64,000 bases of DNA from a virus, in IMG/VR virus record IMGVR_UViG_3300033978_000724, positions 33,032-97,031 of that record. The stretch is one strand, 5' to 3'. How positions within the stretch are numbered: the first letter of the stretch is position 1; every line of letters begins with the position of its first letter. Below the pieces are notes generated by a model. The model saw only the letters and a program-made list of their open reading frames with translations. It was not told the origin of the DNA and ran no database searches. The position numbers were made by a program, and so were the translations under genes. Below, one piece after another: positions 1-64,000 of this stretch.

Positions 1-21
1 CAACCAAGTATGTAAAATAAT

Positions 22-96
22 ATAGCGTGATGCTATCACTCAAATCTCTTCTTTGCGTGATGCTGACGAAGAGGGTAAACATTAGTTAACACCCTC
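22..96 (+). promoter_or_regulatory. Structured 5' leader of the major capsid gene (three hairpins)
   Basis: ATAGC-GTGAT-GCTAT (22-36); CTCTTC..GC-GTGAT-GC..GAAGAG (46-73); GAGGGT..ACCCTC (71-96). Confidence 0.55.
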
Positions 97-103
97 ATTT
101 TTA

Positions 104-1258
104 ATGCCTAATAATTTAGACGCATTTATCCCTAGAGTCTTGGCTATGGCAGTCATGACCCTGCGGGAATCAGTTGTTTTACCGGGTAAAGTTTATAGCT
201 CCTTTGGCTCTGAATATAAAACCCATGGTTCGTCTGTTGATATTCCGTTGCCTGCCTCGATGATCGCAGAAGATGTTGTACCTTCTAATATTCCATCTGT
301 TGGTCAGAATATTACTCCTAAGAGTATCAGCCTGAAGTTAGATGGCTGGATCAAATCAGGATTCCCGTTAACAGATTTAGAATATACATCGGTAATGGAT
401 GGCGTTGTACCCGTTCAATTAAAAGAAGCGGCGAGAGCAATTGCTAACCGGGTTGATACTGATTTATGGAGTATGTATAAGTCTGTACCCAATGTAATCG
501 GCACAGCAGGTCAAGTACCGTTCCAGAACGTTACACCACCAACTCAGACCTATCATTTATTGAATGCTGCTAAAGAATCAAGACGCATCTTGAACTTGAA
601 TCGTGCATTACAGAATGACCGGATCATGTTGTTAGGGGTAGAGGCAGAAGCCAACGCATCCGCTTTACCTCAGTTTTTAAGTGCGGCGGATTCTGGTAGT
701 ACCGAGACTATTCGTGAGGGTCGTATTGGTTATAAATACGGCTTTGATTGGTTTATGTCTCAAAATTCACCACTCCACGCTAACGCCACAACCGGCACAG
801 TTGTTACTAATGGTTCCCCTCCTACAGTAAATGGAGTGGGTGCTACGACCTTGGTTGTGTCTGGTGCTACAGCTATCGGTATTGGTGACAAATTCTCTAT
901 CGCTGGAGATACTACTCAATACACTATTAACGCTGGATCGAGTACCACTAATTGGTTGATTTATCCTGCCTTAAAAGTAGCTCCTGCCACAAGTACAGCA
1001 ATCACTATTTATGCCAGTGGTGCTAGTGGTGCTGATGTTTCTTTGGCATTCCATCCTATGGCTTTTGCTTTCGCTAATCGCCCTTTAATTGATGTGATGG
1101 CGAATGGTAACACAATTCAAACTTTAACAGACCCTGACTCTGGTTTGTCTATGCGGTTAGAGATTGTACGGCAAAACAAACAGACATTAGTAGAATTAGA
1201 TTTCCTTTATGGTTACACTCCCTTGTTACCAGAGTTAGCAGTCGCTATTTACGGGTAA
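104..1258 (+). CDS. Major capsid protein, P22 coat/HK97-fold type
   Basis: 384 aa; G-x-S-V-D-I-P N-terminal motif, central AARAIANRVD helix, C-terminal AFHPMAFAFA..DFLYG..PELAV typical of P22-coat-like capsids. Confidence 0.85.
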   Translation: MPNNLDAFIPRVLAMAVMTLRESVVLPGKVYSSFGSEYKTHGSSVDIPLPASMIAEDVVPSNIPSVGQNITPKSISLKLDGWIKSGFPLTDLEYTSVMDGVVPVQLKEAARAIANRVDTDLWSMYKSVPNVIGTAGQVPFQNVTPPTQTYHLLNAAKESRRILNLNRALQNDRIMLLGVEAEANASALPQFLSAADSGSTETIREGRIGYKYGFDWFMSQNSPLHANATTGTVVTNGSPPTVNGVGATTLVVSGATAIGIGDKFSIAGDTTQYTINAGSSTTNWLIYPALKVAPATSTAITIYASGASGADVSLAFHPMAFAFANRPLIDVMANGNTIQTLTDPDSGLSMRLEIVRQNKQTLVELDFLYGYTPLLPELAVAIYG

Positions 1259-1263
1259 AGAAT

Positions 1264-1476
1264 ATGAGTATTTTAAGCACCGTAAAGATCAGGCATAGTG
1301 AAGTGCCGGCTGGTTACATCGTGATTAATCAATCAGACTATGACCCGGCTAAACATACTTTATTTGAAGTGCCTCCTTCGCCTGACCCGGAAAAACCGCC
1401 GTTGATGTTAGATGTGAATGAAGTGCCAATAGAAAAAAAGACGGCTAAAAAGTCTCAACCTGTTGATCAGACTTGA
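1264..1476 (+). CDS. Small capsid-adjacent phage protein
   Basis: TVKI..GYIVINQSDYDPAKHTLF motif of a type seen after capsid genes; starts 5 nt after the capsid stop. Confidence 0.6.
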   Translation: MSILSTVKIRHSEVPAGYIVINQSDYDPAKHTLFEVPPSPDPEKPPLMLDVNEVPIEKKTAKKSQPVDQT

Positions 1477-1862
1477 TAAATAGAGAAATCAACAGACCAT
1501 CTCTGACCTATGACTGTTTCAGAGTATTCATTAACCGGGATAAAAATACAATTAGTAAAAACATCTTTGGTATCAATGTTATCAGTCATGGTCAGCAACC
1601 AACTCATGTCTTCATCTAAAGCGTGAATGTCGGCTGTTTTTATTAGGTCTAAAAAAGTGTTTTTTACATTATCCACTAAGTAACACTGCACAGTCCACTT
1701 TGACTTAATAGGGCAGGTTTGCCGGTCAAATCTAGCAAAACCAAACTGGCTGTAACTTAATTCAGCACCCTGTAAAAAAGTGTAAGTAGTGGAAATAATA
1801 GGATTACACCAAGTACCGATAGTAACAGATACATCGCCTTTAGAAATAATCAGAGTTGTCAT
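1467..1862 (-). CDS. Hypothetical protein, possibly distal tail (Dit-like)
   Basis: 131 aa, beta-rich, ending W-x-V-x-F-x-I-x-Q-V like tail proteins; AAAGGA RBS upstream. Confidence 0.45.
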   Translation of the reverse strand: MTTLIISKGDVSVTIGTWCNPIISTTYTFLQGAELSYSQFGFARFDRQTCPIKSKWTVQCYLVDNVKNTFLDLIKTADIHALDEDMSWLLTMTDNIDTKDVFTNCIFIPVNEYSETVIGQRWSVDFSIYQV

Positions 1863-1896
1863 ATAAATTCCTTTTCATTTTAAATATGAGGTAAAT

Positions 1897-2628
1897 ATGG
1901 CTAATCGCTATAAATCAACTGGAGCCGGTACAAAGATTGAGATATATCCTCAACATGACTGTTTATCCCGTACTCCCGCTCCTGTTTCCATAGCCACAAC
2001 CGGAGCCGTTGCAGATGCAGGTGATACAACTATCACAGTTGCTTTTTCTCCTGCATTGACTAAGCCTATTCTAGCACCAATGTGGGCGACAGCAACCGAT
2101 CCAGCGACAGGAAAAGAGGTTGATTTTAAAATCACCGCTGATGTGGCTATTGGTGCAACTAGTTTAACCGTAGTGGCATTGGCTAATGATATTCCTAGCG
2201 GATCGTTGATTACTTTTCCTGTAACATTCCCCGGTCGTAGCTCCTGTAATTGGCAACCATCAAACCAATCTGATGCTATGCAAACATTAGATGAAGCTGG
2301 CTGGGAGTCTTCTACACCTACCACAAAAGGCGGTAGTTTCCAGCTAGAAGGATACTGCTGGATGACGTTACCAGCTTGGCGTATTTTAGAATACGCATCT
2401 CGGAATAATGAGATGGTATGGGCAAGAATCACCTATCCAAAACCCGCCTGTCCTGACTTTGACGGGTATGATCATGGTGACGTGATTGAAGGGTTCTTTT
2501 TCCCTGATCAAGGCGTTCCCATTGATGCACCTGCTGAAAGTCCGATTATGAGTAGCATTACTTTGAAATTGGATGGCGCTCCGCTTCGTTGGTTAGAGCC
2601 TGGTAAATATCCTTTACCCGCCCTGTAA
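1897..2628 (+). CDS. Major tail (tube) protein
   Basis: GAGG RBS; TLDEAGWES..TKGGSFQLEG and SITLKLDGAP tail-tube-like motifs; precedes chaperone and tape measure. Confidence 0.75.
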   Translation: MANRYKSTGAGTKIEIYPQHDCLSRTPAPVSIATTGAVADAGDTTITVAFSPALTKPILAPMWATATDPATGKEVDFKITADVAIGATSLTVVALANDIPSGSLITFPVTFPGRSSCNWQPSNQSDAMQTLDEAGWESSTPTTKGGSFQLEGYCWMTLPAWRILEYASRNNEMVWARITYPKPACPDFDGYDHGDVIEGFFFPDQGVPIDAPAESPIMSSITLKLDGAPLRWLEPGKYPLPAL

Positions 2629-2718
2629 CACATCAAGGTATTATAATAGGTAGCAGTTGGAGTTATTTCTCTGACTGCTAAACTTTTAGATTAAAACAAA
2701 TAAGAAGGACAAAAATAT

Positions 2719-3501
2719 ATGGGTTTTCCCTTTAAAACAAGAGCCACATCGGAGTTTGTGACACTTACCACTAAGAACGGTGATAGCTTTGAGATTGAAA
2801 GCAGAAACGATATTACTGTATTAGAGGATAGTAAGTATCAACAGTTATTACAAGAACACAATGTCAAAGATGAAACACGATTATTATTAGACTTAGCGGC
2901 GTTAATTAGTCGAGAAAAAGGTGTAACTGCTGACCGTGCATTAAAAGTTATTATTCCTACTCAAGAGGTGACAACCGATGAAGAAAAGGAATTAGAAAAA
3001 GAAAACGATAAAATCAGAGGGGAATATACTGGCAAAATTGTTGAGTTAAATACTGAGATTATTTTGGCTTCTGCTAGTAAGGCTTTATTTGGTGCTTACG
3101 TTATTTACCCTAGATTATTAGGTCCGATTGAGGCACGTATTAAAGAGATTAAAACCAAGTCTGCTGGTCGTGATTACACTGATGAAGAGAAAGTAGAAGT
3201 ATCTATTTTAGAACAGCAAATAGACGACATCAATGATTGGAGTTTAGAAGACATCAAGCAATTACCAAAGCAGGTAGTTGAGGCATTGGCTAAATTCTTT
3301 AATACTGAATCCGCTGGCAAGCAGGAGGTGGCAGTAGATGAAGAATCGGGAAAATCATCATCCCCCAGAAAGAGCAAGTCCTCAAGTACAAAAGACAAGA
3401 GCCTACCGACTGGGGAAAAATCTACTGGAGAATCCAACGGTACTGGCCTCATGACCGAAGATTTAGTTATGGTGAGTTCGGGTATCAGTCAAGAGGGTTA
3501 A
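2719..3501 (+). CDS. Tail assembly chaperone (gpG-like)
   Basis: Follows tail tube; contains in-frame slippery heptamer G-GGA-AAA at 3348-3354. Confidence 0.75.
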   Translation: MGFPFKTRATSEFVTLTTKNGDSFEIESRNDITVLEDSKYQQLLQEHNVKDETRLLLDLAALISREKGVTADRALKVIIPTQEVTTDEEKELEKENDKIRGEYTGKIVELNTEIILASASKALFGAYVIYPRLLGPIEARIKEIKTKSAGRDYTDEEKVEVSILEQQIDDINDWSLEDIKQLPKQVVEALAKFFNTESAGKQEVAVDEESGKSSSPRKSKSSSTKDKSLPTGEKSTGESNGTGLMTEDLVMVSSGISQEG

Positions 3502-4007
3502 TACTTCAGGCGTTGAGGGAAGGAGAGGAATTAGCAAGAGAACAATTACATTTACAGGAATTAGCCATAGCACAGCTAACTTCTGTTTATGTTAACTCTC
3601 AAAAAACAAAACCACCTTACACCAGTCCTAAAGACTTTTGCTTATTCCGTCCTTCTGACCAACGCTTTTCACCTATCTTGTGCCGGGTAGTCAAGTCATT
3701 GTTAAGGGAAAAGAAATTGCCTAATTGGGTGATAGGATGGCTACCTCACGATGAATTAACTCAGGGCGATACCTTACCAGATCATGCAGTGCCAGTCAAA
3801 CATTTAAGAGCGTTAATGGCTCCGGGTGTGGTGATCTTTTCCCCTAATGTGACTGACAACTATATTAAGTTTCCACTTGCTCTAATAGAGGGAGTACAAG
3901 GCAGTAAGAGAGTTTATTGCATTGATACTAGGGAACACTTTGATATAGAAATACCATCTGTATTTGATGAGTTTGTATTAGATGAGATTTGGGAGCGAGT
4001 ATCGTGA
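3354..4007 (+). CDS. Tail assembly chaperone -1 frameshift extension (gpT-like)
   Basis: The -1 frame is open from 3354 (IIIPQKEQ..DWGKIYWRIQRYWPHDRRF..ILQALREGEE) into the annotated ORF at 3513, which only has a TTG start. Confidence 0.75.
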   Translation: MIIPQKEQVLKYKRQEPTDWGKIYWRIQRYWPHDRRFSYGEFGYQSRGLILQALREGEELAREQLHLQELAIAQLTSVYVNSQKTKPPYTSPKDFCLFRPSDQRFSPILCRVVKSLLREKKLPNWVIGWLPHDELTQGDTLPDHAVPVKHLRALMAPGVVIFSPNVTDNYIKFPLALIEGVQGSKRVYCIDTREHFDIEIPSVFDEFVLDEIWERVS

Positions 4008-4423
4008 GAAGACCGAAACAATCCAAGTTTAAAATTAATTATCAAGGTCTGGCGCAGTTAAAACGAATGATCACTGAATCATTTGAAGAGACTATTAAAG
4101 AACTTGACATGGAATTTGAGGCGGTCATCTCAGATGCTAATGCTTTCGCCGATATAGGGGTATTTAACCAGGATATTATTTGGTCTGGTCGGTTAAAAGA
4201 ATCTCAACAATTAGAGCTATCAACAGAAGGAAATAAAGTAAAAGCATCCTGGCAATGGGACCCGGTTGATCCTGAAACTGGAGACCATTATGCCGGTGAT
4301 GTTTTTGTTGGTTTTACTACCTGGTCCGGGCGGTTTATCCCTGGTAGAAACTGGCCGGATAAAGGGATTGAGAGATACGATCCATTCGACAATTTTGTGG
4401 TGAAGTTAAAGGCAAAATTATGA
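4004..4423 (+). CDS. Neck/tail completion protein (HK97 gp10-like)
   Basis: DIIWSGRLKES, YAGDVFVG, PGRNW motifs; GTGA overlap with upstream stop and GGGAG RBS favour a start at 4004. Confidence 0.6.
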   Translation: MRRPKQSKFKINYQGLAQLKRMITESFEETIKELDMEFEAVISDANAFADIGVFNQDIIWSGRLKESQQLELSTEGNKVKASWQWDPVDPETGDHYAGDVFVGFTTWSGRFIPGRNWPDKGIERYDPFDNFVVKLKAKL

Positions 4424-4857
4424 GCAACATTGCTAATTATTTTTCTGATACAGCTATGACAATCAAGTCTAGCTGTATTTCTAATTTAAAGGATTTATTA
4501 ACTACTTATACTTTACCTAGTGGTGTGATAGTAGATGCTATTGCTATTAATCCTATTTTAGGTAACGATGTATTCCCGCCAGAAGGTACTAAAACAGGTG
4601 AGGGAATAGAGGTTGTTCTTTATTATCCTGAAGCGAGAGTCAACCAAATATTAGCAGGGTACTCACGTGATTATTTATGGCAAATATACCTTAAACAATG
4701 GGATTTAAAAAGTGATACGTTAGAGGCATCGGAGTTATTAATTGATGCTTTACCTTATCAGGTTAAAAATTGTTTTAGAAATAGACAAAATAGCTTGTTA
4801 AATCAGCCTGAAATATGTAAGATAGAAGTAATTATTGGTATTGCGGGGAGTTGGTAA
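4420..4857 (+). CDS. Putative tail terminator/completion protein
   Basis: Position before tape measure; WQIYLKQW strand; overlaps the upstream stop. Confidence 0.5.
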   Translation: MSNIANYFSDTAMTIKSSCISNLKDLLTTYTLPSGVIVDAIAINPILGNDVFPPEGTKTGEGIEVVLYYPEARVNQILAGYSRDYLWQIYLKQWDLKSDTLEASELLIDALPYQVKNCFRNRQNSLLNQPEICKIEVIIGIAGSW

Positions 4858-4859
4858 TT

Positions 4860-7800
4860 ATGGTTATGGTAGGTGGCGTTGAGATTGCTGTTGAGTTAAA
4901 CCTTGAGGGAATAGAGGAAGCCCTAAGAGATTTACACGAAAGGATTAAAAGTACATCTTTTTATGTTGATGTAAAATATAACGCTACGCAACAAGGTAGT
5001 ACAAAGCAAAGGCAATCACAGCCAACGTCTCGCAATCAAGTCCAACCATTTGCCGACACATCGAATAGATTGTCTAATAGCATGAACGCTATTGGTAATA
5101 TAAACTCAAAGGGGTTTGAGTCTTTACAAAGAGACTTAAGAAATCTATCTTCAACAATAGATAAGAGTTCTAGTAATACGCTATCTACTTCTAGTAACAA
5201 ATTAAGCAATATTTCTAATATATTAGAGAAAGGGCATCGAGATATTTCTAGTGTATTCCAGAAAACATCAGAGCAGTCGTCAAAACAAATAAGTAGCCAG
5301 GTTAAAAAATCAGCTAGATATAGTTTAATAAAAGAAGTAAAAACGGCCGCAACACAAGGTCTTATTTACAATACTTTCTTCCAAGAAGGTATTGATATGA
5401 TGGGGAACAAGATAACGTCTAGCGTCCTTAAAAAAGCAGGTAGAGCGGTAAGAAAAGCAGAGGTCCCATTAAGACTAATGGGAATGGGGAACGTGCCTGA
5501 TAATTTTGACAAGGTACAAAAAAGGGCTGATGAATACGCTGGGCAAGTGACGCAGTTAATCAAAACCCCAGAGTTTGAAAAGAATGCAAAAGAAGCCTTT
5601 GAGACAATTAAATTGGCTTTTGTTTCGGCGACAAGTGACTCGTCTGATTTTTCAGGGTCTATACATGAATTGGCGGTAGAGTCAAGGCAATCTTTCTCTC
5701 AATTGAAGTCGGCTATAAACGGAGTCCTTGATGGATTAACAAGTACAGCAAGTCAAGTAGAAGGTTTTGCTCAATTAGACGAGTTATCTAATTCTTTTAG
5801 CGACATAGTTGATGCAACAGAAGAGAACAGAGATGACATAGACAACTTTCTTACTGCGTACAGGGTCAAGCTAAAAGAGTTTTTATCTCAGCTACAAGAT
5901 GGAGGGAATGAAGATTTAGACTTGTCATCTGTTAGTAAAGTAGCAGATGGGTTGTCAGTAACACTAAACAGGCTGAATAGATCAATAAAGCAAAGGAGCG
6001 AAAAGACAGGGACAGCTTTTGTTACGTTAGAGCAGGCTATCCAAAAAACGAGTGAAGTATTTAGCAAGACAGTATCTGAAACCAGAAAAAAACAGATAGG
6101 AAATACCATACAAGAGGTGGTTGATAAAAAAGAAACGGCACAAGGTTTTAATACAGAAGGGAAACCAGGTGTAGTGGTTTATTTGCCTGGGTTTGGTATA
6201 GAACCTGACGAAGCATTGCAGAAAAAAATAGAGTCCTTGACTGACACAGAGAACCAAGCATTAAATATAAGAACGTCTCCAGAGTTAGATCGGGATAGCA
6301 AACTAAAAGGAGGAAAGAATGACAATGCCCTTCAGTATGCTTATCGTGCTTTAAATACGAACCTAACTAATTATTCGTCATTAACGACTGAAGTAATTGC
6401 AGACATAGTAAAAACGGTAGAAGACAACCCGGATTTAAAAGACGTAACAATAGTGGCTCATAGCCTTGGAGGGGCAATAGCCAGGGAAATAATAGAAGTT
6501 GTTAATACAATTGATTTAGTCAAAATAATAAAAGATTCGCTTGGTCGAGATATTACTATAAGCGGGCTGTCTTATGGTACGGCCACAATGGGATTAGCGA
6601 AACCTGTCGAGAATGCTCCCGACCCTAACAACCCTAACTTTGAATCTGTTTTATCACTAGATGATGCGGTGGCAAAAGTAGGGTTATTTAATCAAGGCTC
6701 TGTTAGATTTCCAGGGTTGCCACTTGAATCAACAGGTGGTGGACTACCAGGACATTCAACTGATGAATACCTAGGAGGGCAAACTATAAGAGAATATATG
6801 CAGTCTAAGGTGCAGGTAGGGGTTGCACCAAAAGCAAAAGATGCCTCATCACTCCCGGATTCGCAAGCAGGAAAAGTATTAGAAGAATATAAAAAAGAAT
6901 TGGAAAAAAGGACTATTCCTAAATTAAAAGATATTGTTTTTCAGTTAGGCATTAATCAGCAAAAAAACAAAGCACTATACATCGAAAAAATATTAGAAAG
7001 AAGCACAGAAGAAATAGATAATGCGATACTGGAGGCCGAAGGACGCAAAGATATGGCTCCTGTCACAAAAGAAAAAGAAGCATATATCTTGGACTTACTG
7101 CATGGGATGGAGTCGTCTGTAGATAAACAGCTACATGGGATGAAAAGTATTCCTGCGGACGACACAGAGAAAGGGTTAAAGATAATTGAAGAAGCCCAAA
7201 AAGCTATTGAGGCAATCAAGAAAGAACAAAGAGAGAATGTCTTTTCGCCATCAGCGTCAAAGCAATTACAGGGTTATTTGCTTCACCTGAGAGGCAATAT
7301 TAAACGAGTATCAAAAATGTTGCCAGCAGGCACATTAGAGAAGGCTGCTACAAAAAAACAAGAAGCATTATTCAAAAAAGAAAGTGGCGTTTTATTTAAC
7401 TCTTTAGCCGAAGTAGGAAAAAATATCACGCAAGGTCTGGAGTCAGGTATAGATATAGACGAAGTAGCTGACATGGGGATGTTGATTGGCGACACAATAA
7501 CAGAAGCTACAAAAGACAGCTTAGATATTCACTCTCCAGCCGGTGAATTTGAAGAAATAGGCGAGAATATAGGGGCCGGTTTAATACAAGGGTTGTCGTC
7601 TTTAGATGAGGTGGCTGTTGTTATACAGGATAAGATGGCGGCGATATTAGAACAAACAAATCGTCAGATAGAAAAAAATAAAGAGATGTTTACCCTGGCA
7701 TCTTATTTACGGGACGTAGATGCTAAGAGGAGTTCAAATTTATCCGCAGATATAAATAGTCTAACGTCTAATTTTGACCCGGCTGAGATAGAGAAAGAAA

Positions 7801-10800
7801 TAGTAGAGAAAGAAGAACAGTACGGACGAAATAACAAAGGTATCCCCTCTTTATCTGATCTCTCTCAATATGTCGAGAAAAAGAATGTAATACCATCTCT
7901 ATCTCAAGTCTCTAATTCCTTAAAAAAAAGAGAACCTTTGCCTACGGCATTAACCGAACCAGGTCCTGACGTAATCTTTCCGCCATTCAAAGAAAAAATG
8001 GCTAGTGGTGTCCCTACATTGAAAGAAGTTGCCAATATATTAATCCAAAGAAAAGCGTCTGACGATGTAAGATTAGCCAAAACACTAGAGACCACATTTA
8101 AGTTGTTGTACAACAGGAATAAACAAAGAACACAAGACCCTGATTATTTGCCTGGAGATTACTTTGGATCAAAAGAAGTAGATGCGTCTATGAAGGAGAT
8201 AGAAAAAACTTTTGCGGGGGTAAAAAGAAAAGAAGAAGAAATACGGATGGCAAATGAGGAGGCAAAGAAAGAATTAGTGACCTTCACGGGGATAGTCTCT
8301 GCTACGAATCAAATATTAGAGAAGAAGACAAAGCAATCACTTCAGAACGCTGATCGAAATAGGGCGAGACAATCGGCTGGTTTTGTTGAAAAAACAAGAA
8401 GCAGGGCCGGCATTGAAAGTATGCTTGGCTTAGAGGAGTCTCCTGATTTTGAGGAAATCGCAAAAGAGATAGAAGAAAAAGAAAAGGAATGGCTTTCTGA
8501 TATAGCAAAACTGTCAGATCAGGAGATGGACGCTAAATGGGAAAAGAAAGGAGTTTTAAAAGAGCAAAGCCAAACCCCGGTAAAACCACAGGGACTAACC
8601 GGGATGCCTGCTATTATGATGGCATTAAAACAGATTGAAAAACAACGGACTAAAGCGTTTGCAGAGAGTCTAACAAGAGAGTTAAAAGATTGGGATAAAG
8701 CAATAGAAGACTTGGAATTCACACAGATACTGGAGGACGCTAACTCTATAGTAGAAGAAATCTCTGACGCTTTTGCATCTGTTGTTATTGACAATTCTCC
8801 TGTCTTAGAGTCTCTTGATGACACAACAGAAGCAATAGAAAAATCATGGGATGAAATAGCATGGGTATTTAATAGAGTCGGTAGCACTATAGCAAATATA
8901 GATACAAAACCATTATTGGAGTTGGAGGATGGGTTGGCTAGTGCAGACATAAATACGTTGACTGATTCATTGATTCAGATCGTAGATGGATACAAAGAAG
9001 CACAAGAAGAGACTAGCGTCGTAGCCCAATCAAATCCAACCAAAAAGACAAAAGGACGACCTTCTTTTACAGAAATATTGGCCAGTAATTCAGCCTATAT
9101 AGATGTGTGGGCAAAAACAAAAAAAGGAAAGAGAGACAGAGAAAAGCTAAATAGCGTAGAGAAAAGATCGCCTCTTAGTCGGTTGCTAAGTCAAATGGAT
9201 GATGAGACTTTAGCCCACACCAGAGAAGTCAGCAAGAATGGGAAAAAAATATCATTAAAGTTCTTACCTGATAGAAAATTCTTTAAGCAATACGAAGAGA
9301 AGTTGAAGGCTATAGGAATTACTGACAGAAAAGAAATGTTTGATATATTCCAAGATGTTAGGGCTGGGAATGTGGAGTGGTTAGCAAATCACATACAGAA
9401 TAGCATGCTAGACGTTAAATCAAATAATCCAGAAGACTATAAGAAAAAAATAAAAGAATTACTTAAACAAGCGAAAGTAACAAAAGATGAAGCAGAAGGA
9501 ATAATAGAGTTTTACATGAACTCTGGCAGCTGGAGTTTAAACAGACAAGAGAAAATGAAAAATACAAAAGGGAATCCTCTTGATGCTGTGGCACAGTTTT
9601 ACGCTGAAAACAATGAAAGACTAAATGAAATAAAAAAACAGAAATCATTAACCCGAAGAGCCGGTCGAGCCGCTGGTAACTTAGTTAAAAACCGAGTAGG
9701 AAAACCTTTAGCCACCTTTGGCAAAAACAGAATAGTTGATCCATTGGCAAATACAAGAGCCGGTCAAAAAATAAAAGAAATCAGAGAGGACAGGAAAAAG
9801 AAAAACTCTTTTGAAGAGATAGACCCGTCGAAATTGTCACCTAAAAAAGTAGAAGAATACTTAAGGAAGTATGCAGATAGAACATCAGAACTAGCACCGG
9901 AAAAACTAGCAGAACTGACGGAAATAGCTGAAGAATATTTGGCTGATAAGTTCATGAAAGAGTTGAACTTAGACGCTATTTGGGACAAGATAATGATAGA
10001 CAAAATGGACTTCAAAGATTTGGAGACCGTTCAATTTGCTTATTTGATGCAGTCAAAACAATCGGCAGAAGTAGCAAAGAAAACCTTTGAATCCTCTAAA
10101 ACATACGATGCTATCGTCAAGGGATTTGACTCTTTTGTTCATGAGTGGATGCCAAATAAAGTAAAAGAAACACTGAAAAAAGCAGAAGAGTTTTTCAGTA
10201 AAACAGAAGGGGGAAGGAAACTTGTTGACGGGGCAAAAGGTTTATACAAGACACTAGATAATTTGCAAGTCATATCGGCGGTCAAAGGTGCTGGTAAATT
10301 ACTAGGTGCATCATTTAGTAAGATATATCAAGGATTGTTTATGATTATCGCCCCCATCACCGGGTTGGGCATTGTATTGGCATCACAAGCTGCGGTGATT
10401 GCGAGAGAGGTAGTTGAATCACCTCTATTGAGAGCTTTTGGGTCTGACATCATGGATGTTCTTGGTACTATATTTGGGACGATAGCAGGGGACTTTAGAA
10501 AGTTAAGTTTGATGTTCCTTAATACTCCTTTTGGGAAGGTACTAGGTGAGACAGCGACAGGCATATTCTCTTTTCTGAAGGAAAGTGCAAAAGGCATAAA
10601 AGAGTTTATAGCTAAACCTGACTTCATAAAGTTATTTGGTGGGATGGAAAGCATCAAGGAAAATATAAGAAATTCCCCTATCGTAAAGTATGTAGCGGAG
10701 TCGCCTGTTGGTCAATATGTAAAAAAACGTGCGAGACCTGCTGTTAAATTCGTGAGAGACTCTGCCTGGGGGTCTGAGGATAAACCAGGATTTTTCCGTC

Positions 10801-13800
10801 CCGCACAGATTTGGTCTGTAGCAAAAATAGCTTTAGCCGCTAAGTTAATTAGTGACTACAAAGACGAATTAATAGAAATGGGGATGGCATCTATTAAGGT
10901 GGCACAAGAGTTTCAGGTATTAGGGAAAACATTAGAGTTTATCACGGGAGGAACAAAAGAGGGGGCTAAAAAGCTAGAGGAATTAAGAAACTTGGCTAAC
11001 AGTGTCGGGGTAGAAATCACTCCTTTAGTTGGTTCGTATAATCAGTTAGCAGCTGCCACTCGATTAACTCCAATGGAAGGACAGGTCACAGACGATATGA
11101 TCGAGGGTATTGTCAGGATGGGGGCAACGTTTGGATTGTCAACAGAGCAGATACACGGGTCTATTAATGCTATAGCACAGATAGCAGGTAAAGGCGTTGT
11201 ATCAGCGGAGGAATTACGAGGGCAGTTAGCAGAAAGAATACCAGGTGCTTTTCAGTCGGCGGCTAGGGCAATGAAAATGACTGAAAAAGAATTGTATCAG
11301 TTGATGTCAACAGGTAAATTGACAGCTAATGAGTTTATTACACTATTTGGGCCTCAGCTAATAAAAGAGTCTGCTTTTGCTGAGGGGCAGGTGACTACAT
11401 CTATTGCTAACTTAAATAGGCTGAAAAACCAAGTGACAGAAGTTCAATTAGCTGCAGGAAAAGCGTTAACGCCACTTTTTGACTTTGGGGTAAGAATAGC
11501 ATCAGCGGGAATCGAAGCAGGGAAATTCGTTTTTGGCTTACTGAAAATGACAGTAGTAAATCAGCTTGTCTCTGGATTGATAGGTGCTTGGCCGTTGGCT
11601 AAATTTGTGGGAACAGTTGCTCTTTTAAAAACATTAGCCGAATCTATTAGTCTTTTTGGGGCTGGGGTAACACTTTATCTAACTACTACAGGAATATCGC
11701 TGAAGGCATTTTTAATGGGAATAGCGAAAAGTATCGCAGTGATAATGGCACAGGCATTAGTGGCATGGGCGGTCATGAGTCAGGCTACTAAGATGATAGA
11801 GGCATGGGAAATGCAGTTTAGCAACAAACATAGTGTGTATAAAGTGTGGGCTGACAACGTTGAATCAAACGCAAAGAGAGTAAAGAAGGCAATGGAAAGT
11901 GTTTCTTCTAAGGACGTAAAGGTAGTGCTGCCAGAGGTAGAAAATAGAAACAAGATAACTAAAACAGGAAACTGGATAACTGACTTTTTATCTATAAACC
12001 CCGACCAAGCTCAACACGTTATCAAGAGACTGAATGCGAAAAGAAAACGGCAAGGAAAAGCTGAGATGACACCAGAAGAAGTTGATGCAATGTACGAAAA
12101 CTTTAACACGGGCAATATCGTTAACATTAGCGGGGTACAAGAAGCCACCTATAGAGATATGATAATGAGAGGGGAAAGACAAGAACAATCAGACAGTCTT
12201 TTCTTTAAGCCAATTCAGTCAGCATTAGAAAGTTACAATATCAGCGGTGCAGGGGTATTAAAAACAATATCTGATATAGATAAACAAATTAGTTTATTAG
12301 AGGCTAAAAAAGCAATCTTAGACCCTGCTGATGTTAATACAGCTAAGGCAATATCAGAGGAAATAAAAGGATTAAAGAAAAACAAAGAGGATTTAATTAA
12401 TCCACTAGATGCCTCCGAACAGGGTTTAAAACAGTCATTAAAAGATAATGAAAAAATAATTAGTGATTATGAAAAAGCATTAATAAACCAATCATCTCCA
12501 GATGAAAAGATCAGAAAAGAAGCCGACGCTTTATTGCAAAAACCAGGTATGGATAAATCTAGTATTAGTTTGGTCAGAGCGGAAATAGCTAACACTAAAA
12601 AGACACTTGACTCTTATGCAGAAGCTACGGCTAAATCAGGTGCTATTAGTAATACTAAAAAGTTAGCTATGGCATTGATGGAATTGAGTGTGGCATTTTC
12701 TTCTGTCGAAAAGAGAATAGGAGAGATCCATACTGGCAAGCTAAAAGGCATAGCCCAAGCACAGGTAAAAGGATTTAGTACTGACCGATTTAATACTACA
12801 AATACAGGACTAAGAACGGCGGAGGAAAACTATAACCACACTCAGCGGATGTTAAAAGAAAGAAAATCTACTATAGCAAAACTAGAAGAAGACTTGGCAT
12901 TAAATCCAACAAAGGCATCAGCAGATCAATTGATCGCCAATCAAGAGGCTATTAAAAAGAGAAAATTAACAAGTGAGGAAATAACACAACTAGCAGAGTT
13001 ATATGGCGGTGAGGGGCAAGAGAAGTTAAAACAGGCACTAGATTCTGAAGCAGCGTTGAGAGAAGAAAAGTTAAAAAACCTCGACTTAGAAAAACAATCT
13101 GTAGATGATATTTACAATATCAGGCAAGCCAGACAAGCCCACTATCTAGCCATCTACGAAGATGCTATAGATGAAATAAAACAATTAGACCAACGCAATC
13201 TAAGCAATGCTATGACCGGAGCAAATAACGTATTGGCTAGAGGGTTACGGTCTGATTTAGGGGCAGAGGATGCTTTTAATGTGAAGGCAACAGGGATGCA
13301 ATATATTAAGGTACAAAAAGACATAGAAAATAATGCCTTAGCAATGAAGAGCCTAAAACAGGCTTACTTTGAAGGGAAGGAAAGTTTAGAACAATATACA
13401 ACTAAGAGCCGGGCGTTATTAACAGAAGACGCACAACTAAAACAACAATTAGTTGAGCAAGAGATAGCCTATATTAGGGCTGTATCTCAAGCCAGAATGA
13501 ACGCATTACAACGAATCAAAGAAAGTCGTGATGCTAATACAGAGATAGCTAATTCTGGCAGAACAAAAGCTATCACACAAAACTCTATTAGTAAGTTTAG
13601 GACTGATGAGTTCTTAACCAATAACGAGTCATTAGCTCAAGCCAAAAATGGATTAGTAGAAATACAAAACCAACTTAAAAACACTAAATCAGAGTTGTCT
13701 GAATTAGAAGAGGCTTATGCGGGAGGAAAAGGTCCTTTATTATTAAATGAATACATCCAAAAGAAACGCCAATTATTAATCACTCAGGCACAGCAAGAAT

Positions 13801-16292
13801 CTCAATTAGCCACAGCAGAAATGGCACGGATGCGGGCGATTGAAGACTATCGTTTGGCTATGTTGGATAGAATGCGAGATGTATCTAATAATAAAAATGC
13901 CATATTAAACGCTGAAGCATTAACTCAATTAGCACAATCTCAAATGTCGGGGCAAGTATCTGATTCTACTATTAACCGTCAATCCGCAGAAATAGGTTTA
14001 GACAATGCTAAGAAGGCGGTAGATGTAGCACAAGATTCTTTATCTCAAGTACAAAAAGCATTCGCTAAAAAAGAATTATCTGCCGAGAAATACCAAGAAA
14101 GATTACGTACTATTAACCTGGAAATTGCACAAGCTAATCAATCGGTAGCCGAACAAGAATTGGCTGTATTAAAAGCCAATGAACAAGAAAAGATAAGCAT
14201 TATTGAAAAGTCTTTAGAAAAACAAGATAGACTTAATAAACTAAATGCAATTAAGGCGAAGATAAACAATCCCGAACAATTAAGTGGGATGTTAGTATCA
14301 GGCGGGACTAGCGACTTAACTAGCTCTATCTTTAACAATCAAGAAACTAATACAGGTCAGGACCAACAGATTACATCTTTAACAAGCAAACTTGTGGGGA
14401 TGAAAGGTATTCTCAACCCCACCAAAGACCTACAAGATAAGATATTAGCGACAGAACAAGAGTTAAACGAGGCTGTTTTAACTAAACGATTGAATCTATT
14501 AAGCCAGTCGCTAGAGTACAAAAAACAGATGTTGAACGCCACTCAATTAGAGAATAAAGCAATTGAAAACCAGTTGAACGTAATTGACTCTCAACATAAG
14601 ATACAACAGGCTTTAGTCGAAATAACTAAGAAACGTTTAGAGAATGAGATTGTATCAATGGAGAGAGTTAAAACTTTAAGCGATGAAATAGGCTCGTCAT
14701 CCATTGAATCTGTTAAGTCTCGCTCTCAGTTTGATGACGCTATTGCCTCTAAACGATTGAAAACATTAGGTATCGAATTAAAAGCCAATGTCCGTAATTT
14801 AGAGATAGAACAACAAAGAGAAATATTAGGTCAACGGAAAGCCGAAAACGAAAGTAGATTGGCTGTATTACAGGCTAAAAATACTGCGTTAATAGCTAAT
14901 CAATCAGGTAATAGCGATGCTATTGCCCTGGCACAGCAACAGTTGAGTCTAGCTAACGAGAGCCTTTCAGTTGTATTGCAACAGGGGCAGTCAATGTCTC
15001 GGTTACATGACACCCAAAGAACAAAGTTAGCATTAGAGCATAAAGGGACGTTAGAGGCTGAGAAATATGCCAAGATTCAGGACACGATTAATAGCAAATT
15101 AAAAACGGCTAATTCATACCTGGATAAACAGAAAGAACGGTTAGATAGCATCAATGAATTAAATAAAGCTATCAATAGTGCAAAGACTAATGTACTAGAA
15201 AAACGGGGCGGTATCATAGACCGTGGCATTGATTTGTTTGATCAAATTAACGGCACAGAAAAAGTCACTGATCCAGCAGAAAATCCTATCTTAATGAAGG
15301 AATTGCAGGAACAATTAAAAGCTAACACAGGTATTGATAACCTTAAAAATATAGACCCTAAAAAGATGTACTCTGAGCGACTAAGATTAGAAGAGACATT
15401 GGCTAATCAAAAGATGGACTCTTTACTCGCTGAACAGAATATGCAAAAGACTTTATTGCAGATAGAGTTTGATAAGTTGCAACTGCAAGGCGAGGCACTT
15501 CTTCTTCAGGCTAAGATGTTGGCTTTACAGGCTAAGGGGACAGAAAACGAAGCGGACGCTAATCAAGCAGTAAAAGATGCCACATCAAACTTGACAGGGA
15601 TTGCGGACAGACGTAAAAGTGCCGAGTCTGCATTAGGTGTTAATCAGTCAATGGAGCGATATAACCAAGAGATAGACAACGCTAATGCTATTAATGAAAC
15701 CAGAAGACGTAGTGCAGAAGCAGGTTACAAACCAGAAGGAGACCCCGCTAAATATCCTGGAACACCTCGATTTGCTGGAAAAAGTGTGGATGAGTTATTG
15801 GCAGGAGAACCTAAACGTTTTGGCTATGCACCTAGTTTTGATTTGAATAGGGAAGTAGAGGCTATGCTTAAAGGTGGTAGCACTGATAATCTATTTAGAA
15901 ACATTGCCCAAGATGTTACACCTGGGAAAATAGATATAGCCAATATTCCTGAGACACAAGAAGCAACCTATCAGCCATTAGACTTAAACAATGAGCTATT
16001 GATAGACGCTAACGATGCTACCAGAAAAAATACCACTGCGATGCAAGATTTGATCACAGCCCTTAAATCTGTAGTCGTACCAGAAGGACAGCCAAGCCAA
16101 AATACAACGCCAAAAGCGACTCCAGAATACGCAAATAATCCCGTAGGACCAGGAGGACCCACAGGACCAGGGATTCAACAGAATACTACTAACGTTAATT
16201 ATGGTGGCGTTACTATTATTTCTAGCGACCCGACAGGCGATGCCAGAAAAGTGTTAACTGATTTGGCAAAAGCGAATAAAAATAGATTTTAA
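4860..16292 (+). CDS. Giant tape measure protein with embedded alpha/beta-hydrolase-like domain
   Basis: ~3810 aa; N-terminal VGGVEIAVELN; LDIHSPAGEFEEIGENIG motif; tape-measure core QIAGKGVVSAEELRGQLAERIPGAF (~11180-11250); hydrophobic segments then long coiled coil; start at 4860 or 4866 more likely than TTG 4851. Confidence 0.88.
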   Translation: MVMVGGVEIAVELNLEGIEEALRDLHERIKSTSFYVDVKYNATQQGSTKQRQSQPTSRNQVQPFADTSNRLSNSMNAIGNINSKGFESLQRDLRNLSSTIDKSSSNTLSTSSNKLSNISNILEKGHRDISSVFQKTSEQSSKQISSQVKKSARYSLIKEVKTAATQGLIYNTFFQEGIDMMGNKITSSVLKKAGRAVRKAEVPLRLMGMGNVPDNFDKVQKRADEYAGQVTQLIKTPEFEKNAKEAFETIKLAFVSATSDSSDFSGSIHELAVESRQSFSQLKSAINGVLDGLTSTASQVEGFAQLDELSNSFSDIVDATEENRDDIDNFLTAYRVKLKEFLSQLQDGGNEDLDLSSVSKVADGLSVTLNRLNRSIKQRSEKTGTAFVTLEQAIQKTSEVFSKTVSETRKKQIGNTIQEVVDKKETAQGFNTEGKPGVVVYLPGFGIEPDEALQKKIESLTDTENQALNIRTSPELDRDSKLKGGKNDNALQYAYRALNTNLTNYSSLTTEVIADIVKTVEDNPDLKDVTIVAHSLGGAIAREIIEVVNTIDLVKIIKDSLGRDITISGLSYGTATMGLAKPVENAPDPNNPNFESVLSLDDAVAKVGLFNQGSVRFPGLPLESTGGGLPGHSTDEYLGGQTIREYMQSKVQVGVAPKAKDASSLPDSQAGKVLEEYKKELEKRTIPKLKDIVFQLGINQQKNKALYIEKILERSTEEIDNAILEAEGRKDMAPVTKEKEAYILDLLHGMESSVDKQLHGMKSIPADDTEKGLKIIEEAQKAIEAIKKEQRENVFSPSASKQLQGYLLHLRGNIKRVSKMLPAGTLEKAATKKQEALFKKESGVLFNSLAEVGKNITQGLESGIDIDEVADMGMLIGDTITEATKDSLDIHSPAGEFEEIGENIGAGLIQGLSSLDEVAVVIQDKMAAILEQTNRQIEKNKEMFTLASYLRDVDAKRSSNLSADINSLTSNFDPAEIEKEIVEKEEQYGRNNKGIPSLSDLSQYVEKKNVIPSLSQVSNSLKKREPLPTALTEPGPDVIFPPFKEKMASGVPTLKEVANILIQRKASDDVRLAKTLETTFKLLYNRNKQRTQDPDYLPGDYFGSKEVDASMKEIEKTFAGVKRKEEEIRMANEEAKKELVTFTGIVSATNQILEKKTKQSLQNADRNRARQSAGFVEKTRSRAGIESMLGLEESPDFEEIAKEIEEKEKEWLSDIAKLSDQEMDAKWEKKGVLKEQSQTPVKPQGLTGMPAIMMALKQIEKQRTKAFAESLTRELKDWDKAIEDLEFTQILEDANSIVEEISDAFASVVIDNSPVLESLDDTTEAIEKSWDEIAWVFNRVGSTIANIDTKPLLELEDGLASADINTLTDSLIQIVDGYKEAQEETSVVAQSNPTKKTKGRPSFTEILASNSAYIDVWAKTKKGKRDREKLNSVEKRSPLSRLLSQMDDETLAHTREVSKNGKKISLKFLPDRKFFKQYEEKLKAIGITDRKEMFDIFQDVRAGNVEWLANHIQNSMLDVKSNNPEDYKKKIKELLKQAKVTKDEAEGIIEFYMNSGSWSLNRQEKMKNTKGNPLDAVAQFYAENNERLNEIKKQKSLTRRAGRAAGNLVKNRVGKPLATFGKNRIVDPLANTRAGQKIKEIREDRKKKNSFEEIDPSKLSPKKVEEYLRKYADRTSELAPEKLAELTEIAEEYLADKFMKELNLDAIWDKIMIDKMDFKDLETVQFAYLMQSKQSAEVAKKTFESSKTYDAIVKGFDSFVHEWMPNKVKETLKKAEEFFSKTEGGRKLVDGAKGLYKTLDNLQVISAVKGAGKLLGASFSKIYQGLFMIIAPITGLGIVLASQAAVIAREVVESPLLRAFGSDIMDVLGTIFGTIAGDFRKLSLMFLNTPFGKVLGETATGIFSFLKESAKGIKEFIAKPDFIKLFGGMESIKENIRNSPIVKYVAESPVGQYVKKRARPAVKFVRDSAWGSEDKPGFFRPAQIWSVAKIALAAKLISDYKDELIEMGMASIKVAQEFQVLGKTLEFITGGTKEGAKKLEELRNLANSVGVEITPLVGSYNQLAAATRLTPMEGQVTDDMIEGIVRMGATFGLSTEQIHGSINAIAQIAGKGVVSAEELRGQLAERIPGAFQSAARAMKMTEKELYQLMSTGKLTANEFITLFGPQLIKESAFAEGQVTTSIANLNRLKNQVTEVQLAAGKALTPLFDFGVRIASAGIEAGKFVFGLLKMTVVNQLVSGLIGAWPLAKFVGTVALLKTLAESISLFGAGVTLYLTTTGISLKAFLMGIAKSIAVIMAQALVAWAVMSQATKMIEAWEMQFSNKHSVYKVWADNVESNAKRVKKAMESVSSKDVKVVLPEVENRNKITKTGNWITDFLSINPDQAQHVIKRLNAKRKRQGKAEMTPEEVDAMYENFNTGNIVNISGVQEATYRDMIMRGERQEQSDSLFFKPIQSALESYNISGAGVLKTISDIDKQISLLEAKKAILDPADVNTAKAISEEIKGLKKNKEDLINPLDASEQGLKQSLKDNEKIISDYEKALINQSSPDEKIRKEADALLQKPGMDKSSISLVRAEIANTKKTLDSYAEATAKSGAISNTKKLAMALMELSVAFSSVEKRIGEIHTGKLKGIAQAQVKGFSTDRFNTTNTGLRTAEENYNHTQRMLKERKSTIAKLEEDLALNPTKASADQLIANQEAIKKRKLTSEEITQLAELYGGEGQEKLKQALDSEAALREEKLKNLDLEKQSVDDIYNIRQARQAHYLAIYEDAIDEIKQLDQRNLSNAMTGANNVLARGLRSDLGAEDAFNVKATGMQYIKVQKDIENNALAMKSLKQAYFEGKESLEQYTTKSRALLTEDAQLKQQLVEQEIAYIRAVSQARMNALQRIKESRDANTEIANSGRTKAITQNSISKFRTDEFLTNNESLAQAKNGLVEIQNQLKNTKSELSELEEAYAGGKGPLLLNEYIQKKRQLLITQAQQESQLATAEMARMRAIEDYRLAMLDRMRDVSNNKNAILNAEALTQLAQSQMSGQVSDSTINRQSAEIGLDNAKKAVDVAQDSLSQVQKAFAKKELSAEKYQERLRTINLEIAQANQSVAEQELAVLKANEQEKISIIEKSLEKQDRLNKLNAIKAKINNPEQLSGMLVSGGTSDLTSSIFNNQETNTGQDQQITSLTSKLVGMKGILNPTKDLQDKILATEQELNEAVLTKRLNLLSQSLEYKKQMLNATQLENKAIENQLNVIDSQHKIQQALVEITKKRLENEIVSMERVKTLSDEIGSSSIESVKSRSQFDDAIASKRLKTLGIELKANVRNLEIEQQREILGQRKAENESRLAVLQAKNTALIANQSGNSDAIALAQQQLSLANESLSVVLQQGQSMSRLHDTQRTKLALEHKGTLEAEKYAKIQDTINSKLKTANSYLDKQKERLDSINELNKAINSAKTNVLEKRGGIIDRGIDLFDQINGTEKVTDPAENPILMKELQEQLKANTGIDNLKNIDPKKMYSERLRLEETLANQKMDSLLAEQNMQKTLLQIEFDKLQLQGEALLLQAKMLALQAKGTENEADANQAVKDATSNLTGIADRRKSAESALGVNQSMERYNQEIDNANAINETRRRSAEAGYKPEGDPAKYPGTPRFAGKSVDELLAGEPKRFGYAPSFDLNREVEAMLKGGSTDNLFRNIAQDVTPGKIDIANIPETQEATYQPLDLNNELLIDANDATRKNTTAMQDLITALKSVVVPEGQPSQNTTPKATPEYANNPVGPGGPTGPGIQQNTTNVNYGGVTIISSDPTGDARKVLTDLAKANKNRF

Positions 16293-16729
16293 CTTTTAGG
16301 GCAAATTCGTCTATGAATAAAATCTATATGGCGAGAATCCGGCAATGTAGTTGAACGCCATAAGGGGTCTGGAGAATATTTATACCATTCTACTCCGCCC
16401 CTACTGTCACCTGTTACAAAGCCAATTAAGTCGTATTCTCCAGTACTACAAGACATGACACCATAAAACTCATGATAGTCAAACGACAAAGACTTACTTC
16501 TTTGTTTTCTTTGTTCTCTAGTGATAAAACCGTATTTATCACTACCTAGAGGGATCAATTTTTTATCAACTAAAAACACATCTATCGAGTCATCCCCTAC
16601 TACTACAAACTGAGGCGGATTAGACCGTTGCCTTGCCCATTGAGGGTATCCTTGCCAATTTCCTTGTGCCAAAACATTCAACGGGACTAAAGCAATAATT
16701 GATGATAAAATAATAGTGGATAGTTTCAT
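16289..16729 (-). CDS. Secreted/periplasmic protein (moron-like)
   Basis: Signal peptide MKLSTIILSSIIALVPLNVLA behind a GAGG RBS; own orientation. Confidence 0.6.
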   Translation of the reverse strand: MKLSTIILSSIIALVPLNVLAQGNWQGYPQWARQRSNPPQFVVVGDDSIDVFLVDKKLIPLGSDKYGFITREQRKQRSKSLSFDYHEFYGVMSCSTGEYDLIGFVTGDSRGGVEWYKYSPDPLWRSTTLPDSRHIDFIHRRICPKS

Positions 16730-16808
16730 TTTGGTTCCCTCTTTTAGGTTAGGTTGATTAGTACCTATCACTGTATTAAAATAGTGGTAGGTATTTTGAT
16801 TTTAACAA

Positions 16809-17537
16809 ATGATCACCGATAAATATTTTACCGTCCAAGTGATAGCTAAGACGGTTAATCCACAACAATCCGCATACTTAGCAATGCACCAGGATTATTC
16901 ATCTGAATTAGTGGCTATTAACGAATCAATCCCTAGCGAGGAAAAGTGTGGGGAAATAATTGTCAACCGATTATTAGCCGGCGATAGAGGACATTGGGGT
17001 CCTCTGGAGCATATTAATATTATTTTAAATTGTGGGTACTTCCCTCACTCAGTCATGCAACAGGCTACCAGACATAGGATAGCTAGTTTTGATGTGCAAA
17101 GTTTTCGATATACATCAGACCAAGTATTAGAAGTTGCCACCGGCGATAAAGATATTGAATCAGTATTCTACCTGAGACCCGTCGGTGATTATTCTGATCG
17201 GAGTGGCAAAAAGTATCATTACTCAGAAGAACAAAGAGTAAATGATCTGCTGTGGTGCATGGAATCAGCTAAACGATATTATAAAGATATTAATGAGTAT
17301 GGAATGTCTGAGGAACACGCCAGAGGTAAACTACCTTTTGACTACCGTCAACACTTTGTTGTTAGTTTTAATTGCCGTAGTCTCATGCACTTTTTGGATT
17401 TACGATCTAAAAAAGATGCACAATTAGAAATACAAATATTGTGTCAGCTGATGTGGAATCACTTTCAAGAGTGGGTCCCGCAAGTGGCTGAATGGTATCA
17501 GAAAAATAGATTAGGGAAGGCTAAGTTATCGCCATGA
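16809..17537 (+). CDS. thyX: FAD-dependent thymidylate synthase
   Basis: GHWGPLEH, RHRIASFDVQSFRY (RHRx7S), LDLRSKKDAQLEI. Confidence 0.95.
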   Translation: MITDKYFTVQVIAKTVNPQQSAYLAMHQDYSSELVAINESIPSEEKCGEIIVNRLLAGDRGHWGPLEHINIILNCGYFPHSVMQQATRHRIASFDVQSFRYTSDQVLEVATGDKDIESVFYLRPVGDYSDRSGKKYHYSEEQRVNDLLWCMESAKRYYKDINEYGMSEEHARGKLPFDYRQHFVVSFNCRSLMHFLDLRSKKDAQLEIQILCQLMWNHFQEWVPQVAEWYQKNRLGKAKLSP

Positions 17538-17785
17538 ATAAGACTGAATTATTACAATCTATTCTCAACCAAGCTGATCCTGACAGTGAATATTATGATG
17601 AAGATAACGATAACTGGCTTTTTGAAGCAGAATACCGCCCAAGGAAAGGTGGGTGGGCTATGCCGGTCGAAGCTAGACATTGGGGAGATGAAGGAGAGTA
17701 TCTAGGAAAGGATATTAAAGAATCGTTGATAACATTGAAATACTTAGGATTTAGCGTACCTAAATATGAGAAAAAAGAAACTTAG
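17534..17785 (+). CDS. Hypothetical protein (paralog of next gene)
   Basis: ATGA overlap; shares LQS..GxW..EYLG..TLxYxGF with 17766-18017. Confidence 0.65.
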   Translation: MNKTELLQSILNQADPDSEYYDEDNDNWLFEAEYRPRKGGWAMPVEARHWGDEGEYLGKDIKESLITLKYLGFSVPKYEKKET

Positions 17786-18017
17786 TAAAATAGAAATATT
17801 GCAATCTTACCTGGCATCTATTCCCACCAAAGAAGAATTTAAACACTTTATTAATAGTCAAGTTTTCTTTCGTGGTCCTGCCGGGTATTGGGTTGTGCTT
17901 GCCGGTCAAGAGGTTAAAAATCCTTTTGACGAAGAGACGGCAGAATATTTGGGCTTAAATTTTTCACAGGCTATGCACACTCTTAGATATTACGGATTTA
18001 CTACTAATTATGATTAA
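17766..18017 (+). CDS. Hypothetical protein (paralog of previous gene)
   Basis: Shared motif pattern with 17534-17785; overlapping operon arrangement. Confidence 0.65.
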   Translation: MRKKKLSKIEILQSYLASIPTKEEFKHFINSQVFFRGPAGYWVVLAGQEVKNPFDEETAEYLGLNFSQAMHTLRYYGFTTNYD

Positions 18018-18198
18018 TATTACTACTCCAATTAAATTATGCCGTCGTGGCAGTTGTTGCCCTGAGTTAAGCATGACCGCCGCTGGCAATGTCAGGTTAA
18101 CCGATGATTACGGAGGTAAAGTCATCCTTACTCAGGATGAAGTTGATATTTTGTATGTTGAGTTGGCCAAGTTAATAGCCCAAAAAGAGAATGTTTGA
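18010..18198 (+). CDS. Small hypothetical phage protein
   Basis: LCRRGSCCP..LTDDYGGKV motif; overlaps both neighbours. Confidence 0.65.
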   Translation: MINITTPIKLCRRGSCCPELSMTAAGNVRLTDDYGGKVILTQDEVDILYVELAKLIAQKENV

Positions 18199-18481
18199 TT
18201 TATTTGTCTGTAGCTACGGTCTAAGGTGGCTGATGTGGGAATACAAGTTATTCGACAATCAAAGGGCTTATCTCGCAAATCTACACCCAATCCTGAAAGA
18301 ATTAACCGGCTGTTCCTATTGCCAGATGATCGAGTGTTCTACTTTCCTTTGGGTCGTCTTTGAATTAACCAACGTTCATCACTACCCAATTCCGATTGGT
18401 TTAGGGTATGTCCTCTTTTTTGGCTGGACAGCGTGGGTAATTTCCTTGCTAGAGAATTTACTCGACCGGCCCAAAGATTAA
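18191..18481 (+). CDS. Small membrane protein, DUF1360-like
   Basis: ELTGCSYC motif flanked by hydrophobic segments. Confidence 0.55.
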   Translation: MFDLFVCSYGLRWLMWEYKLFDNQRAYLANLHPILKELTGCSYCQMIECSTFLWVVFELTNVHHYPIPIGLGYVLFFGWTAWVISLLENLLDRPKD

Positions 18482-18539
18482 ATAATTACATTAGGCCAAT
18501 AGATGATTTCTCTTTTTCTCTCTTACAGATTTGGTATAT

Positions 18540-18779
18540 ATATTATAAAGCATTTTCTGTCATCCCTAGGATTTAATACTAGAAACACTTTTAGCGATCC
18601 GGCGGGTGCGTGAATGAAGGCTATTCGCAACGAATACCGACGGCTAGGATGTACTTTTCCCGTCGGCGTTTCATTTCTTTACTTTTTAACCTGTTCTGGC
18701 TAAATACACTTTTTGTCAGCCGTCAAAGCTATGTCAGATATAGGATTATGCGATCCGCTGGTGTGGCGAATGAAATCAG
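18540..18779 (+). repeat. Dispersed ~240-bp non-coding element, copy A
   Basis: Colinear with the reverse complement of 29091-29330 (about 70% identity by hand alignment). Confidence 0.9.
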
Positions 18780-18842
18780 ACATAGGTCGGGGTGTTTTTT
18801 AAAGTTGAGATTAATTATTTAGTATTTTGGACCAAACGTTAG

Positions 18843-18888
18843 CAAAAAAAGAGTCCCTTTGAGTAAATATTCTGGACTCCTTTTTTGT
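18843..18888. terminator. Bidirectional intrinsic terminator
   Basis: CAAAAAAAGAGTCC..GGACTCCTTTTTTG just past the portal gene stop. Confidence 0.65.
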
Positions 18889-18890
18889 GA

Positions 18891-20459
18891 CTAATTAACC
18901 TCGACCCCATTCTGATCGACAGGTATTTCCACTAAATCAACCCCACCCACCTGACTCTCTACCTTCCCCAAAATAGTCGGCAAATCCAATCCCTCACTAA
19001 TCCCCTTGGCTACAGACTGGGGAGTAAGTACACCATATTTAAGCAATAAGTCATACCAGGGAATTAAATCAGTAGCCAATGGCGAGACTTCTTTTTTCTC
19101 TTCTAAATCAAAATTATCTGGCAACCATTTACCCTCTTTCAATAAAGATAAATATTGTTCTGTGTTGATGATACCTTTATCGTTTAACCCTCTGTATAAC
19201 TCCGCTTTAGCTAAGTCAATTTGTTTTTCTAGTACAGCAGAATTAACCTTAACCGTCCCGCCTTTACCTGGTTTGTTCTCCCATAACGCCCAGATATTAA
19301 ATACCGACTGAATAGCTGACTCCTTGTTTTTTGCCATATTAACCAAGTTAGCTTCTGACGATGCAGTGTCACGACTAATCTCTGTGGCTGTGGCTGTGGC
19401 TGTCCTAGCATTACCAGTCTGAAACGCCAAAGTTTTTAACCTCATCGCCTCAATTAATTTATCAATGTCATTCTGCATCGGACCGATAGCTTCAGGACCG
19501 GGTGAGATAAATGATGCCTCACAATTCTTGATGTACATATTGGAGCCAATAGTTATTTCTTCATCCCCTAAAGCACCCGGACTTAATTCTTTTATCTGAA
19601 GGAACGGACATAATTTGTGGATAAGGTCATCTTTATTACTTGATTTTTGGAATAGCTGTAATTCCATCTCAGCTAAATCATAGAGTGGAATAGGTGACAC
19701 TAGCGGGTCCTGAGATAATCCTGTGAGAGAATAGACAACGATAGGCATAACTGGCAGGGAATATTTGCCGTCTTCTATTAACACAGGGGTTTCAGTGTCT
19801 TCTTCCTCCTGCCAGACCTGATACCATTGATCGCCGATTACCCGGTATTGTTCTACTACCTTTTCCCCAAATGGTCCGTCTTCTACTATTAAAGATTGCT
19901 CAATAGTTAACTGAGTGATTGGATTATCTCTTGATTGGAGATTAGGGTTCGTTCTAGCATTAGGAATATCTTTTCTCTCTATCAATACTAAATAAGGTCG
20001 TCGTCCTAACTGTCTTGATTCATATAAGGTGCTAGGCGTTTCGGTAGGGTAATCTATTAGAATCAAACAAAATCCATGCTTTAAAGATGCAATATCAGCT
20101 TGTTGAAAAAAGACCTCAATACTATTCCCTTTACCATCTATATTGTCTTTATGTTCTAACAGTGACTCTAATACGTCTTCATTTAATACAAAGTTTAGGA
20201 ACCCGGCTGTACTTTGGATTGAATCTCTAAATACATTACGAAAATAAGAGTTAGCTATTCGTTTATGATATTGATCGCTAGGCTCCCCTGACTCTCTAGG
20301 GAGATAACGCATAATTTTTTCGCCATTATAAATACCCTCAAGCGGAGAATACCAAACACTCCGACCCTCGTACATATCATCCACAAACTCTAATTTCTTG
20401 TGTATCTCACGATAAAATAGTGATTCATAATTGGGAAAATCTTTGTTAGTATCGCTCAT
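18891..20459 (-). CDS. Portal protein (DUF4055-like)
   Basis: YLPRESGE..Y..R, DNIDGKGNSI, GFCLILIDYP, RPYLVLI, PLYDLA, TATEI motifs. Confidence 0.88.
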   Translation of the reverse strand: MSDTNKDFPNYESLFYREIHKKLEFVDDMYEGRSVWYSPLEGIYNGEKIMRYLPRESGEPSDQYHKRIANSYFRNVFRDSIQSTAGFLNFVLNEDVLESLLEHKDNIDGKGNSIEVFFQQADIASLKHGFCLILIDYPTETPSTLYESRQLGRRPYLVLIERKDIPNARTNPNLQSRDNPITQLTIEQSLIVEDGPFGEKVVEQYRVIGDQWYQVWQEEEDTETPVLIEDGKYSLPVMPIVVYSLTGLSQDPLVSPIPLYDLAEMELQLFQKSSNKDDLIHKLCPFLQIKELSPGALGDEEITIGSNMYIKNCEASFISPGPEAIGPMQNDIDKLIEAMRLKTLAFQTGNARTATATATEISRDTASSEANLVNMAKNKESAIQSVFNIWALWENKPGKGGTVKVNSAVLEKQIDLAKAELYRGLNDKGIINTEQYLSLLKEGKWLPDNFDLEEKKEVSPLATDLIPWYDLLLKYGVLTPQSVAKGISEGLDLPTILGKVESQVGGVDLVEIPVDQNGVEVN

Positions 20460-20510
20460 ATAACCTTTTTATGTATTATAATCATTGATAAATCATAACA
20501 TTAAAACACT

Positions 20511-21317
20511 ATGGAAGAAAATCAAATAGCCGACGATTCTAACTTAGAAGAAGCACCCGCCGAGCGTTCCCTGGAGGAACAATTAGAAGTTACTAAATTG
20601 ACGATGATCAAGGAGAGAAATAGAGGTAAACAGTTAGAAAAGGAAAATAAAGAGTTAAAAAGACAGCAGGACGCACAGCAGAAGCAGTTAGCTCAATTAC
20701 AACAACAGTTTGAACTGTTTTCTTTGGGTGGTGATAAACCAGTTACTCCTGATGTTGTTACTCCACAAGAGAAAAGATCAGAATCTCCTGATTTGGCTTA
20801 TCAACAAGCGGCTAAACAAGTAGTATCAGGATTGCAAAGAGAGAATGAAGAACTAAAAGCGGCGGCCGCTAATGAGAGAAAAGAGAGAAAAAATGCTGAA
20901 TTAAAAAAAGCTATTTTCACTGAATTTGTAAAAGCGGGCGGTATTTTACCGAGCGATCCTCAAGTTCTGAATATGCAAAACTCAGATGATAGCCCCTATG
21001 AGAACGTTGAATTAAAAATAATGTCTTCTGTTAAAGAGGAAAACGATGAGATATTCTTTGTGGATAAAAACGGGAACATAGAAACCGACGCTCAAGGAGT
21101 GCCTTTGACTATGGCGGGGAAAATGCAACGCATCCAACAGTCATTATCTTACAGCTCCTGTTTTAAATCTGATAATAATAATATAGGAATGGGAACACCA
21201 ACGGGAACTAAAAATAATTATACAAAAGGTGCTTCGGTTCGTTCTGGTAAAGACATGGCAACCGGAAAAGTAAAGTTAGAGGATATTTTAAACGGAAAAG
21301 CTGTGATTAGAGATTAA
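20511..21317 (+). CDS. Capsid scaffolding protein
   Basis: Acidic N-terminus, coiled coil, C-terminal F...GMGT; divergent from portal. Confidence 0.65.
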   Translation: MEENQIADDSNLEEAPAERSLEEQLEVTKLTMIKERNRGKQLEKENKELKRQQDAQQKQLAQLQQQFELFSLGGDKPVTPDVVTPQEKRSESPDLAYQQAAKQVVSGLQRENEELKAAAANERKERKNAELKKAIFTEFVKAGGILPSDPQVLNMQNSDDSPYENVELKIMSSVKEENDEIFFVDKNGNIETDAQGVPLTMAGKMQRIQQSLSYSSCFKSDNNNIGMGTPTGTKNNYTKGASVRSGKDMATGKVKLEDILNGKAVIRD

Positions 21318-21354
21318 TATAATTATTAAGGAATAATAAACAGAAGGGGAAATA

Positions 21355-21864
21355 GTGGCTAAAGACCGCATTAGAAAATGTGCGATATTACATTTCAAAA
21401 ACCCGAAAATCTGGCATTACCAAAAGTTAGCCAGTCTTTTTGGTGTATCTATCGCCACTATTTCCCGTTGGGCTAATAGCAAAGAATGGCAGTCAATGTC
21501 AGAGGCTTTTCAGTTCGTTGATATTCATTCTCAGGATGTAGTCGATCAGGTCTGGCAGGATAAACACCTACAGGAATTACAGGAGTGGCAAGATAAACAG
21601 AAAACTATTGCCAACTTTCAGACAGGTATAGTGATCCAGTTATGCCAGTTAACAGCAGACCTAATCAAAGAAGTGAAGGACGAAGAGGTGGCAGGACTTA
21701 GTAAATTAAAACAGATTGGTAATTTTAATTCCCTTGCATCGGCGATAGATAAACTCCAGAACAGAAGCACAGAAGCGATGACTCAGGTATTAAGTATTGA
21801 CAAGATATTAGAGGCGATAGATAACCCGGAACCTAAACAATTAGAGTTGGATTTTGGCGGGTAA
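21355..21864 (+). CDS. Putative terminase small subunit (N-terminal HTH)
   Basis: QKLASLFGVSIATISRWANSKEW HTH followed by a helical region. Confidence 0.6.
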   Translation: MAKDRIRKCAILHFKNPKIWHYQKLASLFGVSIATISRWANSKEWQSMSEAFQFVDIHSQDVVDQVWQDKHLQELQEWQDKQKTIANFQTGIVIQLCQLTADLIKEVKDEEVAGLSKLKQIGNFNSLASAIDKLQNRSTEAMTQVLSIDKILEAIDNPEPKQLELDFGG

Positions 21865-21953
21865 TCAAACCGCTTATATGGAGTGTGGAATTAAGCCATG
21901 CGACGCACTGAAGAAATATATGGCAGGTTAAATCACTGATCTAATTCTCGCTG

Positions 21954-21992
21954 GCCCGCCCTCCCGAAACAGGACGGGCTTATTTTATTTTT
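21954..21992 (+). terminator. Intrinsic terminator
   Basis: GCCCG-C-CCT..AGG-A-CGGGC followed by TTATTTTATTTTT. Confidence 0.6.
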
Positions 21993-22040
21993 ACCATGAA
22001 ACCATTGAGAACAAAGGAACCCAAAAAAGATTTAAAATAT

Positions 22041-22082
22041 CTTTGAAAATGTATTGACAATTCAAAAGTATTAATCTAGTAT
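22041..22082 (+). promoter_or_regulatory. Sigma70-type promoter with shared 22-bp core, copy 1
   Basis: TTGACA-17-TAGTAT; GTATTGACAATTCAAAAGTATT identical to reverse complement of 30609-30630. Confidence 0.75.
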
Positions 22083-22116
22083 AGGAAATGTAGATATTAA
22101 ATACAAAGGACAAAAA

Positions 22117-22449
22117 ATGAAACCAACAATAGGAAGAGACGCTTTAGCAAATAAAGCCAAGAAATTAGAGAAATACTTGTCAAATAAAGGTATTAAAGTA
22201 ATCCTGCTTAACCGCCTAAAATCTATTCACGGTCCCGATGATGACATCATTGAGTTAGACATAGAGAAGACATCTCACCTTCGGCTGTTGGCATCGGACC
22301 ACAACCCAGGCAAATTTGAATTGATTGGGATTGCTAGGTTGATTGAAAGAAATCAACTTACAGGCAATTTCTGGAACTTACTGGACGGACTAGACAAGAA
22401 TATTCTTTTGCCTGAATGTCCTGAACCAGATGATCAATACAACTTCTAG
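22117..22449 (+). CDS. Hypothetical protein
   Basis: Promoter plus ACAAAGGACAA leader upstream. Confidence 0.7.
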   Translation: MKPTIGRDALANKAKKLEKYLSNKGIKVILLNRLKSIHGPDDDIIELDIEKTSHLRLLASDHNPGKFELIGIARLIERNQLTGNFWNLLDGLDKNILLPECPEPDDQYNF

Positions 22450-22498
22450 CAGGTATATCACCCGGACCCTCACCCGGTCCGGTATTCACTAATAAAAT

Positions 22499-22693
22499 AT
22501 GAAAAAGAAAACAGAAAACCGTGGGGGACCCCGCCCCAACTCTGGAGCCAAAAAGAAAGGCTCCGCCGCTAGAGTGAAAGTATCCTTCACCCTAGAGCCG
22601 GAGTGTAAAGAGTTTTTAAGTAGTTTAGCTTTAGATCAGGGGGTAACTAGGTCTGATTGGCTTAACCAATTAATAAGAGAATTGATGGAATGA
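22499..22693 (+). CDS. Ribbon-helix-helix (CopG-like) regulator
   Basis: RGGPRPNSG then VSFTL strand and helices with GVTRSDWL. Confidence 0.8.
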   Translation: MKKKTENRGGPRPNSGAKKKGSAARVKVSFTLEPECKEFLSSLALDQGVTRSDWLNQLIRELME

Positions 22694-22730
22694 TTTTAAT
22701 AACGACTAGGGGGACCTGGTCGTTATTTGT

Positions 22731-23780
22731 TTATGTCAACCATTGCTCAATAACTGCTTTAGCCACTTCATACATCATTTTTGGCGGTACTGACATTCCT
22801 ATAATGTATTTGCCTATTTTGTCGTTTCTTGCTTGGTAATCGTCGGGGAAGGAGCCTAGGCGTTTCCATTCTCTGAAAGTTAGTCTTCTAGGACTGCTCC
22901 AGTGTTTGAATGAATCATAGGCAGAGGCTAAAGTGTAAGATGGTTTTTTGCTGTTTAACTTGACATGGTGAAATAATTTTCTCTTGGTCTCTCCGTTTCG
23001 TGTTACTCCAAACGAATAGTCTTCTCCTTCTTCTGTTAAATGCCAGTATTTTTTGTCGTAGTTACTTGAGAATAGCGTTTCTTCTATCTCATCCTGAGTC
23101 AAAACCTGTAAATCACTAGTAGCCTCACCCGCACTAATCCACCTATGTTTAGGATTTAATACCAACTTGTCAACAGAAATATCATTCCGAATAGCAATAA
23201 AAAATACCCGTTCTCTCTTTTGGGGAACCCCACAGTCAGCAGCATTAACAAGAAATAATTGTGGTCTATAACCAATCTCTTTGTATCGGTCAAATACCAT
23301 CTTGACATAACCTTTGGCGTTACCTTGAATCATTCCTTTGACGTTTTCTGCAATAGATACTTTAGGTCTTAATCGGTCAACTAAGTCCAGATAGTCAAAG
23401 AATAAATCATCTAATACCTGAACGGATTGCCCTTCTCTAAACTTCTTTCTCTTGCCCCAATCTTTTTCCCTATTCCCTGCCATAGAAAAAGCAGAACACG
23501 GCGGGGAACCATCCAATATGTCTAACTCATATAATTCTTGTGGTAAGTTTTTTTTTAATAAGTCTTTAATAGGACAAAGAAAATAGTATTTAGGATGGTG
23601 ATTGAGTTTGTAGTGATATGCCATCTCTGGATCAATATCATTAGCACCTATCATCTGACAGCCCGCTAATTTATAGCCCATGGTGCTGCCACCACCACAG
23701 GCAAAAGTAGAAAATACTTTTATGTCTTTTTGGGGTACTGATTTTAAATCAGTCAAAAACCATGCGTGAGGATTAGTCAT
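22731..23780 (-). CDS. DNA (cytosine-5) methyltransferase
   Basis: FACGGG (motif I), GSPPC (IV), ENV (VI), PQKRERVF (VIII); start MTNPHAW coupled to the upstream stop. Confidence 0.93.
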   Translation of the reverse strand: MTNPHAWFLTDLKSVPQKDIKVFSTFACGGGSTMGYKLAGCQMIGANDIDPEMAYHYKLNHHPKYYFLCPIKDLLKKNLPQELYELDILDGSPPCSAFSMAGNREKDWGKRKKFREGQSVQVLDDLFFDYLDLVDRLRPKVSIAENVKGMIQGNAKGYVKMVFDRYKEIGYRPQLFLVNAADCGVPQKRERVFFIAIRNDISVDKLVLNPKHRWISAGEATSDLQVLTQDEIEETLFSSNYDKKYWHLTEEGEDYSFGVTRNGETKRKLFHHVKLNSKKPSYTLASAYDSFKHWSSPRRLTFREWKRLGSFPDDYQARNDKIGKYIIGMSVPPKMMYEVAKAVIEQWLT

Positions 23781-24402
23781 TGTATTCAAAACCACACTTA
23801 GGACATTGATGATTAAAACTAAAAGAATCAACGTCTATTTCCTTTGTGACTCCTTCTTTTTGTTCTTTTGGTTCCATGCCTTCTGGTTCGGCATCTCTTT
23901 CATACTCTGCCTCTGGTACGAAGGTCTCACTATTATATTCACTCTCAACCACCTCAATCCCCACCGTCTGACTTTCCAACTCCATCAATAACTTATCTAA
24001 CTCCTCCCGACCATAACCAGTAGCATCAATATCATCCTGAAACCGTGTCAGTTCTTTTAACAACTTCTCAATATCATATTCACCCTCAGCGGATTTATTA
24101 TCTAATAACCTAGCCTTATCAGCTACATCCGGTGACACATCTACTATTATCGCAGGGACGACCGGCCAACCTTTTTGGATAGCCGCTTCTAAACGACCAT
24201 GACCTTTGATAATAGACATATCCCTTTTATTCGCCACAACAGGCTGATCGAACCCGGTCAAATCAATTGATCTTTTTAGTAATTCTATTTGTGATTGTGG
24301 ATGTTTTTTTGCATTCAATAGGTAAAGTTTTAATTCCTCTACGGGTACTAACTTTATCTCAGTAGGTATTTGATTGGGGTCAAATTGTTTTATTTTCTTC
24401 AC
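23773..24402 (-). CDS. ParB/Srx-like N-terminal domain protein with C-terminal CxxC
   Basis: NAKKH..QI..L..SI..GFDQPV..IIKGHGRLEAA..LDNK; CPKCGFE; typical phage methylase-associated gene. Confidence 0.85.
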   Translation of the reverse strand: MKKIKQFDPNQIPTEIKLVPVEELKLYLLNAKKHPQSQIELLKRSIDLTGFDQPVVANKRDMSIIKGHGRLEAAIQKGWPVVPAIIVDVSPDVADKARLLDNKSAEGEYDIEKLLKELTRFQDDIDATGYGREELDKLLMELESQTVGIEVVESEYNSETFVPEAEYERDAEPEGMEPKEQKEGVTKEIDVDSFSFNHQCPKCGFEYND

Positions 24403-24481
24403 TGTTTCTTGTTATTAAAAACTGTTTTTTATTCTAGCAGATTGAATCGCAATTACGATATTTATGGTAAAATATTTATAT

Positions 24482-24553
24482 AAAAATTCCCCTCGCTGGT
24501 TGGTACTGGAATACCGGGACCACAGGGGATGTAACCTAAATGGAGAGGTCACA
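24482..24553 (+). promoter_or_regulatory. Conserved structured leader L1
   Basis: One of four covarying copies; extended -10 TGGTAAAAT immediately upstream. Confidence 0.8.
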
Positions 24554-25183
24554 ATGAGTAATTTATCATATCAAGGAAACAGTATAACCCAAAGAGATGG
24601 CGACGGGTATGTCAACGCTACCCAAATGGCAAAAGCTAATGATGCAAGGTTTGACAACTGGATCGCAACCGAAAATGCTAAGGAATACCTGAAAGCCTTG
24701 CAGGAGTCTGATCTCCTGGAAATTCAGGAAAACAATAAAACCCTTATTGTTGTAGAGTCCAAAGGTTTTCCTGCTATTAAAACTATGTGGGTTCATCCTC
24801 TCGTTGCGATAGCCTTCGCTCAGTGGATTAGTCCAAGGTTTCATGTTTGGTGTAACCAGCATATTAAGACGTTACTAGAAACAGGTAAAACCACAACAGG
24901 CAAGTTTAAGCACAATCTTGAATGGTATGACCGCCTACTTTACTACAAAGCTAGGACAAAAATAGAAGTTGGTTATTTCTCAATCTTTGAAGAATTAAAC
25001 AATTCAATCATCAGCGAATTAGAACACTCTGGTTATACCTTGCCACTAGGTTCTGTCCCTGATATTAGCGTTGGACAATGTTTTTGTAATTACCTCAGAA
25101 GTATTGGCTATAACCTAGAGAAAATAACCAAACTTTATACTCATTATTATCCTGATGGACGGGTTATTTGCCAAGTTATCTAG
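24554..25183 (+). CDS. KilA-N protein with BstA-like C-terminal domain (C-terminus apparently truncated)
   Basis: DGYVNATQMAKA..WVHPLVAIAFAQWISPRF (KilA-N); GYFSIFEE..PDISVG..HYYPD; GAGAGG RBS supports start 24554. Confidence 0.8.
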   Translation: MSNLSYQGNSITQRDGDGYVNATQMAKANDARFDNWIATENAKEYLKALQESDLLEIQENNKTLIVVESKGFPAIKTMWVHPLVAIAFAQWISPRFHVWCNQHIKTLLETGKTTTGKFKHNLEWYDRLLYYKARTKIEVGYFSIFEELNNSIISELEHSGYTLPLGSVPDISVGQCFCNYLRSIGYNLEKITKLYTHYYPDGRVICQVI

Positions 25184-25262
25184 GGCGGTCGCAATCTTAG
25201 CATTTCAACCCGGTGGAGTAGAAATATTTGGGCAAAAGTACGAGGCGAAGCTAACAAAATAA

Positions 25263-25335
25263 TGCGTCTTACTGGAATCGAACCAGCCTTAAGGTGAATT
25301 ATGAGTTCACTGCCTCCCCAATCGGCCAAAAACGC
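25263..25335 (-). tRNA. tRNA with CAT anticodon (Ile2 or Met), CCA not encoded
   Basis: Acceptor GCGTTTT/AAGACGC, D stem GCC/GGC, anticodon arm GTGAA-CTCATAA-TTCAC, T arm GCTGG-TTCGATT-CCAGT, discriminator A; TATAAT at 25346-25351. Confidence 0.88.
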
Positions 25336-25356
25336 TAATGAGATTATTATACCTTG

Positions 25357-25824
25357 TTACGCCACATCTCTCAAATAAATCAGCAACCCATAATGAGCAA
25401 TACATAAAGCATCTGCCATGCCATCATGTTGCTTCCTACATCTTGGTAAAATCAAATTAACCTGCGGATAACGTCTGGTACAGAAATCTATCGCCGCATC
25501 TTTATCTTTAGCCGTACCACTCAATACCGATCCTTTCCACTTCTGAGGTGTTACTAATTCTAACGGTATTCCCGCTCCCATCACCGCACCTAACACCATG
25601 CCGTAACCTTTGCCAAAAGAAAAAGTAGAAGCGACTCCCTGTCCTGGCATAGAATGAACCTGCTCTGATATTACTAACTCAACTTTATGACTTCTTAATG
25701 TCTCAATCAACGCCGAAACATTAATATCTTTACCAGAAATAGGAATAGGATAAGTAAACGCCTTATTGCCATCTATAATAGCTATTCCACCCTTCAAACC
25801 TGGATCAATTCCACATATAATCAT
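25357..25824 (-). CDS. RuvC-like Holliday junction resolvase
   Basis: GIDPGLKGGIA, EQVHSMPGQGVASTFSFG, PQKWK, DGMADALCIA. Confidence 0.9.
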   Translation of the reverse strand: MIICGIDPGLKGGIAIIDGNKAFTYPIPISGKDINVSALIETLRSHKVELVISEQVHSMPGQGVASTFSFGKGYGMVLGAVMGAGIPLELVTPQKWKGSVLSGTAKDKDAAIDFCTRRYPQVNLILPRCRKQHDGMADALCIAHYGLLIYLRDVA

Positions 25825-25859
25825 AGATATATTTTAACTAATTAATTTCTATAATTATA

Positions 25860-27329
25860 ATGCAGAAATCTTCACGATCAACAAAAGAACTATTAACGCC
25901 ATTAACTACCGCATCAGCTACCAGGTTTTTAAAGAATAAAATAAAATCATCTGATACTAAAGAGAAATTATCATGGGTAGATTTTGCTAAGAAATGCCAG
26001 ATACGGTCGGGGCGTGAGTTAATACCATTCACCCCGTATGATTGGCAGGAGCAGTTTTTAGAACAAATAGAAAAACATTCTGGTATCGTTTTATGCAAAT
26101 CAAGGCAATTAGGAGCCACAGAATTTATTGGCAACTGGTTATTATGGCAGGCATCAAACGATCCTGGTTTCGTTGCAGTGGTATTCTCCAAAACTCAATC
26201 AGACTCTAGTGACATCGCCAAGCGAGTAAGAGATATGATTGTCACCTATCCTGACTTAGCATTTGAAACTAACAACCAAAAAGATTTAAAATTATTGAAT
26301 GGTGGCAGGATTATCTTTAAAGCATCAACACCTAACGCCGCCCGTGGTATTCCTTCGGTGGCAGTAGTAGTATTTGATGAATGTGCTTTTGTGGAAGGGG
26401 TAGAAACGATATACGCATCAGCACAGCCCGCTACTTCTATGTTAGGTGATAAAGCTAAGACAATATTAATGAGTACCCCAAATGGTCAACAAGGTTTCTA
26501 TTGGGAGATGTTACGAGAGGGGAACGAATCAGAAGAAATATTAAATATTTGCCGAGGCATCAGGACAGGAGAATTACCACCTGTCCTGTATTGGTCTGAC
26601 AATCATTGGTGCAAGTTTTTTGTACACTGGAAATCTCACCCGGTTTATGCCTCTGATGAGAATTACTTACAGAAAGTGAAGGACAGGCAGAAATTAACCG
26701 ACGCTCAATTACAGAGAGAATATGACCTAAACTTTGAGGAAGCAGTAAACGCACTCTATCCACAGGAATTAGTATTAAGAGGTGCTAGAGGCGTATTCCA
26801 GAACGCTATGCAAGGTAGAAAATACATAGCCGGCATTGATCCGGCATTTGGTGGTTCTGATTATTTCTGCTTGACTATTTGGGATGTTAGTTTTAATCCA
26901 TACCAATTAGTCAGGATGTACCGAGAGAATAATAAGAGTAAGGATTATAACTTAGTGAACACGGTACAGATATTAAGTCAATATCGCCCGTCTGTTGTGG
27001 GGGTGGAAAGTAATTCAGGCGGGCGGTTAATACTTGAGGATTTAATAAACAAGATGCCATGGTGCAAGATTGAGGCTGTGAACACCACTGAATCATCTAA
27101 GATTGTCGCCACGGATAGATTATTATTACTATTGGAGCGTGATCAGGTGATCTACCCGGATTGTGAGTTAAAATCTGAACTACTCAACTTTAGGGAATCA
27201 ATCAATGGTACCAGGAGAAAAAGAGAGGCAATAGCTGGTCATGATGATACTGTCATGAGTTCTGCTATTGCCTTTAGTGTGTTCTCTATTCCTTTCTTTG
27301 ATGCTGGAATAGGAACGGTTAGATACTAA
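25860..27329 (+). CDS. Terminase large subunit
   Basis: KSRQLGAT Walker A variant, VVFDE Walker B, STPNG, GIDPA, HDDTVMS nuclease motifs. Confidence 0.93.
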   Translation: MQKSSRSTKELLTPLTTASATRFLKNKIKSSDTKEKLSWVDFAKKCQIRSGRELIPFTPYDWQEQFLEQIEKHSGIVLCKSRQLGATEFIGNWLLWQASNDPGFVAVVFSKTQSDSSDIAKRVRDMIVTYPDLAFETNNQKDLKLLNGGRIIFKASTPNAARGIPSVAVVVFDECAFVEGVETIYASAQPATSMLGDKAKTILMSTPNGQQGFYWEMLREGNESEEILNICRGIRTGELPPVLYWSDNHWCKFFVHWKSHPVYASDENYLQKVKDRQKLTDAQLQREYDLNFEEAVNALYPQELVLRGARGVFQNAMQGRKYIAGIDPAFGGSDYFCLTIWDVSFNPYQLVRMYRENNKSKDYNLVNTVQILSQYRPSVVGVESNSGGRLILEDLINKMPWCKIEAVNTTESSKIVATDRLLLLLERDQVIYPDCELKSELLNFRESINGTRRKREAIAGHDDTVMSSAIAFSVFSIPFFDAGIGTVRY

Positions 27330-27383
27330 ACGAATCTCTCAGGATAGGCTCTCTTTGCTTGCTCCAAAGAGAAAAGTTTTATC

Positions 27384-27605
27384 CTATTTGGTTAAATTGA
27401 CTCCGTTTAAACCGTTCACTACCATGTTGCTTAGTTCTTTTAGCACAATACAACTAAGCTCCGCCTCTGACGAAGAGGCTATTATTTTTTTTGTCATTTC
27501 CTCGTCTTGTAAAAACTGTGAAACCATTTCCTTCTTTTCTTCAAAGGTAAGGCAATGCTCCTCACATATATTTTCGTAAGCTATTTTTAATTGCTGTCTA
27601 TCCAT
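27384..27605 (-). CDS. Hypothetical protein
   Basis: GAGGG RBS; last gene of a leftward cluster. Confidence 0.6.
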   Translation of the reverse strand: MDRQQLKIAYENICEEHCLTFEEKKEMVSQFLQDEEMTKKIIASSSEAELSCIVLKELSNMVVNGLNGVNLTK

Positions 27606-27622
27606 TTTTCCCTCTTTGTTGG

Positions 27623-27790
27623 TTATTTGGTTAACTCTTTTAGCTCCTGATGGAGCCTCTGGTTTTTCTGCCTAAGACTGGTCACGGTCTTAAACAGGGC
27701 TTCGTTTTCTTTCAGGAGTCGCCTGACTGACTCTTCTAGCTCATCTCGTGTCATTTCTGACAACGGAATAGGCGCACCTGGTTTATTCAT
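27623..27790 (-). CDS. Small coiled-coil protein, 55 aa (not in ORF track)
   Basis: MNKPGAPIPLSEMTRDELEESVRRLLKENEALFKTVTSLRQKNQRLHQELKELTK; start overlaps upstream stop and fills the gap. Confidence 0.7.
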   Translation of the reverse strand: MNKPGAPIPLSEMTRDELEESVRRLLKENEALFKTVTSLRQKNQRLHQELKELTK

Positions 27791-28004
27791 GTGGTTCTAC
27801 CACTGAAATATACTTCTCTCCTTTTACATAGCGAAACTTTAAAAACCCGTCTCTAATTGCTTCGTCTAAATCCTGGCGAATAGTACAATCTACTGACCTG
27901 GTTCCTAGTTGGGATACAATATTCACCCATGCCATCTCTTTATGGACCGACTTACTTATTAATTGTTTTATTTTCTCTAGCATTGTTTGTTGATTTTCTA
28001 TCAT
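27783..28004 (-). CDS. Hypothetical protein
   Basis: AAGGAG RBS upstream. Confidence 0.65.
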   Translation of the reverse strand: MIENQQTMLEKIKQLISKSVHKEMAWVNIVSQLGTRSVDCTIRQDLDEAIRDGFLKFRYVKGEKYISVVEPHE

Positions 28005-28052
28005 CGTTTTTCTCCTTTTATTTTTAGTTTATCGTCGTTTCGGACGGGACTA

Positions 28053-28556
28053 TTAAAATACTACTTCGGGGTCTAATAACACCTGTTGGGATAAGTCTCT
28101 GTGATGATAGATGAAGTATTGCACGTCTCTAGGTAATAAGTTGTTTTCTATTGCGTTGGTTGTCCAACCGATATTTTTCCTGAGGATGTCAATCACCCAA
28201 GATAATTGACCGGCTGTCCCCCATATCCCTAACTTTCTACAAACATCTGCTTTCTGTCTAGCAGTGCCGGCCATGAATATTTGATGGGCTAAGTTAGCCG
28301 CCCGGACTCTCTCCGGGGTAACTACGGGATTTTCAGTCTCTAGTTTCTCTATTTCTTTATTAATAGCGTTCAACAAATAACCAAACACATCAGCATAATA
28401 CTTGGCGGTTGTGGCTACCTGAGTGTTTTCTGGATTGGCTTTAGCTACGGGTTCGTTATATCTAGTCATTTCTAACAATAAACTAACAATTCTAGTTTTG
28501 TTGTTATATTTTTTTGCTACTTTTAGCTGGGCCAATAATACTTTTAAGTTTTTCAT
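28053..28556 (-). CDS. Hypothetical protein
   Basis: Start MKNLKV follows a leader shared with gene 30219-30545. Confidence 0.7.
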   Translation of the reverse strand: MKNLKVLLAQLKVAKKYNNKTRIVSLLLEMTRYNEPVAKANPENTQVATTAKYYADVFGYLLNAINKEIEKLETENPVVTPERVRAANLAHQIFMAGTARQKADVCRKLGIWGTAGQLSWVIDILRKNIGWTTNAIENNLLPRDVQYFIYHHRDLSQQVLLDPEVVF

Positions 28557-28754
28557 TTTATTTTCCTCTCCCTTAAGCCGGAGTCGCTTTTCATTTGTTT
28601 CTATATTTTTATAATACACGGTTATCTGTATTTTAACCAGATAGACCTATATAAATTATTTATACCCTTCAATGAAAATCCACTATTTCACTTATCATTT
28701 AAAACATAGATAACCGTGCTAACCTGAGAATCATATATATAAAGGATAAAAACA

Positions 28755-28985
28755 ATGGTAACTAGAAACCCCAAAGGCAGTCCCGCCACTTTGACCTCAT
28801 TCAAAGTAGAAGGACCATTAATCATCCCAGGCGACAGATTGTCTAAAAAGATGACTGCGATCCGACTCCAGCAAAAGGTAGAAGACGCTTTAAACAAAAT
28901 CCCACCCAAAGAACGGCCCGCTTTTCTCAGAAAATGTATCACCGAAGCATTAGTCACAAGTGGACTTCTTGATCTGCCTGACTAA
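28755..28985 (+). CDS. Small RHH-like DNA-binding protein
   Basis: TAIRLQQKVEDALNKIP..RPAFLRKCITEAL; AAAGGA RBS; divergent promoters share an operator-like motif. Confidence 0.65.
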   Translation: MVTRNPKGSPATLTSFKVEGPLIIPGDRLSKKMTAIRLQQKVEDALNKIPPKERPAFLRKCITEALVTSGLLDLPD

Positions 28986-29090
28986 GAATAATTACTTAAT
29001 CACCTGGACTAATTTAAAAATAATCATGGGCCGTTATGGTCCTTTTTTGTTTGCCAACCCCAAAATACCTGAGATAAATTAGTCAAAAGT

Positions 29091-29330
29091 CAATTTTCAT
29101 TCGCCTCTGTGGTGGTCTGGTGTGATTCATGCCAGGTATAGATTACACGCATGACAAAAAGTGTATTTTGCTAAAACAACTTAAAATGTAACGAAATGTA
29201 ACGCTAACGGAAAAGGTTGATCGTAGCCGTCGGTATTTGTTGCGAACGCATATCATTCACGCAGGTAGCGAATCGCTAAAAGTCTATCCTAGTATTGATT
29301 ACAGAGATGACAGAATTTGCTTTATAATAT
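29091..29330 (-). repeat. Dispersed ~240-bp non-coding element, copy B (inverted relative to A)
   Basis: Shared blocks TATTATAAAGCA, TTCTGTCATC, TTTAGCGAT, TGCGTGAATGA, TTCGCAAC, AATACCGACGGCTA, AAATACACTTTTTGTCA, GGCGAATGAAA at the same spacing. Confidence 0.9.
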
Positions 29331-29372
29331 AATAAGAACATCTGCAATGAATAAATAATCATTCCTTGGTAA

Positions 29373-29840
29373 ATGTATATCAATCTAAAAATACAAAAAG
29401 TCCACCCGCTGGCGAAGTGTCCAAAATATGCCCATGAGTTTGATGCTGGCATGGACTTGTTTTCTGTGGAAGAAAAAATATTAGGGCCGGGCGAGAGTGG
29501 ATTGATCGGGACCGGGTTAAAAATTGCTTTACCAAAATACACCGAAGCACAAATTAGACCTCGGAGCGGGTTGGCTTTAAATCATCAGATAACGGTGTTA
29601 AACAGCCCTGGGACGATTGATTCTGGTTATCGTGGGGAAATAGGCGTTATTCTGATTAATCACGGTTTAAGCCCGTTTAAAGTTGAGGTAGGGATGAAAA
29701 TAGCACAGATGGTATTGGCTTCTGTGCTAAGAGGTCGAATATTGGTTGTGAGCGAGTTGGATGATACTAGCCGGGGGAGGGTGGTTTTGGGTCTAGTGGG
29801 ATTTAGCGAAAAGAAAACCGCCAGGTTAAGGCGGCGATGA
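29373..29840 (+). CDS. dut: dUTPase (motif 5 shifted out of frame)
   Basis: AGMDL, PRSGLA, GTIDSGYRGEI, KIAQMV; RGEGGFGSSGI is recovered only with one extra G at 29773-29777. Confidence 0.92.
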   Translation: MYINLKIQKVHPLAKCPKYAHEFDAGMDLFSVEEKILGPGESGLIGTGLKIALPKYTEAQIRPRSGLALNHQITVLNSPGTIDSGYRGEIGVILINHGLSPFKVEVGMKIAQMVLASVLRGRILVVSELDDTSRGRVVLGLVGFSEKKTARLRRR

Positions 29841-29842
29841 TG

Positions 29843-30154
29843 TCAATCATGGTACATGGGGTCAAATAAGTATTTTTCTACTTCAAAAAGTATTGCATCC
29901 CTATTCTGATTAAATTCTTCGTTAGGTATTTTTCGCCATCTTTCGGCGGAGCAATTAAAGTCAGGTGGTTCCCCATCACCCACTGCATTACTTCCCCAAT
30001 AGCAGACAATATTAATTTGAGTATTCTTAGGGAATTGATTTATCTCTAATTCATAAAACGCATCAGGATTGCACTCGTTTTCTCCTGTTAGTTTTATTAC
30101 TTCAGAGGTAAACGGAATCTTTTTGCCGTCTGGCGTTGTGTAATGTTTAATCAT
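29843..30154 (-). CDS. Hypothetical protein
   Basis: ACAAAGGACAA leader places the start at 30154 (MIKHYTT). Confidence 0.65.
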   Translation of the reverse strand: MIKHYTTPDGKKIPFTSEVIKLTGENECNPDAFYELEINQFPKNTQINIVCYWGSNAVGDGEPPDFNCSAERWRKIPNEEFNQNRDAILFEVEKYLFDPMYHD

Positions 30155-30218
30155 TGTTTTTGTCCTTTGTTTATGTGTGTATTTTAAGCCTTTTATACTC
30201 ATGCTTGGGAGTTGAGAT

Positions 30219-30545
30219 TTAAAATTCTACAGCGGGGTCAAGATAAACCCCATTAAAAAACTTATCTTGATTGAAAGGCGTTTCATTTGGGATGTCTCTA
30301 ACCTGTCTAGGCTCTTTTGTATCCTTAGCACCTAAACTAGATGCCATCGAATATTTGCCGTCGGGGTAAACCATCTCATATTCATCTCTGTAACTAGGCT
30401 CAATTCTTCTTGTGATTAATTCATTTGTCGCCAAACATTTAATGGTGACGGTTTTGGCGGTCCGTTTAATAACGGAATAAGCGAATACATGATCACTTAC
30501 TATAGATAAAGAATAATAAACAGTACCAACTTCAAACTTAATCAT
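30219..30545 (-). CDS. Hypothetical phage protein
   Basis: MIKFEVG..VIKRTAKTVTI pattern; GAGG RBS. Confidence 0.7.
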   Translation of the reverse strand: MIKFEVGTVYYSLSIVSDHVFAYSVIKRTAKTVTIKCLATNELITRRIEPSYRDEYEMVYPDGKYSMASSLGAKDTKEPRQVRDIPNETPFNQDKFFNGVYLDPAVEF

Positions 30546-30597
30546 TTTATCTTTCCTCTCCCTTAAGCCGGAGTCGCTAAACTTGTTTCAATAAAAC

Positions 30598-30642
30598 CAA
30601 TATAAATCAATACTTTTGAATTGTCAATACTTATTCAAAAGA
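30598..30642 (-). promoter_or_regulatory. Sigma70-type promoter with shared 22-bp core, copy 2
   Basis: TTGACA and TATATT boxes on the minus strand; 22 bp identical to 22051-22072. Confidence 0.75.
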
Positions 30643-30763
30643 TTTTTACAAACCCACGAAAACAATAGATCATAGCCGGCTGGACCAGATACCGGCCCGG
30701 CTTGTAGCGTGTTACTATTAGTCCAACTCATGATATAATATTAAAAACAAAGGACGATATATT

Positions 30764-31072
30764 ATGAGAAAACCTAAGCAACATTCCCATAGTACAAAAT
30801 ATAGAGATTATATCCAGTCAGATAGATGGCGGGCGTTAAGAGTAAAAACATTCAGCATGACCAATAATCGGTGCGTAGGATGCGGGGATAAATGCACCGA
30901 GTGTCATCATTTAAGTTATGACAACCTAGGAAAGGAAAGGATCGGCATAGACATTGTGCCTCTTTGTTCCAAGTGTCATAAGAAATGTCACTACAAGAAA
31001 TATTGGGATAACAAGAAAAACCGGGCGATAATGTCAGACCAGCTAACAAAGAAATTTAGATTGATGTCATGA
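30764..31072 (+). CDS. HNH endonuclease
   Basis: YIQSDRW..CVGC..HHLSY..LCSKCHKKCH. Confidence 0.88.
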   Translation: MRKPKQHSHSTKYRDYIQSDRWRALRVKTFSMTNNRCVGCGDKCTECHHLSYDNLGKERIGIDIVPLCSKCHKKCHYKKYWDNKKNRAIMSDQLTKKFRLMS

Positions 31073-31675
31073 CCCCCGAACTCTTGATCCAAAATACTGC
31101 ACAGAACATTTACAATTCGCCCGGCATGAACAGGCAACGGTCGGCAAAGGTAGTTCACCAATCCGCTTTAACCCCGCCGAAGCATAACTCAAGCATTCCC
31201 CACAATTCCGATCCGTTGCCCCTAATTTCCTCATCATGTACACCAAGTCAGATTCTTTAGCGTTGGCTTGTTTCATCGTTTCACCGGCCAACCTTGACCT
31301 CTCAGTATAAAGTTTAGTCCTAGCTTTTAATTGTGCCGGCGATACCGTGCCATTTTTAATCTCTACCGCCATCTGATGTAAATATTTATATTCAGACTTT
31401 AAATCACGCCCAATACTTAACCAGTCTTCAGGGGTAGCGATATTCTTACCACCCCTAGAGATCAACGCCCGCTTTACATGGAGTGTTTTTAATTCCTTGG
31501 CAAATTCCTTTTCCCACTTCTGGAGTGAAATACGGTTAGCGATCAAATCGTCGTTGAGAATATCAATGCGATGATTAGTGGAGGAAGTAATAGTTTTCTC
31601 ACTTTTCTCGATAGTTGCTGGTGGTATAAATTTTCCATTATTCTTATATTTCCCGTATAGTTTGCTGAATTGCAT
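31067..31675 (-). CDS. Minor head/head morphogenesis protein (gp7/F-like)
   Basis: C-terminal CGEC..LPLP..CSCRANCKC; EYKYLHQMA helix. Confidence 0.65.
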   Translation of the reverse strand: MQFSKLYGKYKNNGKFIPPATIEKSEKTITSSTNHRIDILNDDLIANRISLQKWEKEFAKELKTLHVKRALISRGGKNIATPEDWLSIGRDLKSEYKYLHQMAVEIKNGTVSPAQLKARTKLYTERSRLAGETMKQANAKESDLVYMMRKLGATDRNCGECLSYASAGLKRIGELPLPTVACSCRANCKCSVQYFGSRVRGS

Positions 31676-31820
31676 TAGTGATTCCTTTTAGTTCCTTTGG
31701 TAATTCTTTTTCTAATTCTTTAGCGATGTTATTTACTTCACTTTGGGAGATAGTAGCCATTGCTAATAAGTCTGATTCGTCTAGTAAGTCATCTGTGATA
31801 ATAATAAGTTTTTCTGCCAT
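31644..31820 (-). CDS. Small hypothetical protein, 58 aa (not in ORF track)
   Basis: MAEKLIIITDDLLDESDLLAMATISQSEVNNIAKELEKELPKELKGITNAIQQTIREI; TGGTAAAAT promoter upstream. Confidence 0.6.
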   Translation of the reverse strand: MAEKLIIITDDLLDESDLLAMATISQSEVNNIAKELEKELPKELKGITNAIQQTIREI

Positions 31821-31930
31821 GTTTTTTATAATAAATAATATTTATTTTACCACAAATAAAAACACCTATCACTCGCCGATAGGTGTTTGTTCAAAGGTAA
31901 AAACAACAAGAAATTAACCTTAGAATTATA

Positions 31931-32140
31931 TCACATTTCTAGTTTTTCTTGATTTAGATACCACTTAAAAGCATCTTGTGCAATCCGGTTAGGTGTTTCA
32001 TGCCGGTTCTTTGATGCTATTTTTAACCGTTTATAAACGTCATCTCTGATCGTGATCCGGCGGCGGATCGAGTCTTTTTCTTCTGGTTCGGGTGATTCGA
32101 TTGGTTCGGCTGTGAGATATTCTGTGGGTTCTTCTGTCAT
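31931..32140 (-). CDS. Ribbon-helix-helix-like regulator
   Basis: RRRITIRDDVYKRLKIAS..TPNRIAQDAFKWYL. Confidence 0.7.
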   Translation of the reverse strand: MTEEPTEYLTAEPIESPEPEEKDSIRRRITIRDDVYKRLKIASKNRHETPNRIAQDAFKWYLNQEKLEM

Positions 32141-32250
32141 ATTTTTTAATGATAAAGCCTGGAGTGACCCAGGTGTCTAACTGTTAGGAATGTACCTATT
32201 TTAACATGATGTGTTATTATTCTTTGAGATATAGATGCTACGAGGCGACA

Positions 32251-32284
32251 AAACCAACCTAGTTTCCATGGTTGGTTTCTTTTT
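32251..32284. terminator. Intrinsic terminator
   Basis: AAACCAACC..GGTTGGTTT then CTTTTT, at the end of the BRO gene. Confidence 0.6.
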
Positions 32285-32286
32285 GT

Positions 32287-33063
32287 TTAGTTGAGTAATT
32301 TCAAATCAAATAAATTACCTGATAGTTGCACCTGTAATAGTTCGCTTAATATCCCTATTGCTCTGGGGTCTTTTTTCTTTAGATAGGTATAGAGATGATT
32401 AATCTTATAGGTAAACTCCATCCATTTCCTAAACTCAGCCAACAAACAATCTTGATAAATAAAAGCATCTCGAACCCCTCGCTGGTCGGGATAATGATGT
32501 TTATATTTCATCCTGAGTTTCTCGACGTGAGGGTATTTACTTTCAACATAATCAGACCATCTTTTACCAGCAGAAATATCTATTCCTGAATTATCTGGCA
32601 TGACATAACCTGCTGATTCAAAATCAGAAATCAAAGTATGACTTAATTCTCCAAAGATGGAAAAATAACCGGGCGGGATTTTAGAACGCTCTTTGAACAT
32701 CTGGTATCTATCAAACCATACTATGTTTTTTCGGCCGCCTGAGTTATATTGTCCAGTTTTACGGATAGCGGGTAATACTTCTTCAAATACCCATCGCTGA
32801 AAATCTTTAGCTATTGATTTTCGGCTGGTGAATATCAAAGCATAAAGTCCAGCTTCTGTAACTGTTACCATCTTTTGGTTTCCACCAAGGGTATAGATAC
32901 TAGCTACACCCTTTTGATAGTCGTCTAATCGTTTAATTGCGTCGCTTGCGTTTTGGATACCTAGAATATTACAAACATCTTGAGCCACCCACTCAGGCTT
33001 ATCAGGTGTCCCTACGAATCGCACATCTTGACCATCAAACCGGAATACTGATAAATTACTCAT
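32287..33063 (-). CDS. BRO-N protein with BstA-like C-terminal domain
   Basis: F-x-F-DGQDVR..PEWVAQDVC..EAGLYALIFTSRK..FQRWVFEEVLPAIRKTG (BRO-N); GYFSIFGE..DISAG..HHYPD..LAEFRKW..YL. Confidence 0.88.
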   Translation of the reverse strand: MSNLSVFRFDGQDVRFVGTPDKPEWVAQDVCNILGIQNASDAIKRLDDYQKGVASIYTLGGNQKMVTVTEAGLYALIFTSRKSIAKDFQRWVFEEVLPAIRKTGQYNSGGRKNIVWFDRYQMFKERSKIPPGYFSIFGELSHTLISDFESAGYVMPDNSGIDISAGKRWSDYVESKYPHVEKLRMKYKHHYPDQRGVRDAFIYQDCLLAEFRKWMEFTYKINHLYTYLKKKDPRAIGILSELLQVQLSGNLFDLKLLN

Positions 33064-33133
33064 GTGACCTCTCACTTAGGTTACTTCCCCTGCGGTCCCG
33101 ATGTTGATAGCATCAACCGGCGAGGGGATTTTT
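33064..33133 (-). promoter_or_regulatory. Conserved structured leader L2
   Basis: Covarying copy; TGATATAAT extended -10 upstream. Confidence 0.8.
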
Positions 33134-33472
33134 ACTACTTAATTATATCATAAAATATCGCTCTGGCGGTTTATTTTGTAGGTTCCTATGAATCTATAAA
33201 AGTATTTGTGGACCAATTGGAGACATCTTTTTTTGGTACGGGTTTAGTTTATGGTTTGGCGTGGGTTTGGTTTGGTTGGTGCTGATAGGTTTAATTGGTA
33301 CTTATAATGACAAATCATCCTTCATCAAACCAAAGGGTTGACATTTCAACGAAACACAGTATAATTATCGGTATAATCATTTTTCGTTCACATCTCGAAA
33401 AAAATGATTATATAAAAACAGGAAAGAATTTCCGTCCTTTCCTTTGCATTTAATAAAATTGTTGAGAATATT

Positions 33473-34009
33473 ATGACAGAAATATGTGTACAAGTCAATG
33501 GTGACAACCCATGGCAGGTTATTGATTCAAAAGAGTTTCAACTTCTTAAATACAATAAAACGATGGAATCGTTAACTCATGTCTTTGTAGGGTTTTTAGG
33601 TGGAGAATGGTATGACAGATTAAAAGATGGTCGTTATGCTATCCATCCGCTTGTTATTACTCTGTGGCAATCTTCTTTGGTGGCGAAGCAAAACAAAGCG
33701 ACCCCTTATTCTGTTTACATAATGGAAAGAGAAGATAAATATATAAAGATAGGTGTAGCAATAAATGTAGATGACAGAAAAAAAACAATAGAAAGAGCTT
33801 CTGGTTTGGAATTAACTGTGGCATACAGTACGCAGCCTGTATCCAAGAAAATTGCTTACAAGATAGAGAGTATATTCAAGAGGCTATATAAATGCAAACA
33901 ATTAAAAGGCGAATGGTTTGCATTAACATCTCATGATGCTATTCCTCTCTTAAAACAAATAAAACAAGATGTTGAAGACGCTGAGAATCCACTGGATTTG
34001 ATTTACTGA
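33473..34009 (+). CDS. GIY-YIG / T5orf172-like domain protein
   Basis: VYIM..IKIGVA....R..IE..GEWF. Confidence 0.8.
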   Translation: MTEICVQVNGDNPWQVIDSKEFQLLKYNKTMESLTHVFVGFLGGEWYDRLKDGRYAIHPLVITLWQSSLVAKQNKATPYSVYIMEREDKYIKIGVAINVDDRKKTIERASGLELTVAYSTQPVSKKIAYKIESIFKRLYKCKQLKGEWFALTSHDAIPLLKQIKQDVEDAENPLDLIY

Positions 34010-34071
34010 TGGATCAAAAACTCCACCAAGGTACTGCCTATAGTGGGGTTTTACTTATAAAGGAGATAAAA

Positions 34072-34512
34072 ATGGCAAAACTAAAAACAGCAAAACGACT
34101 AGCGAGGAAATACTACCGAGAAATGTTTAAGGAATTGCCTAGCAATGTGGAAAAAGATTATGGTCATTTCTTTTATTATTACTATGGTGACAGCATTATT
34201 GGTGTGATGGCTCTTTTTTATGCTGTTGATGGATTTACTCCTGTAACAAAAGATAAAACCCATCTATTCCTAAATATAATAATGATGCACCCAGAGGAAA
34301 GAATTACTTTGCTTATGACAAAAGAACAATATGCGGATTACATTAAAAACGATACCGAGATTATTTATTGCAAGCCATCACCTGCCGAGCGATTCAAAGA
34401 AAAAACTTGTGGATGGATTCTCCCTTTTGAAGTATTAAGATTTTCTTCTGTAGATGAAGAAATTAAAAAGGGATACGCTGAAGAGTTAAATGATGATTCA
34501 ATCCCGTTTTAA
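34072..34512 (+). CDS. Hypothetical protein
   Basis: AAGGAG RBS before MAKLKT; ends DDSIPF. Confidence 0.65.
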   Translation: MAKLKTAKRLARKYYREMFKELPSNVEKDYGHFFYYYYGDSIIGVMALFYAVDGFTPVTKDKTHLFLNIIMMHPEERITLLMTKEQYADYIKNDTEIIYCKPSPAERFKEKTCGWILPFEVLRFSSVDEEIKKGYAEELNDDSIPF

Positions 34513-34522
34513 AAAGATTAGC

Positions 34523-34564
34523 ACACATAAAAAAGGAGTCTTAACCGGCTCCTTTTTTATGTGT
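34523..34564. terminator. Bidirectional terminator
   Basis: ACACATAAAAAAGGAGTC..GGCTCCTTTTTTATGTGT between convergent genes. Confidence 0.8.
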
Positions 34565-34569
34565 ATAAA

Positions 34570-34773
34570 TCAAACCTTTTCCAAAACACTAACCGGCCAG
34601 TGGTTCATCTGATCGCTCCCCTTACGAACCAACACAGCCCAAATCTCATCCTTAAAATTATGAGCAGAAAAAGTATAAATATCCACAACCTGATAGAAAT
34701 GGATAGAATTTTTTAACCGTACCGAGTCACCTTTTTTAAATACCAGATCATCGGATTTAACTTCTGTTTCCAT
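34570..34773 (-). CDS. Small SH3/KOW-like protein
   Basis: FKKGDSVRLK..WPVSVLEKV; ACAAAGGACAA leader. Confidence 0.65.
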   Translation of the reverse strand: METEVKSDDLVFKKGDSVRLKNSIHFYQVVDIYTFSAHNFKDEIWAVLVRKGSDQMNHWPVSVLEKV

Positions 34774-34859
34774 GATACGTTGTCCTTTGTATGATTTGCG
34801 TGTTAGTTGTTATTGTAGCGTAAACTTAGAATGAGAACACAGCAAAACAGGGAAATAAT

Positions 34860-35219
34860 ATGCCAGAAATAACCATCACAGAAGTACGAATCAAAGACAA
34901 AAAAATCCACTTCCACGAACCATATAAAGTCACCATAGCTAAAGGCGGCGACCTCTTAACAGCAACCGATCCAACGATTTCATTATATGTTTTTGCCTCA
35001 ACCAAAGATGAACTAATCAAAGAAGTTGAAGGGATGCTGGCTATGATGTGGATTTCGTATGTTTGGCGTGATAAGCAAAGACTATCTGAATCGGCTAAAG
35101 AGGTACGGGAACAGCTTAAATTATTGGCTTATGAAAAAGACTATGATCGGACGTTTAAGGAGAGATGGAAAGACTTTTATGATGAGAAAATCAGACCGGA
35201 TTTAGAAAGGATTAGTTAA
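34860..35219 (+). CDS. HicB-like (RNase H-fold) protein
   Basis: ISLYVFASTKDELIKEVEGMLAMMWISY resembles the HicB N-terminal domain. Confidence 0.5.
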   Translation: MPEITITEVRIKDKKIHFHEPYKVTIAKGGDLLTATDPTISLYVFASTKDELIKEVEGMLAMMWISYVWRDKQRLSESAKEVREQLKLLAYEKDYDRTFKERWKDFYDEKIRPDLERIS

Positions 35220-35238
35220 CAGAATTATTTTATTAATT

Positions 35239-35275
35239 AAAAACCAGGATTACTTAATTAGTGGTCCTGGTTTTT
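35239..35275. terminator. Bidirectional terminator
   Basis: AAAAACCAGGATTACT..AGTGGTCCTGGTTTTT between convergent genes. Confidence 0.8.
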
Positions 35276-35282
35276 ATATTAA

Positions 35283-35750
35283 TTATTTAGACCAATCGGA
35301 ATAACTATCTATTCCCCTAAATCTCTCATCACCATCCATCAATAAGTTTAATTCCGCATAGTTTTCTAGTATCTCATTCATCCTTTCAAACGGGTTTAAA
35401 CCTTTCTTTATTTCACCGTCATTCAATAGGACAAATATATTAACATTGCACCAACGATGGAAAGCTGGACTAATCCATTGAGCTAACAAAATAGCAATCT
35501 CAGGATGTCCCCAGCTTCCCTGTAATTCTGGACGACCACCTTTTGTTATTTCGACTAATCCCGTTGCGGGAATTCCCGTATCGGCTGTCATCTCTCGGAT
35601 GTAGGCTTTAGTTTGTTTTAATCGGAGAAAATCATTTAACTTTTTACCCGTGGCATTACACATATTAGTCAGGTTAACGAATCCATCGTTACGCCGTCCC
35701 TGAATCATCTTGCCATTGTACGAAGCGGACACAATACTGCTATTATTCAT
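35283..35750 (-). CDS. KilA-N domain protein
   Basis: DGFVNLTNMC..KKLNDFLRL..QGSWGHPEIAILLAQWISPAF. Confidence 0.9.
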   Translation of the reverse strand: MNNSSIVSASYNGKMIQGRRNDGFVNLTNMCNATGKKLNDFLRLKQTKAYIREMTADTGIPATGLVEITKGGRPELQGSWGHPEIAILLAQWISPAFHRWCNVNIFVLLNDGEIKKGLNPFERMNEILENYAELNLLMDGDERFRGIDSYSDWSK

Positions 35751-35813
35751 TTAGTTGACCTCTAACTAGGTTTACTCATCCCCTGGACATTTCGAGTGTC
35801 GCAGGGATTTTTA
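35751..35813 (-). promoter_or_regulatory. Conserved structured leader L3 (short form)
   Basis: AAAAATCCCTG-C-GACA-CTCGAAA-TGTC-CAGGGGAT..ACCT-AGTTAG-AGGT; TGTTATGAT promoter. Confidence 0.75.
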
Positions 35814-35897
35814 CTACTAAAATCATAACACAAAACACTATTTTCCCCACTAAAAAACCAGGCAGAAAACAAATAATCTACCTGGTTTTTTATCAAA

Positions 35898-36290
35898 CTA
35901 ATTCCTCCCCAATCTCCCCACAACCGACCCCGACAATCCATATTGTTTGGATAGATTATCCAGTGAGGTAAAATCAGGTGCTAAGTCTAAAATCCGCCCT
36001 AACTTTTCTACCTTTTCTCTCAACAAACTGATCATCGGCTTAAACTTATAATCACTCCAAGCCAACGGACCAGCCTTATTCAAAGCACCCTGATCGGTTC
36101 CCATTTGGTTATCAAGGTTTTCTTGTATCTGGTCAATGTCAGATAATAGTTTTAACGTCATAGAAACCAAATCAGACGATGTAATCTCTAACCTCTTCAT
36201 AGCCGATTCAATAACATCTAACTCAGCTACGGTATTGTAATTCAAAGCCGTACCAATCCTAATCCGGTCACCCGCCTCAAACTGTGCCAT
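35898..36290 (-). CDS. Putative head-tail adaptor protein
   Basis: F...DRIRI..L start, LNKAGPLAW, basic C-terminus; pattern typical of connector proteins. Confidence 0.45.
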   Translation of the reverse strand: MAQFEAGDRIRIGTALNYNTVAELDVIESAMKRLEITSSDLVSMTLKLLSDIDQIQENLDNQMGTDQGALNKAGPLAWSDYKFKPMISLLREKVEKLGRILDLAPDFTSLDNLSKQYGLSGSVVGRLGRN

Positions 36291-36293
36291 GTT

Positions 36294-36515
36294 TTACTTC
36301 CCTAATCCAAATAAAGACAAGTCTCTTTTCTCATTCTGAACCATCTCTAAATACTTTTCAAATATCTCATTAAACATTATTTCCATCTCATCCTCTGGCA
36401 TCTTATCAAACGTCGTGCCACGATTCTTTAATTCTTCATTAAACATTTTATAGAGACGTTGGTCTTTCATCTTTAAGAAAATATCGCCTTTCTTTGAAAT
36501 ACTTTTTATTCTCAT
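36294..36515 (-). CDS. Hypothetical protein
   Basis: ORF immediately upstream of 35898-36290 with AAAGG-like RBS. Confidence 0.6.
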   Translation of the reverse strand: MRIKSISKKGDIFLKMKDQRLYKMFNEELKNRGTTFDKMPEDEMEIMFNEIFEKYLEMVQNEKRDLSLFGLGK

Positions 36516-36639
36516 ATTGTACCTATTTTATTTATTAATAATCATAGCATAACGCCCATCGGGTGCGGGTTGATGGGCGTTATAAATTGATCCAGGGCTG
36601 GGGTTTTGAACACTCTCATTATAATATAAAGAGACGTTG

Positions 36640-37080
36640 TTACACAACAAAAAAAGTCTCATTTTCCCCTGGAGATATTTGGTTGTTTAATAACTTGCAA
36701 ATAATATCAAAACAAATCGAATCCCAGAATAACATTTCATCATTAGCCTCCGCCCGGTCTATCTCCGCATCAATCTCTTGCATTTCCTCTTCTGTGAGGT
36801 CTTCTTCGGGGAACATAGAGATTATGGTGGATTGCTCATCATGTAGGCTGTCAATCTTAATGCCATCTCCAGAATAATCAAACTTATAAGAGAACTCATC
36901 AGCATAGAATAAAAAAGTATTTTCAATGAAGGAAGATACATAAATACACTCCGGGTAAGTCCATCCCATTTTTCTTTTAAATACAGCACAAGAATCATCG
37001 CCTAAGTTGATGATTGCCGTTAAGTCATATCCATTTTCTAGCACCTCTTTTGTTGCGATGATAATTTGATTTCTATCCAT
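36640..37080 (-). CDS. Acidic hypothetical protein
   Basis: Start MDRNQII avoids overlap with the divergent gene. Confidence 0.6.
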   Translation of the reverse strand: MDRNQIIIATKEVLENGYDLTAIINLGDDSCAVFKRKMGWTYPECIYVSSFIENTFLFYADEFSYKFDYSGDGIKIDSLHDEQSTIISMFPEEDLTEEEMQEIDAEIDRAEANDEMLFWDSICFDIICKLLNNQISPGENETFFVV

Positions 37081-37134
37081 GATATTTGGTAAAATATTAT
37101 CAGCAATTTTAACATATACAAAGGACAAGGTATT

Positions 37135-37737
37135 ATGGGGCAACAAAAAAGCTGGCACCCAGAAGAAATAGATTTGCTGGAGGAATTGATCGAGTATTAC
37201 CCAATTCCACTGATTGCCAAAAAGATTAATAAATGGCACAAGAAAAACAACAGCAGAACAAAAAGAAGTTGTAATGCTGTCAAGGTAAAGTTAAACAGAA
37301 TGGGTTATAGTGCCACGCCAAAAGAAGACAATATGAGTGCGACCGATTGGTCAAGGCAGTTAAAGCTAAGTCATTACCGGGTGAATGATTGGGTGAAGCG
37401 GGGCGGGTTGTCATATCAAAAAATAGCCCATAATAAGTTAGCAATTAGCATTGAGCAAATGACTAACTTTGCCAGAGAAAAACCTCACTTATTCACCGAA
37501 GTACCAGAGGATATTTTGGTCTATTATTTTGGGGGTGAAGTGACAGCCAAAGTGATTGACTATAAGAGAAAACACCCTCACCCAATAGGTATCTCACGAC
37601 CTGTTTATAGGATTGATACTGGAAAACAATACAAGAGTTTACACGAAGCAGAGGATGAGACAGGGATAAGCCGGCAGTCTTTAACAAGGGAAGCTAAAAG
37701 AAGTGATGGCTGGTTGAGATTTGTGGGGGCGAAATAA
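37135..37737 (+). CDS. DNA-binding protein (Myb-like N-terminus, HTH, NUMOD1-like C-terminus), paralog 1
   Basis: W..EE..LL; RPVYRIDTGKQYKSLHEAEDETGIS. Confidence 0.75.
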   Translation: MGQQKSWHPEEIDLLEELIEYYPIPLIAKKINKWHKKNNSRTKRSCNAVKVKLNRMGYSATPKEDNMSATDWSRQLKLSHYRVNDWVKRGGLSYQKIAHNKLAISIEQMTNFAREKPHLFTEVPEDILVYYFGGEVTAKVIDYKRKHPHPIGISRPVYRIDTGKQYKSLHEAEDETGISRQSLTREAKRSDGWLRFVGAK

Positions 37738-38342
37738 TGAGTAGGAAACCAACGGGAACAAAAAAAAGATGGAGCAAAGAAGAATTAGCTTACCTGGACA
37801 GATTATGGGATTACTACCCGGCTTCTGTTATCGCCGGTAAAATCAACTATTGGCACGAAAGGAATAATAGACAAATCGTTCGGACTACTAGGGCGATCCA
37901 AGCTAAGTTAAATCATCTAGGTTTTTCTGCTACTCCGACTGAGGACAATATGACCGTCCAGGAATGGGGAAGAGGCTTAGGAGTTAAAGGTACAAGGTCT
38001 TCTAATTGGAAAGCATACGGGTTAAAATGTGTCTTAATTTCTTCTAATAAAAACATGGTAAGTGTTAAAGACATGAAGGAATTTATTTTGTCAAAACCTT
38101 ATTTATTCTCAGACATAAATCCAGAAATATTAGAATATTATTTTGGCAAGGATGTTGCTGACATAGTATCAAAAAACAAGGAGCGAAGAAGAGAATTAGT
38201 ACCATTGAAAAGAAAAATAATGAGAACAGATACCGGGGAAATATACCCCAGTGTCAGGCAAGCATCAAAAGCACTTTACCGTAGCCGATTTGTTCTTTAC
38301 AAGGAACTTAAAAAAGAAAATGGATTAGTGAGGTATGTCTAA
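37737..38342 (+). CDS. DNA-binding protein, paralog 2
   Basis: Same architecture: WSKEELAYL, SATPTEDNM, IMRTDTGEIYPSVRQA. Confidence 0.75.
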   Translation: MSRKPTGTKKRWSKEELAYLDRLWDYYPASVIAGKINYWHERNNRQIVRTTRAIQAKLNHLGFSATPTEDNMTVQEWGRGLGVKGTRSSNWKAYGLKCVLISSNKNMVSVKDMKEFILSKPYLFSDINPEILEYYFGKDVADIVSKNKERRRELVPLKRKIMRTDTGEIYPSVRQASKALYRSRFVLYKELKKENGLVRYV

Positions 38343-38623
38343 TGAAAACAACAGTTACGACTACTTCCCAAAAAAGGAAACACCTAAACCTCAATCGAGT
38401 AGAAAGTATGTCGTATGGATTAATTATTGATTGGCAGTTAGTGGATGCCGTGAACTTAAAAGATACGTGGAGAATGATCTTTTTACCCCACAAATCAGAT
38501 GATTCCTACAAGATAGCATCGTTCTTAGGAGACAAAATAGATGAATTATGGAGCGATGTGGAGACAAAAGAAGAGAGAGAATGGATTGAAAAAAATAAAC
38601 CAAAGTACCTAAAAAAGGGATGA
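38342..38623 (+). CDS. Hypothetical protein
   Basis: TAATG coupling to the upstream gene. Confidence 0.6.
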   Translation: MKTTVTTTSQKRKHLNLNRVESMSYGLIIDWQLVDAVNLKDTWRMIFLPHKSDDSYKIASFLGDKIDELWSDVETKEEREWIEKNKPKYLKKG

Positions 38624-38712
38624 AAGAAACATCCCTTTTAAACCACCTTATGCACAATTAATTATTATTATTTAAATAACACTCCAATCCCTCTCAGGAT
38701 TAGACACTTGGT

Positions 38713-39114
38713 TTAATTCAGAGTCCGATCCTCCACCAAAGTAAAGTTACCTAAAATAGTTGACCTCTCCGTGGTAGTAGTAAACTCCACGTCAAAAAAG
38801 AATACATCACCTGGGTCAAATCCAGATGTATCAGTTTTATCTATGATCGGGATGACTACCTTATAGAATTTATCAGCAGATACCTCTGTGATAACAATAC
38901 CATCCCCAACCGTGCCAGATGTTTTGGTATAAACATCAACTTTCATCCCATCAATTAATAACTTCTGCACGGTGACGGTAACGGCTAAGGTAGTGACAGC
39001 ATCCCCATAACATTCAGCTAAGATGGTGCGAGTATCAGACCTGATGATTTTTACAGGCTGTTCTGTCTCGTTAACAGGTGTTTTAGTTTCTTTCCATTTT
39101 GCATTTACTTTCAT
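38713..39114 (-). CDS. Putative virion/baseplate (BppU-N-like) protein
   Basis: I...DT......FFDVEF..TIL.GNFTLVEDRT pattern. Confidence 0.55.
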   Translation of the reverse strand: MKVNAKWKETKTPVNETEQPVKIIRSDTRTILAECYGDAVTTLAVTVTVQKLLIDGMKVDVYTKTSGTVGDGIVITEVSADKFYKVVIPIIDKTDTSGFDPGDVFFFDVEFTTTTERSTILGNFTLVEDRTLN

Positions 39115-39800
39115 TTAAAATTCATTCTCCCTACTTCAACTACATAATTCCGTGTAGTTCTGTTTCCAATGATTAACCGATAGGTCAACTCATAATATTG
39201 AGTTGTACCGACAAAGGCGGTCTCACTAGGTGTCAAGAATATTTCACCGATCCAGTTTTGCACGCCCGTCACGGGGTCAACTAATAGGGGTTTGAAGTGA
39301 AATACCTGAGAGTAATCTATCTTTTTGGAGATAACTACAGCCCCTAATAAATTAATCAATTCTAGTTTTACCGTTAATAGGTCGAGACGATAACCGTTAA
39401 TATCAAATATCAGGTTAACATTTGCTCCTTTATTAATCAGCACACCATTAGCTGATACCGATTCACCATCAGCAGACCTGAGATAAAGTAGTTTACCCGC
39501 AGGCTCCCTCTCTAATGGCAACGTAATCAAAGCGTCACACTTTGTATTGGTAAGCATTATCTCAGTCGGTTTAACCCGTGTAGCAATATTAATTACACAG
39601 TTTTTAGTATAATTCCTACTCTCACTACCACCTGTTTTCTGCATTCCCCAATCAACCCCAAAGGTGGGGCTAATCGTTTCCACACGGGATACAGTTGTTT
39701 GTAACCCCATCCGCCATCTAGTAATACCAAGATAGTCTGCTGTTATTTCAGGTGTTTCCGTAGTAGCTAAAGTCGTTGGCTGTGTATATTGTGAAGCCAT
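39111..39800 (-). CDS. Putative virion structural protein
   Basis: C-terminal LTPSET..Y.L..VVEVG pattern related to the downstream gene; in tail-fibre operon. Confidence 0.5.
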   Translation of the reverse strand: MASQYTQPTTLATTETPEITADYLGITRWRMGLQTTVSRVETISPTFGVDWGMQKTGGSESRNYTKNCVINIATRVKPTEIMLTNTKCDALITLPLEREPAGKLLYLRSADGESVSANGVLINKGANVNLIFDINGYRLDLLTVKLELINLLGAVVISKKIDYSQVFHFKPLLVDPVTGVQNWIGEIFLTPSETAFVGTTQYYELTYRLIIGNRTTRNYVVEVGRMNFK

Positions 39801-39812
39801 CTAAATCACCCC

Positions 39813-40619
39813 CTATGGATCAAGTTGATAGAGAGAACCAGACTGAATCACTAGATTAGGGTAAGAAACGCCCTCTACTATATTCAAATTAACCGCTGGT
39901 ACTAACGGACTAAACATCACGTATTGACCATCAATAAAATACTGTAAGTGAGTGATAGACCCTTGACTACCTGATACCACATCGAAACCGACATCAAGAG
40001 TTAATTCTTGTGATGCGAAAGCAGATGTATTAAAGATAGTAGAATTTCTCTCTAAGATTTTTCTACTATAATTATTCCCTACTGGTTCTGTGCCTATCGC
40101 AGTTGGAGTCGGTGCGGTTGTGGTATAGCCAATTTCAAATTGACTAGACGTAAACTCTAAAGAAACACCTCTGTAACAGTGATTCAAGATAGCATTCTTT
40201 AACCACATACTAAAGTGAGATGACACTAGGAAATCATGGTTATAACCACCGGCTAATAATACCAATTGGTCATTAAGTTTAATTAACTCCTGGTCGGTAC
40301 AATTTGCCCAGGCAAACGGACTAGGAGCTGCATTGGAAACATAAAACCCAATGGCGTAAGTTTGTCCTGTATAACCCGTTGAGATAGGGAAGGTTACATC
40401 TCTAGCCAAGAGAATTGATCCAGTAGTTGGCGGGTAAAAATAAGTTGAATCTAATTCGACTCGACTATAACCCGATCCAGTCATCTCCTGAAACGCTTGT
40501 TTAGTCCCGACGCTAACACCAATACCAACCCACGGAGTGAACCCAGCAAAGGGAATACTCTGGAATAAGTATTCCATGATCATCTGAGAACCTACATAGG
40601 TGAATGAGCCTGTTGTCAT
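39813..40619 (-). CDS. Minor tail/tail fibre protein with two internal repeats, paralog 2
   Basis: GSGYSRV..VTFPIST and NNYSRK..VGFDV repeats; aligns with 40630-41421. Confidence 0.7.
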   Translation of the reverse strand: MTTGSFTYVGSQMIMEYLFQSIPFAGFTPWVGIGVSVGTKQAFQEMTGSGYSRVELDSTYFYPPTTGSILLARDVTFPISTGYTGQTYAIGFYVSNAAPSPFAWANCTDQELIKLNDQLVLLAGGYNHDFLVSSHFSMWLKNAILNHCYRGVSLEFTSSQFEIGYTTTAPTPTAIGTEPVGNNYSRKILERNSTIFNTSAFASQELTLDVGFDVVSGSQGSITHLQYFIDGQYVMFSPLVPAVNLNIVEGVSYPNLVIQSGSLYQLDP

Positions 40620-40629
40620 GTTTTTACTC

Positions 40630-41421
40630 CTATGGGTCTAATTGGAATAGTTGACCGGCTTTTAACGCTAGTCTTTGATTTATATTGATCGGGGCAACAG
40701 TTGGCAATATATTCCACATCAGGTATTGTCCGTTGAGGAAATATATACTATGTGTTGCTGTACCCTGAACCGCTGTTGCCCAAGGAAACTCTACGATATT
40801 ATTCAACTCTTGTCCGTTGAGATTAGAGTCTTTAAAGTTAGTTGAATTACGTCCGACTAATACTCTGGCATAACCGCCCGCACCCGGTTCTGTACCAAAA
40901 CTGGCATCATTAGGCGGTGTAGTGACATAACCAAACTCAATATCAGTACCTGTTAATGCTATCGCCTCACCTCTATAAAAATGATTCAATACAGCATTTT
41001 TTAACCACATACTCCATGTGCTACCAGGTGAGAAATAATGCGTGTAAGCACCGGGTAATACTCTCAAACTATCGTAATTCTTAATCACTTCCCTCTCATT
41101 ACAATCACCCCAAGCAAAAGGCAACGGGGCAGTATTACTGGTGAAAAATCCTATCGCATAGGTTTCACCTGTAAAGCCAGTGGAAACAGGGAAAATAATC
41201 TCTTCACCTAATGTTACTTCAGCGGCGGTTGATGCTGGAAAGTAACTAGAATCTAATTGAACACGGGAATAACCAGCACCGGAAAACTCGACAAATGAGT
41301 TCTTTGATCCGTTCGCTTTTCCAATCCCTACCCAGGGAGTATCTGCTACTAATGGAATATTCTGAAATAAAAATCTCAGAATATTCAACGACCAAGGGTG
41401 CGTAAATGAGCCTATAGCCAT
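40630..41421 (-). CDS. Minor tail/tail fibre protein with two internal repeats, paralog 1
   Basis: GAGYSRV..IIFPVST and GGYARV..VEFPWAT repeats. Confidence 0.7.
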   Translation of the reverse strand: MAIGSFTHPWSLNILRFLFQNIPLVADTPWVGIGKANGSKNSFVEFSGAGYSRVQLDSSYFPASTAAEVTLGEEIIFPVSTGFTGETYAIGFFTSNTAPLPFAWGDCNEREVIKNYDSLRVLPGAYTHYFSPGSTWSMWLKNAVLNHFYRGEAIALTGTDIEFGYVTTPPNDASFGTEPGAGGYARVLVGRNSTNFKDSNLNGQELNNIVEFPWATAVQGTATHSIYFLNGQYLMWNILPTVAPININQRLALKAGQLFQLDP

Positions 41422-41568
41422 ATTGTTTAAGTTATAGTTTTACTACAGTATTATAACACGATTACATTTTGATTGTGTATATATTCTAAAGATTTTAACA
41501 ATATTTTTATATTCATTTTTTGGGATACAAAATTAGTTTAAATCGTGTCTGCGGTATCAGCAAATATT

Positions 41569-41722
41569 TATGATGGTGGTCCCGTCATTACCGTCATAAC
41601 CTAATTTACTTCACCGGCTTTACCGTCTCGACTTCACCGGCATTCTTTGTTTTATATAGGTTTTAGTGTGATGGTATTACCGGCATAGATTAACGACGGT
41701 GATGTTATGCCGGTAATGGTGT
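41569..41722. repeat. Cluster of about 11 YACCRKC(AT) motifs in both orientations
   Basis: TTACCGTCAT, TCACCGGCTT, TTACCGTCTC, TCACCGGCAT, TTACCGGCAT etc.; perfect 12-bp inverted repeat 41676-41687/41706-41717. Confidence 0.75.
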
Positions 41723-41756
41723 ATATATTCCTCAAGTCAAATCTGAGGTAATAACC

Positions 41757-42305
41757 ATGAATGAAAATGTATTCGTCCCTATTGCTGACCTGCCTGGTCG
41801 TTATAATGTATCCCGTCAAACGTTGTATGATCGAATTAAGTTTTTAAAGTTATACACCCCAAAAATGAGCGGACAAAAGCATATTTCTAGTCAGGATATT
41901 GATGTATTGGATCGGTTTCATGAACACATTATGTCGGGTAAAAATAAGAGTTCTTTTACTTTGGATAAGTCTGATTTTGATTTAGTTCCACAAGTAGTTA
42001 GTAAGCCTGTAGTAAAAGAAACTGATGTAGCCAAGATCAAAGATGTTAAACCTGTGGAGTACGTACAAGGTGATTTACTCGCACTGATTGAGAGAATTGT
42101 TGATAGGGATAAACCTATTGATTACCTTGGTAATTATCGGGCTTTAAAAGAAGCTAGTGAGAATAAATGGGTTTTATCTACTCAGAAGGTTTATGAGTTA
42201 ACCAATGTTAAACCCCATGGCGACGGGTTCTCATGGGGTTCGTTTAGGATTGTTAGGTGTGGGAAGTTGGGGCGGTCTAGTGGGTGGGTGGTCGTGAGTG
42301 GGTAA
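41757..42305 (+). CDS. HTH DNA-binding protein, cyanobacterial mobile-element type
   Basis: RYNVSRQTLYDRIKFL HTH; C-terminal WVLST..F....F.IVR.GK.GR..GW.V. Confidence 0.7.
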   Translation: MNENVFVPIADLPGRYNVSRQTLYDRIKFLKLYTPKMSGQKHISSQDIDVLDRFHEHIMSGKNKSSFTLDKSDFDLVPQVVSKPVVKETDVAKIKDVKPVEYVQGDLLALIERIVDRDKPIDYLGNYRALKEASENKWVLSTQKVYELTNVKPHGDGFSWGSFRIVRCGKLGRSSGWVVVSG

Positions 42306-42357
42306 AAGGTGTAGAGGTGTTATAATCGAGAGAGTTTAACATTATTACAAAGGACAA

Positions 42358-43197
42358 ATGCTAAAACCCAAATATTCTAAAGTACAGGCAGAAAAACTAG
42401 CCAAAAAGATTTTAAATACAAAGAAAGAACAAGAGTTTTTACCAGGGAGTGACGAACACGATCTAGTTTTATGGCTGCTAAAAGAAAGGTTCCCAAAAGA
42501 AGAGGAATTACTGCCTTATGAGATTAATGACATTGAGAACGAGAGAAAGCATCACATTCTGGGTTGGTATCACCCCAACGGTCATTTTGCTGATGACATT
42601 CAGTTAAAAATGGCGGTATCAGAAAGTGATCCATGCAAATCGTTTTGTTTTTATTTTAAAGGCGATGACGACGAGTGGCATCAGTTTTCCTACCGCAAAG
42701 CTCTGATGACTAGGTCAAAAAGAAAACCGTACTTGGTAGAAAAGGTATTTCGTTATGCGGTGTTAGATCAGACGCATGGTTTTAAACTGAAGGAAATAGA
42801 GGGGAATCCAACGTTAAAAGAGAAGAGAGAAGACGACGTTAACTCTGTTCACACAGATCACAAGGGGATTCCATTTGCTATTCTACTAGAGAGATTCCTT
42901 GAGTTAGAGAACCTAGCAAAAGAAGAGGTAGTTCTAGCACCACTACCCTTCTACTGCCAGCCTGGATACGAAATAGAAGACGACAATCTTAAGAAAAGGT
43001 GGCAACAGTACCACAAAGAGAATGCCACTCTCCAGTTATTGTCAGGAGAGGATAATATTTTGAAGTCAGCAAAAGAAGACATTCCTTTTTGTCAAAAAGA
43101 AAGGCAATTAAACGATGCTAACAAAAAACAAATATTAGCTCTGGCTTCTGTTTTGATATTCTTTATTTTGCCTTTTTATTATTTAAAATTCAGGTAA
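42358..43197 (+). CDS. DCL/DUF3223-like protein with nuclease-like C-terminal part
   Basis: FCFY......FSYRK, FRYAV..Q, HTDH..PF, W..YH...A.LQLL. Confidence 0.6.
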   Translation: MLKPKYSKVQAEKLAKKILNTKKEQEFLPGSDEHDLVLWLLKERFPKEEELLPYEINDIENERKHHILGWYHPNGHFADDIQLKMAVSESDPCKSFCFYFKGDDDEWHQFSYRKALMTRSKRKPYLVEKVFRYAVLDQTHGFKLKEIEGNPTLKEKREDDVNSVHTDHKGIPFAILLERFLELENLAKEEVVLAPLPFYCQPGYEIEDDNLKKRWQQYHKENATLQLLSGEDNILKSAKEDIPFCQKERQLNDANKKQILALASVLIFFILPFYYLKFR

Positions 43198-43233
43198 CAA
43201 AAAGGGTGCGAATATTACACGCACCCTTTTTGT
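43197..43233 (+). terminator. Intrinsic terminator
   Basis: ACAAAAAGGGTGCG..CGCACCCTTTTTGT. Confidence 0.8.
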
Positions 43234-43289
43234 CTCTACTAGTTATCACTTGACTTTTGCCGGGATTATGTTATATTAAAAAAATCTTC

Positions 43290-43521
43290 GTTCATCTCTT
43301 TTTTTTATTTGTGTATTTATTTCTTGTGGAACAAATATGATAGAGGATCGGGGCGATTTCAATACACAATAGGGTTGGTCCCCTTTTTGTGGTCTGTTAA
43401 AAATCATAGGCGGTTTGTGTTTAAGGGCTTGGTAATCCTTGATAGATCACAAACCGTTTTCAGTTTTCATAAATTAGTCTTTCCACAAAAAAAGGAACCC
43501 GATCAAGGTTCCTTTTTTGTG
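43290..43521 (+). ncRNA. Candidate ~230-nt small RNA
   Basis: TTGACT..TGTTATATT promoter (43250-43277), internal stems, terminator 43484-43521, no credible ORF. Confidence 0.5.
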
Positions 43522-43590
43522 CTTACCAGGGCAAAAGAGATAATTTTAAAACCCAGATAGAGGGTTATAGGACAATCAGGTCAAACAAGG

Positions 43591-44697
43591 TTAGTTGGCT
43601 CTCACCACTTTTTGTATTGTCTTTTTTCCCATTGACCTCTTCTGGCATTTTTTCTGGCTTACAGGCATCTGTGTTTCTTGTATATCTATCTCTTCAGTTG
43701 ACTGACGAGATTCTTTTTCAAGTATCTTATTGGAGTTGGTAACACGATCAAATAAGGCGACAGGAAATTGCTCTCGTGAATACCCAGAACTTCTTCTTAA
43801 CAAGTCCTTTGATGATTTTCCATTCAAAAAATCACTTAATAATTTTTCTGTCTTTTTGTATTTTCTCAGGAGGTCCTCTTCCGATTCTCCTCTCCCCTCA
43901 CCAATGAAAAACTCCCTCAATGCGACCATCTGAGATGCTCCTTTTGGTGGTTTCTCGTCATCCCTTGTCCCGTTTAGAAATATCTCTAATGCTATTTCTA
44001 AGTCTTTGTGATTAGACCCCGAAGCATAAGCCCTAGCCCATACAGACAAAGGAATGGCTGACCGAGTAGGACAAAGAGAACTTCCTTTTCCTTTGCTCCA
44101 TCCAAAAGATAGAGCCTTGTCGTGTACCCAGTCTATACATTCCTTGTTCTGTAGGTAAAATTTTTCGACTTCTTTCAATGAAGCATGGTTTTTTAAAGAA
44201 GTATAAGAGAATGGACAGCAGGCTTTTTTTTGATGTGTTTCTTTTAGAAACGTCAACTTCTGCCCTAACAAGCAGTATTTAAGTATTGTCACCTTTTCCT
44301 TCTCGTAACCAAGGATAGTAAAACCATCGTTTGTACTTCTTTTTTTTCCTCTATCAATAACATACCGAGATTCTGGTGCCACGTTAAGGAGAAACAACAT
44401 CTTCACTCCAGCGTGCTTAACATTTGCCGCCGCCTGCAACCTATGCTGTCCATTGACAAGCCATCCATCTTTGTCAATAATAAGAGGCTCTACACACAAA
44501 AATTCTCCAGACTCTATCGCCTTTTCTAGTCTTCTGAGATTGTCACTGCTGATATTTCGGTTTTCAGGCATATTAATTGCCAATAACGCACCTGCATCGG
44601 AATTGGTTAAGACTTTTTCTGCAAGCCTCTCAGTGTATCCTTTCCCTATCTCTGAGTAACCAAAGAAATCTTTTAAAAAAGCAATGTTTTCGTTCAT
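43591..44697 (-). CDS. ParB/Srx-like (DGQHR-type) domain protein
   Basis: NRNIS..PLIIDKDGWLVNGQHRLQAA..IDRGKKRS. Confidence 0.75.
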   Translation of the reverse strand: MNENIAFLKDFFGYSEIGKGYTERLAEKVLTNSDAGALLAINMPENRNISSDNLRRLEKAIESGEFLCVEPLIIDKDGWLVNGQHRLQAAANVKHAGVKMLFLLNVAPESRYVIDRGKKRSTNDGFTILGYEKEKVTILKYCLLGQKLTFLKETHQKKACCPFSYTSLKNHASLKEVEKFYLQNKECIDWVHDKALSFGWSKGKGSSLCPTRSAIPLSVWARAYASGSNHKDLEIALEIFLNGTRDDEKPPKGASQMVALREFFIGEGRGESEEDLLRKYKKTEKLLSDFLNGKSSKDLLRRSSGYSREQFPVALFDRVTNSNKILEKESRQSTEEIDIQETQMPVSQKKCQKRSMGKKTIQKVVRAN

Positions 44698-44728
44698 TTT
44701 TTCGGTTTATAACTCTTGACCTTTTTAT

Positions 44729-44812
44729 CAAACGGAAGTACGATCAAGAGTGAATGTAGTATAAATATACTTCCGTTTGTAGCCAAATGTACTATCAATA
44801 CATTTGGCTATG
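44729..44812 (-). promoter_or_regulatory. Two perfect 12-bp hairpins directly after a TTGATT-17-TATACT promoter
   Basis: TAGCCAAATGTA-TTGATAG-TACATTTGGCTA and CAAACGGAAGTA-N27-TACTTCCGTTTG. Confidence 0.7.
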
Positions 44813-44872
44813 TTTTCAGTATAAGACATTGAAGAGACAAAATCAACCCAAAACAGGATAGCTTATTTTTCT

Positions 44873-45517
44873 TTAAATTAAGAACCTCAAAGCCTCTTTA
44901 TGGGTATGACCAGCTTTTCTCATGGCGTTGTATATCGCTTCGGATCGATTCATTTTGCTTATTTCATCCGCTGAATATTCATTAATGCTGATGATTGGTA
45001 ATCCACTTGACTCTTTGAACTCATTAATTTTTCTGCCATATTCCCAATCCTTAGAACAACCATCTTGCTGTAACCAGAAAGTTAATAATGGGTGAAAACG
45101 CTCTCTATGTATTTGACGTTCTCTTAAAAAGTTTTGCCGGTCTTCTTCCGTGAATTTAACGTGAAAAGCGTCACAAAATAATTGATGCCATCCTAAATCA
45201 TTTAAGTCACGAACTAAGTCCATTGCTTTTTGGTTGCCAGAAAAAGCTAACTCAACTATCAATCGGGACCAACTTTCTAACGGAATAATATTGACAGCTT
45301 TTTGATTAAAAGGGGTTTTCCATTGTTCAAACTCAATGGATGTCTGAGAAACCTTTGCTAGTAGTCGCTTGAGGTCTCTTGACGCTGTATTCCTGGATGT
45401 CTCGAAAATATCTGCGTACTGGGGAACTGCCACACCAAAACGACAACCTTCGGCCATCAATCCTTCTATCGTGTGCGTCCCGACTTTAACCGTAGCAATT
45501 TGTGCTTTAATACTCAT
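44873..45517 (-). CDS. Phage regulatory protein, KilA-N/P63C-associated-like N-terminal domain
   Basis: KAQIATVKVG..IEGLM..ASRDLKRLL..GNQKA..LFCDAF; GAGGA RBS in leader L4. Confidence 0.6.
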   Translation of the reverse strand: MSIKAQIATVKVGTHTIEGLMAEGCRFGVAVPQYADIFETSRNTASRDLKRLLAKVSQTSIEFEQWKTPFNQKAVNIIPLESWSRLIVELAFSGNQKAMDLVRDLNDLGWHQLFCDAFHVKFTEEDRQNFLRERQIHRERFHPLLTFWLQQDGCSKDWEYGRKINEFKESSGLPIISINEYSADEISKMNRSEAIYNAMRKAGHTHKEALRFLI

Positions 45518-45587
45518 GTGTCCTCTTACTTAGGATACTCCCCTTAAGGCCCCGGTATTTCCAGTACCAACCTGTGAAGGGGTTTTT
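45518..45587 (-). promoter_or_regulatory. Conserved structured leader L4
   Basis: Covarying copy; TGTTATAAT extended -10 upstream. Confidence 0.8.
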
Positions 45588-45658
45588 GCATGAATAATTA
45601 TAACATAAAAACCGCCTGGGCGATATACACCCAGACGGTAAAAGAGGTTTAAAACTTA

Positions 45659-46147
45659 CTAAATCTTAACAACAGACGCAACCCCATTATTATAAGTGAT
45701 CTCATCAATCCCGTCACTTGGTTTCCCTTCTTTTAATGGGGTATATGCACCACTAGGGAACGTCACCCATAAATTCATTAGGATTATATCAATGACATTA
45801 TTAGGCGTGTGTGGCTTAAGTATTTCATAAGCGGCGTTGACAGCATAATCCTCTTTCCATAGAACAATGCCAAAGTCATATAACCGAGACCTCATCATTT
45901 TTTCACGTGGATCGGGTTCTTTTTCGATTTCTTCTGGGTGATAAGATTTCTTTAATAGCCAGATACACGGGTCGTCAAATTGATAAGCATCTTTTACCTT
46001 GATATAACTAGGCTCATCGGTTCCCTTAGCTAACTCTAAGGCGTTAAATAATCCATCTTGTATCTGGTCACATTCAATTATATCCTTTGCTCCTAAGATG
46101 AATAATTGGTATGACTCTTGAATGATTCTTTTTTCTGTTTCGTACAT
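45659..46147 (-). CDS. Hypothetical protein
   Basis: ACAAAGGACAA leader; hairpin 45611-45639 downstream. Confidence 0.65.
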   Translation of the reverse strand: MYETEKRIIQESYQLFILGAKDIIECDQIQDGLFNALELAKGTDEPSYIKVKDAYQFDDPCIWLLKKSYHPEEIEKEPDPREKMMRSRLYDFGIVLWKEDYAVNAAYEILKPHTPNNVIDIILMNLWVTFPSGAYTPLKEGKPSDGIDEITYNNGVASVVKI

Positions 46148-46191
46148 TTGTTTTGTCCTTTGTATGGCGATAGATTTATTCTATTGTATCC

Positions 46192-46938
46192 CTAGGATTG
46201 AATCACAGGCATTTCATCATAAGTCAATCCATTTAATTTCCTCTCAAGTGTTGAAGGTCTGTACCCGCTCCATTGCTTAAAGAAGAATGGAATATTTTTA
46301 CTCTGGCATTGACTTAATATATTTTCGATCCACTCCTGCTTGATCTCTCTGAACCTGGGACCAGATTCACCCCCGACAATCACCCAATGAATACCGTCTA
46401 AATCCATGTCTAGGTCGCTTAATAAAGGTTCACAGGAAAGGAATTTTATACAGGCATCAGTCTTTTTCAGTGACTCGACTCTCTCTACATATTGCTGACT
46501 CTCCACTGAGACACCCATCCAGATATTATTAGTCCAGGTTAGTTCGTTACTGATACTCTCTAATCGTTCATGTCGCTTGGTTAATACCTGGAAAGTATGC
46601 TGAGGATTATCATTCATCACCTGAAATACTTTCTTGATAAACTCAAGAGGTACGTCATTGTGAAATAAATCGCTCATTGAATTAACAAAATAAACCGTTG
46701 ACTTCTTTTTCTTTTTAGGTTTATCTAAAGCTGATTCAACTAAAGCAACTTTTCCCGTCCATCCTTTATCGTCCACTACGTCCTGATAGGATTCTACTCC
46801 CATCGCTTTTAATCTTTTTGCCATACCTTCTGCATAGCAATTAGCACAGCCGGGACTTGTTTTTTTACAGCCAACTAATGGATTCCAGGTTTCTCCTTGT
46901 GTGCCATCTTGATTCTTTACCCATTGTATTTTTGTCAT
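46192..46938 (-). CDS. Phage Gp37/Gp68 (DUF5131) radical-SAM-like protein
   Basis: TWNPLVGCKKTSPGCANCYA, FVNSMSDLFH, LTKR, SCEPLL, WVIVGGESG, FFFKQW. Confidence 0.92.
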   Translation of the reverse strand: MTKIQWVKNQDGTQGETWNPLVGCKKTSPGCANCYAEGMAKRLKAMGVESYQDVVDDKGWTGKVALVESALDKPKKKKKSTVYFVNSMSDLFHNDVPLEFIKKVFQVMNDNPQHTFQVLTKRHERLESISNELTWTNNIWMGVSVESQQYVERVESLKKTDACIKFLSCEPLLSDLDMDLDGIHWVIVGGESGPRFREIKQEWIENILSQCQSKNIPFFFKQWSGYRPSTLERKLNGLTYDEMPVIQS

Positions 46939-46970
46939 GTTTTATCTCCTTTGTATGTGTGTTTATTTTA

Positions 46971-48467
46971 TTAATAGTTAGGACCTATTTCTTTACCTCT
47001 GGTTGATGCCACTACCCTATTGAAATCATCAACTAACTTCAAATCCTTAAACTCAAAATGCACCGTCCCTTTTTTATAAGGCTTCATCCTAAAAAACTCA
47101 CTTTCACAAGGGGACTCTTTTTTGCTCCTGAGATAATCTGACATAGCCATATAACTTGAGTAGATATTATCAAACGTCTTGCCCGCTAAGAAGCAACACG
47201 CCTTGTCTAGGTCATCGTAAAAGGCTCTTGCTGAGTAATTAACAGAAATACCAGGACCCCATTTGTCAGATTGCACAGCGTGAGGGTGAATAATCTTTTT
47301 ACTCATCTTATAAGACTTATTGGTTTTCCATCCCTCACTATTGGCTAGTGTGTAACTATGATACCTGGAGCAATCATCAAATACCTGAACGACACATTGC
47401 TCCATTATCTCTGATTGATTAAGCAGGAAAAACTCTAAAACGTCCTTAACATTCTGTTCATTAAAAGCCATGTGGGATTGAATCTTAGCACCTTGCTCAA
47501 ATTGTTGCCTATAACTTTCTGTGGTGCGTTGACCGATTTTAGTCCGAGTAAAAACAGTCTGCCAGAACCTGCTTTTTAATACCTCTATTTGGTCAGAAAT
47601 ACTATACTTCATTTCAAATATTTCCTTAGTATCCATCCGATCATGAGAACCACGTACCGGCCAATCAATATTGTCTAGGTAGATGTCTAATAATTGTTGT
47701 TCTTGATGTCTTTTGCGGAGTATCTCTACACAGCCGTTATACCTGGAAACCAAATCAGAGACGACATTAGACTTGACCAACATATCCGGGTTAACTGTTG
47801 ACCAGTCGGTGTAGTCTTTTTCAAACTCAACCCCGTCAAAGATACTTGTTTTTTTATTCTCTGGTTTCTTTAACCAAACACAAGCGACATTAACATTGGT
47901 AGGGTGTTCGCTATCACTAAACACGGGGCCTAACTCTTCATAATGACCATACAAATCAATTAAGTCAGCTAATCTTTGACGTGGTTTATTGGTGACTGAC
48001 AAGACTGATTCTGCATTCAACAAACAAGCTACCACACCTCCGTCATCTAACAAATCCCAGGCATGAAATAAATGATCCAGCCCGTCGTTAAACGGTGGAT
48101 TCATCAAGATAGTTTTAAACTTTTTCTCATTGACGGGATACCTTAAAAAGTCCGATGTAAGAACTTTATACCCCTTGCCTTGCAGTACCAACCTGAGATG
48201 ATAGTCAATTTCAATAGCAAAACATTCTGACTTATGGGGATATTCATACTTGCTTTTTCTTCTTCTTTCAAACAGATCGTCGTCATCTGGTTCTTTTAGC
48301 AAGTAATCCAATATATGACCAAACCCGGCTTCTGGCTCCAATAACGGACCATGTATTTTACTGAATCGCCCATTGACCTCGTTCATTTTTTTGACACCCG
48401 TTATCATCTTTTCGATAGTCGGGTCGGGCGTAGGATATAACTGATTTTCTTTTTCTGTTGCAAACAT
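46971..48467 (-). CDS. Amino-methyltransferase with DUF4942-like C-terminal domain
   Basis: YPTP, LEPEAGFG, ILMNPPF; GWKTN..DDLDKA..YKKGTVHFEF. Confidence 0.88.
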   Translation of the reverse strand: MFATEKENQLYPTPDPTIEKMITGVKKMNEVNGRFSKIHGPLLEPEAGFGHILDYLLKEPDDDDLFERRRKSKYEYPHKSECFAIEIDYHLRLVLQGKGYKVLTSDFLRYPVNEKKFKTILMNPPFNDGLDHLFHAWDLLDDGGVVACLLNAESVLSVTNKPRQRLADLIDLYGHYEELGPVFSDSEHPTNVNVACVWLKKPENKKTSIFDGVEFEKDYTDWSTVNPDMLVKSNVVSDLVSRYNGCVEILRKRHQEQQLLDIYLDNIDWPVRGSHDRMDTKEIFEMKYSISDQIEVLKSRFWQTVFTRTKIGQRTTESYRQQFEQGAKIQSHMAFNEQNVKDVLEFFLLNQSEIMEQCVVQVFDDCSRYHSYTLANSEGWKTNKSYKMSKKIIHPHAVQSDKWGPGISVNYSARAFYDDLDKACCFLAGKTFDNIYSSYMAMSDYLRSKKESPCESEFFRMKPYKKGTVHFEFKDLKLVDDFNRVVASTRGKEIGPNY

Positions 48468-48786
48468 TTATTTTGTCCTTTGTATTTGCGTCAACAATAC
48501 CAATATAACACGGTTAACTATGGAATAACCAAATATAACTCTTTTGTATCTGACTCTACTTCTCTGATAAGTATTTGTTATATGGGGTGACTCCCCTCCG
48601 ATCACTCTTATTGTTGGTATGTCAAAATAAGTTGTAACAATAGGGTGTGTGAAATGAGATTATTATTTATTGCGGACGATGTTTGTATGGGGATTTTATT
48701 CTTAGGTCAAATGGTTGTCTGTTGGTGTTCATGGGTGTTATTTAATGATTATAGGAGTTAAAATATATTAAAACACAGGAGTAAAA

Positions 48787-49581
48787 ATGGTTAATTTAAA
48801 TATACCTTATCTCAGTCAGCTAGACAATCGCTTAAATCCTTACGGATCATGCAATGTAACGTCAGCGGCGATGGCGTTACATTGGGCAGGTATCAATGTT
48901 CATCCTGATACTTTATACCAAGAAATGTTAAACAAGGGGTTGTCGAGGCATAGCCCTTATGATTTAGCTATTCTAATTGAGGATAAGGGAGCGATAGATA
49001 CTTTCCTTCCTAACGCCAATATTCAAGATATTAAGGCTCATATAAAAGAAGGTAATCCGGTGATTGTGCATGGTTACTTTACCGGGTTTGGTCACATAAT
49101 TGTCATCAAAGGTTTTGACGATTATAACTTTATTTGCCATGATCCGTATGGTGAATGGTATTCTAGTGGGTATCAAATCAATGGGACAAAACATTACGGA
49201 AAAGACATCAAATATTCCTTTAATTTAATTCAGGAATTATGTGATGAGAATGGTATCTGGACCCACTTCTGCGAGTCAAAAGGAGTGAATCCACCCCCTA
49301 GACCAGCGGTAACACCTCGGTATCAAGGAATGTCCTTACAAGATATTTTTCATGATGATTTGTCCGTAACTCATTCAGAAATATTTAATGTAGAAGTCCG
49401 CATCAACTTTCAAATACAAGTCACTTTAGGCGAGAGGTACGAAGGAAGAAGAGACGCTATCTTTGGACCTAAAACTCAGAAGGCATTAAATAGTTATTGC
49501 CAAGAAATAGGCTTACCTGCTGACCCTATTCAAAAGCCTTTAGCTAAATTGTTGATTGAAGGTAAAGCTAAATTAAGATGA
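48787..49581 (+). CDS. Endolysin: C39-like peptidase plus peptidoglycan-binding domain
   Basis: PYLSQLDN..GSCNVTSAAM, GHIIVIKG, HDPYG; C-terminal DAIFGPKTQKAL. Confidence 0.85.
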   Translation: MVNLNIPYLSQLDNRLNPYGSCNVTSAAMALHWAGINVHPDTLYQEMLNKGLSRHSPYDLAILIEDKGAIDTFLPNANIQDIKAHIKEGNPVIVHGYFTGFGHIIVIKGFDDYNFICHDPYGEWYSSGYQINGTKHYGKDIKYSFNLIQELCDENGIWTHFCESKGVNPPPRPAVTPRYQGMSLQDIFHDDLSVTHSEIFNVEVRINFQIQVTLGERYEGRRDAIFGPKTQKALNSYCQEIGLPADPIQKPLAKLLIEGKAKLR

Positions 49582-49938
49582 TTTATCATCTAAGCCAGGT
49601 ATTGCTGTTTTGTTCTCTGGCAATATCTGGTTTATTGTCCTTAATATTTCTGATGACAAAATACACGCACAATTTGTTTTGTTTTGCAGATCAAACATCT
49701 CCACTTTTGCTCTAATTTTTTCGATCTCGTCTTTATACATTTCTTCTCGCTTAAAACAATATTCAGCATCCTCTGTTAGCTCCACAATCTTTTCTTGATA
49801 GGCTTTATTCATCTCCTTTATTCGTTTATTTCCCACGGCATCAGAGATAATTTGTAATATGCTAGTCAGTACACCACCTGTAAACAATAGAGTGGTAAAG
49901 TCTAACCAAACCGGCCGACACTCCTCAACTACTTGCAT
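49573..49938 (-). CDS. Membrane-anchored coiled-coil protein (lysis accessory?)
   Basis: One hydrophobic segment then coiled coil; convergent on the endolysin. Confidence 0.5.
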   Translation of the reverse strand: MQVVEECRPVWLDFTTLLFTGGVLTSILQIISDAVGNKRIKEMNKAYQEKIVELTEDAEYCFKREEMYKDEIEKIRAKVEMFDLQNKTNCACILSSEILRTINQILPENKTAIPGLDDKSS

Positions 49939-50191
49939 TATTTCTTCTGACTGTGTACTTAGAACAATTAACGCTGTGGACCAACGAAGTAACATACCAC
50001 GCTCCTAATATAAAAGAAACACCCTCCAAACATATAATAAATTCTATGCCTGACTTAGCGACAAAAGCAAAGAATAAAAGATTTAAACTTATCAGGTATA
50101 AAGCCATTTTCTTAGCATCTTTACGCTTATCTCTGAACAAGCAAAACGCAATAGTGAATATCATCAATGAATGCAACTGATCTAATGCCAT
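49925..50191 (-). CDS. Holin candidate (three hydrophobic segments)
   Basis: 88 aa, mostly hydrophobic, near the endolysin. Confidence 0.45.
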   Translation of the reverse strand: MALDQLHSLMIFTIAFCLFRDKRKDAKKMALYLISLNLLFFAFVAKSGIEFIICLEGVSFILGAWYVTSLVHSVNCSKYTVRRNNASS

Positions 50192-50262
50192 AATATTACC
50201 TAAAATGATACACCCTAATCTTAACTGGTTTACCGCAGGAAAATGGGAATCCTCATAATTAT

Positions 50263-50715
50263 TTAATTAATTATTTGAATAGATTGCGGATCAACTGGTT
50301 CCGGTTCGGCTGTTTGCATTGGTGTAGGGATTTTACTCCCCTTCAATAAAGAACAGGTTTTCCCTACATTGCGGGGATATGTACTAAACTTAGCCATCAC
50401 ATAAATATTCCCCCCGATTGCATTATCAAACCCCTTAAAATACTCCACAAGATAATTGCCTTCACCCTTTTTGTAGAAGGAACAAAGGCCGTCTGTTGAT
50501 TCAGCCAGTAAATCGGTATTATCAATGTTGATAGGCGGTCTGATATAAGCATCAATATACTTATATCCACCCCAGCCAAGTAACCCGATGGAGACAACTC
50601 CACCCACTAAAAATATAGTATGAGCTATATGTTTAAACGAACCAAGGCTGTTGACTAAATCAGATGTTGATTTAGTTGCGATCTGTATCCTGCCTGACAG
50701 TCTATCTTCATCCAT
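50263..50715 (-). CDS. Single-pass membrane protein
   Basis: GGAGG RBS before MDEDRL; hydrophobic IFLVGGVVSIGLLGWGGY. Confidence 0.6.
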   Translation of the reverse strand: MDEDRLSGRIQIATKSTSDLVNSLGSFKHIAHTIFLVGGVVSIGLLGWGGYKYIDAYIRPPINIDNTDLLAESTDGLCSFYKKGEGNYLVEYFKGFDNAIGGNIYVMAKFSTYPRNVGKTCSLLKGSKIPTPMQTAEPEPVDPQSIQIIN

Positions 50716-50794
50716 AGTTATATCCTCCAATTATCTCTATTGTAGTCATAATAATAGGCAAATCTATCACTGTCAGTAACAGTTTATAGATTGG

Positions 50795-51409
50795 TTAAAA
50801 GATTTTATCTATCTCTATCTCAATATCTTTTTGCACTAACTCCATAGGGCGATCTGCGTTTATCTTGCTAACATTATTTGGTGATTGATAAAGAAAGTCA
50901 AACCCTTCTTTTACCCGCCGATAAAAGTCTATCCCTAATTTATCTAATCTATCTTGCTCCCTGCCTTTCATTCGCTCCATACACATTTCCACAGAAGCAT
51001 CTAAATAAAAGACATGATTTATTAATATCGGCCTGATAAACTCTGGTATTCTAGCGATTAATCTAGGGTCAACTTCATAACCAAATTCATGATAAGAAAT
51101 TGTCGAATCAATGAACCTATCACACAAGACTATTTTCCCTTCTGCCAATGCCGGTTTAATTAGTGATTCTACATGGTGAGAATGATCTGCTATGAATAAC
51201 AACAATTGAGCGACAGGGTTTAAATTAGGTTCGTCTATTAGGATGTTCTTTAACTTTATACCTACGTCGGTTTTACTTGGAGCTGATGTAGTTATTATTT
51301 GGGATGGATCGCATTTTAATTTATTTATTAAATATTGTTTTAATAGGATTATTTGGGTTGACTTGCCGGAGCCGTCTAGTCCTTCAAATATTATTAGTTT
51401 TCCTGTCAT
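50795..51409 (-). CDS. tmk: Thymidylate (dTMP) kinase
   Basis: IIFEGLDGSGKST P-loop, VLCDRF; start MTGKL. Confidence 0.93.
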   Translation of the reverse strand: MTGKLIIFEGLDGSGKSTQIILLKQYLINKLKCDPSQIITTSAPSKTDVGIKLKNILIDEPNLNPVAQLLLFIADHSHHVESLIKPALAEGKIVLCDRFIDSTISYHEFGYEVDPRLIARIPEFIRPILINHVFYLDASVEMCMERMKGREQDRLDKLGIDFYRRVKEGFDFLYQSPNNVSKINADRPMELVQKDIEIEIDKIF

Positions 51410-51464
51410 GTTTTTGGTGTGGTATAATGGCTGTATTGTAACAAATACAAAGGACAAAAGAACA

Positions 51465-51728
51465 ATGACTAAAGAACCAAGAGATATGACCTGGAGAGAA
51501 TTAATAAATGAAGCTGTGGCAGAAAAAGGCGACACTGGCAAGGAAATTATTTGTACTCTACCAATAGAAGTGCTAGATAAAGAAGTTAATTGTAATGATG
51601 AAAACTGGACGGCATGGTGTGGTGATTGGATATACACGCCCGGCTGGGAATTTGAAGTTAATCCGTATATTTATTCTAGTAGGAGAAATCCTGATGATGA
51701 CCCGAAAAATACTAAGTGGAGTAGTTAG
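51465..51728 (+). CDS. Hypothetical phage protein
   Basis: ACAAAGGACAA leader; TAWCGDWIY..RRNP shared with the next ORF. Confidence 0.7.
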   Translation: MTKEPRDMTWRELINEAVAEKGDTGKEIICTLPIEVLDKEVNCNDENWTAWCGDWIYTPGWEFEVNPYIYSSRRNPDDDPKNTKWSS

Positions 51729-51731
51729 TCG

Positions 51732-52021
51732 ATGGAAATCAAAAAGATAATTAATGCTAGGTGTCAATCCCTAAGACAATCATTACAAGAAAGACTAGAT
51801 ACTGATGGTTATAAATGGATGACCTAATTCACCATCTAACTGATGAAGAATTGGATAGACCAGATATAGATGAAGACTCTAAAATGACAGCATGGTGTGG
51901 CGAGTGGGTTTACTTCTTAGTTTGGTATGACGGGTTTATGTGGATAGGGCAAGCACCACGCAATCCATGTGATTACAAGATGTTCGCTCAAGGTAGTGAG
52001 TATATGGATGTAAATACTTAA
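51732..52021 (+). pseudogene. Paralog of the previous gene with an apparent 1-nt deletion near 51814
   Basis: MEIKK..LRQSLQERLDTDGYKW joins DDLIHHLTDEELD..TAWCGEWVY..PRNP if one base is added. Confidence 0.5.
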
Positions 52022-52060
52022 AACAAAACCCCTGACGATTTAACTCAGGGGTTTTGTTTT
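52021..52060. terminator. Bidirectional terminator
   Basis: AAACAAAACCCCTGA..TCAGGGGTTTTGTTT. Confidence 0.85.
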
Positions 52061-55000
52061 ATTTACTACTACCAATTAAACACTTATCACTATCGCAACC
52101 AGCGGGACCCGCCTCAAACATTTCCCCAAAGTCATACTTTCTGAGTGCCTCATGAAAATCATCATTTTTACGACGTTCTAACATCTCCCGTACCAACCGA
52201 TCATGTGTTTCCTTATCTATCGGCTCAAACGGCAATCTAGGGAACGTCTGAAGGTCGTCAAACCGAGCTAATAAAGCTGATGAAATATAACCCTCATCCT
52301 CATCAATTGCCTTGAATATTCTCTCCCCTAATAACTCAATTTCATTCTCTCTAAATTCCAATGTTGCGGAAGTGTTATGAGTTACATAATGTTGTTGTAC
52401 TTGCATATAGAAGTCAAATTGAGCTAAGGCAGTGAAGTTATGAATATCAATTTGATCTGCACCCGGTAAATTAGCCCAACACACCTCAACTGGTATCTCC
52501 ACTAACCACTCAGTACATCTCGGATCATACGGATCATTGAGTAAATGACCATTCTCATCTTTATCTGATTGCGATGGAATAACATTATATCCATAATCAA
52601 TACAGGCTAAAGCAACCGGGTCATCACGTCTAAATGTAATTCTTCTGATGAACCTCTGAGATTTAGGGGGATGCCAACCGGGTGAAGCACCTGTTAGTAA
52701 AGACTTGGATCCGCTAGGCTGGACTGTTGTACACCGATTAGGGCGACGTAATTTATGCCGATCACAATACTCCCAAATAGTCTCATGCACAATATTCTTC
52801 CAATGGTCTAAAAACTCCTGTTCTTTTTCCTTGAAATAAACAGCGGCATTCCTTACCGACAACCCGCCTAATACACGGACTTCTATTCTGTAATAATCAG
52901 GTCGTCCAGCTTCCCACCATTTAAGCCAATCCACACCAAAAGCATTAACAAAGAAATCAAATAACCCGGTAAAACTCACCCCGACAATCGGATCAATTTC
53001 CCTGCTATATTGGTATCTCTCCACAGTAAACTCATGATTTAAAAGTGTGGCAACAGAAATAGCGGCAGCTTTAAATGCTTTTTCCTGTGCCTCAATATCT
53101 TCGGGGTCTATCTGGTTTAAATGTACTTCTGCTAAGTTACAGAAGTTATTACTCATGATGATTTCACCGCAATTATGGGCGATGAACCCGTTACAATCAA
53201 AGTAGTTTAGCCCTGGTATGGAGCAATCATAGACAGGTTTTTCTCCAGTAGGAATAATCTCTTTTACCGTAGCTTTCATGATGTCATCAGAAAAAGGTAT
53301 TTTGTTCTCATCCTCTGGTTGGAAATACCAGGTCATCAACTCTCTTAATGTATCCCGATCCTCTGAAACAATAGCTAATCGCAACATATCAGGAATACCA
53401 CTAGGACCAATGAAAGAATATACTCCCAACCAAATCAGATGACGTTGTGCTTTCTCTAAAAACTCCCTATTAGGATGATCGACAACTATCTTTTTGTCCT
53501 CAAGGTTTAACTCTGAATTATTGGTGAAAACATTTTCCATCAACCACTCTAAGGATTCATTATCTACATATCCTTTATGATTATTCAATAATAATTCATC
53601 GCCTAATAACAGCATCCCCGCCTTTACCCATTCGCCATCAGGAGTTTGTAATTTGTGGTCATCTGTTAGCTCAATACTAAAACCTTCTTCTGTGGTTATT
53701 TTAAAAGTCTTTTTAACTCCTGATAACCAGAACCCTTCTTCATTTGATAAGTGTTCTTTACCGTTGACTATTGCGGTAAATTGGTCGTCTATCAACTCTT
53801 TAACTTGTTTAGGTCCTTCTGAAGTTAACACCCAATTATCGGCGGTCAAGCATGGGTTTAATCCATAGCGTGCCAATCGGTGTTCTATTTCCTTGTCCGA
53901 TATATCTCCTAATGTTTCTTTGATTAATTCTTTGAGTGTGCCGTTTTGGTGTGCCTCTAATACTAATTTTTTCCCATTAGTACCTAGTTTATCAATGACA
54001 TCAATATTAGCTCTAGCAATAGATTCACCCACCCACTGAATAGCACCCTCGCCGGAATAGTATTGTTTTCTTACCGCATCAATACATTCTTGTTTGGTCG
54101 GTTTTTGGTGGAATACTCTGGTATGGTTACTCATCCGTAAAGCGTCACGTTCTGGATCAATAAACCATTTGCCATTTGGGGTTTGTTGCCATAAATTATC
54201 CTTGGCTGTTTCAAATGTTTTGTCGTATTGACATCCCTGTTTCATGCCGGCACTTCGCCTCACGTTCCCTGCCACGATCGCTTTAGCAGAAATATCAATT
54301 AATAAACAACACTCAACAGAGTTTAATTGGCGACCAACTGCTTTATTTAAAACACTGGCACAATTGATAAAGGTATCAGCAAGTAAAATAGGATTAGAAA
54401 TTCCCCCAAACCCATTTAATCTTTCACCCGCCGGTCTAACATTGCTTAAATCAATATTCACATTAATTAGGTGACCAAACGCCCCATAAGTATCATCAGA
54501 TGACAACTCTAATAGCATCCGGTAAGCATCAACCCAGCCTTTTCTACTATCACCACAGATAATAGTTATCTCATTTTGACCAGCAACTAAGGACGAGTTT
54601 TCTTGTCTTAATTCCTTTTGCTGGGTCCCTATTGCTTTAGATATTCTGAGATTAATTGAGTTAATAATCTTTGGTAATTGATTAATATATTTAGGCTCTA
54701 CTACCGCCCCAGCACCACAACCCATCATGGTTACATCCATCACTAAAGCGAACGCTTCCCATGAATCAATAATAGTGGAGGAGCAGTTGTAAACCCCTGG
54801 GAAATTATCTGGCTTTTCTGCCCAATCCGTGCCACCTACCCAAAGATAGCGACCTGACGTAAGTGCTTTTAATTCTTTTTGTTGGTTATAAATTAACTCA
54901 GCTTCGGCTAAGGATAATTGTCCTAATTTAGCCAGTCCTTGTGTTGTTCTCTGGCATACATCTAGCCAGTTTTCTCTACTGTCATTGTTTCTTCTGGAGT

Positions 55001-55061
55001 ATGTTCTGTAAAAAACAGGATAGGCTGTTAGATGTTCTTCAAACGTAGAAATTATTGTCAT
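52059..55061 (-). CDS. nrdJ: Class II (adenosylcobalamin) ribonucleoside-triphosphate reductase with intein
   Basis: FYRTYSR, YNCSS, VAGNVRRSA, NP/CGEI, TTVQPSG, C-terminal CDSDKC. Confidence 0.95.
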   Translation of the reverse strand: MTIISTFEEHLTAYPVFYRTYSRRNNDSRENWLDVCQRTTQGLAKLGQLSLAEAELIYNQQKELKALTSGRYLWVGGTDWAEKPDNFPGVYNCSSTIIDSWEAFALVMDVTMMGCGAGAVVEPKYINQLPKIINSINLRISKAIGTQQKELRQENSSLVAGQNEITIICGDSRKGWVDAYRMLLELSSDDTYGAFGHLINVNIDLSNVRPAGERLNGFGGISNPILLADTFINCASVLNKAVGRQLNSVECCLLIDISAKAIVAGNVRRSAGMKQGCQYDKTFETAKDNLWQQTPNGKWFIDPERDALRMSNHTRVFHQKPTKQECIDAVRKQYYSGEGAIQWVGESIARANIDVIDKLGTNGKKLVLEAHQNGTLKELIKETLGDISDKEIEHRLARYGLNPCLTADNWVLTSEGPKQVKELIDDQFTAIVNGKEHLSNEEGFWLSGVKKTFKITTEEGFSIELTDDHKLQTPDGEWVKAGMLLLGDELLLNNHKGYVDNESLEWLMENVFTNNSELNLEDKKIVVDHPNREFLEKAQRHLIWLGVYSFIGPSGIPDMLRLAIVSEDRDTLRELMTWYFQPEDENKIPFSDDIMKATVKEIIPTGEKPVYDCSIPGLNYFDCNGFIAHNCGEIIMSNNFCNLAEVHLNQIDPEDIEAQEKAFKAAAISVATLLNHEFTVERYQYSREIDPIVGVSFTGLFDFFVNAFGVDWLKWWEAGRPDYYRIEVRVLGGLSVRNAAVYFKEKEQEFLDHWKNIVHETIWEYCDRHKLRRPNRCTTVQPSGSKSLLTGASPGWHPPKSQRFIRRITFRRDDPVALACIDYGYNVIPSQSDKDENGHLLNDPYDPRCTEWLVEIPVEVCWANLPGADQIDIHNFTALAQFDFYMQVQQHYVTHNTSATLEFRENEIELLGERIFKAIDEDEGYISSALLARFDDLQTFPRLPFEPIDKETHDRLVREMLERRKNDDFHEALRKYDFGEMFEAGPAGCDSDKCLIGSSK
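53172..53852 (-). mobile_element. Intein (227 aa) at the RNR active-site NP/CGE
   Basis: Begins CLTADNWV, block B LTDDH, ends VYDCSI..FIAHN followed by Cys+1. Confidence 0.93.
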
Positions 55062-55065
55062 AACC

Positions 55066-55920
55066 TCAATAATTGGTGATTAAAATTTCTGGTACAACAC
55101 CTCTTTTTTCGCTATTAGAATTTACATTCCTATTGGCTAATAAAGTATGTTGGTTATAGTCTTTATACAAGTCTGAAATGAATGGAGTAAAGTTATTACT
55201 CACCATGATTTTAGCACCTTTGCGGGTGAGTTGCTCTATCGCCGTTTTTAGTCTGATTTGGTCGTCTTTTGTGAATCCATTTTGAGAGTAGCCAACAAAA
55301 TTAGATGTAACAGAAACCGGGTCATACGGTGGATCAAGATAAATAAAATCATTTATTCCAGCGTCTTGTATTGTCGTCTCGAAATCACCCTGATAGATAT
55401 TTATATTCTGCAAATACTCGCTACATTCTTCGAGTGTTTGCTCACAAATAAAATCCGGGTTGATGTAACGCCCAAATGAAACATTGCATTCACCGTTTTT
55501 ATTTACTCGCCACAACCCATTGAAACCACATTTATTAATGTAAATAAATCTAGCCGCCCTTTCTTCTGGAGAATACTTTTTAATATAATCTTTTTCTTTA
55601 TCCCATCCTCTTATTTCTGAGAAAAAATCAAAATCATATCTAAAACACTTAAGTAAATTCACTACCGCAATGTAATCTTTTTTCACGCATTGGTAAACAG
55701 TTATTAACTCGTGATTGATGTCGCTTATCATCGCTTGCTTTGGTAGTAGATGGAATAGCAACGCACCGCCGCCGATGAATGGTTCGTAATAGTTATTGAA
55801 TGTTTTGGGGAGATGTGGAATTATTTGATTGATTAATTGTCTCTTGCCACCTACCCACTTTAGGAATGGTTTTAAAGTGGGTTTTGCTGTGGGGATGTTT
55901 AGGTCTAGGGTTAGTTGCAT
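55066..55920 (-). CDS. dam: Dam-family DNA adenine methyltransferase
   Basis: FLKWVGGK, EPFIGGG, FNGLWRVN, YLDPPY. Confidence 0.92.
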   Translation of the reverse strand: MQLTLDLNIPTAKPTLKPFLKWVGGKRQLINQIIPHLPKTFNNYYEPFIGGGALLFHLLPKQAMISDINHELITVYQCVKKDYIAVVNLLKCFRYDFDFFSEIRGWDKEKDYIKKYSPEERAARFIYINKCGFNGLWRVNKNGECNVSFGRYINPDFICEQTLEECSEYLQNINIYQGDFETTIQDAGINDFIYLDPPYDPVSVTSNFVGYSQNGFTKDDQIRLKTAIEQLTRKGAKIMVSNNFTPFISDLYKDYNQHTLLANRNVNSNSEKRGVVPEILITNY

Positions 55921-56204
55921 TATATTCTCGTCCCGTCGTAATGATTCTCTGCATACTGTGGCATCAAATAAAAATAAATATTCCCATTAATATCTTTAGT
56001 TCCCGTCACCGGATATTTAATATCTTGATGCACCACAAAACCAGTAAAACTCTGGGTGCGAGAGTGAGGAAAGTCACCTTTGATAGAGTAATTTATCCCA
56101 GTGATGTCATTGGTTTTCCACGCCATAGGAGCGTAGAAAGAAACGATATTATTTAGATTTGCCCGTACCGTAATCACTCTACATTCTTGACCATTTACTA
56201 ACAT
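55920..56204 (-). CDS. Hypothetical protein
   Basis: AGGAG RBS; TAATG coupling to dam. Confidence 0.6.
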   Translation of the reverse strand: MLVNGQECRVITVRANLNNIVSFYAPMAWKTNDITGINYSIKGDFPHSRTQSFTGFVVHQDIKYPVTGTKDINGNIYFYLMPQYAENHYDGTRI

Positions 56205-56237
56205 TTACAAAAGCTCCTAGTGTGTTATAATTAGAGG

Positions 56238-56362
56238 AATATAGAAGAATTTTTATCAGTATTTCCCCGGTTATTGGGGAAGGGTTTGCGTTGTTTCATC
56301 AGATTTGACTCTTTGGCTAACGGTTAACATCTAGTTCTTGCTTACTAGGTGTTAATTTTTTT
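56238..56362 (+). ncRNA. Candidate ~120-nt small RNA
   Basis: TGTTATAAT at 56223-56231; plus-strand terminator 56324-56362 with a G-U pair. Confidence 0.4.
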
Positions 56363-57152
56363 CGTATTTGTATGACTCAAATAAGGCAATCTGATCCGCA
56401 GTCTTTGGCTTTGGTAGTTTCTTTGCAGGTTCTTTTTTCTCCTTCACTACTTCTTTTTTGATTGTCGCTTTAGGCTGTTTTATTGTTTTAGTCTTAGGTC
56501 GTCTTTTCGGTGGCAGTGGTAAGTAATCACATACACAGATTTTATTCTCTAGGATGTCTAGGAGAATAGTCTGAGTTTCTTTCTCGTCCGCAAACTCAGT
56601 AAATACTCCTTGTCCGTACCGAGCAAAAACTTTACCCTGATAATTAATAGTTTTGACGTTCTTTAAATTATCGTCAATCCCTATGGGCGAAATAACTCCA
56701 GATAACTCCGTGTCAACGACCAAAACATCTTTTTCTATCCTGACCGATTCTTTGGGTAGCTGACTGATTTTCTTTTTCTCTTCTGGAGTTAATCGGCTCC
56801 AGATAGCGGGTTTCACTTCGTCAAAATTCCGCATTAATATCTTGACCGTAGCCAAATCATAATCATCCCCAAACTCACCACCAATCAATCCACGAAGCAG
56901 TGTCAAACCGTCGTCAATGATTGAAGTAGGTTCTCTTTTGGGTAGTAGAGATGCAACGCCTGTCTCGACATTGACAGCTAGTATTTCCCCTCTGTTTTTG
57001 TACCAATTCACCGATGAGTAGGGTAATTGGTATGCGAACTTATATCTTTTTTCTTGGTACTCGATGTACTCTTTTTTTATCCCAATCAATTCAGGTAACG
57101 ACTCGTCTAGTTGAGTGATTGCCTGAATTTGGTCGAGTGAAATATCTGTCAT
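56352..57152 (-). CDS. Hypothetical protein
   Basis: Promoter plus ACAAAGGACAA leader; contains KPAIWSRLTPEEK. Confidence 0.7.
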   Translation of the reverse strand: MTDISLDQIQAITQLDESLPELIGIKKEYIEYQEKRYKFAYQLPYSSVNWYKNRGEILAVNVETGVASLLPKREPTSIIDDGLTLLRGLIGGEFGDDYDLATVKILMRNFDEVKPAIWSRLTPEEKKKISQLPKESVRIEKDVLVVDTELSGVISPIGIDDNLKNVKTINYQGKVFARYGQGVFTEFADEKETQTILLDILENKICVCDYLPLPPKRRPKTKTIKQPKATIKKEVVKEKKEPAKKLPKPKTADQIALFESYKYEKN

Positions 57153-57209
57153 AACGTTTTGTCCTTTGTATGATTTTCTGATTATATCACGGTTAACCGT
57201 ATTTTAACG

Positions 57210-60200
57210 CTAAGAATTATTAAATTCTTTGTATATCCGCACCATGCCATTGACAAAATTATAGGAAATGCTCCAGTAGTCTTCTGCATTAACAAACAAC
57301 AGAGACACCCCTATAAACCTCTTGGCGGTGTATTTAACCCCCTCGTAATAGATTTCAGCACCGATCCAGTTTGGCAGCGGGTAGCAAGGTTTATATTCGT
57401 CTGATAATTTATGGGTTATTTGTGTATATATTTCTGATTGATTTTGGGACGGGACTGAAGAATTAGGCGTTATGTCCACAACGGCAGTAGATGAATGATA
57501 ATTATTATGGCCATGAGGTAAATTATTATCATTATTTATTTGCTTATTATGATCTATAAAGCATTTTCTGTCATCTCTGAAACCCACCGCCTGATTATCG
57601 TTTAGCGATTCAGGTGGGTGCGTGAACGATACCTGTTCAGGCTGATTTTCACCTTGTCTAGTTTGGCTGTTTTGGCATCCGTTTATACAATTTTCTTCCC
57701 TAATATCCTGGTCCGTTTTGTGGTTTTCTGTCCATTTTTCTAGTTGAGTAGTTAGGCCATTTTTGACATATTTAAAAATGACTGCCCCAAAACCATCGGC
57801 AAATTCATCAGATAATTTAAAGTATCTCCTTTCCTCATCTTGGGATGATTCAAATGGTTTGTAACCCAATTTAGTCGCTAACCTCTTGATTAAGGTAGTA
57901 GGACTAGCACCTCGGTCAACCTTAGTTAGTAGAGCCGCTTTTTTATCCCATCGTTGCCAGAGGCTTACTATCTCTGGTGATTCGTGATGATATTCTGTTT
58001 CCTTTTCGACGTAGGAGGCAAGTAATTCAGGTATCCCCAACCGGATTAGAGTAGATACCATCGGGTGCTTATCTCTAAAATTGCCTAAGAACTTAGGTTT
58101 ATTTTTCAGGTTTAATACTTTTTCCCATCCCTTGGCACTACGTTTCTTAGCCAACTCAGGGATGCCCGTTAATGTTCTTAACTCAGCTTGTTGCAGAGAT
58201 AAGGGATGTTTGAATTTAATATGAGTAATTAAGCTGGTACTCCAGTAAATCTCTCCTGTTTCTTCATCATTACAATCAATACCAGGTAATGTTTGGATTA
58301 ATCTATATTTTTCTTTTTTGGCTCGTTCTTTTTTGTCTAAATCACTTCTTTTACATAATGATTCATAAGCCTCTTGAGTGATAGGCGGGGCTTGATAAAT
58401 AGCCTCAGATTTAGCCTCTTTTACATCTCTTTTGTCTTGTCTGTACCCTTTTACTTTCTCGTCAGGCAATTCAGCATAAACAATTTCAAAGCCAGAGTTT
58501 TGCAATACTTCTAATAAACATTCTTTTAGGTGCTGGCGTTCATAGTTTTTGATCGCCTGGTACTTCATAAATAATTTAGTTTCAGGAGAATCAAACGTCC
58601 CCTCTACTAAATGTTTTAATCGCTCCACTAAAATATCTCTTTGACCAGGTAAATCATCCTGAAATTGTTGCATCCCTAGCCTGTAAGTTTCGGCCAAATT
58701 ATTTAATAATTGGCGGTCAAAAGCACTATTAAGATTAGAGTCATAGTCCCTAGATGAAACATACTCAACAATAGCTAAATGCCTGGGACAATCAATATTT
58801 CTTGCCCGCATAATCATTTGGGATGAGTACATTGATTCTAGGTGTTTGATGAACTCGTAAACACCAGTAAACCTCTTAGAGACAGAAGATAAACCAGATT
58901 CAATACACGGACTAGAGATAATCCCGTCATAGGGAAAATCAGGAAGATCAACTACTTCAGGGTTAGATAAAAAAGCTCTGATCCATTTCAGCTGGTCAGG
59001 GTTGTCTGAATCATTAATTGTCTCAGAGTCAATCCGCAAATAATTCTTATCGTGTCGTAATCCACATTGGGCAATAGATTCACACTCATTCTGTGAATCA
59101 CTCATAATCCAAGGGAAATCCTCTTTAAAGACTTGTGCTAATAACTTTTGGGAGTGACTACCAACGCCATCATAAAAGTTAACTTTAGGTCTGGCTGGTA
59201 ATTTATTGTTATAAATCTTTGTAATACTCTTGCCACTAATCTCTTCTATGCAATCTACCGTGGCATCAGTTAAGTTAGCATCGGCGATAATAATACAATG
59301 ACATCTTTGTAATAATTCTCTCTTTAATTCGATAATATGTTGCTGACGTTCCCCTAGAGTTTCACCACCTAAAGTATGGTGCATCTCCGACTCGCACTCA
59401 TCAAGAATTAAAACCCGCCCGTCAAAATCTTTCGGCTGGAATTTATCTAATGAATCAGGACATAATACTAATCTTGATTCTAGGTCAGAAGTAAAACTAT
59501 AACCTTTCACTCCTGCCACATCTTTCAACATATAAAACCGATTCTGATTACTTAGCTCGTGTTCATCACAATAAGCATCACAATCTTTGATGAACTGTTC
59601 CCCTAAGCTATTACGACTAGGTAGGTAAATCGCACCCATCCCTTCATACTTATTCATTAATTGCCTGACAATTCCTGTGGTTTTACCTTGTCCCGTGTGG
59701 AGTTTTAAGCCAATACCTTGACCATAATCAGGGAATCCTACAGCCTTGTTTTTGTTTTTGGTATCGACAAATATATCAGGACACTTTTCTACATTAATAG
59801 AAATGTCTGGAGTATATTTTTTGTACCCCATCCACGCAGAATGAGAGTAAATAGTTTTCTTGTTTTTCCAGTCATTCGGGTCAAGATTTTGAGTATCTTG
59901 ATATGCGTCAAAATCAGCCAAGCAATCCCATGATGAATAGGCTATTACCTTGGCATCGTCAATAGATTCTATTTCGTCAATGTCTTTAAATTCCTTAGAA
60001 AAACCTTGTCCCCAATCTAACGCCATCAAGCTGTAGCCAAGGGCTTTGACTAAGTGATTAAGTTTTCTGTATTCTCTCAGAACATTAGGATTAGATTTGG
60101 TGGCAGCGTCAGGACATAAAACTATCTGACTTGGTTTGAGAATATTTACAGCGTGAATAAAAGTTTTTTTACTAGCATCAAACATCCCACCAGAAGCACC

Positions 60201-60971
60201 GATCACATTAATACCAAATCTCACTGATGCTATGAGCGATTTAAGGATAGCCTCGCTCACATAAAGTATTTGACCGGGTTCGTGGTTAACGATTGCGTGT
60301 TGCAAAGGTAGTTCATCAAATTCCTTAGTCTTAGAATTACTAGCCCATTTATATTTATTTCCTTCTTTTATGCCTAATATTCTTTTTTGGAAACCAACCA
60401 TCCGCCCGTCAGCGTCCAGAGCAGGAATAATATACCCGTCTTCACCCGCTCCACAATAAATTGACCGGCCATCATAAGTGACACCGGGCAAGTTTTTATT
60501 AACCGATTGAGAAAACCTGGTTTTATTTTGGCGGGAGTCACCAACAGACTTGAAATTAAAACCTTTAATAAACTCATCAGATAAACCACGGCCAATCAAA
60601 TCGGAGTGACTAGCATCGTCTAGGGACATCTGAGAGAATGCCTTTTTATATTCCTTGTCCCGTTGGTCAGCAGATAATATTTCTGGAGCCTTGGCTTTTG
60701 GCTCCTGTTTTTCCTGGGACGTTACTCTTTGGGTGTGGATTACCCGATCATTTTTAGAATAATTTTTGTTTTGCCAGTTCGTTTTCTCTGGCCAATACTT
60801 TTTCCATAGCCCTGATTTAGGTTTACTACTAGTTGACCAACCAGGGACATCGCCATCGGACTTCATACATAGGATTTCGTTTGAATCCTGAAACCCTCTG
60901 CATCCCCCGCTTGTATCTCCACAAACTGGACAGCCACCGTTCTTTTTGTTGAGAGGGATAAACTGTGACAT
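57210..60971 (-). CDS. Primase-helicase replication initiator (CyRepA/DUF3854-like)
   Basis: CPVC zinc finger, KYKW, VSEAILKS..LCPDA..KDIDE Toprim-like motifs, TGQGKT Walker A, ILDECE Walker B, QMIMRAR motif VI. Confidence 0.88.
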   Translation of the reverse strand: MSQFIPLNKKNGGCPVCGDTSGGCRGFQDSNEILCMKSDGDVPGWSTSSKPKSGLWKKYWPEKTNWQNKNYSKNDRVIHTQRVTSQEKQEPKAKAPEILSADQRDKEYKKAFSQMSLDDASHSDLIGRGLSDEFIKGFNFKSVGDSRQNKTRFSQSVNKNLPGVTYDGRSIYCGAGEDGYIIPALDADGRMVGFQKRILGIKEGNKYKWASNSKTKEFDELPLQHAIVNHEPGQILYVSEAILKSLIASVRFGINVIGASGGMFDASKKTFIHAVNILKPSQIVLCPDAATKSNPNVLREYRKLNHLVKALGYSLMALDWGQGFSKEFKDIDEIESIDDAKVIAYSSWDCLADFDAYQDTQNLDPNDWKNKKTIYSHSAWMGYKKYTPDISINVEKCPDIFVDTKNKNKAVGFPDYGQGIGLKLHTGQGKTTGIVRQLMNKYEGMGAIYLPSRNSLGEQFIKDCDAYCDEHELSNQNRFYMLKDVAGVKGYSFTSDLESRLVLCPDSLDKFQPKDFDGRVLILDECESEMHHTLGGETLGERQQHIIELKRELLQRCHCIIIADANLTDATVDCIEEISGKSITKIYNNKLPARPKVNFYDGVGSHSQKLLAQVFKEDFPWIMSDSQNECESIAQCGLRHDKNYLRIDSETINDSDNPDQLKWIRAFLSNPEVVDLPDFPYDGIISSPCIESGLSSVSKRFTGVYEFIKHLESMYSSQMIMRARNIDCPRHLAIVEYVSSRDYDSNLNSAFDRQLLNNLAETYRLGMQQFQDDLPGQRDILVERLKHLVEGTFDSPETKLFMKYQAIKNYERQHLKECLLEVLQNSGFEIVYAELPDEKVKGYRQDKRDVKEAKSEAIYQAPPITQEAYESLCKRSDLDKKERAKKEKYRLIQTLPGIDCNDEETGEIYWSTSLITHIKFKHPLSLQQAELRTLTGIPELAKKRSAKGWEKVLNLKNKPKFLGNFRDKHPMVSTLIRLGIPELLASYVEKETEYHHESPEIVSLWQRWDKKAALLTKVDRGASPTTLIKRLATKLGYKPFESSQDEERRYFKLSDEFADGFGAVIFKYVKNGLTTQLEKWTENHKTDQDIREENCINGCQNSQTRQGENQPEQVSFTHPPESLNDNQAVGFRDDRKCFIDHNKQINNDNNLPHGHNNYHSSTAVVDITPNSSVPSQNQSEIYTQITHKLSDEYKPCYPLPNWIGAEIYYEGVKYTAKRFIGVSLLFVNAEDYWSISYNFVNGMVRIYKEFNNS
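57551..57640 (+). repeat. Core of the dispersed element, copy C, inside rep (candidate origin)
   Basis: TATAAAGCATTTTCTGTCATCTCTG ... TTTAGCGATT-CAGGTGGG-TGCGTGAA with the same spacing as copies A and B. Confidence 0.8.
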
Positions 60972-61045
60972 TACCTCACCCCCTTATTTGCAAGGATTGG
61001 TTCGGTAGTCTTGAAAAAAATACTTTTTATTGCTATCATGTAACT

Positions 61046-61148
61046 ACAAATGAATTTTATTGATTAAGGTCGCTAACGGGTAAGCATTGTTAGGCGGCCT
61101 TAATGGTTTAAGTCTAAGTCCCGGTTTTGTACGCCTGGGGCTTTTTTT
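61046..61148 (+). ncRNA. Counter-transcribed antisense RNA to the rep leader
   Basis: TTGAAA-17-TATCAT (61011-61039), hairpin 61063-61104, terminator 61116-61148; G-U pairs favour the plus strand. Confidence 0.7.
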
Positions 61149-61340
61149 ATGACTTAAAACCTGTACCTTTTTACTATAACAAATCTCACCAAAAAAGATT
61201 AAAAAAATTAACAAAGATTTACTAGCCCCTTTTGTTAATATACTTTTTGGCCAATAAGTCTTTGTTAATTAATAATAATAAAAAGTTTATTCCTAATCCG
61301 TAAATCTATCGCAAAGGCGATTCAGATAATAACTTCAGGA

Positions 61341-61862
61341 TTATTTGATCCTCAAGTGGTCCCCTTTTTCTCCCAGGTAACATCCCTCTATCGTGTCCCC
61401 ATTCTCTAACGCCGTTCTTATCTCATCTTTCATTGGTTCTCTGAATGTTTGGACAAACTCAGGAGGTAATACGTCCACATTATCGGGCAAGATTAACGGG
61501 GCTTTCCCACCATTCTTACAGATGGACAGATTGAAAAGTTTAGTCTTAACTTTCGTTTGGCCACGGAGTAAAAGAGAGTCTTTCACTATTTCTTTTAGTC
61601 GGTCCACTTTGTTGTCGTCAGACCGGGTTAATTTGGTCAATCTTAATGCCTCAGACCTGCGAGTCTCCGCTTGGTATGAAAGCATAGCGATTAACTTGCA
61701 ATACCCGTCAAGTTTATTCTGCCACTCATTGGAGAGGGTGTCTGATTCTGCTAGGAGGGAGATTATTTGTTCTTCTAACTCAGGGGTTAAGTCGGAACCG
61801 TCTAGCTCTTCTAATTGGTCCTGTATTTGTTGCCAGTCGTGGTCAAGTTGGTAGATATTCAT
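61341..61862 (-). CDS. Siphovirus Gp157 family protein
   Basis: MNIYQL..KLDGYC..EALRL..LK..KTKLFNLSI..IRTALENG..IEG..HLRIK. Confidence 0.9.
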   Translation of the reverse strand: MNIYQLDHDWQQIQDQLEELDGSDLTPELEEQIISLLAESDTLSNEWQNKLDGYCKLIAMLSYQAETRRSEALRLTKLTRSDDNKVDRLKEIVKDSLLLRGQTKVKTKLFNLSICKNGGKAPLILPDNVDVLPPEFVQTFREPMKDEIRTALENGDTIEGCYLGEKGDHLRIK

Positions 61863-61869
61863 ACTAAGA

Positions 61870-62148
61870 TCAAGTATTTTTACTATTTAGTAATCTTGAT
61901 AATTTCGAGATTGTCGGTCCGTGCGTCTTAGGGTCTGAATCCGCCCTAGCCAGAACAATGACAGCATCTAATACGCTGTAAATATCGTTGATTTGGCCGT
62001 AAGTGCAGGTTTTTAATAGGAGTCGGATGATTGCCTGATGTTCTGCCGGTAATTTTATTAGCTTATCTGTGATAATTTTAGCCGTTCTGTCTCCTTGCCT
62101 GACTTCAATCTGTTCTGCGGTTAAAGTTTCGTCTTCTTGGTGTGTCAT
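61870..62148 (-). CDS. Hypothetical protein
   Basis: AGGAG RBS and ATGA overlap give start MTHQED. Confidence 0.6.
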   Translation of the reverse strand: MTHQEDETLTAEQIEVRQGDRTAKIITDKLIKLPAEHQAIIRLLLKTCTYGQINDIYSVLDAVIVLARADSDPKTHGPTISKLSRLLNSKNT

Positions 62149-62417
62149 TTTATGTCTCCTGCGTTTGATAAATTCAATGGTCCGGGAACCCAGAAAGCCC
62201 ATGTTTCACCTGGAAACAATTTATTGAAAAAATTGATATTTGTGTCTTTTTTGTAATCAACATCAATTATCATGCCGTCAGATAAAATCAATCGGACATA
62301 CGGTTCACCTGTCCCCTCTTCTTTGTTCTGCCAAAAGATAAATCTGATGGCACTAGAGTCAAGGCTCATAAAACCATCGTCCGTTTCCATCGTCAATAGA
62401 TTATTTTGTTTTTCCAT
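62145..62417 (-). CDS. Hypothetical protein
   Basis: GAGGA RBS before MEKQNN. Confidence 0.6.
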   Translation of the reverse strand: MEKQNNLLTMETDDGFMSLDSSAIRFIFWQNKEEGTGEPYVRLILSDGMIIDVDYKKDTNINFFNKLFPGETWAFWVPGPLNLSNAGDIK

Positions 62418-62730
62418 GTTCAGTTCCTCTCTCTTTAATAAATAAAACAACCCCTTTCCCGTCATCACTTCTGATAACACACGTATTACCGCTATATTCG
62501 CCATCTAATTCAAAGCAATTAGCATAAACATTGGTATCAGGAATAGGCGATCCTCCTGCCTGACAAAAAGTACCCTTATCGGTACAAATACAACTCCGAC
62601 GAGAGATAGGCGGGTAGCTAATTGTATTGCCTACCTTTGTTCTGAAAACAGGGTCAGAACATTTGATTATTTCTATTGCAGAAGCAGGACTTGCTAATAA
62701 AAGAAGTCCTGGCACTAAAAATTTTTTCAT
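62401..62730 (-). CDS. Secreted Cys-rich protein
   Basis: Signal peptide MKKFLVPGLLLLASPASA; six Cys. Confidence 0.65.
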   Translation of the reverse strand: MKKFLVPGLLLLASPASAIEIIKCSDPVFRTKVGNTISYPPISRRSCICTDKGTFCQAGGSPIPDTNVYANCFELDGEYSGNTCVIRSDDGKGVVLFIKERGTEHGKTK

Positions 62731-62734
62731 TGGT

Positions 62735-62998
62735 TTAATTGCTGTTGTGTATTCCGCCTGTCCACATATCCCACGTAGCATCTGTGGAGAGGTCGGTTAA
62801 ACTTTCCTTAGCAAAAGAAAGCAGATTAGACCTTTGTTGCTTGGTCAATTTGTTAACTTTCTTTTTGCCATCTTCAATGGTCTTTTCAAAGACAAAAGCG
62901 ACATCATCGCCAATCTCTTTTTCTAACTCCTGTGACAACTCCATGAATGCCATGAAGTAAATCAGGAGAGATTCTTGGTCGTTGTTTTGTTTAATCAT
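62735..62998 (-). CDS. Hypothetical protein
   Basis: AAAGGA RBS before MIKQNN. Confidence 0.6.
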   Translation of the reverse strand: MIKQNNDQESLLIYFMAFMELSQELEKEIGDDVAFVFEKTIEDGKKKVNKLTKQQRSNLLSFAKESLTDLSTDATWDMWTGGIHNSN

Positions 62999-63056
62999 TT
63001 TATTTCCTTTTAGTATGGTGAGGGAATACCCGGAAAGGTCCGGGTGTGTGGGCAAC

Positions 63057-63326
63057 CTAAAAATCTTCTATTTCGTCCGCTACCCGTTGCAGTTGGGCGG
63101 GTGTTAAAAAATTTTTCACTTCTGAAATGGCTCCAAGAACGTGTTCAAACGTTATGTAATTAGATACTTTGCCATCTCTCATCATTTTTTCCATCTCTTT
63201 CTCAGTCCACTGTCCTAATCGGTATTCAGATTCCCCGGTTAATAAAACAAAGGAATCATCCATGGGACACGAGTCTGTGAAATAGTGATTTACTACTTCT
63301 TTTTTTGAATAGGCTGTTTTAGTCAT
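63057..63326 (-). CDS. Hypothetical protein
   Basis: GAGGA RBS. Confidence 0.65.
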   Translation of the reverse strand: MTKTAYSKKEVVNHYFTDSCPMDDSFVLLTGESEYRLGQWTEKEMEKMMRDGKVSNYITFEHVLGAISEVKNFLTPAQLQRVADEIEDF

Positions 63327-63337
63327 CGTTTTATCCT

Positions 63338-63715
63338 CTAAAATCCTAAATCAGCTCTAGCTTGATTAGCTAGTTTTTCCAGGGTGGAGTCAGACAAGGA
63401 ATCTAACCCACTGTTTAATTGCCTAAAAGCCCTCATGTGAGAGCAGACCTGCTTGTTATAAACGTGGTCGGGGCAGCTACACTCAAAATAGCTAACCTGA
63501 TACAAAATACCAGGATCAGACAACGACCCCATAAAACACTCGCCATCATGGAAATCTAGCGAGACACGACCATCTCTGATCGCATCTAAATACTGTTTTG
63601 CCCTTGCGTCCCGGTCAACGCCTGACTTAACCGGATGACTGGTCCGATCTGGCCGGTCTGATACCAGCCCGGAGTTTTCTTCAATGAATTTATCCAATGT
63701 ACGTAAACTAATCAT
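63338..63715 (-). CDS. SWIM zinc-finger protein
   Basis: YQV...CSCPD.......CSH; CAAAGGACAA leader. Confidence 0.8.
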   Translation of the reverse strand: MISLRTLDKFIEENSGLVSDRPDRTSHPVKSGVDRDARAKQYLDAIRDGRVSLDFHDGECFMGSLSDPGILYQVSYFECSCPDHVYNKQVCSHMRAFRQLNSGLDSLSDSTLEKLANQARADLGF

Positions 63716-63749
63716 GATTTTGTCCTTTGCATGAATGTATCTATATTTA

Positions 63750-63888
63750 ATAGTAACACCTCACAAGTAATATTTTATTAAATTACTGACTGATTAGTTT
63801 TTTAAAAGAACCTACTCAATCCTATAAGAAAGTTTAATAGACAAAACAGGTTTATCGCTTGTTATTTTTACTTGTGAGGTGTTACTAT
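63750..63888. promoter_or_regulatory. Divergent promoters formed by a perfect 21-bp inverted repeat
   Basis: TTACTTGTGAGGTGTTACTAT at 63868-63888 and its reverse complement at 63750-63770; each ends in TG-n-TACTAT. Confidence 0.75.
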
Positions 63889-63947
63889 GTTTTTATGTTC
63901 TCGAAAGAGAATTAAATTAGTACCAATAAGCACGAATAAGGAACATT

Positions 63948-64000
63948 ATGAACACAGCATTATTAGACCAGTTTGTTTCTCACACGACCGCCTCAACAGA
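63948..64000 (+). CDS. Partial ORF running off the window
   Basis: AAGGA RBS, ATG at 63948 (MNTALLDQFVSHTTAST). Confidence 0.5.
   Translation, partial: MNTALLDQFVSHTTAST

Follow-up and report, generated by a model that had tools for sequence, protein, structure and literature searches.

The c4 antisense RNA of phages P1 and P7 controls an antirepressor operon; it comes from the same strand as the target, its sites of action lie upstream, its loop sequences set immunity specificity, and Rfam presumably includes a C4 antisense RNA family. In the immI region of Salmonella phage P22, the sar RNA is about 69 nt long and overlaps the ribosome site of ant. This RNA inhibits anti-repression (PMC5415839). 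In Escherichia coli, the antisense RNA SymR, which represses symE translation, is transcribed from a promoter that lies within the early part of the symE reading frame (PMC1891008). The aba element of prophage BTP1 combines 29 bp from ahead of bstA with 34 bp of its coding sequence; it acts as DNA in a cognate-protein-specific manner and has the terminal direct repeats CCCGCC (PMC8585504). The PeSLs of T4-type phages combine a terminator with an early promoter, lie at variable accessory-gene borders and are linked to modular shuffling (PMC2839356; PMC4122927).

The window analyzed here is a stretch of 64,000 nucleotides from a virus record of 97,031 bp with direct terminal repeats (G000), not from a cyanobacterial chromosome. 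The host group of this 97-kb virus is filamentous cyanobacteria. An earlier note on this DNA had described four copies of a structured 5' leader, and we found all four in place, with every listed stem and loop verified in the sequence. The copies and their sense-strand features are as follows.

24479-24559, + strand: L1 element (sequence)
24465..24473, + strand: L1 sense extended -10 box TGGTAAAAT, 14 nt upstream of the hairpin base (sequence)
24488..24552, + strand: L1 leader, model match 94.8 bits (fold, covariation)
24488-24529, + strand: L1 hairpin 1, bulged, three-part (fold)
24531-24552, + strand: L1 hairpin 2 with the Shine-Dalgarno sequence (fold)
33137-33058, - strand: L2 element (sequence)
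33142..33150, - strand: L2 sense extended -10 box TGATATAAT (sequence)
33064..33128, - strand: L2 leader, model match 105 bits (fold)
33128-33086, - strand: L2 hairpin 1 (fold)
33084-33064, - strand: L2 hairpin 2 with the Shine-Dalgarno sequence (fold)
35816-35745, - strand: L3 element (sequence)
35822..35830, - strand: L3 sense extended -10 box TGTTATGAT (sequence)
35753..35806, - strand: L3 leader, short form without the middle stem, match to model R2 47.6 bits (fold)
35806-35781, - strand: L3 hairpin 1 (fold)
35776-35753, - strand: L3 hairpin 2 (fold)
45591-45512, - strand: L4 element (sequence)
45639-45611, - strand: terminator of the gene upstream of L4
45597..45605, - strand: L4 sense extended -10 box TGTTATAAT, directly 3' of that terminator (sequence)
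45518..45582, - strand: L4 leader, model match 101.5 bits (fold)
45582-45540, - strand: L4 hairpin 1 (fold)
45538-45518, - strand: L4 hairpin 2 (fold)

A loose pattern matched four times, against 0.01 matches expected by chance from shuffles. A covariance model, which the earlier note had proposed as a check, bore this out: when built from L1, L2 and L4, it recovered L3 (E 1e-4) and gave zero further matches, so that the whole 97-kb genome holds exactly four copies by this model. The outer stem is CCCCT/AGGGG in L1 and L2, CCCCTT/AAGGGG in L4 and CCCTG/CAGGG in L3. The middle stem, which L3 lacks, is TGGTT/GACCA, CGGTT/GACCG or AGGTT/GGCCT, the inner stem is GGTA/TACC, GATG/CATC or GACA/TGTC, and the stem at the ribosome-binding site is ACCT/AGGT or TCCT/AGGA. 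The apical loops fit CT-NNN-AA, with a variable centre that the earlier note had conjectured to work like an address code by analogy with c4; the upper stem-loop is nearly identical in L1 and L4. Among the four copies, only L3 and L4 have a terminator of the upstream gene ahead of the promoter.

The element belongs to a wider family that is widespread in cyanobacteria and their viruses, and we collected 32 distinct members, which came from cyanobacterial genomes, metagenomes and further viral contigs. There are four copies in the phage described here, three in a 188-kb virus (G331) and four to five in some cyanobacterial genomes. Across the 32 members, 96% of the cells were paired and two-sided changes occurred at 21/22 pairs, a level of covariation matched by 0/500 shuffles; slid controls were paired at 36-46%. 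Alignment with MAFFT followed by RNAalifold, which was not fitted to the covariance model, gave the same fold, with 16/21 pairs compensatory. The covariation and the portable, structured module that had been read from four copies therefore extend well beyond them. (The first loose pattern listed more than 112 single matches in viral contigs, which were judged mostly chance and were not used.)

The Rfam comparison that the note had called for returned no match for the element in Rfam 15, neither at gathering thresholds across the whole 64-kb window nor at E values up to 1 at ten element-bearing loci, and matches elsewhere were only tRNAs and chance matches. In this respect the element is unlike c4, having no Rfam match even at E up to 1. 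Readings as an integron attC-like site or a ribozyme were dropped because the core sequences are unconserved and the Rfam result is empty. A class-level sample of 149 further cyanobacterial genomes gave zero new matches. Model R1 found no match in five cultured relatives (Cylindrospermopsis phages Cr-LKS4 and RM-2018a and three Nodularia phages), an empty result that weighs little. A major capsid protein query found no match in five element-bearing host genomes, and the element copies there therefore lie, by this query, outside prophages of this phage type. The literature search found no paper connecting KilA-N, antisense RNA and cyanobacteria.

The element resembles P22 sar/ant in its target gene class, the phage antirepressors, and in a small cis-encoded antisense RNA, which is predicted here. 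However, a blastn search with the leader as query in 50,697 phage records returned nothing relevant and no sequence similarity to sar/ant. Furthermore, the element is a conserved structural family that is reused ahead of seven or more gene families, and single genomes carry several copies.

The genes behind the four copies are as follows.

24554..25183, + strand: gene 1, 209 aa, KilA-N domain and BstA-type C-terminal domain
32287..33063, - strand: gene 2, 258 aa, Bro-N domain and BstA-type C-terminal domain
35283..35750, - strand: gene 3, 155 aa, KilA-N domain only (Pfam E 1.7e-21)
44873..45517, - strand: gene 4, 214 aa, no recognised family

Gene 1 matched KilA-N in Pfam (E 1.7e-22) and BstA in both PADLOC and phrog_6287, the latter match covering profile positions 21-234 of 304. 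In gene 2, a Bro-N domain (Pfam E 6e-20) in place of KilA-N is joined to the BstA C-domain (PADLOC BstA, E 6e-21). The two proteins are 31% identical over 176 aa, a stretch that takes in the BstA-type C-terminal domain and some of the N-terminal half. By these matches, genes 1 and 2 have the predicted domain layout of BstA abortive-infection proteins, with a putative defence role. L1 and L2 agree in their leader, in the first five codons of the gene and in its C-terminal domain, but not in the N-terminal domain. The earlier description of the genes as KilA-N/BRO-N-type was upheld by Pfam for three of the four but not for the 214-aa gene 4, which had zero matches in Pfam, PHROG or PADLOC and no BLASTP similarity to gene 2. 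The language-model neighbours of gene 4 are BstA_C clusters, which we regard as a lead only. Across the members, the downstream families are KilA-N, Bro-N, AntA, Rha, T5orf172, HTH and DUF3987; the Pfam domains in this phage and in other members agree with the claim that the element precedes antirepressor-type genes.

On the sense strand, nearly all members carry TGnTAnnnT or TAnnnT 6-21 nt upstream of the hairpin, in upstream sequence that is otherwise unrelated. Hairpin 1 has three stems and a loop of 6-7 nt, with two C bulging from its 5' strand and a 2-nt purine bulge in its 3' strand; hairpin 2 is weak and encloses the Shine-Dalgarno sequence, an arrangement by which the leader may keep translation off, as the note had supposed. 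The sense folds of L1 to L4 gave z values of -1.2, -1.5, -2.7 and -0.5. Hairpin 1 has 15 G-U cells on the sense strand, versus 6 A-C; since its G-U pairs favour the sense strand, hairpin 1 is looser in the upper part on the antisense strand. A pseudoknot seen by eye between the L2 loop and a complementary 7 nt about 25 nt into the coding sequence was rejected because L1 has no equivalent.

The most fruitful remark of the earlier note was that both strands may matter: we found opposing -10 boxes, U-runs and a stabler antisense fold. What appears to be new is a second, opposing extended -10 box (TGnTAnnnT) inside codons 2-5. The candidate antisense features are as follows.

24560..24568, - strand: L1 antisense extended -10 box TGATAAATT, within codons 3-5 (motif)
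24482..24553, - strand: L1 predicted cis-antisense RNA, about 72 nt, U5 end (ends predicted from the promoter motif and U-run)
33028..33057, + strand: L2 antisense promoter, TTGACC, 18-nt spacer, TGATAAATT, with TG preceding the -10 (independent promoter scan)
33064..33133, + strand: L2 predicted cis-antisense RNA, about 70 nt, U5 end (predicted ends)
35738..35746, + strand: L3 antisense extended -10 box TGCTATTAT, codons 2-5 (motif)
35753..35812, + strand: L3 predicted cis-antisense RNA, about 60 nt (predicted ends)
45503..45511, + strand: L4 antisense near-match to the extended -10 box TGCTTTAAT, hexamer without A at position 2
45518..45587, + strand: L4 predicted cis-antisense RNA, about 70 nt, the weakest of the four

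An antisense TGnTAnnnT was present 3-12 nt from the start codon in 16/26 members with an adjacent ORF, against a codon-shuffle expectation of 0.55 +/- 0.74 (maximum 6 in 2000), and antisense TAnnnT was present 3-7 nt from the start codon in 22/26, against 4.4 expected. The L4 near-match, in which the antisense -10 is TTTAAT, was left out of the extended -10 count. TGnTAnnnT had 0 occurrences on the sense strand of the same codons, and on the antisense strand it occurred in 1/115 other ORFs of this phage, with a genome density of 0.0016 per site. The TG extension is missing in 10/26 members. The motif was retained across nine different N-terminal sequences, and those close relatives that were compared in pairs differ at the free position of the motif. 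The first codons could partly reflect shared descent of a recombining cassette, not promoter selection.

Directly 5' of hairpin 1, 23/32 members have an A-run of at least 4, which on the antisense strand is a U-run of at least 4 after the hairpin; in 9/32 the U-run is weak. The opposing motif thus appears to supply the promoter, and the GC-based hairpin with U4 or more in 23/32 the terminator, of a cis-antisense guard of the sar/ant or SymR/symE type. The consensus fold is -23.1 kcal/mol on the antisense strand versus -19.5 kcal/mol on the sense strand, and hairpin 2 forms an uninterrupted helix on the antisense strand alone, owing to a G-U conserved in 21/22 (A-C on the sense strand). The antisense folds of L1 (-27.8 kcal/mol) and L2 (-27.6 kcal/mol) gave z values of -3.8 and -3.4, and those of L3 and L4 gave -3.1 and -1.6. 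The predicted layout equals that of SymR/symE, although symE is chromosomal, SOS-induced, AbrB-like, single-copy and not portable, and homology is absent.

Taken with the covarying fold and the gene association, the two promoter motifs and the U-run incline us, if only slightly, to the view that transcription from convergent promoters yields both a structured 5' leader and a cis-antisense RNA of 60-72 nt that spans the ribosome site and the start codon. Each copy would be a complete regulatory cassette working in both directions. On the gene strand, an extended -10 promoter of host type would produce the mRNA, the first ~70 nt of which would form the two hairpins, and the second extended -10 promoter, in codons 2-5, would transcribe back over the start codon and the ribosome site. 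Antisense transcription would stop at the mirror image of hairpin 1 and the U-run, giving an RNA of 60-72 nt perfectly complementary to the leader, which would be expected to block translation and/or lead to cleavage of the duplex. The head-on promoters, about 70 bp apart, would also interfere with each other, and the antirepressor/BstA-type DNA-binding gene would stay off unless the sense promoter fires strongly. Production of either RNA, their pairing and the effect on expression are what we infer from this arrangement.

In one competing explanation, which we consider unlikely, the element is a sense-only cis-regulatory leader: hairpin 1 is a 5'-terminal stability or protein-binding element, hairpin 2 is a translational brake, and the opposing -10-like words arise incidentally, with no antisense RNA made. 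The strong sense promoter, close to consensus and at a constant distance, the excess of sense-strand G-U pairs in hairpin 1 (15 vs 6), the conserved bulges and CUnnnAA loop, which resemble a recognition site, and the T6 after hairpin 2 on the sense strand in L173 all agree with it. However, it leaves unexplained the opposing extended -10 boxes (16/26 vs 0.55), the A-run ahead of the hairpin in 23/32 and the hairpin 2 mismatch that is G-U on the other strand only (21/22), and the four sense folds barely beat shuffles (z -0.5 to -2.7). L173, together with L171, L172 and L175, either lacks an adjacent ORF or has a sense-strand terminator, and these four members are at odds with a simple gene-guard role.

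The element could also act as DNA, as an aba-like self-immunity site or a palindromic operator for the encoded proteins, with symmetric half-sites producing the covariation. The BstA C-terminal domain of genes 1 and 2 and the position of aba, which likewise is a short conserved element across the bstA 5' end (PMC8585504), fit this idea, as does the centre of the element being the most divergent part among the four copies. But gene 3 and many members with T5orf172 (117 aa), Rha, HTH, DUF3987 or KilA-N alone have no BstA domain behind the element. Whereas aba ends in direct repeats and has no reported hairpin, terminal direct repeats are absent here, and the ends of this covarying element form an inverted repeat (CCCCT/AGGGG and variants). 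One-sided bulges, G-U pairs, a Shine-Dalgarno sequence, a U-run and two promoters are RNA-type features, and we regard a DNA-level role as improbable. We give equally little credence to a PeSL-like mobile promoter/terminator cassette that provides homology for accessory-gene swaps and whose hairpin is only an insulating terminator. Several copies in large phages and some cyanobacterial genomes (four; three; four to five), the same cassette ahead of seven unrelated gene families and the common leader, first five codons and C-terminal domain of L1 and L2 beside differing N-terminal domains speak for it, and PeSLs, which are likewise repeated composite cassettes with a promoter, are implicated in such shuffling (PMC4122927). 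However, a plain terminator needs no conserved bulges, loop, ribosome-site hairpin or opposing promoter; the abstract on PeSLs (PMC4122927) describes no structured ribosome-site leader or opposing promoter, the stem-loop here points in the other direction, and PeSLs belong to another phage group with another host. A mobile-cassette role is compatible with the two-way cassette described above and is not an alternative to it.

Genes of the KilA-N, Bro-N, Ant, Rha and BstA types rank with the most common and most poorly understood accessory genes in phages and defence islands. Several of them are toxic or cause abortive infection, and there is little knowledge of how they are silenced and released. 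The element defines a covarying structured RNA family outside Rfam in cyanobacterial genomes and several cyanophages, and the proposed mechanism is concrete and cheap to test. Since the regulatory cassette is kept while the regulated gene is swapped, it also bears on phage accessory-gene shuffling. A possible use is as compact, perhaps orthogonal, off-switches in cyanobacterial engineering.

The earlier note had cited the loop-targeting antisense RNAs of P1/P7 and P22. Here a separate trans RNA aimed at the loop is probably not the repressor, given the conserved opposing promoter in codons 2-5 and hairpin 1 with its U-run; most likely the element itself encodes the antisense RNA that represses the gene. 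In the 188-kb virus, no perfect hairpin matches any of the three leader loops, so trans RNAs aimed at the loops are not general. A more tentative idea, which we think doubtful, is a programmable portable RNA lock with a constant frame (two facing promoters, outer stem, ribosome-site hairpin and terminator) and a variable upper stem-loop that would make each antisense RNA specific to its own mRNA. If true, several toxic DNA-binding or defence genes per phage or cell would be gated independently, and recombination would have placed one frame ahead of at least seven gene families across cyanobacteria and their viruses. Copies could then be joined into a small network by additional trans hairpins; at 44780-44810 there is a hairpin whose loop exactly complements the L2 loop.

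Four copies of the leader element, L1 to L4, stand before four open reading frames (ORFs), genes 1 to 4, in the window. Their positions, stems, loops and extended -10 boxes (TGnTAnnnT) all agree with the description in the earlier note. A loose pattern gave 4 matches against 0.01 expected, and a covariance model built from L1, L2 and L4 recovered L3 and gave no other match in the 97-kb genome.

Leader copies and the genes behind them
L1, 24479-24559 (+): gene 1, 24554-25183 (+), KilA-N and a BstA-type C-terminal domain
L2, 33137-33058 (-): gene 2, 32287-33063 (-), Bro-N and the same BstA-type C-terminal domain as gene 1
L3, 35816-35745 (-): gene 3, 35283-35750 (-), KilA-N alone
L4, 45591-45512 (-): gene 4, 44873-45517 (-), 214 aa, without a recognised family

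Genes 1 and 2 have the leader, the first five codons and the C-terminal domain in common. The language-model neighbours of gene 4 were BstA_C clusters, which serves as a lead only. The start of gene 1 at 24554 has a Shine-Dalgarno sequence and agrees with the other copies. An in-frame ATG at 24464 lengthens the gene 1 ORF across the whole leader to 239 aa (added stretch 24464-24553), and automatic gene callers may therefore hide L1. A small GC hairpin lies just 5' of the sense-strand -10 box (sense being the strand of the downstream gene) in L1 (24451-24464), L2 (33157-33170 (+)) and L4 (45611-45639); the one before L4 is the terminator of the upstream gene, and the one at L2 looks, on the antisense strand, like a second terminator.

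The fold was examined in 32 distinct members, including homologues elsewhere. In this alignment 96% of the cells paired and two-sided changes were found in 21/22 pairs, a level reached by none of 500 shuffles, while slid controls paired at only 36 to 46%. Because the alignment had been fitted to our own model, the test was redone with MAFFT and RNAalifold, which recovered the same fold with 16/21 pairs compensatory.

Conserved parts of the fold
Hairpin 1, outer stem: 6 bp
Hairpin 1, C-G-C: both C bulged, G paired
Hairpin 1, middle stem and 4-bp inner stem
Apical loop: 6-7 nt, mostly CUnnnAA
3'-side bulge: 2-nt purine
Hairpin 2: GUAACCU...AGGUCAC, a weak hairpin whose 3' arm belongs to the Shine-Dalgarno sequence

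The element is real, conserved and structured. It is also absent from Rfam, where the search that bore on its novelty returned no match even at E values up to 1, and it is more widespread than the earlier note knew. Genome, metagenome and viral collections were scanned with patterns and the matches filtered through the model, and the homologues obtained in this way differ widely in their stem sequences; further ones came from genome searches with the rebuilt covariance model, R2. Using R2, we found the element in 8/151 genomes of one cyanobacterial order and in 10/39 genomes of one cyanobacterial family, some with 4-5 copies, and no new matches in 149 further cyanobacterial genomes sampled class-wide. 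The element is also on three more viral contigs. One of them is the complete, unrelated large virus G331 (188,399 bp, direct terminal repeats), with copies at 84066-84147, 103434-103517 and 181100-181182; this virus is also rich in long perfect hairpins with AAATT/AATTT loops and stems up to 26 bp.

The genes behind the element encode KilA-N, Bro-N, AntA plus BstA-C, Rha, T5orf172/MUG113, a small HTH protein or a DUF3987 helicase-like protein. With the exception of DUF3987, common annotations for these domains are phage antirepressor or BRO-type regulator. At five members from cyanobacterial genomes (L171, L175, L181, L172 and L180) the adjacent ORF is missing or decayed to a remnant of 6-9 codons, and similar flanks are retained across several genomes; such members could be relics or else independent small RNA genes. 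In the member at L173:1501-1578, T6 comes after hairpin 2 (ACCTG/CAGGT) on the sense strand, so that this copy can be read as a self-terminating small sense RNA of about 75 nt.

The earlier note's suggestion that both strands may matter held as far as the signals go, since these were found on both strands, with the G-U pairs of hairpin 1 favouring sense and those of hairpin 2 antisense. On the sense strand, nearly all members have a near-consensus extended -10 box at a distance of 6-21 nt from hairpin 1 on its 5' side, with unrelated sequences upstream; further downstream come the Shine-Dalgarno sequence, start codon and ORF. The hairpin 1 G-U pairs favour this strand by 15 cells to 6 A-C.

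Of the 26 members that have an ORF next to them, 16 carry TGnTAnnnT on the opposite strand of codons 2-5, at a distance of 3-12 nt from the start codon. When codons 2-15 were put in shuffled order, 0.55 +/- 0.74 such motifs were obtained (maximum 6 in 2000 trials), and the shorter TAnnnT at 3-7 nt occurred in 22/26 members against 4.4 expected. The sense strand of the same early codons had no occurrence in these 26 members, and only 1/115 other ORFs of the phage carried the opposing motif. It is retained by nine different N-terminal sequences, and where closely related pairs were compared, the sequence difference sits at its free position (TGCTAAAAT vs TGTTAAAAT, Ser to Asn). A promoter scan placed a -35 TTGACC at 18-nt spacing for the predicted L2 antisense promoter. 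Directly 3' of hairpin 1 on the antisense strand, 23/32 members have a U-run of at least 4, and hairpin 2 becomes a continuous helix there through a G-U kept in 21/22, the sense counterpart of which is an invariant A-C mismatch between covarying pairs. The consensus fold was more stable as antisense (-23.1 vs -19.5 kcal/mol), and the z scores of the four phage copies were -3.8, -3.4, -3.1 and -1.6 for antisense and -1.2, -1.5, -2.7 and -0.5 for sense.

From these sequence features we infer every further step of the mechanism. Two facing promoters about 85 bp apart would produce an mRNA whose 70-nt leader is structured, and an antisense RNA of 60-72 nt, which would start approximately at the start codon and end at the U-run matching the mRNA 5' end. 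The predicted transcription start sites are 5-9 nt ahead of hairpin 1 for sense and no more than about 3 nt from the start codon for antisense. The predicted leader and antisense RNA would be fully complementary, their pairing would cover the ribosome site and AUG, and interference from head-on transcription would come on top. Antisense/target pairs that initiate by loop-loop contact, such as CopA/CopT and hok/sok, typically have bulged stem-loops with loops of 6-7 nt. Most likely the element guards antirepressor/BstA-type genes by cis-antisense RNA; control of this kind is known, and would here appear in a new and unusually portable family. The proposed antisense promoter within the target gene's first codons resembles the layout of SymR/symE, in which the SymR promoter is located inside the symE reading frame (PMC1891008), and P22 sar/ant would be a functional parallel (PMC5415839).

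A leader acting on the sense strand only would account for the sense promoter and the hairpin 1 G-U pairs; we consider it unlikely, as it leaves the opposing promoter, the A-run (the U-run as read on the sense strand) and the invariant A-C without explanation. Still less probable is a DNA element like aba of BTP1, a site that functions at the DNA level, takes in 34 bp of bstA along with 29 bp upstream, and is specific for its cognate protein (PMC8585504): the position of our element fits, but aba has direct repeats and our element stands before many non-BstA genes. A mobile cassette of the PeSL kind (PMC4122927) would fit the presence of several copies and the exchange of domains seen between genes 1 and 2; as the whole explanation this is equally doubtful, and such a role would be compatible with cis-antisense control rather than replace it.

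The apical loop had been likened to an address code. Within one genome, the upper stem-loop is often less alike between copies than the remainder of the element (L2 vs L4, identity 0.61 against 0.79), while in L1 and L4 it is almost the same (0.82). The stretch that separates gene 4 from the next gene contains a perfect 12-bp hairpin at 44780-44810 (-). Its 7-nt loop, UUGAUAG, complements the L2 leader loop exactly and equals the loop of the predicted L2 antisense RNA. TTGATT-17-TATACT lies 5' of this hairpin and a second long hairpin 3', and the region folds with z -5.3. The genome has only 15 perfect hairpins whose stem reaches 9 bp or more; this is one of them, and one of five with a 7-nt loop; by a rough estimate, judged post hoc, the chance of such a loop match is ~0.005. 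No hairpin of this kind complements the loops of the three leaders in G331, and the idea of a trans-acting hairpin or address code is therefore not general.

The IMG/VR virus record (97,031 bp, direct terminal repeats), of which the window covers bases 33032-97031, encodes a major head protein, portal, large terminase, ribonucleotide reductase, ParB-like protein and methyltransferases. Its terminase has 36% identity to those of Cylindrospermopsis phages Cr-LKS4 and RM-2018a and 34% to those of Nodularia siphophages. From this gene content and kinship, the carrier of the element is a phage of filamentous cyanobacteria rather than the chromosome of a cyanobacterium. The virion module also contains a single ORF of 3813 aa (4851-16292 (+)), and 80 bp beyond gene 1 there is a tRNA-Met gene on the other strand (25263-25335 (-)).

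Follow-up and report, generated by a model that had tools for sequence, protein, structure and literature searches.

What do two phage genes encode when they share a leader, their first codons and a C-terminal domain (the tail), and differ in the DNA-binding domain at their N-terminus (the head)? Such a pair lies in the window analysed here, 64,000 nucleotides of the IMG/VR record IMGVR_UViG_3300033978_000724 (positions 33,032 to 97,031), which stems from a virus genome that is 97 kb long and has terminal repeats. A first-pass annotation had proposed two BstA-like proteins of a modular family, with the leader as a possible analogue of aba, the self-immunity element of bstA. Few defence proteins are known to be located where phage DNA is replicated; BstA is one of them, and how it works has yet to be solved. 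The features concerned are the following, with positions given in the window.

24483 to 24575, plus strand: leader copy A (sequence; covariance-model match of 88.7 bits; consensus fold and pair counts)
24554 to 25183, plus strand: ORF A, KilA-N + BstA_C gene, truncated allele, 209 aa (Pfam KilA-N, E 1.7e-22; PADLOC and PHROG BstA)
25165 to 25357: replacement segment of 193 bp, carrying a tRNA-Met at 25263 to 25335, minus strand (blastn synteny breakpoints against L007; ARAGORN; Rfam tRNA)
32287 to 33063, minus strand: ORF B, intact Bro-N + BstA_C gene, 258 aa (Pfam Bro-N, E 6.2e-20; PADLOC BstA; PHROG 6287; BLASTP to BTP1 BstA)
33042 to 33133, minus strand: leader copy B (sequence; covariance-model match of 104.4 bits)
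35283 to 35750, minus strand: KilA-N-only gene, 155 aa, without BstA_C (Pfam; BLASTP to ORF A)
35731 to 35813, minus strand: leader copy C, with a shortened P1 hairpin (sequence; fold; covariance-model match of 22.3 bits, E 0.0023)
44873 to 45517, minus strand: gene behind leader copy D, 214 aa, uncharacterised family (profile comparison; homologue annotations)
45496 to 45587, minus strand: leader copy D (covariance-model match of 83.1 bits; sequence)

The coordinates of ORF A and ORF B and the parts that they share were confirmed. Their C-terminal halves aligned by BLASTP at 31% identity over 176 columns (E 5e-26), and the motifs quoted earlier, W(Y/F)DR, KI..GYFSIF.E, DIS(V/A)G and H.YPD, all fall inside this alignment. 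The first 15 bases of the two genes are identical, and the leaders are 79% identical from -90 to +15, compared to 59.5% for the DNA of the C-domain, ∼52% for the unrelated N-domain and 49% farther upstream. Some gene callers produce longer ORFs (starts 24464 and 33075), which open within the promoter/leader; the start codons listed above are favoured, because the position of the Shine-Dalgarno sequence fits them.

The likeness of the C-terminal domain to BstA was borne out by several comparisons. The PADLOC BstA model matched ORF B with E 6e-21, ORF A with E 1.9e-10 and the full-length allele of ORF A with E 5e-21, and PHROG 6287 'BstA' matched both C-domains (E 3.7e-25 and 2.9e-20). BLASTP against BTP1 BstA gave E 6e-14 for ORF B and E 1e-15 for the full-length allele of ORF A, hhalign of the family profile against the same protein gave E 2e-39, and tblastn reached BTP1 bstA. 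All of the 129 sampled family members (129/129) matched the PADLOC model, and the tail keeps invariant residues, D162 and Y203 among them in ORF B, across 146 diverse sequences. NCBIfam yielded no match. The domain is already named BstA_C in Pfam 38.1 (PF26567), with the PADLOC entry PDLC02356; the PF26567 label is used here as the precomputed annotation of close relatives of both genes (Bro-N or KilA-N + PF26567), for instance a 96%-identical relative of ORF B annotated PF02498 + PF26567. Judged by these matches, both genes encode BstA-family proteins, as defined by the BstA_C tail, and the shared C-domain is homologous to that of BstA (residues ∼156-307 of BTP1 BstA). The family is a known one, to which the proteins described here add a new member. 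ORF A has a KilA-N head, as in BstA, whereas ORF B has Bro-N instead.

Structure models were searched as well. The AlphaFold2 model of ORF B had a pLDDT of 92, and a tail-only model 90.9; a sequence search of solved structures gave no match. A Foldseek search of the PDB with the whole model found matches to the head and none to the tail, and a wide VIA-align search gave Z 7.4-8.0 for the head and, as best match for the tail, a Brucella effector at Z 5.1, which is within noise. Fold matches of the ORF B head were Bro-N 4ye7 (Z 7.6) and also DdrC and Mbp1. Searches with the tail alone gave nothing below E 0.06 in BFVD and, in the PDB, no fold that could be recognised as related (best Z 4.7), an absence that does not make the fold new; because of it, an effector activity of the tail is left without independent support.

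Both proteins belong to the BstA family, as had been claimed, but only the Bro-N copy is intact in this genome. The C-terminal domain is complete in ORF B and incomplete in ORF A, where the stop falls shortly past the H.YPD motif (H.YPDGRV). By the secondary structure of the model, the final strand of BstA_C and its long helix are missing from ORF A, and with them three residues that are invariant or nearly so (the counterparts of Y203, F211 and Y227 in ORF B). Full-length alleles of ORF A in relatives have 257 or 254 aa, and sister genomes hold the 257-aa form. The 193-bp segment stands in for 698 bp of the sister contig, which hold the gene's 3′ end plus additional sequence. We conclude that ORF A was cut short, with the loss of ∼48 last codons, because the tRNA-Met cassette replaced them.

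The exchange of N-terminal domains that the pair had suggested is found throughout the family. Heads fused to the tail were Bro-N (31), KilA-N (24), Rha (20), AntA (7), ORF6N (5) and P22_AR_N (2), so that DNA-binding heads of at least six kinds accompany the BstA_C tail. Among relatives, one KilA-N head is joined to both types of tail, with modules 87-92% identical; P0009 and P0010 carry this head on the ORF B type of tail. The head of P0009 is 87% identical to that of P0019, and its tail is 92% identical to that of P0006 and only 38% to that of P0019. Among closely related genomes, modules that are 87-98% identical are present in differing combinations. Such discordant identities of head and tail indicate recent reassortment by recombination at the inter-domain linker, and head exchange between near-identical modules is ongoing. 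The conserved leader, together with the first five codons, may provide the upstream stretch of homology for this exchange. Each gene would form its own small transcription unit; terminator-like hairpins were found upstream and downstream of the copy B unit, and upstream of the copy D unit.

The leader is roughly 90 nt long, its conserved stretch running from about -75 to +20 of the gene start, so that the match extends into the first codons. The four copies lie on both genome strands, each co-oriented with its gene. The fold has two hairpins, the 5′ one (P1) built of three segments and a small one (P2) with the Shine-Dalgarno sequence, and the leader includes a conserved GUAACCU stretch. A putative extended -10-like element, TGgTAAAAT, lies just 5′ of copy A, and TGaTATAAT just 5′ of copy B; the promoters assigned to the leaders by this resemblance are putative. 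Pairing held in 96% of cells, versus 35-54% in slid controls, and the observed score was reached by none of 500 shuffles. Compensatory changes were seen in 7 of 21 leader pairs, copy D carries an A-U to U-A compensatory change in P2, and a U-G wobble is conserved in 6 of 8 leader sequences. As the covariation is strand-specific, with conserved U-G wobbles, we read the leader as RNA, probably a 5′ UTR that would govern how stable the mRNA is and how accessible its ribosome-binding site. A palindromic DNA operator was considered and rejected: copy D alters both half-sites within the same phage, and the pairing includes wobbles. Rfam 15 gave no match to the leader at gathering thresholds in the window, nor at E <= 1 in five loci.

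Two of the four leader copies, C and D, precede genes without BstA_C. The 155-aa KilA-N-only gene behind copy C is a paralogue of the ORF A head (BLASTP E 3e-23, N-domain only). The 214-aa protein behind copy D had no Pfam, PHROG or PADLOC match, and none of its 29 homologues has a Pfam domain. A protein-atlas lead to BstA_C-bearing clusters had pointed to this protein as a BstA_C relative; the candidate was dropped, as hhalign against the BstA family gave a probability of 0.1 and PADLOC and the homologue annotations were also unsupportive.

The phage is probably a virulent cyanophage of Nostocales, from a lake. Four families of lysogeny genes only were searched (integrase, resolvase, S24 repressor and ParA), and none was found. 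Megablast of 20 kb against phage records gave no match, and an IMG/VR pattern scan returned the sister contig and two chance matches only. A homologue, gp062 (MG209611), is encoded by CL131, a cultured cyanophage of a Nostocales host, described as virulent under laboratory conditions and nearest to PaV-LD in the published TerL tree (PMC6293099). The BstA family occurs in virulent-looking cyanophages, cultured CL131 included, where the rationale of a prophage protecting its host would not apply. The tail was present in only 3 of 151 sampled Nostocaceae genomes, so that a host-protective role is not evident.

BstA localises to replicating phage DNA and blocks replication (PMC8585504). Homology with BTP1 BstA suggests that the variable head would direct the protein to DNA and that the tail, which is conserved, would be the effector and interfere with DNA replication; for a phage in which lysogeny genes were not detected, the role would most plausibly be to exclude co-infecting competitor phages during its own infection. 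The explanation that we prefer, a BstA-family pair subject to head swapping, with a structured 5′ UTR leader and a role in competitor exclusion, has in our estimate a probability of about 0.55. Points against it are that canonical BstA works from a prophage, with no lysogeny genes turning up here, and that no self-immunity element was identified.

Could the leader itself, with the first codons, be such an element at the DNA level, its four copies drawing the proteins away, by titration, from the phage's own DNA as it replicates? The aba element spans -29 to +34 of bstA, has terminal direct repeats, is active only at high copy, and is specific to its own BstA variant (PMC8585504). The leader resembles it in position, and its four copies recall the need of aba for high copy. 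Its distribution nevertheless argues otherwise: two copies precede genes that lack BstA_C, and it also fronts Bro-N proteins with other C-terminal tails (L018, L016). Conversely, BstA_C genes without the leader exist, at L011, L022 and L036, where the covariance model found no match, and in CL131, where the sequence upstream of gp062 is another. Whereas aba is variant-specific, the leader is common to proteins that differ in head and tail; in none of 7 loci is the start codon flanked by conserved direct repeats; and the U-G pairs of its strand-specific covariation would be A-C mismatches on the opposite strand. The aba role proposed for the leader is thus very unlikely, and the comparisons identify it as a structured, sense-strand-specific element in four copies, which is not specific to BstA_C genes.

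Alternatively, the proteins may be ordinary Bro/KilA/Ant-type regulators of transcription or replication, with BstA_C as a generic partner-binding or oligomerisation module and no role in exclusion or defence. PHROG labels the heads anti-repressor or transcriptional regulator, the CL131 homologue was annotated 'antirepressor' (PMC6293099), the tail is fused to all classical Ant-type heads and has no enzyme-like fold match, and the sharing of one leader with other small putative DNA-binding genes suggests a co-regulated class. However, the 'antirepressor' labels derive from head-domain homology alone, and the tolerated truncation of one copy in nature speaks against a regulatory role that is essential. 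Experiments exist for three members only, BstA proteins that are about 40-48% identical to one another, and each of them blocks phage replication (PMC8585504); we regard the regulator alternative as rather unlikely. It is very doubtful that the units are selfish, moron-like cassettes, spreading and reshuffling by recombination at the leader with no benefit to the phage, their similarity reflecting mobility and not function. They do look autonomous, with the terminator-like hairpins around copies B and D, head and tail histories are mosaic, one copy is truncated and its lineage not lost, and in CL131 a P1-like hairpin lies ahead of an IS-type transposase gene. The invariant residues of the tail and the compensatory changes that preserve leader pairing point instead to selection on function.

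Returning to competitor exclusion, a more far-reaching version can be formulated for virulent cyanophages of bloom-forming Nostocales. BstA_C proteins would there be phage-versus-phage weapons and not prophage defences, head swaps would reset their target range, and the leader would be both a common regulatory switch and a recombination joint, or, at the boldest, a multi-copy element sparing the phage's own genome; we consider this version distinctly unlikely. The natural head-swap pairs and the natural tail truncation are ready-made variants for locating the part that determines target specificity, and for the annotation of lake cyanophages a BstA-family label replaces the uninformative 'antirepressor'.

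The closest known system is BTP1 BstA of a Salmonella prophage, with homologues in Klebsiella and E. coli (Owen et al. 2021, PMC8585504). The C-domains are homologous, at 30-34% identity, and in both systems the tail comes after a DNA-binding head; ORF A shares the head kind and aligns to the PHROG BstA profile over both domains. ORF B differs by its Bro-N head and ORF A by its truncation. BTP1 is a lambdoid prophage, whereas the carrier here is a cyanophage of 97 kb in which no lysogeny genes were found, and the published BstA set is 79% prophage-associated, typically beside a repressor gene (PMC8585504); the genes here do not adjoin a cI repressor, and the 7 loci showed no aba-like element with direct repeats at its ends. 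The host phylum is Cyanobacteriota instead of Pseudomonadota.

Closer in host is gp062 of Aphanizomenon phage vB_AphaS-CL131, also Bro-N + BstA_C (tblastn 32% identity over 92% of the query; hhalign E 2e-35). Its tail subtype is divergent, with GYWCVLHE in place of GYFSIF.E, and its upstream sequence differs and forms a different hairpin; in the literature the gene had been interpreted as a remnant of lysogeny and not as BstA-like (PMC6293099). As for head exchange, Iyer, Koonin and Aravind reportedly described in 2002 the shuffling of KilA-N and Bro-N heads in regulators of DNA viruses, as interchangeable N-terminal modules on varied C-terminal modules; the principle is the same, but here the exchange is caught between closely related genomes. 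The leader recalls the promoter-early stem-loop (PeSL) cassettes of T4-type phages, said to have been described by Arbiol, Comeau and Krisch in 2010: in both, a promoter and a stem-loop are repeated before several accessory genes and could mediate modular shuffling. Unlike those cassettes, the leader described here is longer, serves one gene class only, and combines a conserved single-stranded stretch with a Shine-Dalgarno hairpin.

Two genes of the window encode proteins that pair different N-terminal DNA-binding domains (heads) with a common C-terminal domain (tail):

24554-25183, plus strand: ORF A, KilA-N protein, 209 aa
32287-33063, minus strand: ORF B, Bro-N protein, 258 aa

The first-pass annotation had reported that these genes share the C-terminal domain, a leader and their first codons. 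This was confirmed: the C-terminal halves align with E 5e-26, the upstream regions (-90 to +15) are 79% identical, and the opening 15 bases are the same. Identity of the tail-coding DNA is 59.5%, against ~50% for unrelated flanks. The start codons proposed there were also right; the longer called ORFs begin within a TGnTAnnAT promoter-like box or within the leader, a structured stretch of ~90 nt 5′ of the genes. Public gene calls often take these upstream starts (24464 and 33075 in the window), producing 239/287-aa and 262-aa forms. Since such starts fall in the promoter-like box or the leader, the database lengths of the family's members are inflated.

The tail had been likened to that of BstA, the phage-defence protein of Salmonella prophage BTP1, and database comparisons support this. 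The PADLOC BstA model matched residues 105-232 of ORF B (E 6e-21) and 123-201 of ORF A (E 1.9e-10), and PHROG 6287, annotated as BstA replication inhibitor, covers the tail of ORF B and both head and tail of ORF A. BLASTP against BTP1 BstA gave E 6e-14 for ORF B and E 1e-15 for the full-length allele of ORF A. With the ORF B tail, tblastn matched 17 phage records, including bstA (st313-td) of BTP1, which adjoins the cI repressor gene of that phage. In 1.84 billion representatives, searched exhaustively with phmmer, 310 clusters were found at E <= 0.001, and all 129 family members aligned from them matched the PADLOC BstA model. Similarity was likewise found in the profile comparison with BstA that had been suggested as a check, a 146-member family profile matching BTP1 BstA with a probability of 100% (E 2e-39). 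Close relatives carry the precomputed tag PF26567, named BstA_C in Pfam 38.1. Judged from these alignments, the shared tail is BstA-like, and the two products are additions to a domain family that was already known and named.

For ORF B, AlphaFold2 gave a confident model (pLDDT 92.3), whose predicted head resembles the Bro-N / APSES / DdrC-N fold group (Z 7.4-8.0). The tail, modelled alone (pLDDT 90.9), matched nothing above Z 4.7 among 48,161 PDB representatives and nothing in BFVD, so that structures gave no mechanistic hint.

The description of the pair as two BstA-like proteins holds for both tails, but ORF A is a truncated allele. The representative of its 90%-identity cluster is a 257-aa protein carried by a 94-kb sister genome, and also found on an IMG/VR sister contig. 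Synteny with this contig is 96% up to base 25164 of the window and starts again at 25358, on either side of a replacement:

25165-25357: replacement segment, 193 bp, with a tRNA-Met at 25263-25335 on the minus strand

At the same site the sister contig has 698 bp, which include the last ~48 codons of the gene. The tRNA-Met cassette truncates the KilA-N + BstA_C gene, and the rest of the sister's 698 bp is also removed. Three positions that are invariant or nearly so are missing from the product, which, according to the predicted tail, would also lack the final beta-strand and a 27-residue helix. The short allele is present on 8-9 contigs and is therefore a natural variant; both forms of the site circulate in lake metagenomes. 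ORF B is the sole intact BstA-family protein of this genome.

As read from sequence identities, head swapping is real both family-wide and among close relatives, in support of the proposed modular family with exchanged N-terminal domains. Six head types are joined to the tail across the family (n=129): Bro-N (31), KilA-N (24), Rha (20), AntA (7), ORF6N (5) and P22_AR_N (2). Close relatives appear as mosaic head/tail combinations. Protein P0009 shares 87% identity with P0019 in its KilA-N head; in the tail it shares 92% with the Bro-N protein P0006 and no more than 38% with P0019. P0006 in turn has a head 98% identical to that of ORF B, with tails only 75% identical, and a tail 98% identical to that of P0005, with heads at 58%. 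The downstream joint of the exchange is the linker immediately before the W(F/Y)DR motif; upstream, the shared leader and first codons would provide the homology. On one metagenome contig (L010, 1908-2522), two tandem leader copies, 520 bp apart, are found before a short KilA-N ORF and then a Bro-N ORF, a layout that would favour head exchange through unequal recombination. Less ordinary features of the case are that heads were exchanged recently, that the carrier is a probably virulent cyanophage, and that a leader RNA accompanies the genes.

The virus record has 97,031 bp and a 127-bp terminal repeat; the window, its bases 33032-97031, has a GC content of ~38%. Neighbours recognised by eye from translations are a cytosine methyltransferase, a ParB-like protein, a RuvC-like resolvase, the large terminase, a dUTPase and an HNH protein. 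Lake-water metagenomes of many studies contain the same DNA. The host is most likely a Nostocales cyanobacterium, because the leader pattern occurs in one species-representative genome only, on a phage-like contig of 7.6 kb that was binned into a Dolichospermum MAG, and because the closest cultured phage with a homologue is Aphanizomenon phage CL131 (Bro-N + BstA_C, hhalign E 2e-35). In culture CL131 is virulent, and its Bro-N + BstA_C gene was interpreted as an ‘antirepressor’ left over from lysogeny (PMC6293099). A search of the entire 97-kb genome found no integrase, serine recombinase, S24-type repressor or ParA families, and among 151 host-family genomes sampled, just 3 have the BstA_C tail. 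Given these absences, the virulence of CL131 and the rarity of the tail, the canonical BstA logic of a prophage defending its host does not obviously apply. By homology with BstA, the mechanism is most likely one in which the head would direct the protein to DNA and the tail would block replication of competing phages.

With an HMM made from the leader copies, additional ones were detected in metagenome loci; a covariance model of eight leaders then detected still more. In the window, this model also gave a strong fourth copy (45496-45587, minus strand, 83 bits), behind which an uncharacterised protein of 214 aa is encoded:

44873-45587, minus strand: unit of this leader (copy D) and the 214-aa protein (29 homologues; no Pfam domain)

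In a language-model atlas this protein neighbours BstA_C-bearing clusters; a homology was not confirmed by hhalign or PADLOC. Leader-bearing units are flanked on both sides by terminator-like hairpins (33420-33443 and 32158-32173, minus strand; 35238-35276; about 45610-45640, minus strand), a moron-like, self-contained layout. Divergent from ORF B, a gene at 33473-34009 (plus strand) encodes, by eye, a putative T5orf172-type protein; modules of this kind, too, are classically found in fusions with heads of the Bro-N and KilA-N types.

The consensus fold of the leader comprises P1, a three-segment 5′ hairpin, and P2, a short hairpin around the Shine-Dalgarno sequence which ends 2-3 nt 5′ of the AUG. 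Compensatory double changes occur in 7 of the 21 leader pairs, paired cells reach 96% against 35-54% with partners slid by 1-3 columns, and 0 of 500 shuffles attained the observed covariation; copy D has an additional A-U to U-A change in P2. Since one pair is U-G in 6 of 8 sequences, and since the copies, found on both genome strands, always have the orientation of their own gene, the structure is assigned to the transcript strand, and the leader appears to behave like RNA. Each copy trails a TGnTAnnAT box by ~7-8 nt, which suggests that P1 lies at the 5′ end of the mRNA. No Rfam family matches the leader.

The leader had also been put forward as a possible analogue of aba, the DNA element by which a BstA-carrying phage spares itself. 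We consider this very unlikely, because the leader is RNA-like, lacks conserved direct repeats on either side of the start codon, is shared across kinds of gene and is missing at some BstA_C genes. Behind it lie KilA-N + BstA_C and Bro-N + BstA_C genes, and also genes for a lone KilA-N domain, for Bro-N joined to different C-terminal tails, and for the 214-aa protein. At the BstA_C genes of three other loci (L011, L022, L036) the covariance model found no match, and upstream of gp062, the BstA_C gene of CL131, the sequence differs from the leader. The leader of gp062 contains a different long hairpin; in CL131, a hairpin of the P1 type whose stems are fully compensated (MG209611, 64459-64550, minus strand, 50.9 bits) lies directly upstream of the divergent gene gp061, an IS-type OrfB transposase gene. 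The aba element itself is 63 bp of DNA, has terminal CCCGCC direct repeats and is active without transcription, with specificity for the cognate BstA variant (PMC8585504). By contrast, the leader behaves like RNA and is common to proteins with differing heads and tails.

Follow-up and report, generated by a model that had tools for sequence, protein, structure and literature searches.

The DNA analysed here (the window; 64,000 nt) comprises bases 33032-97031 of a 97,031-bp IMG/VR virus record, the ends of which overlap by 127 bp. Its genes are those of a tailed phage and include portal, large terminase, ThyX, dUTPase, Dam, Gp157 and a ribonucleotide reductase that contains an intein. The closest relatives of its replication protein (Rep) come from filamentous cyanobacteria, and the phage is present in ~20 metagenomes (lake, pond and lagoon). 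The source is a cyanophage of ~97 kb from a lake. GC skew tracks gene direction in this sequence and is uninformative on origins.

The rep gene lies on the minus strand (Table 1) and is separated by 57 nt only from the next gene, with a 266-aa gene, Dam and ribonucleotide reductase downstream. The encoded protein is laid out as a Zn-finger/primase-like N terminus, a CyRepA1 domain, a UL9-like helicase with a winged helix, a disordered linker and a swappable C-terminal domain. The linker-coding part of the gene also contains, on the plus strand, one copy of a dispersed non-coding element.

Table 1. Positions of rep, of the parts of the element copy inside it, of the long copies and of a repeat cluster upstream of rep (window coordinates unless stated)
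Feature	Position	Strand	Remarks
rep	57210..60971	-	1253 aa
AT-rich tract	57495..57554	+	immediately before block 1 in element sense; the Asn-rich portion of the Rep linker is encoded here
Block 1, TATAAAGCAwwTTCTGTCATCyCT	57555..57579	+	best-kept part of the module; exact 25-mer
Spacer 1	57580..57598	+	length equals that of the other copies, sequence unrelated; from an ungapped alignment of six copies
Block 2, CkTTTAGCGATyC	57599..57611	+	strong match in the four copies only
Block 3, TGCGTGAAyGA	57619..57629	+	present at 57619 as well as in copies A, B and D
Possible hairpin H2, GTGAACG / 5-nt loop / TGTTCAG	57622..57640	+	block 3 plus the next stretch; followed by a U/T-rich run in the rep copy
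Long copy A	18481..18798	+	two modules, period 156 nt; nhmmer E=2e-96
Long copy B	29071..29382	-	two modules; nhmmer E=2e-96
Long copy D	genome 12715-13034, outside the window	+	from the whole-genome search
Alternative origin/operator candidate upstream of rep	61191..61270	.	ATTAACAAA three times (one direct, two inverted) plus A-tract repeats

Four loci of a dispersed element

An earlier note on this DNA had placed the core of the element inside rep, where it is indeed found as an exact 25-mer at 57555-57579 (+). When up to three mismatches were allowed, the 25-mer was located in the window at 18544 (+), 29326 (-) and 57555 (+) only, with 0 matches in 100 shuffles. In the rep copy, TTTAGCGATT is at 57601-57610 and TGCGTGAA at 57619-57626. 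Furthermore, an HMM for which only the three long copies were used retrieved the rep copy (57555-57640; E=2.2e-13), with no further match below E=0.8 in the 97-kb genome. As this whole-genome search matched the rep copy and the long copies alone, the element family consists of four loci, namely the long copies D (+), A (+) and B (-), and C (+), the short one within rep (here the rep copy). In genome coordinates these are at 12.8 (D), 51.6 (A), 62.4 (B) and 90.6 kb (C), and the repeat cluster upstream of rep is at 94.2 kb. The three loci and the three-origin replicon proposed earlier are therefore superseded, the third long copy lying outside the window.

Copy A is positioned between the thyX operon and the terminator of the portal gene, and copy B between a small plus-strand gene with its own terminator and the start of the dUTPase gene. 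In exact-pattern scans of viral contigs, the only related contig was IMGVR_UViG_3300036406_001206, which harbours an A-like and a B-like copy and no rep, and a scan of metagenomes for the element returned two chance-level matches only. No relatives of rep with DNA were found in the viral contigs or genome contigs searched, and none among GenBank phages by blastn or tblastn.

Anatomy of the module

The module is composed of an AT-rich tract and three sequence blocks that follow it at fixed spacing, and the sense strand of the element is antisense to rep. An AT-rich run before the rep copy had been described earlier and was confirmed: the 60 nt before block 1 are 78% AT, compared with a genome mean of 61.5% and a 95th percentile of 73%. 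Such a tract precedes all four copies, with 73-78% AT in 60 nt, and reaches or exceeds the 95th percentile of the genome. The length match of the spacers to those of copies A and B likewise held, except for one additional base in spacer 2 of the rep copy.

The long copies A, B and D each harbour two tandem modules (TGTCA-N49-GAATGA), which are exactly 156 nt apart despite their divergence; the rep copy is a single module of the first type (N50). A TTCGCAAC stretch is kept in the long copies and is absent from the rep copy. Iterons were not found in rep, with no 8-11-nt word occurring three times within 400 nt and no tandem repeat, and in the long copies only the hexamers ACTTTT and GAATGA recur. 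Moreover, no inverted repeat of at least 6 nt spans the AT tract at a shared position in the four copies.

Several other identities of the element were considered and rejected: a small ORF conserved among the long copies (its stops differ between copies), a template/variable repeat of the DGR type (the differences are not limited to adenines), and invertible-segment sites or parS sites (no matching anatomy).

Selection on the rep copy

Sequence identity between the rep copy and copies A, B and D is 85-87% in the blocks and 33-40% in the spacers, while that between A and B is 89 and 27%, respectively; among all copies the blocks range from 85 to 91%. The spacers between these old paralogues are near saturation. 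To keep the blocks, rep uses codons that are among the rarest of the genome (TCG twice, at 7% and rank 6/6; ACG, rank 4/4; CTA, TTC and CAC). The saturated spacers, together with blocks that are kept also at synonymous sites with rare codons, thus point to ongoing selection on the nucleotides of the rep copy.

In a check of the earlier proposal against rep homologues, the motif proved to be kept at the protein level in five Rep variants, including a homologue (P0002) that is only 73% identical: residues 1112-1150 are invariant, except that in the spacer P0002 has VT for AV. Variation is found on both sides of this stretch. The variant P0027 carries a mosaic patch with five changes in aa 1099-1111, adjoining the invariant residues, and P0029 is identical to this Rep through aa 1150 and from aa 1151 has the unrelated C-terminal domain of P0002, such that both C-terminal domain types occur with the same core. 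In addition, contigs of a diverged relative from two metagenomes align at ~57582-57633, beside a replaced stretch. Judged from these sequence comparisons, the rep copy is no chance match and is selectively maintained at the nucleic-acid level.

Predicted fold of Rep

The core was found in an N/Q-rich linker near the C terminus of Rep (residues 1111-1139 of 1253), in agreement with the earlier note. This linker is predicted by AlphaFold to be disordered (pLDDT <50), the preceding folded domain ends near aa 1085, and the core lies 25 residues behind the winged-helix domain. Rep was assigned to CyRepA1 by NCBIfam NF042913 (253.9 bits versus a cut-off of 200) over aa 422-1038, with the core outside the domain. 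No Pfam match was obtained for Rep, and its PHROG matches are to primase, replication and origin-binding families. In tblastn searches of Rep against plasmid CyRepA1 proteins, the matches stop near aa 1038.

For a model of aa 400-1100 (pLDDT 86), the best four Foldseek matches were all HSV-1 UL9, aligned at full length (E=2e-11; ~780 columns), and the next helicase followed at E=1.4e-7. UL9 was also the sole PDB match of the Rep sequence profile (E=0.002). The region of aa ~968-1085, which adjoins the linker, was modelled as a winged helix, for which the best Foldseek matches were of the MarR type (E ~0.08) and the best VIA match was the DNA-binding domain of UL9, at a modest Z of 6.0. [quoted passage not shown]

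A candidate Rep-bound site

The DNA that is translated as part of the Rep linker may serve at the same time as a functional single module of the dispersed cis element. The element would most likely work as DNA, its blocks being putative docking sites for a sequence-specific protein, and the best candidate for the binder is Rep's own winged-helix/UL9-like domain, which is encoded just upstream of the linker. The AT tract would be an easily melted stretch where the helicase-primase loads onto single strands. The four loci would then act as replication start sites, or as sites that titrate or pair Rep. Phased protein contacts fit the conservation of spacer length without sequence, and the exact 156-nt period, better than RNA does. 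We tentatively prefer this explanation, which makes the rep copy a cis site bound by Rep next to an unwinding tract, whether an origin or a Rep-titrating site, although we give it somewhat less than an even chance. A more specific proposal is doubtful: the cyanophage replicon would start from four scattered origin modules, none of iteron type, through a primase joined to an origin-binding helicase of the herpes UL9 type, and one of these modules would be translated as the linker in the initiator's own gene.

As for the earlier claim that the cognate origin lies at the rep copy, the maintained cis element, the AT tract shared with the long copies, the position in the linker of the initiator and the UL9-like fold of Rep speak for it, but nothing singles this copy out as 'cognate' over the long copies or the repeat cluster upstream of rep. 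The rep copy is a plausible, putative origin. Several observations count against a Rep site or origin: there are neither iterons nor inverted boxes across the AT tract, the TTCGCAAC stretch is missing from the rep copy, and two C-terminal domain types occur with one core. An origin inside rep is further disfavoured by the upstream position, relative to rep, of both the cis region of the CyRepA1 plasmid pSYSA and the repeats of the phage itself, the latter forming the alternative candidate of Table 1. In ten CyRepA1 plasmid loci, clusters of short repeats were found upstream or downstream of rep, with no shared in-gene repeat pattern.

Alternative explanations

An RNA encoded by the element is an unlikely but serious alternative, with several observations behind it. 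A promoter in the AT tract would transcribe the module in the element sense, yielding in rep an antisense RNA of ~80 nt with two hairpins and a U-rich end. The RNAs of A, B and D would be longer, with their blocks pairing with the same site of the rep mRNA. Such RNAs would exert plasmid-style control of rep, or would open or prime the origin as proposed for pSYSA. Promoter-like hexamers are present on the plus strand before block 1 (TTATCA-16-TATGAT, 57526-57553 (+); 9/12), and -10-like TATTAT or TATATT is found in all copies.

In the element-sense strand, 98.7% of the cells of H1 (block 1 with block 2) and H2 are paired in the six copies. The changes in H1 and H2 are of the U-A, U-G, C-G and G-C/G-U kinds, for which the opposite strand would carry A-C mismatches. 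Because the changes in H2 and H3 are all wobbles, one strand is favoured over the other, which points to a single-stranded nucleic acid and counts against a site read as DNA. Among the copies, a good fold was obtained for the rep copy alone, whose 96-nt sense RNA reaches z=-2.6 with the help of the spacers of that copy and has a U-rich tail. Transcripts of A and B in the element sense would run into terminators with no gene behind, a context that for copy B assumes the plus-strand ORF 28755-28985 to be real, as is supported by a 1-nt indel of the relative at 28753. The only studied CyRepA1 replicon, moreover, uses a sense/antisense RNA pair (PMC9978351).

Statistical support for the fold, however, is poor. 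The covariation term of RNAalifold is ~0 on either strand, and the paired cells are not above shuffles. For example, the pairs of H2 are kept in 6/6 copies through U-A, U-G and a single C-G change, yet not above the shuffle control. Most hairpin columns never vary, and the pair counts therefore fail to exceed the shuffles. The fold z-scores are -0.75, 0.03 and -1.19, those of the long copies (-0.75 and 0.03) being ordinary, and H2 and H3 are weak in copy B. The fixed length of the unpaired spacers and the 156-nt period are left unexplained by an RNA. Its target would come after ~90% of the coding sequence (aa 1111-1139 of 1253), a position that differs from those of known copy-control RNAs. 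Rfam 15 gave no match at gathering score in the window, and around copy A chance-level rows only (E at least 2.9). Pairing of the loops with other phage mRNAs was also considered and rejected, as only chance-level words were found.

A promoter on the opposite strand is likewise a serious alternative, slightly less likely than the RNA. Block 1 would provide a -35-like ATGACA, the AT tract the -10, and blocks 2 and 3 phased activator or repressor sites, so that the rep copy would serve the 266-aa gene, Dam and ribonucleotide reductase, and copy B would be the dUTPase promoter. The best promoter-like site of the region is indeed ATGACA-17-CATAAT (57574-57546 (-); 10/12), and the short gap between rep and the next gene and the fixed block spacing, which suits contacts between factor and polymerase, agree with such a role. 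Block 1 of copy B is 47 nt before the ATG of the dUTPase gene, just behind a terminator. A perfect TATAAT is present on the opposite strand in A, B and D, but it is 10 nt from ATGACA there, whereas the -10 of the rep copy is shifted by 7 nt, and hence the geometry is not common to the copies. Furthermore, copy A on the opposite strand faces the 3' end of a convergent operon and has no gene to serve, and the neighbour of copy D has a near-consensus promoter of its own behind that copy, as read from the sequence. Since neither orientation fits all four copies, a plain promoter explains the element incompletely.

A relic of recombination is very improbable. In such a case the C-terminal domain was joined to rep across an element copy, and the patch now has a role solely as homology through which modules are exchanged, or as protein sequence. 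In its favour, the C-terminal domain type switches beside the core (P0029, from aa 1151) and the P0027 mosaic patch adjoins the opposite flank, the related contig has a small gene inserted directly after copy A, and the tblastn matches to plasmid CyRepA1 proteins end near aa 1038. A relic would have drifted, however, whereas next to saturated spacers the blocks are kept also at synonymous sites with rare codons, and this block-specific selection together with the invariance among the Rep variants makes a pure relic unlikely. Other readings share what remains of the estimate beyond the Rep-bound site, the RNA, the promoter and the relic.

Implications

Many cyanobacterial plasmids replicate by means of CyRepA1 proteins, which are also put to use in vectors for cyanobacteria. 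In the literature searched, the DNA target of these proteins is not defined. The set of four sites offers a concrete candidate for such a target, with one site locked into the gene beside the predicted DNA-binding domain. If the Rep-bound site and its four origin modules prove true, a cis site would be defined for the first time for the CyRepA1 initiators of cyanobacterial plasmids and phages. The full-length match in predicted fold between CyRepA1 and UL9 is a second lead, as it links a bacterial plasmid and phage initiator to the initiator of a eukaryotic virus. Should the element instead be an RNA or promoter module, it would still be a regulatory signal kept in coding sequence against codon preference.

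Comparison with known systems

The origin of lambda is inside gene O, and origins are likewise placed in P22 and TP901-1, while SPP1 has oriL inside gene 38 and oriR elsewhere. As in the lambda-type origins, a cis site and an AT tract here run through the interdomain linker of the initiator, with allele swapping around it, and as in SPP1 a second related site is found elsewhere. Lambda-type origins, however, are arrays of three to five iterons, whereas the rep copy is one asymmetric module with three different blocks and no iterons. Among the hallmarks of the lambda-O type, the AT tract beside the sites and the position in an interdomain linker are thus present, but not the at least three direct repeats.

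Phage P4 has the alpha primase-helicase with ori and crr, and P1 has oriR and incA. The likeness to both would lie in a multifunctional winged-helix initiator and at least two separate clusters of sites, some of which serve control rather than initiation. The difference is that their sites are short repeated iterons, and that the P4 helicase belongs to class SF3.

In pSYSA of Synechocystis 6803, the CyRepA1 protein is slr7037, the RNAs are the ssr7036 mRNA and asRNA1, and the region upstream of rep is needed (PMC9978351). The known control is exerted by a small sense and a small antisense RNA, and priming of replication by RNA has been proposed (PMC9978351). Its Rep belongs to the same family as the phage Rep by the NCBIfam cut-off and is 25-28% identical over aa 1-1038, with the phage linker and C-terminal domain outside the match. 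In contrast to the phage element, the cis region of pSYSA is upstream of rep, not inside, and it bears no sequence likeness to the element.

In the HSV origins bound by UL9, of which each genome has three, an AT-rich spacer is combined with short boxes and with a hairpin specific to one strand (PMC12543377). The HSV oriS* hairpin is a precedent for a strand-specific hairpin in an origin. HSV-1 oriS and oriL resemble the phage element in having several related sites per genome, short boxes beside an AT stretch and possibly a strand-specific hairpin (OriS*). A GCGTTCGCAAC in copies B and D resembles HSV Box 1 (GTTCGCAC), a likeness that is absent from the rep copy and may be due to chance. The two systems differ in that inverted boxes flank the AT tract in HSV-1 but not here, that Rep has a primase-like N terminus, and that the sites here measure ~85 to 330 nt. 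Apart from the inverted-box layout, the UL9 origin may be regarded, by analogy, as a fair functional counterpart of the phage element.

Rep alleles and the region upstream of rep

By comparison of Rep variants, two unrelated allelic types are known for the Rep C-terminal domain (aa 1151-1253), for which the structure model is of low confidence. One of these variants, P0029, is nearly identical to the phage Rep through aa 1150 and thereafter carries a domain of the type found in P0002, a homologue of Rep, which places a recombination junction in rep at about 57520. Upstream of rep, copies of ATTAACAAA and an A-tract repeat surround the promoter-like site TGTTATAGT; the repeats of this region are an alternative candidate operator or origin.

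Positions of features in and around rep and the element copies (window coordinates)
Feature	Position	Strand	Location or remark
Rep C-terminal domain	57210-57520		
Repeats, candidate operator or origin	60972-61340		upstream of rep
ATTAACAAA, three copies	61207, 61231, 61261	+, -, -	upstream of rep
A-tract repeat	61191-61219		upstream of rep
Rep aa 400-1100	57672-59774		
Mini-ORF sites	57555-57579, 18544-18568, 29302-29326		reverse strand of element
Second-module spacer	18688-18805, 29100-29150		
Overlapping ORF pair	28688-28985		opposite strands
ORF of the pair	28755-28985	+	
Terminator	29028-29052		3′ of + ORF
Stretch in the tail of copy B	29055-29071		17 nt
ATACAAAGGACAA-bearing gene starts, examples	22092, 30149, 37106, 46151, 48462, 51435		
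Repeat families of ATACAAAGGACAA			D1, D3, D10, D14
H2 3′ arm, copy B	29237-29262		

Variation of the element and its surroundings

Between the phage and the related contig (IMGVR_UViG_3300036406_001206; L008), changes in the first module were confined to the spacers, except that block 2 carries two of them in the relative's counterpart of copy B, while the spacer of the second module diverged by ~20% and the flanking genes by 5-8%. Directly behind the counterpart of copy A and before the portal terminator, the related contig carries an insertion of ~620 nt (L008:576-1198), which encodes a gene of ~100 aa with its own ATACAAAGGACAA leader; in the window, the same word recurs immediately 5′ of numerous start codons on both strands.

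Next to copy B lies a pair of overlapping ORFs on opposite strands that have wobble positions in common. The relative has a 1-nt indel at 28753 within this pair, which favours the + ORF over its opposite-strand partner. Within the tail of copy B, the 17 nt TTTTGGGGTTGGCAAAC recur exactly, as the reverse complement, at genome positions 27280-27296, which are 35 kb from copy B and outside the window.

When the sequences were inspected by eye, the reverse strand of all four copies was seen to hold a six-codon mini-ORF, ATG ACA GAA (AAT/TTT) GCT TTA, followed by the stop codon TAA (TAG in the rep copy); its ribosome-binding spacing was not usable.

Comparison with UL9

The link between Rep aa 400-1100 and HSV-1 UL9 was not found mentioned in the CyRepA papers that were consulted. 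Box 1 of HSV-1 UL9 is GTTCGCAC (PMC12543377). The rep copy is without a hairpin H2 arm resembling this box and copy A has ATTCGCAAC instead, whereas in copies B and D (genome 12842-12868) the 3′ arm of H2 is GCGTTCGCAAC, whose likeness to Box 1 may be due to chance.
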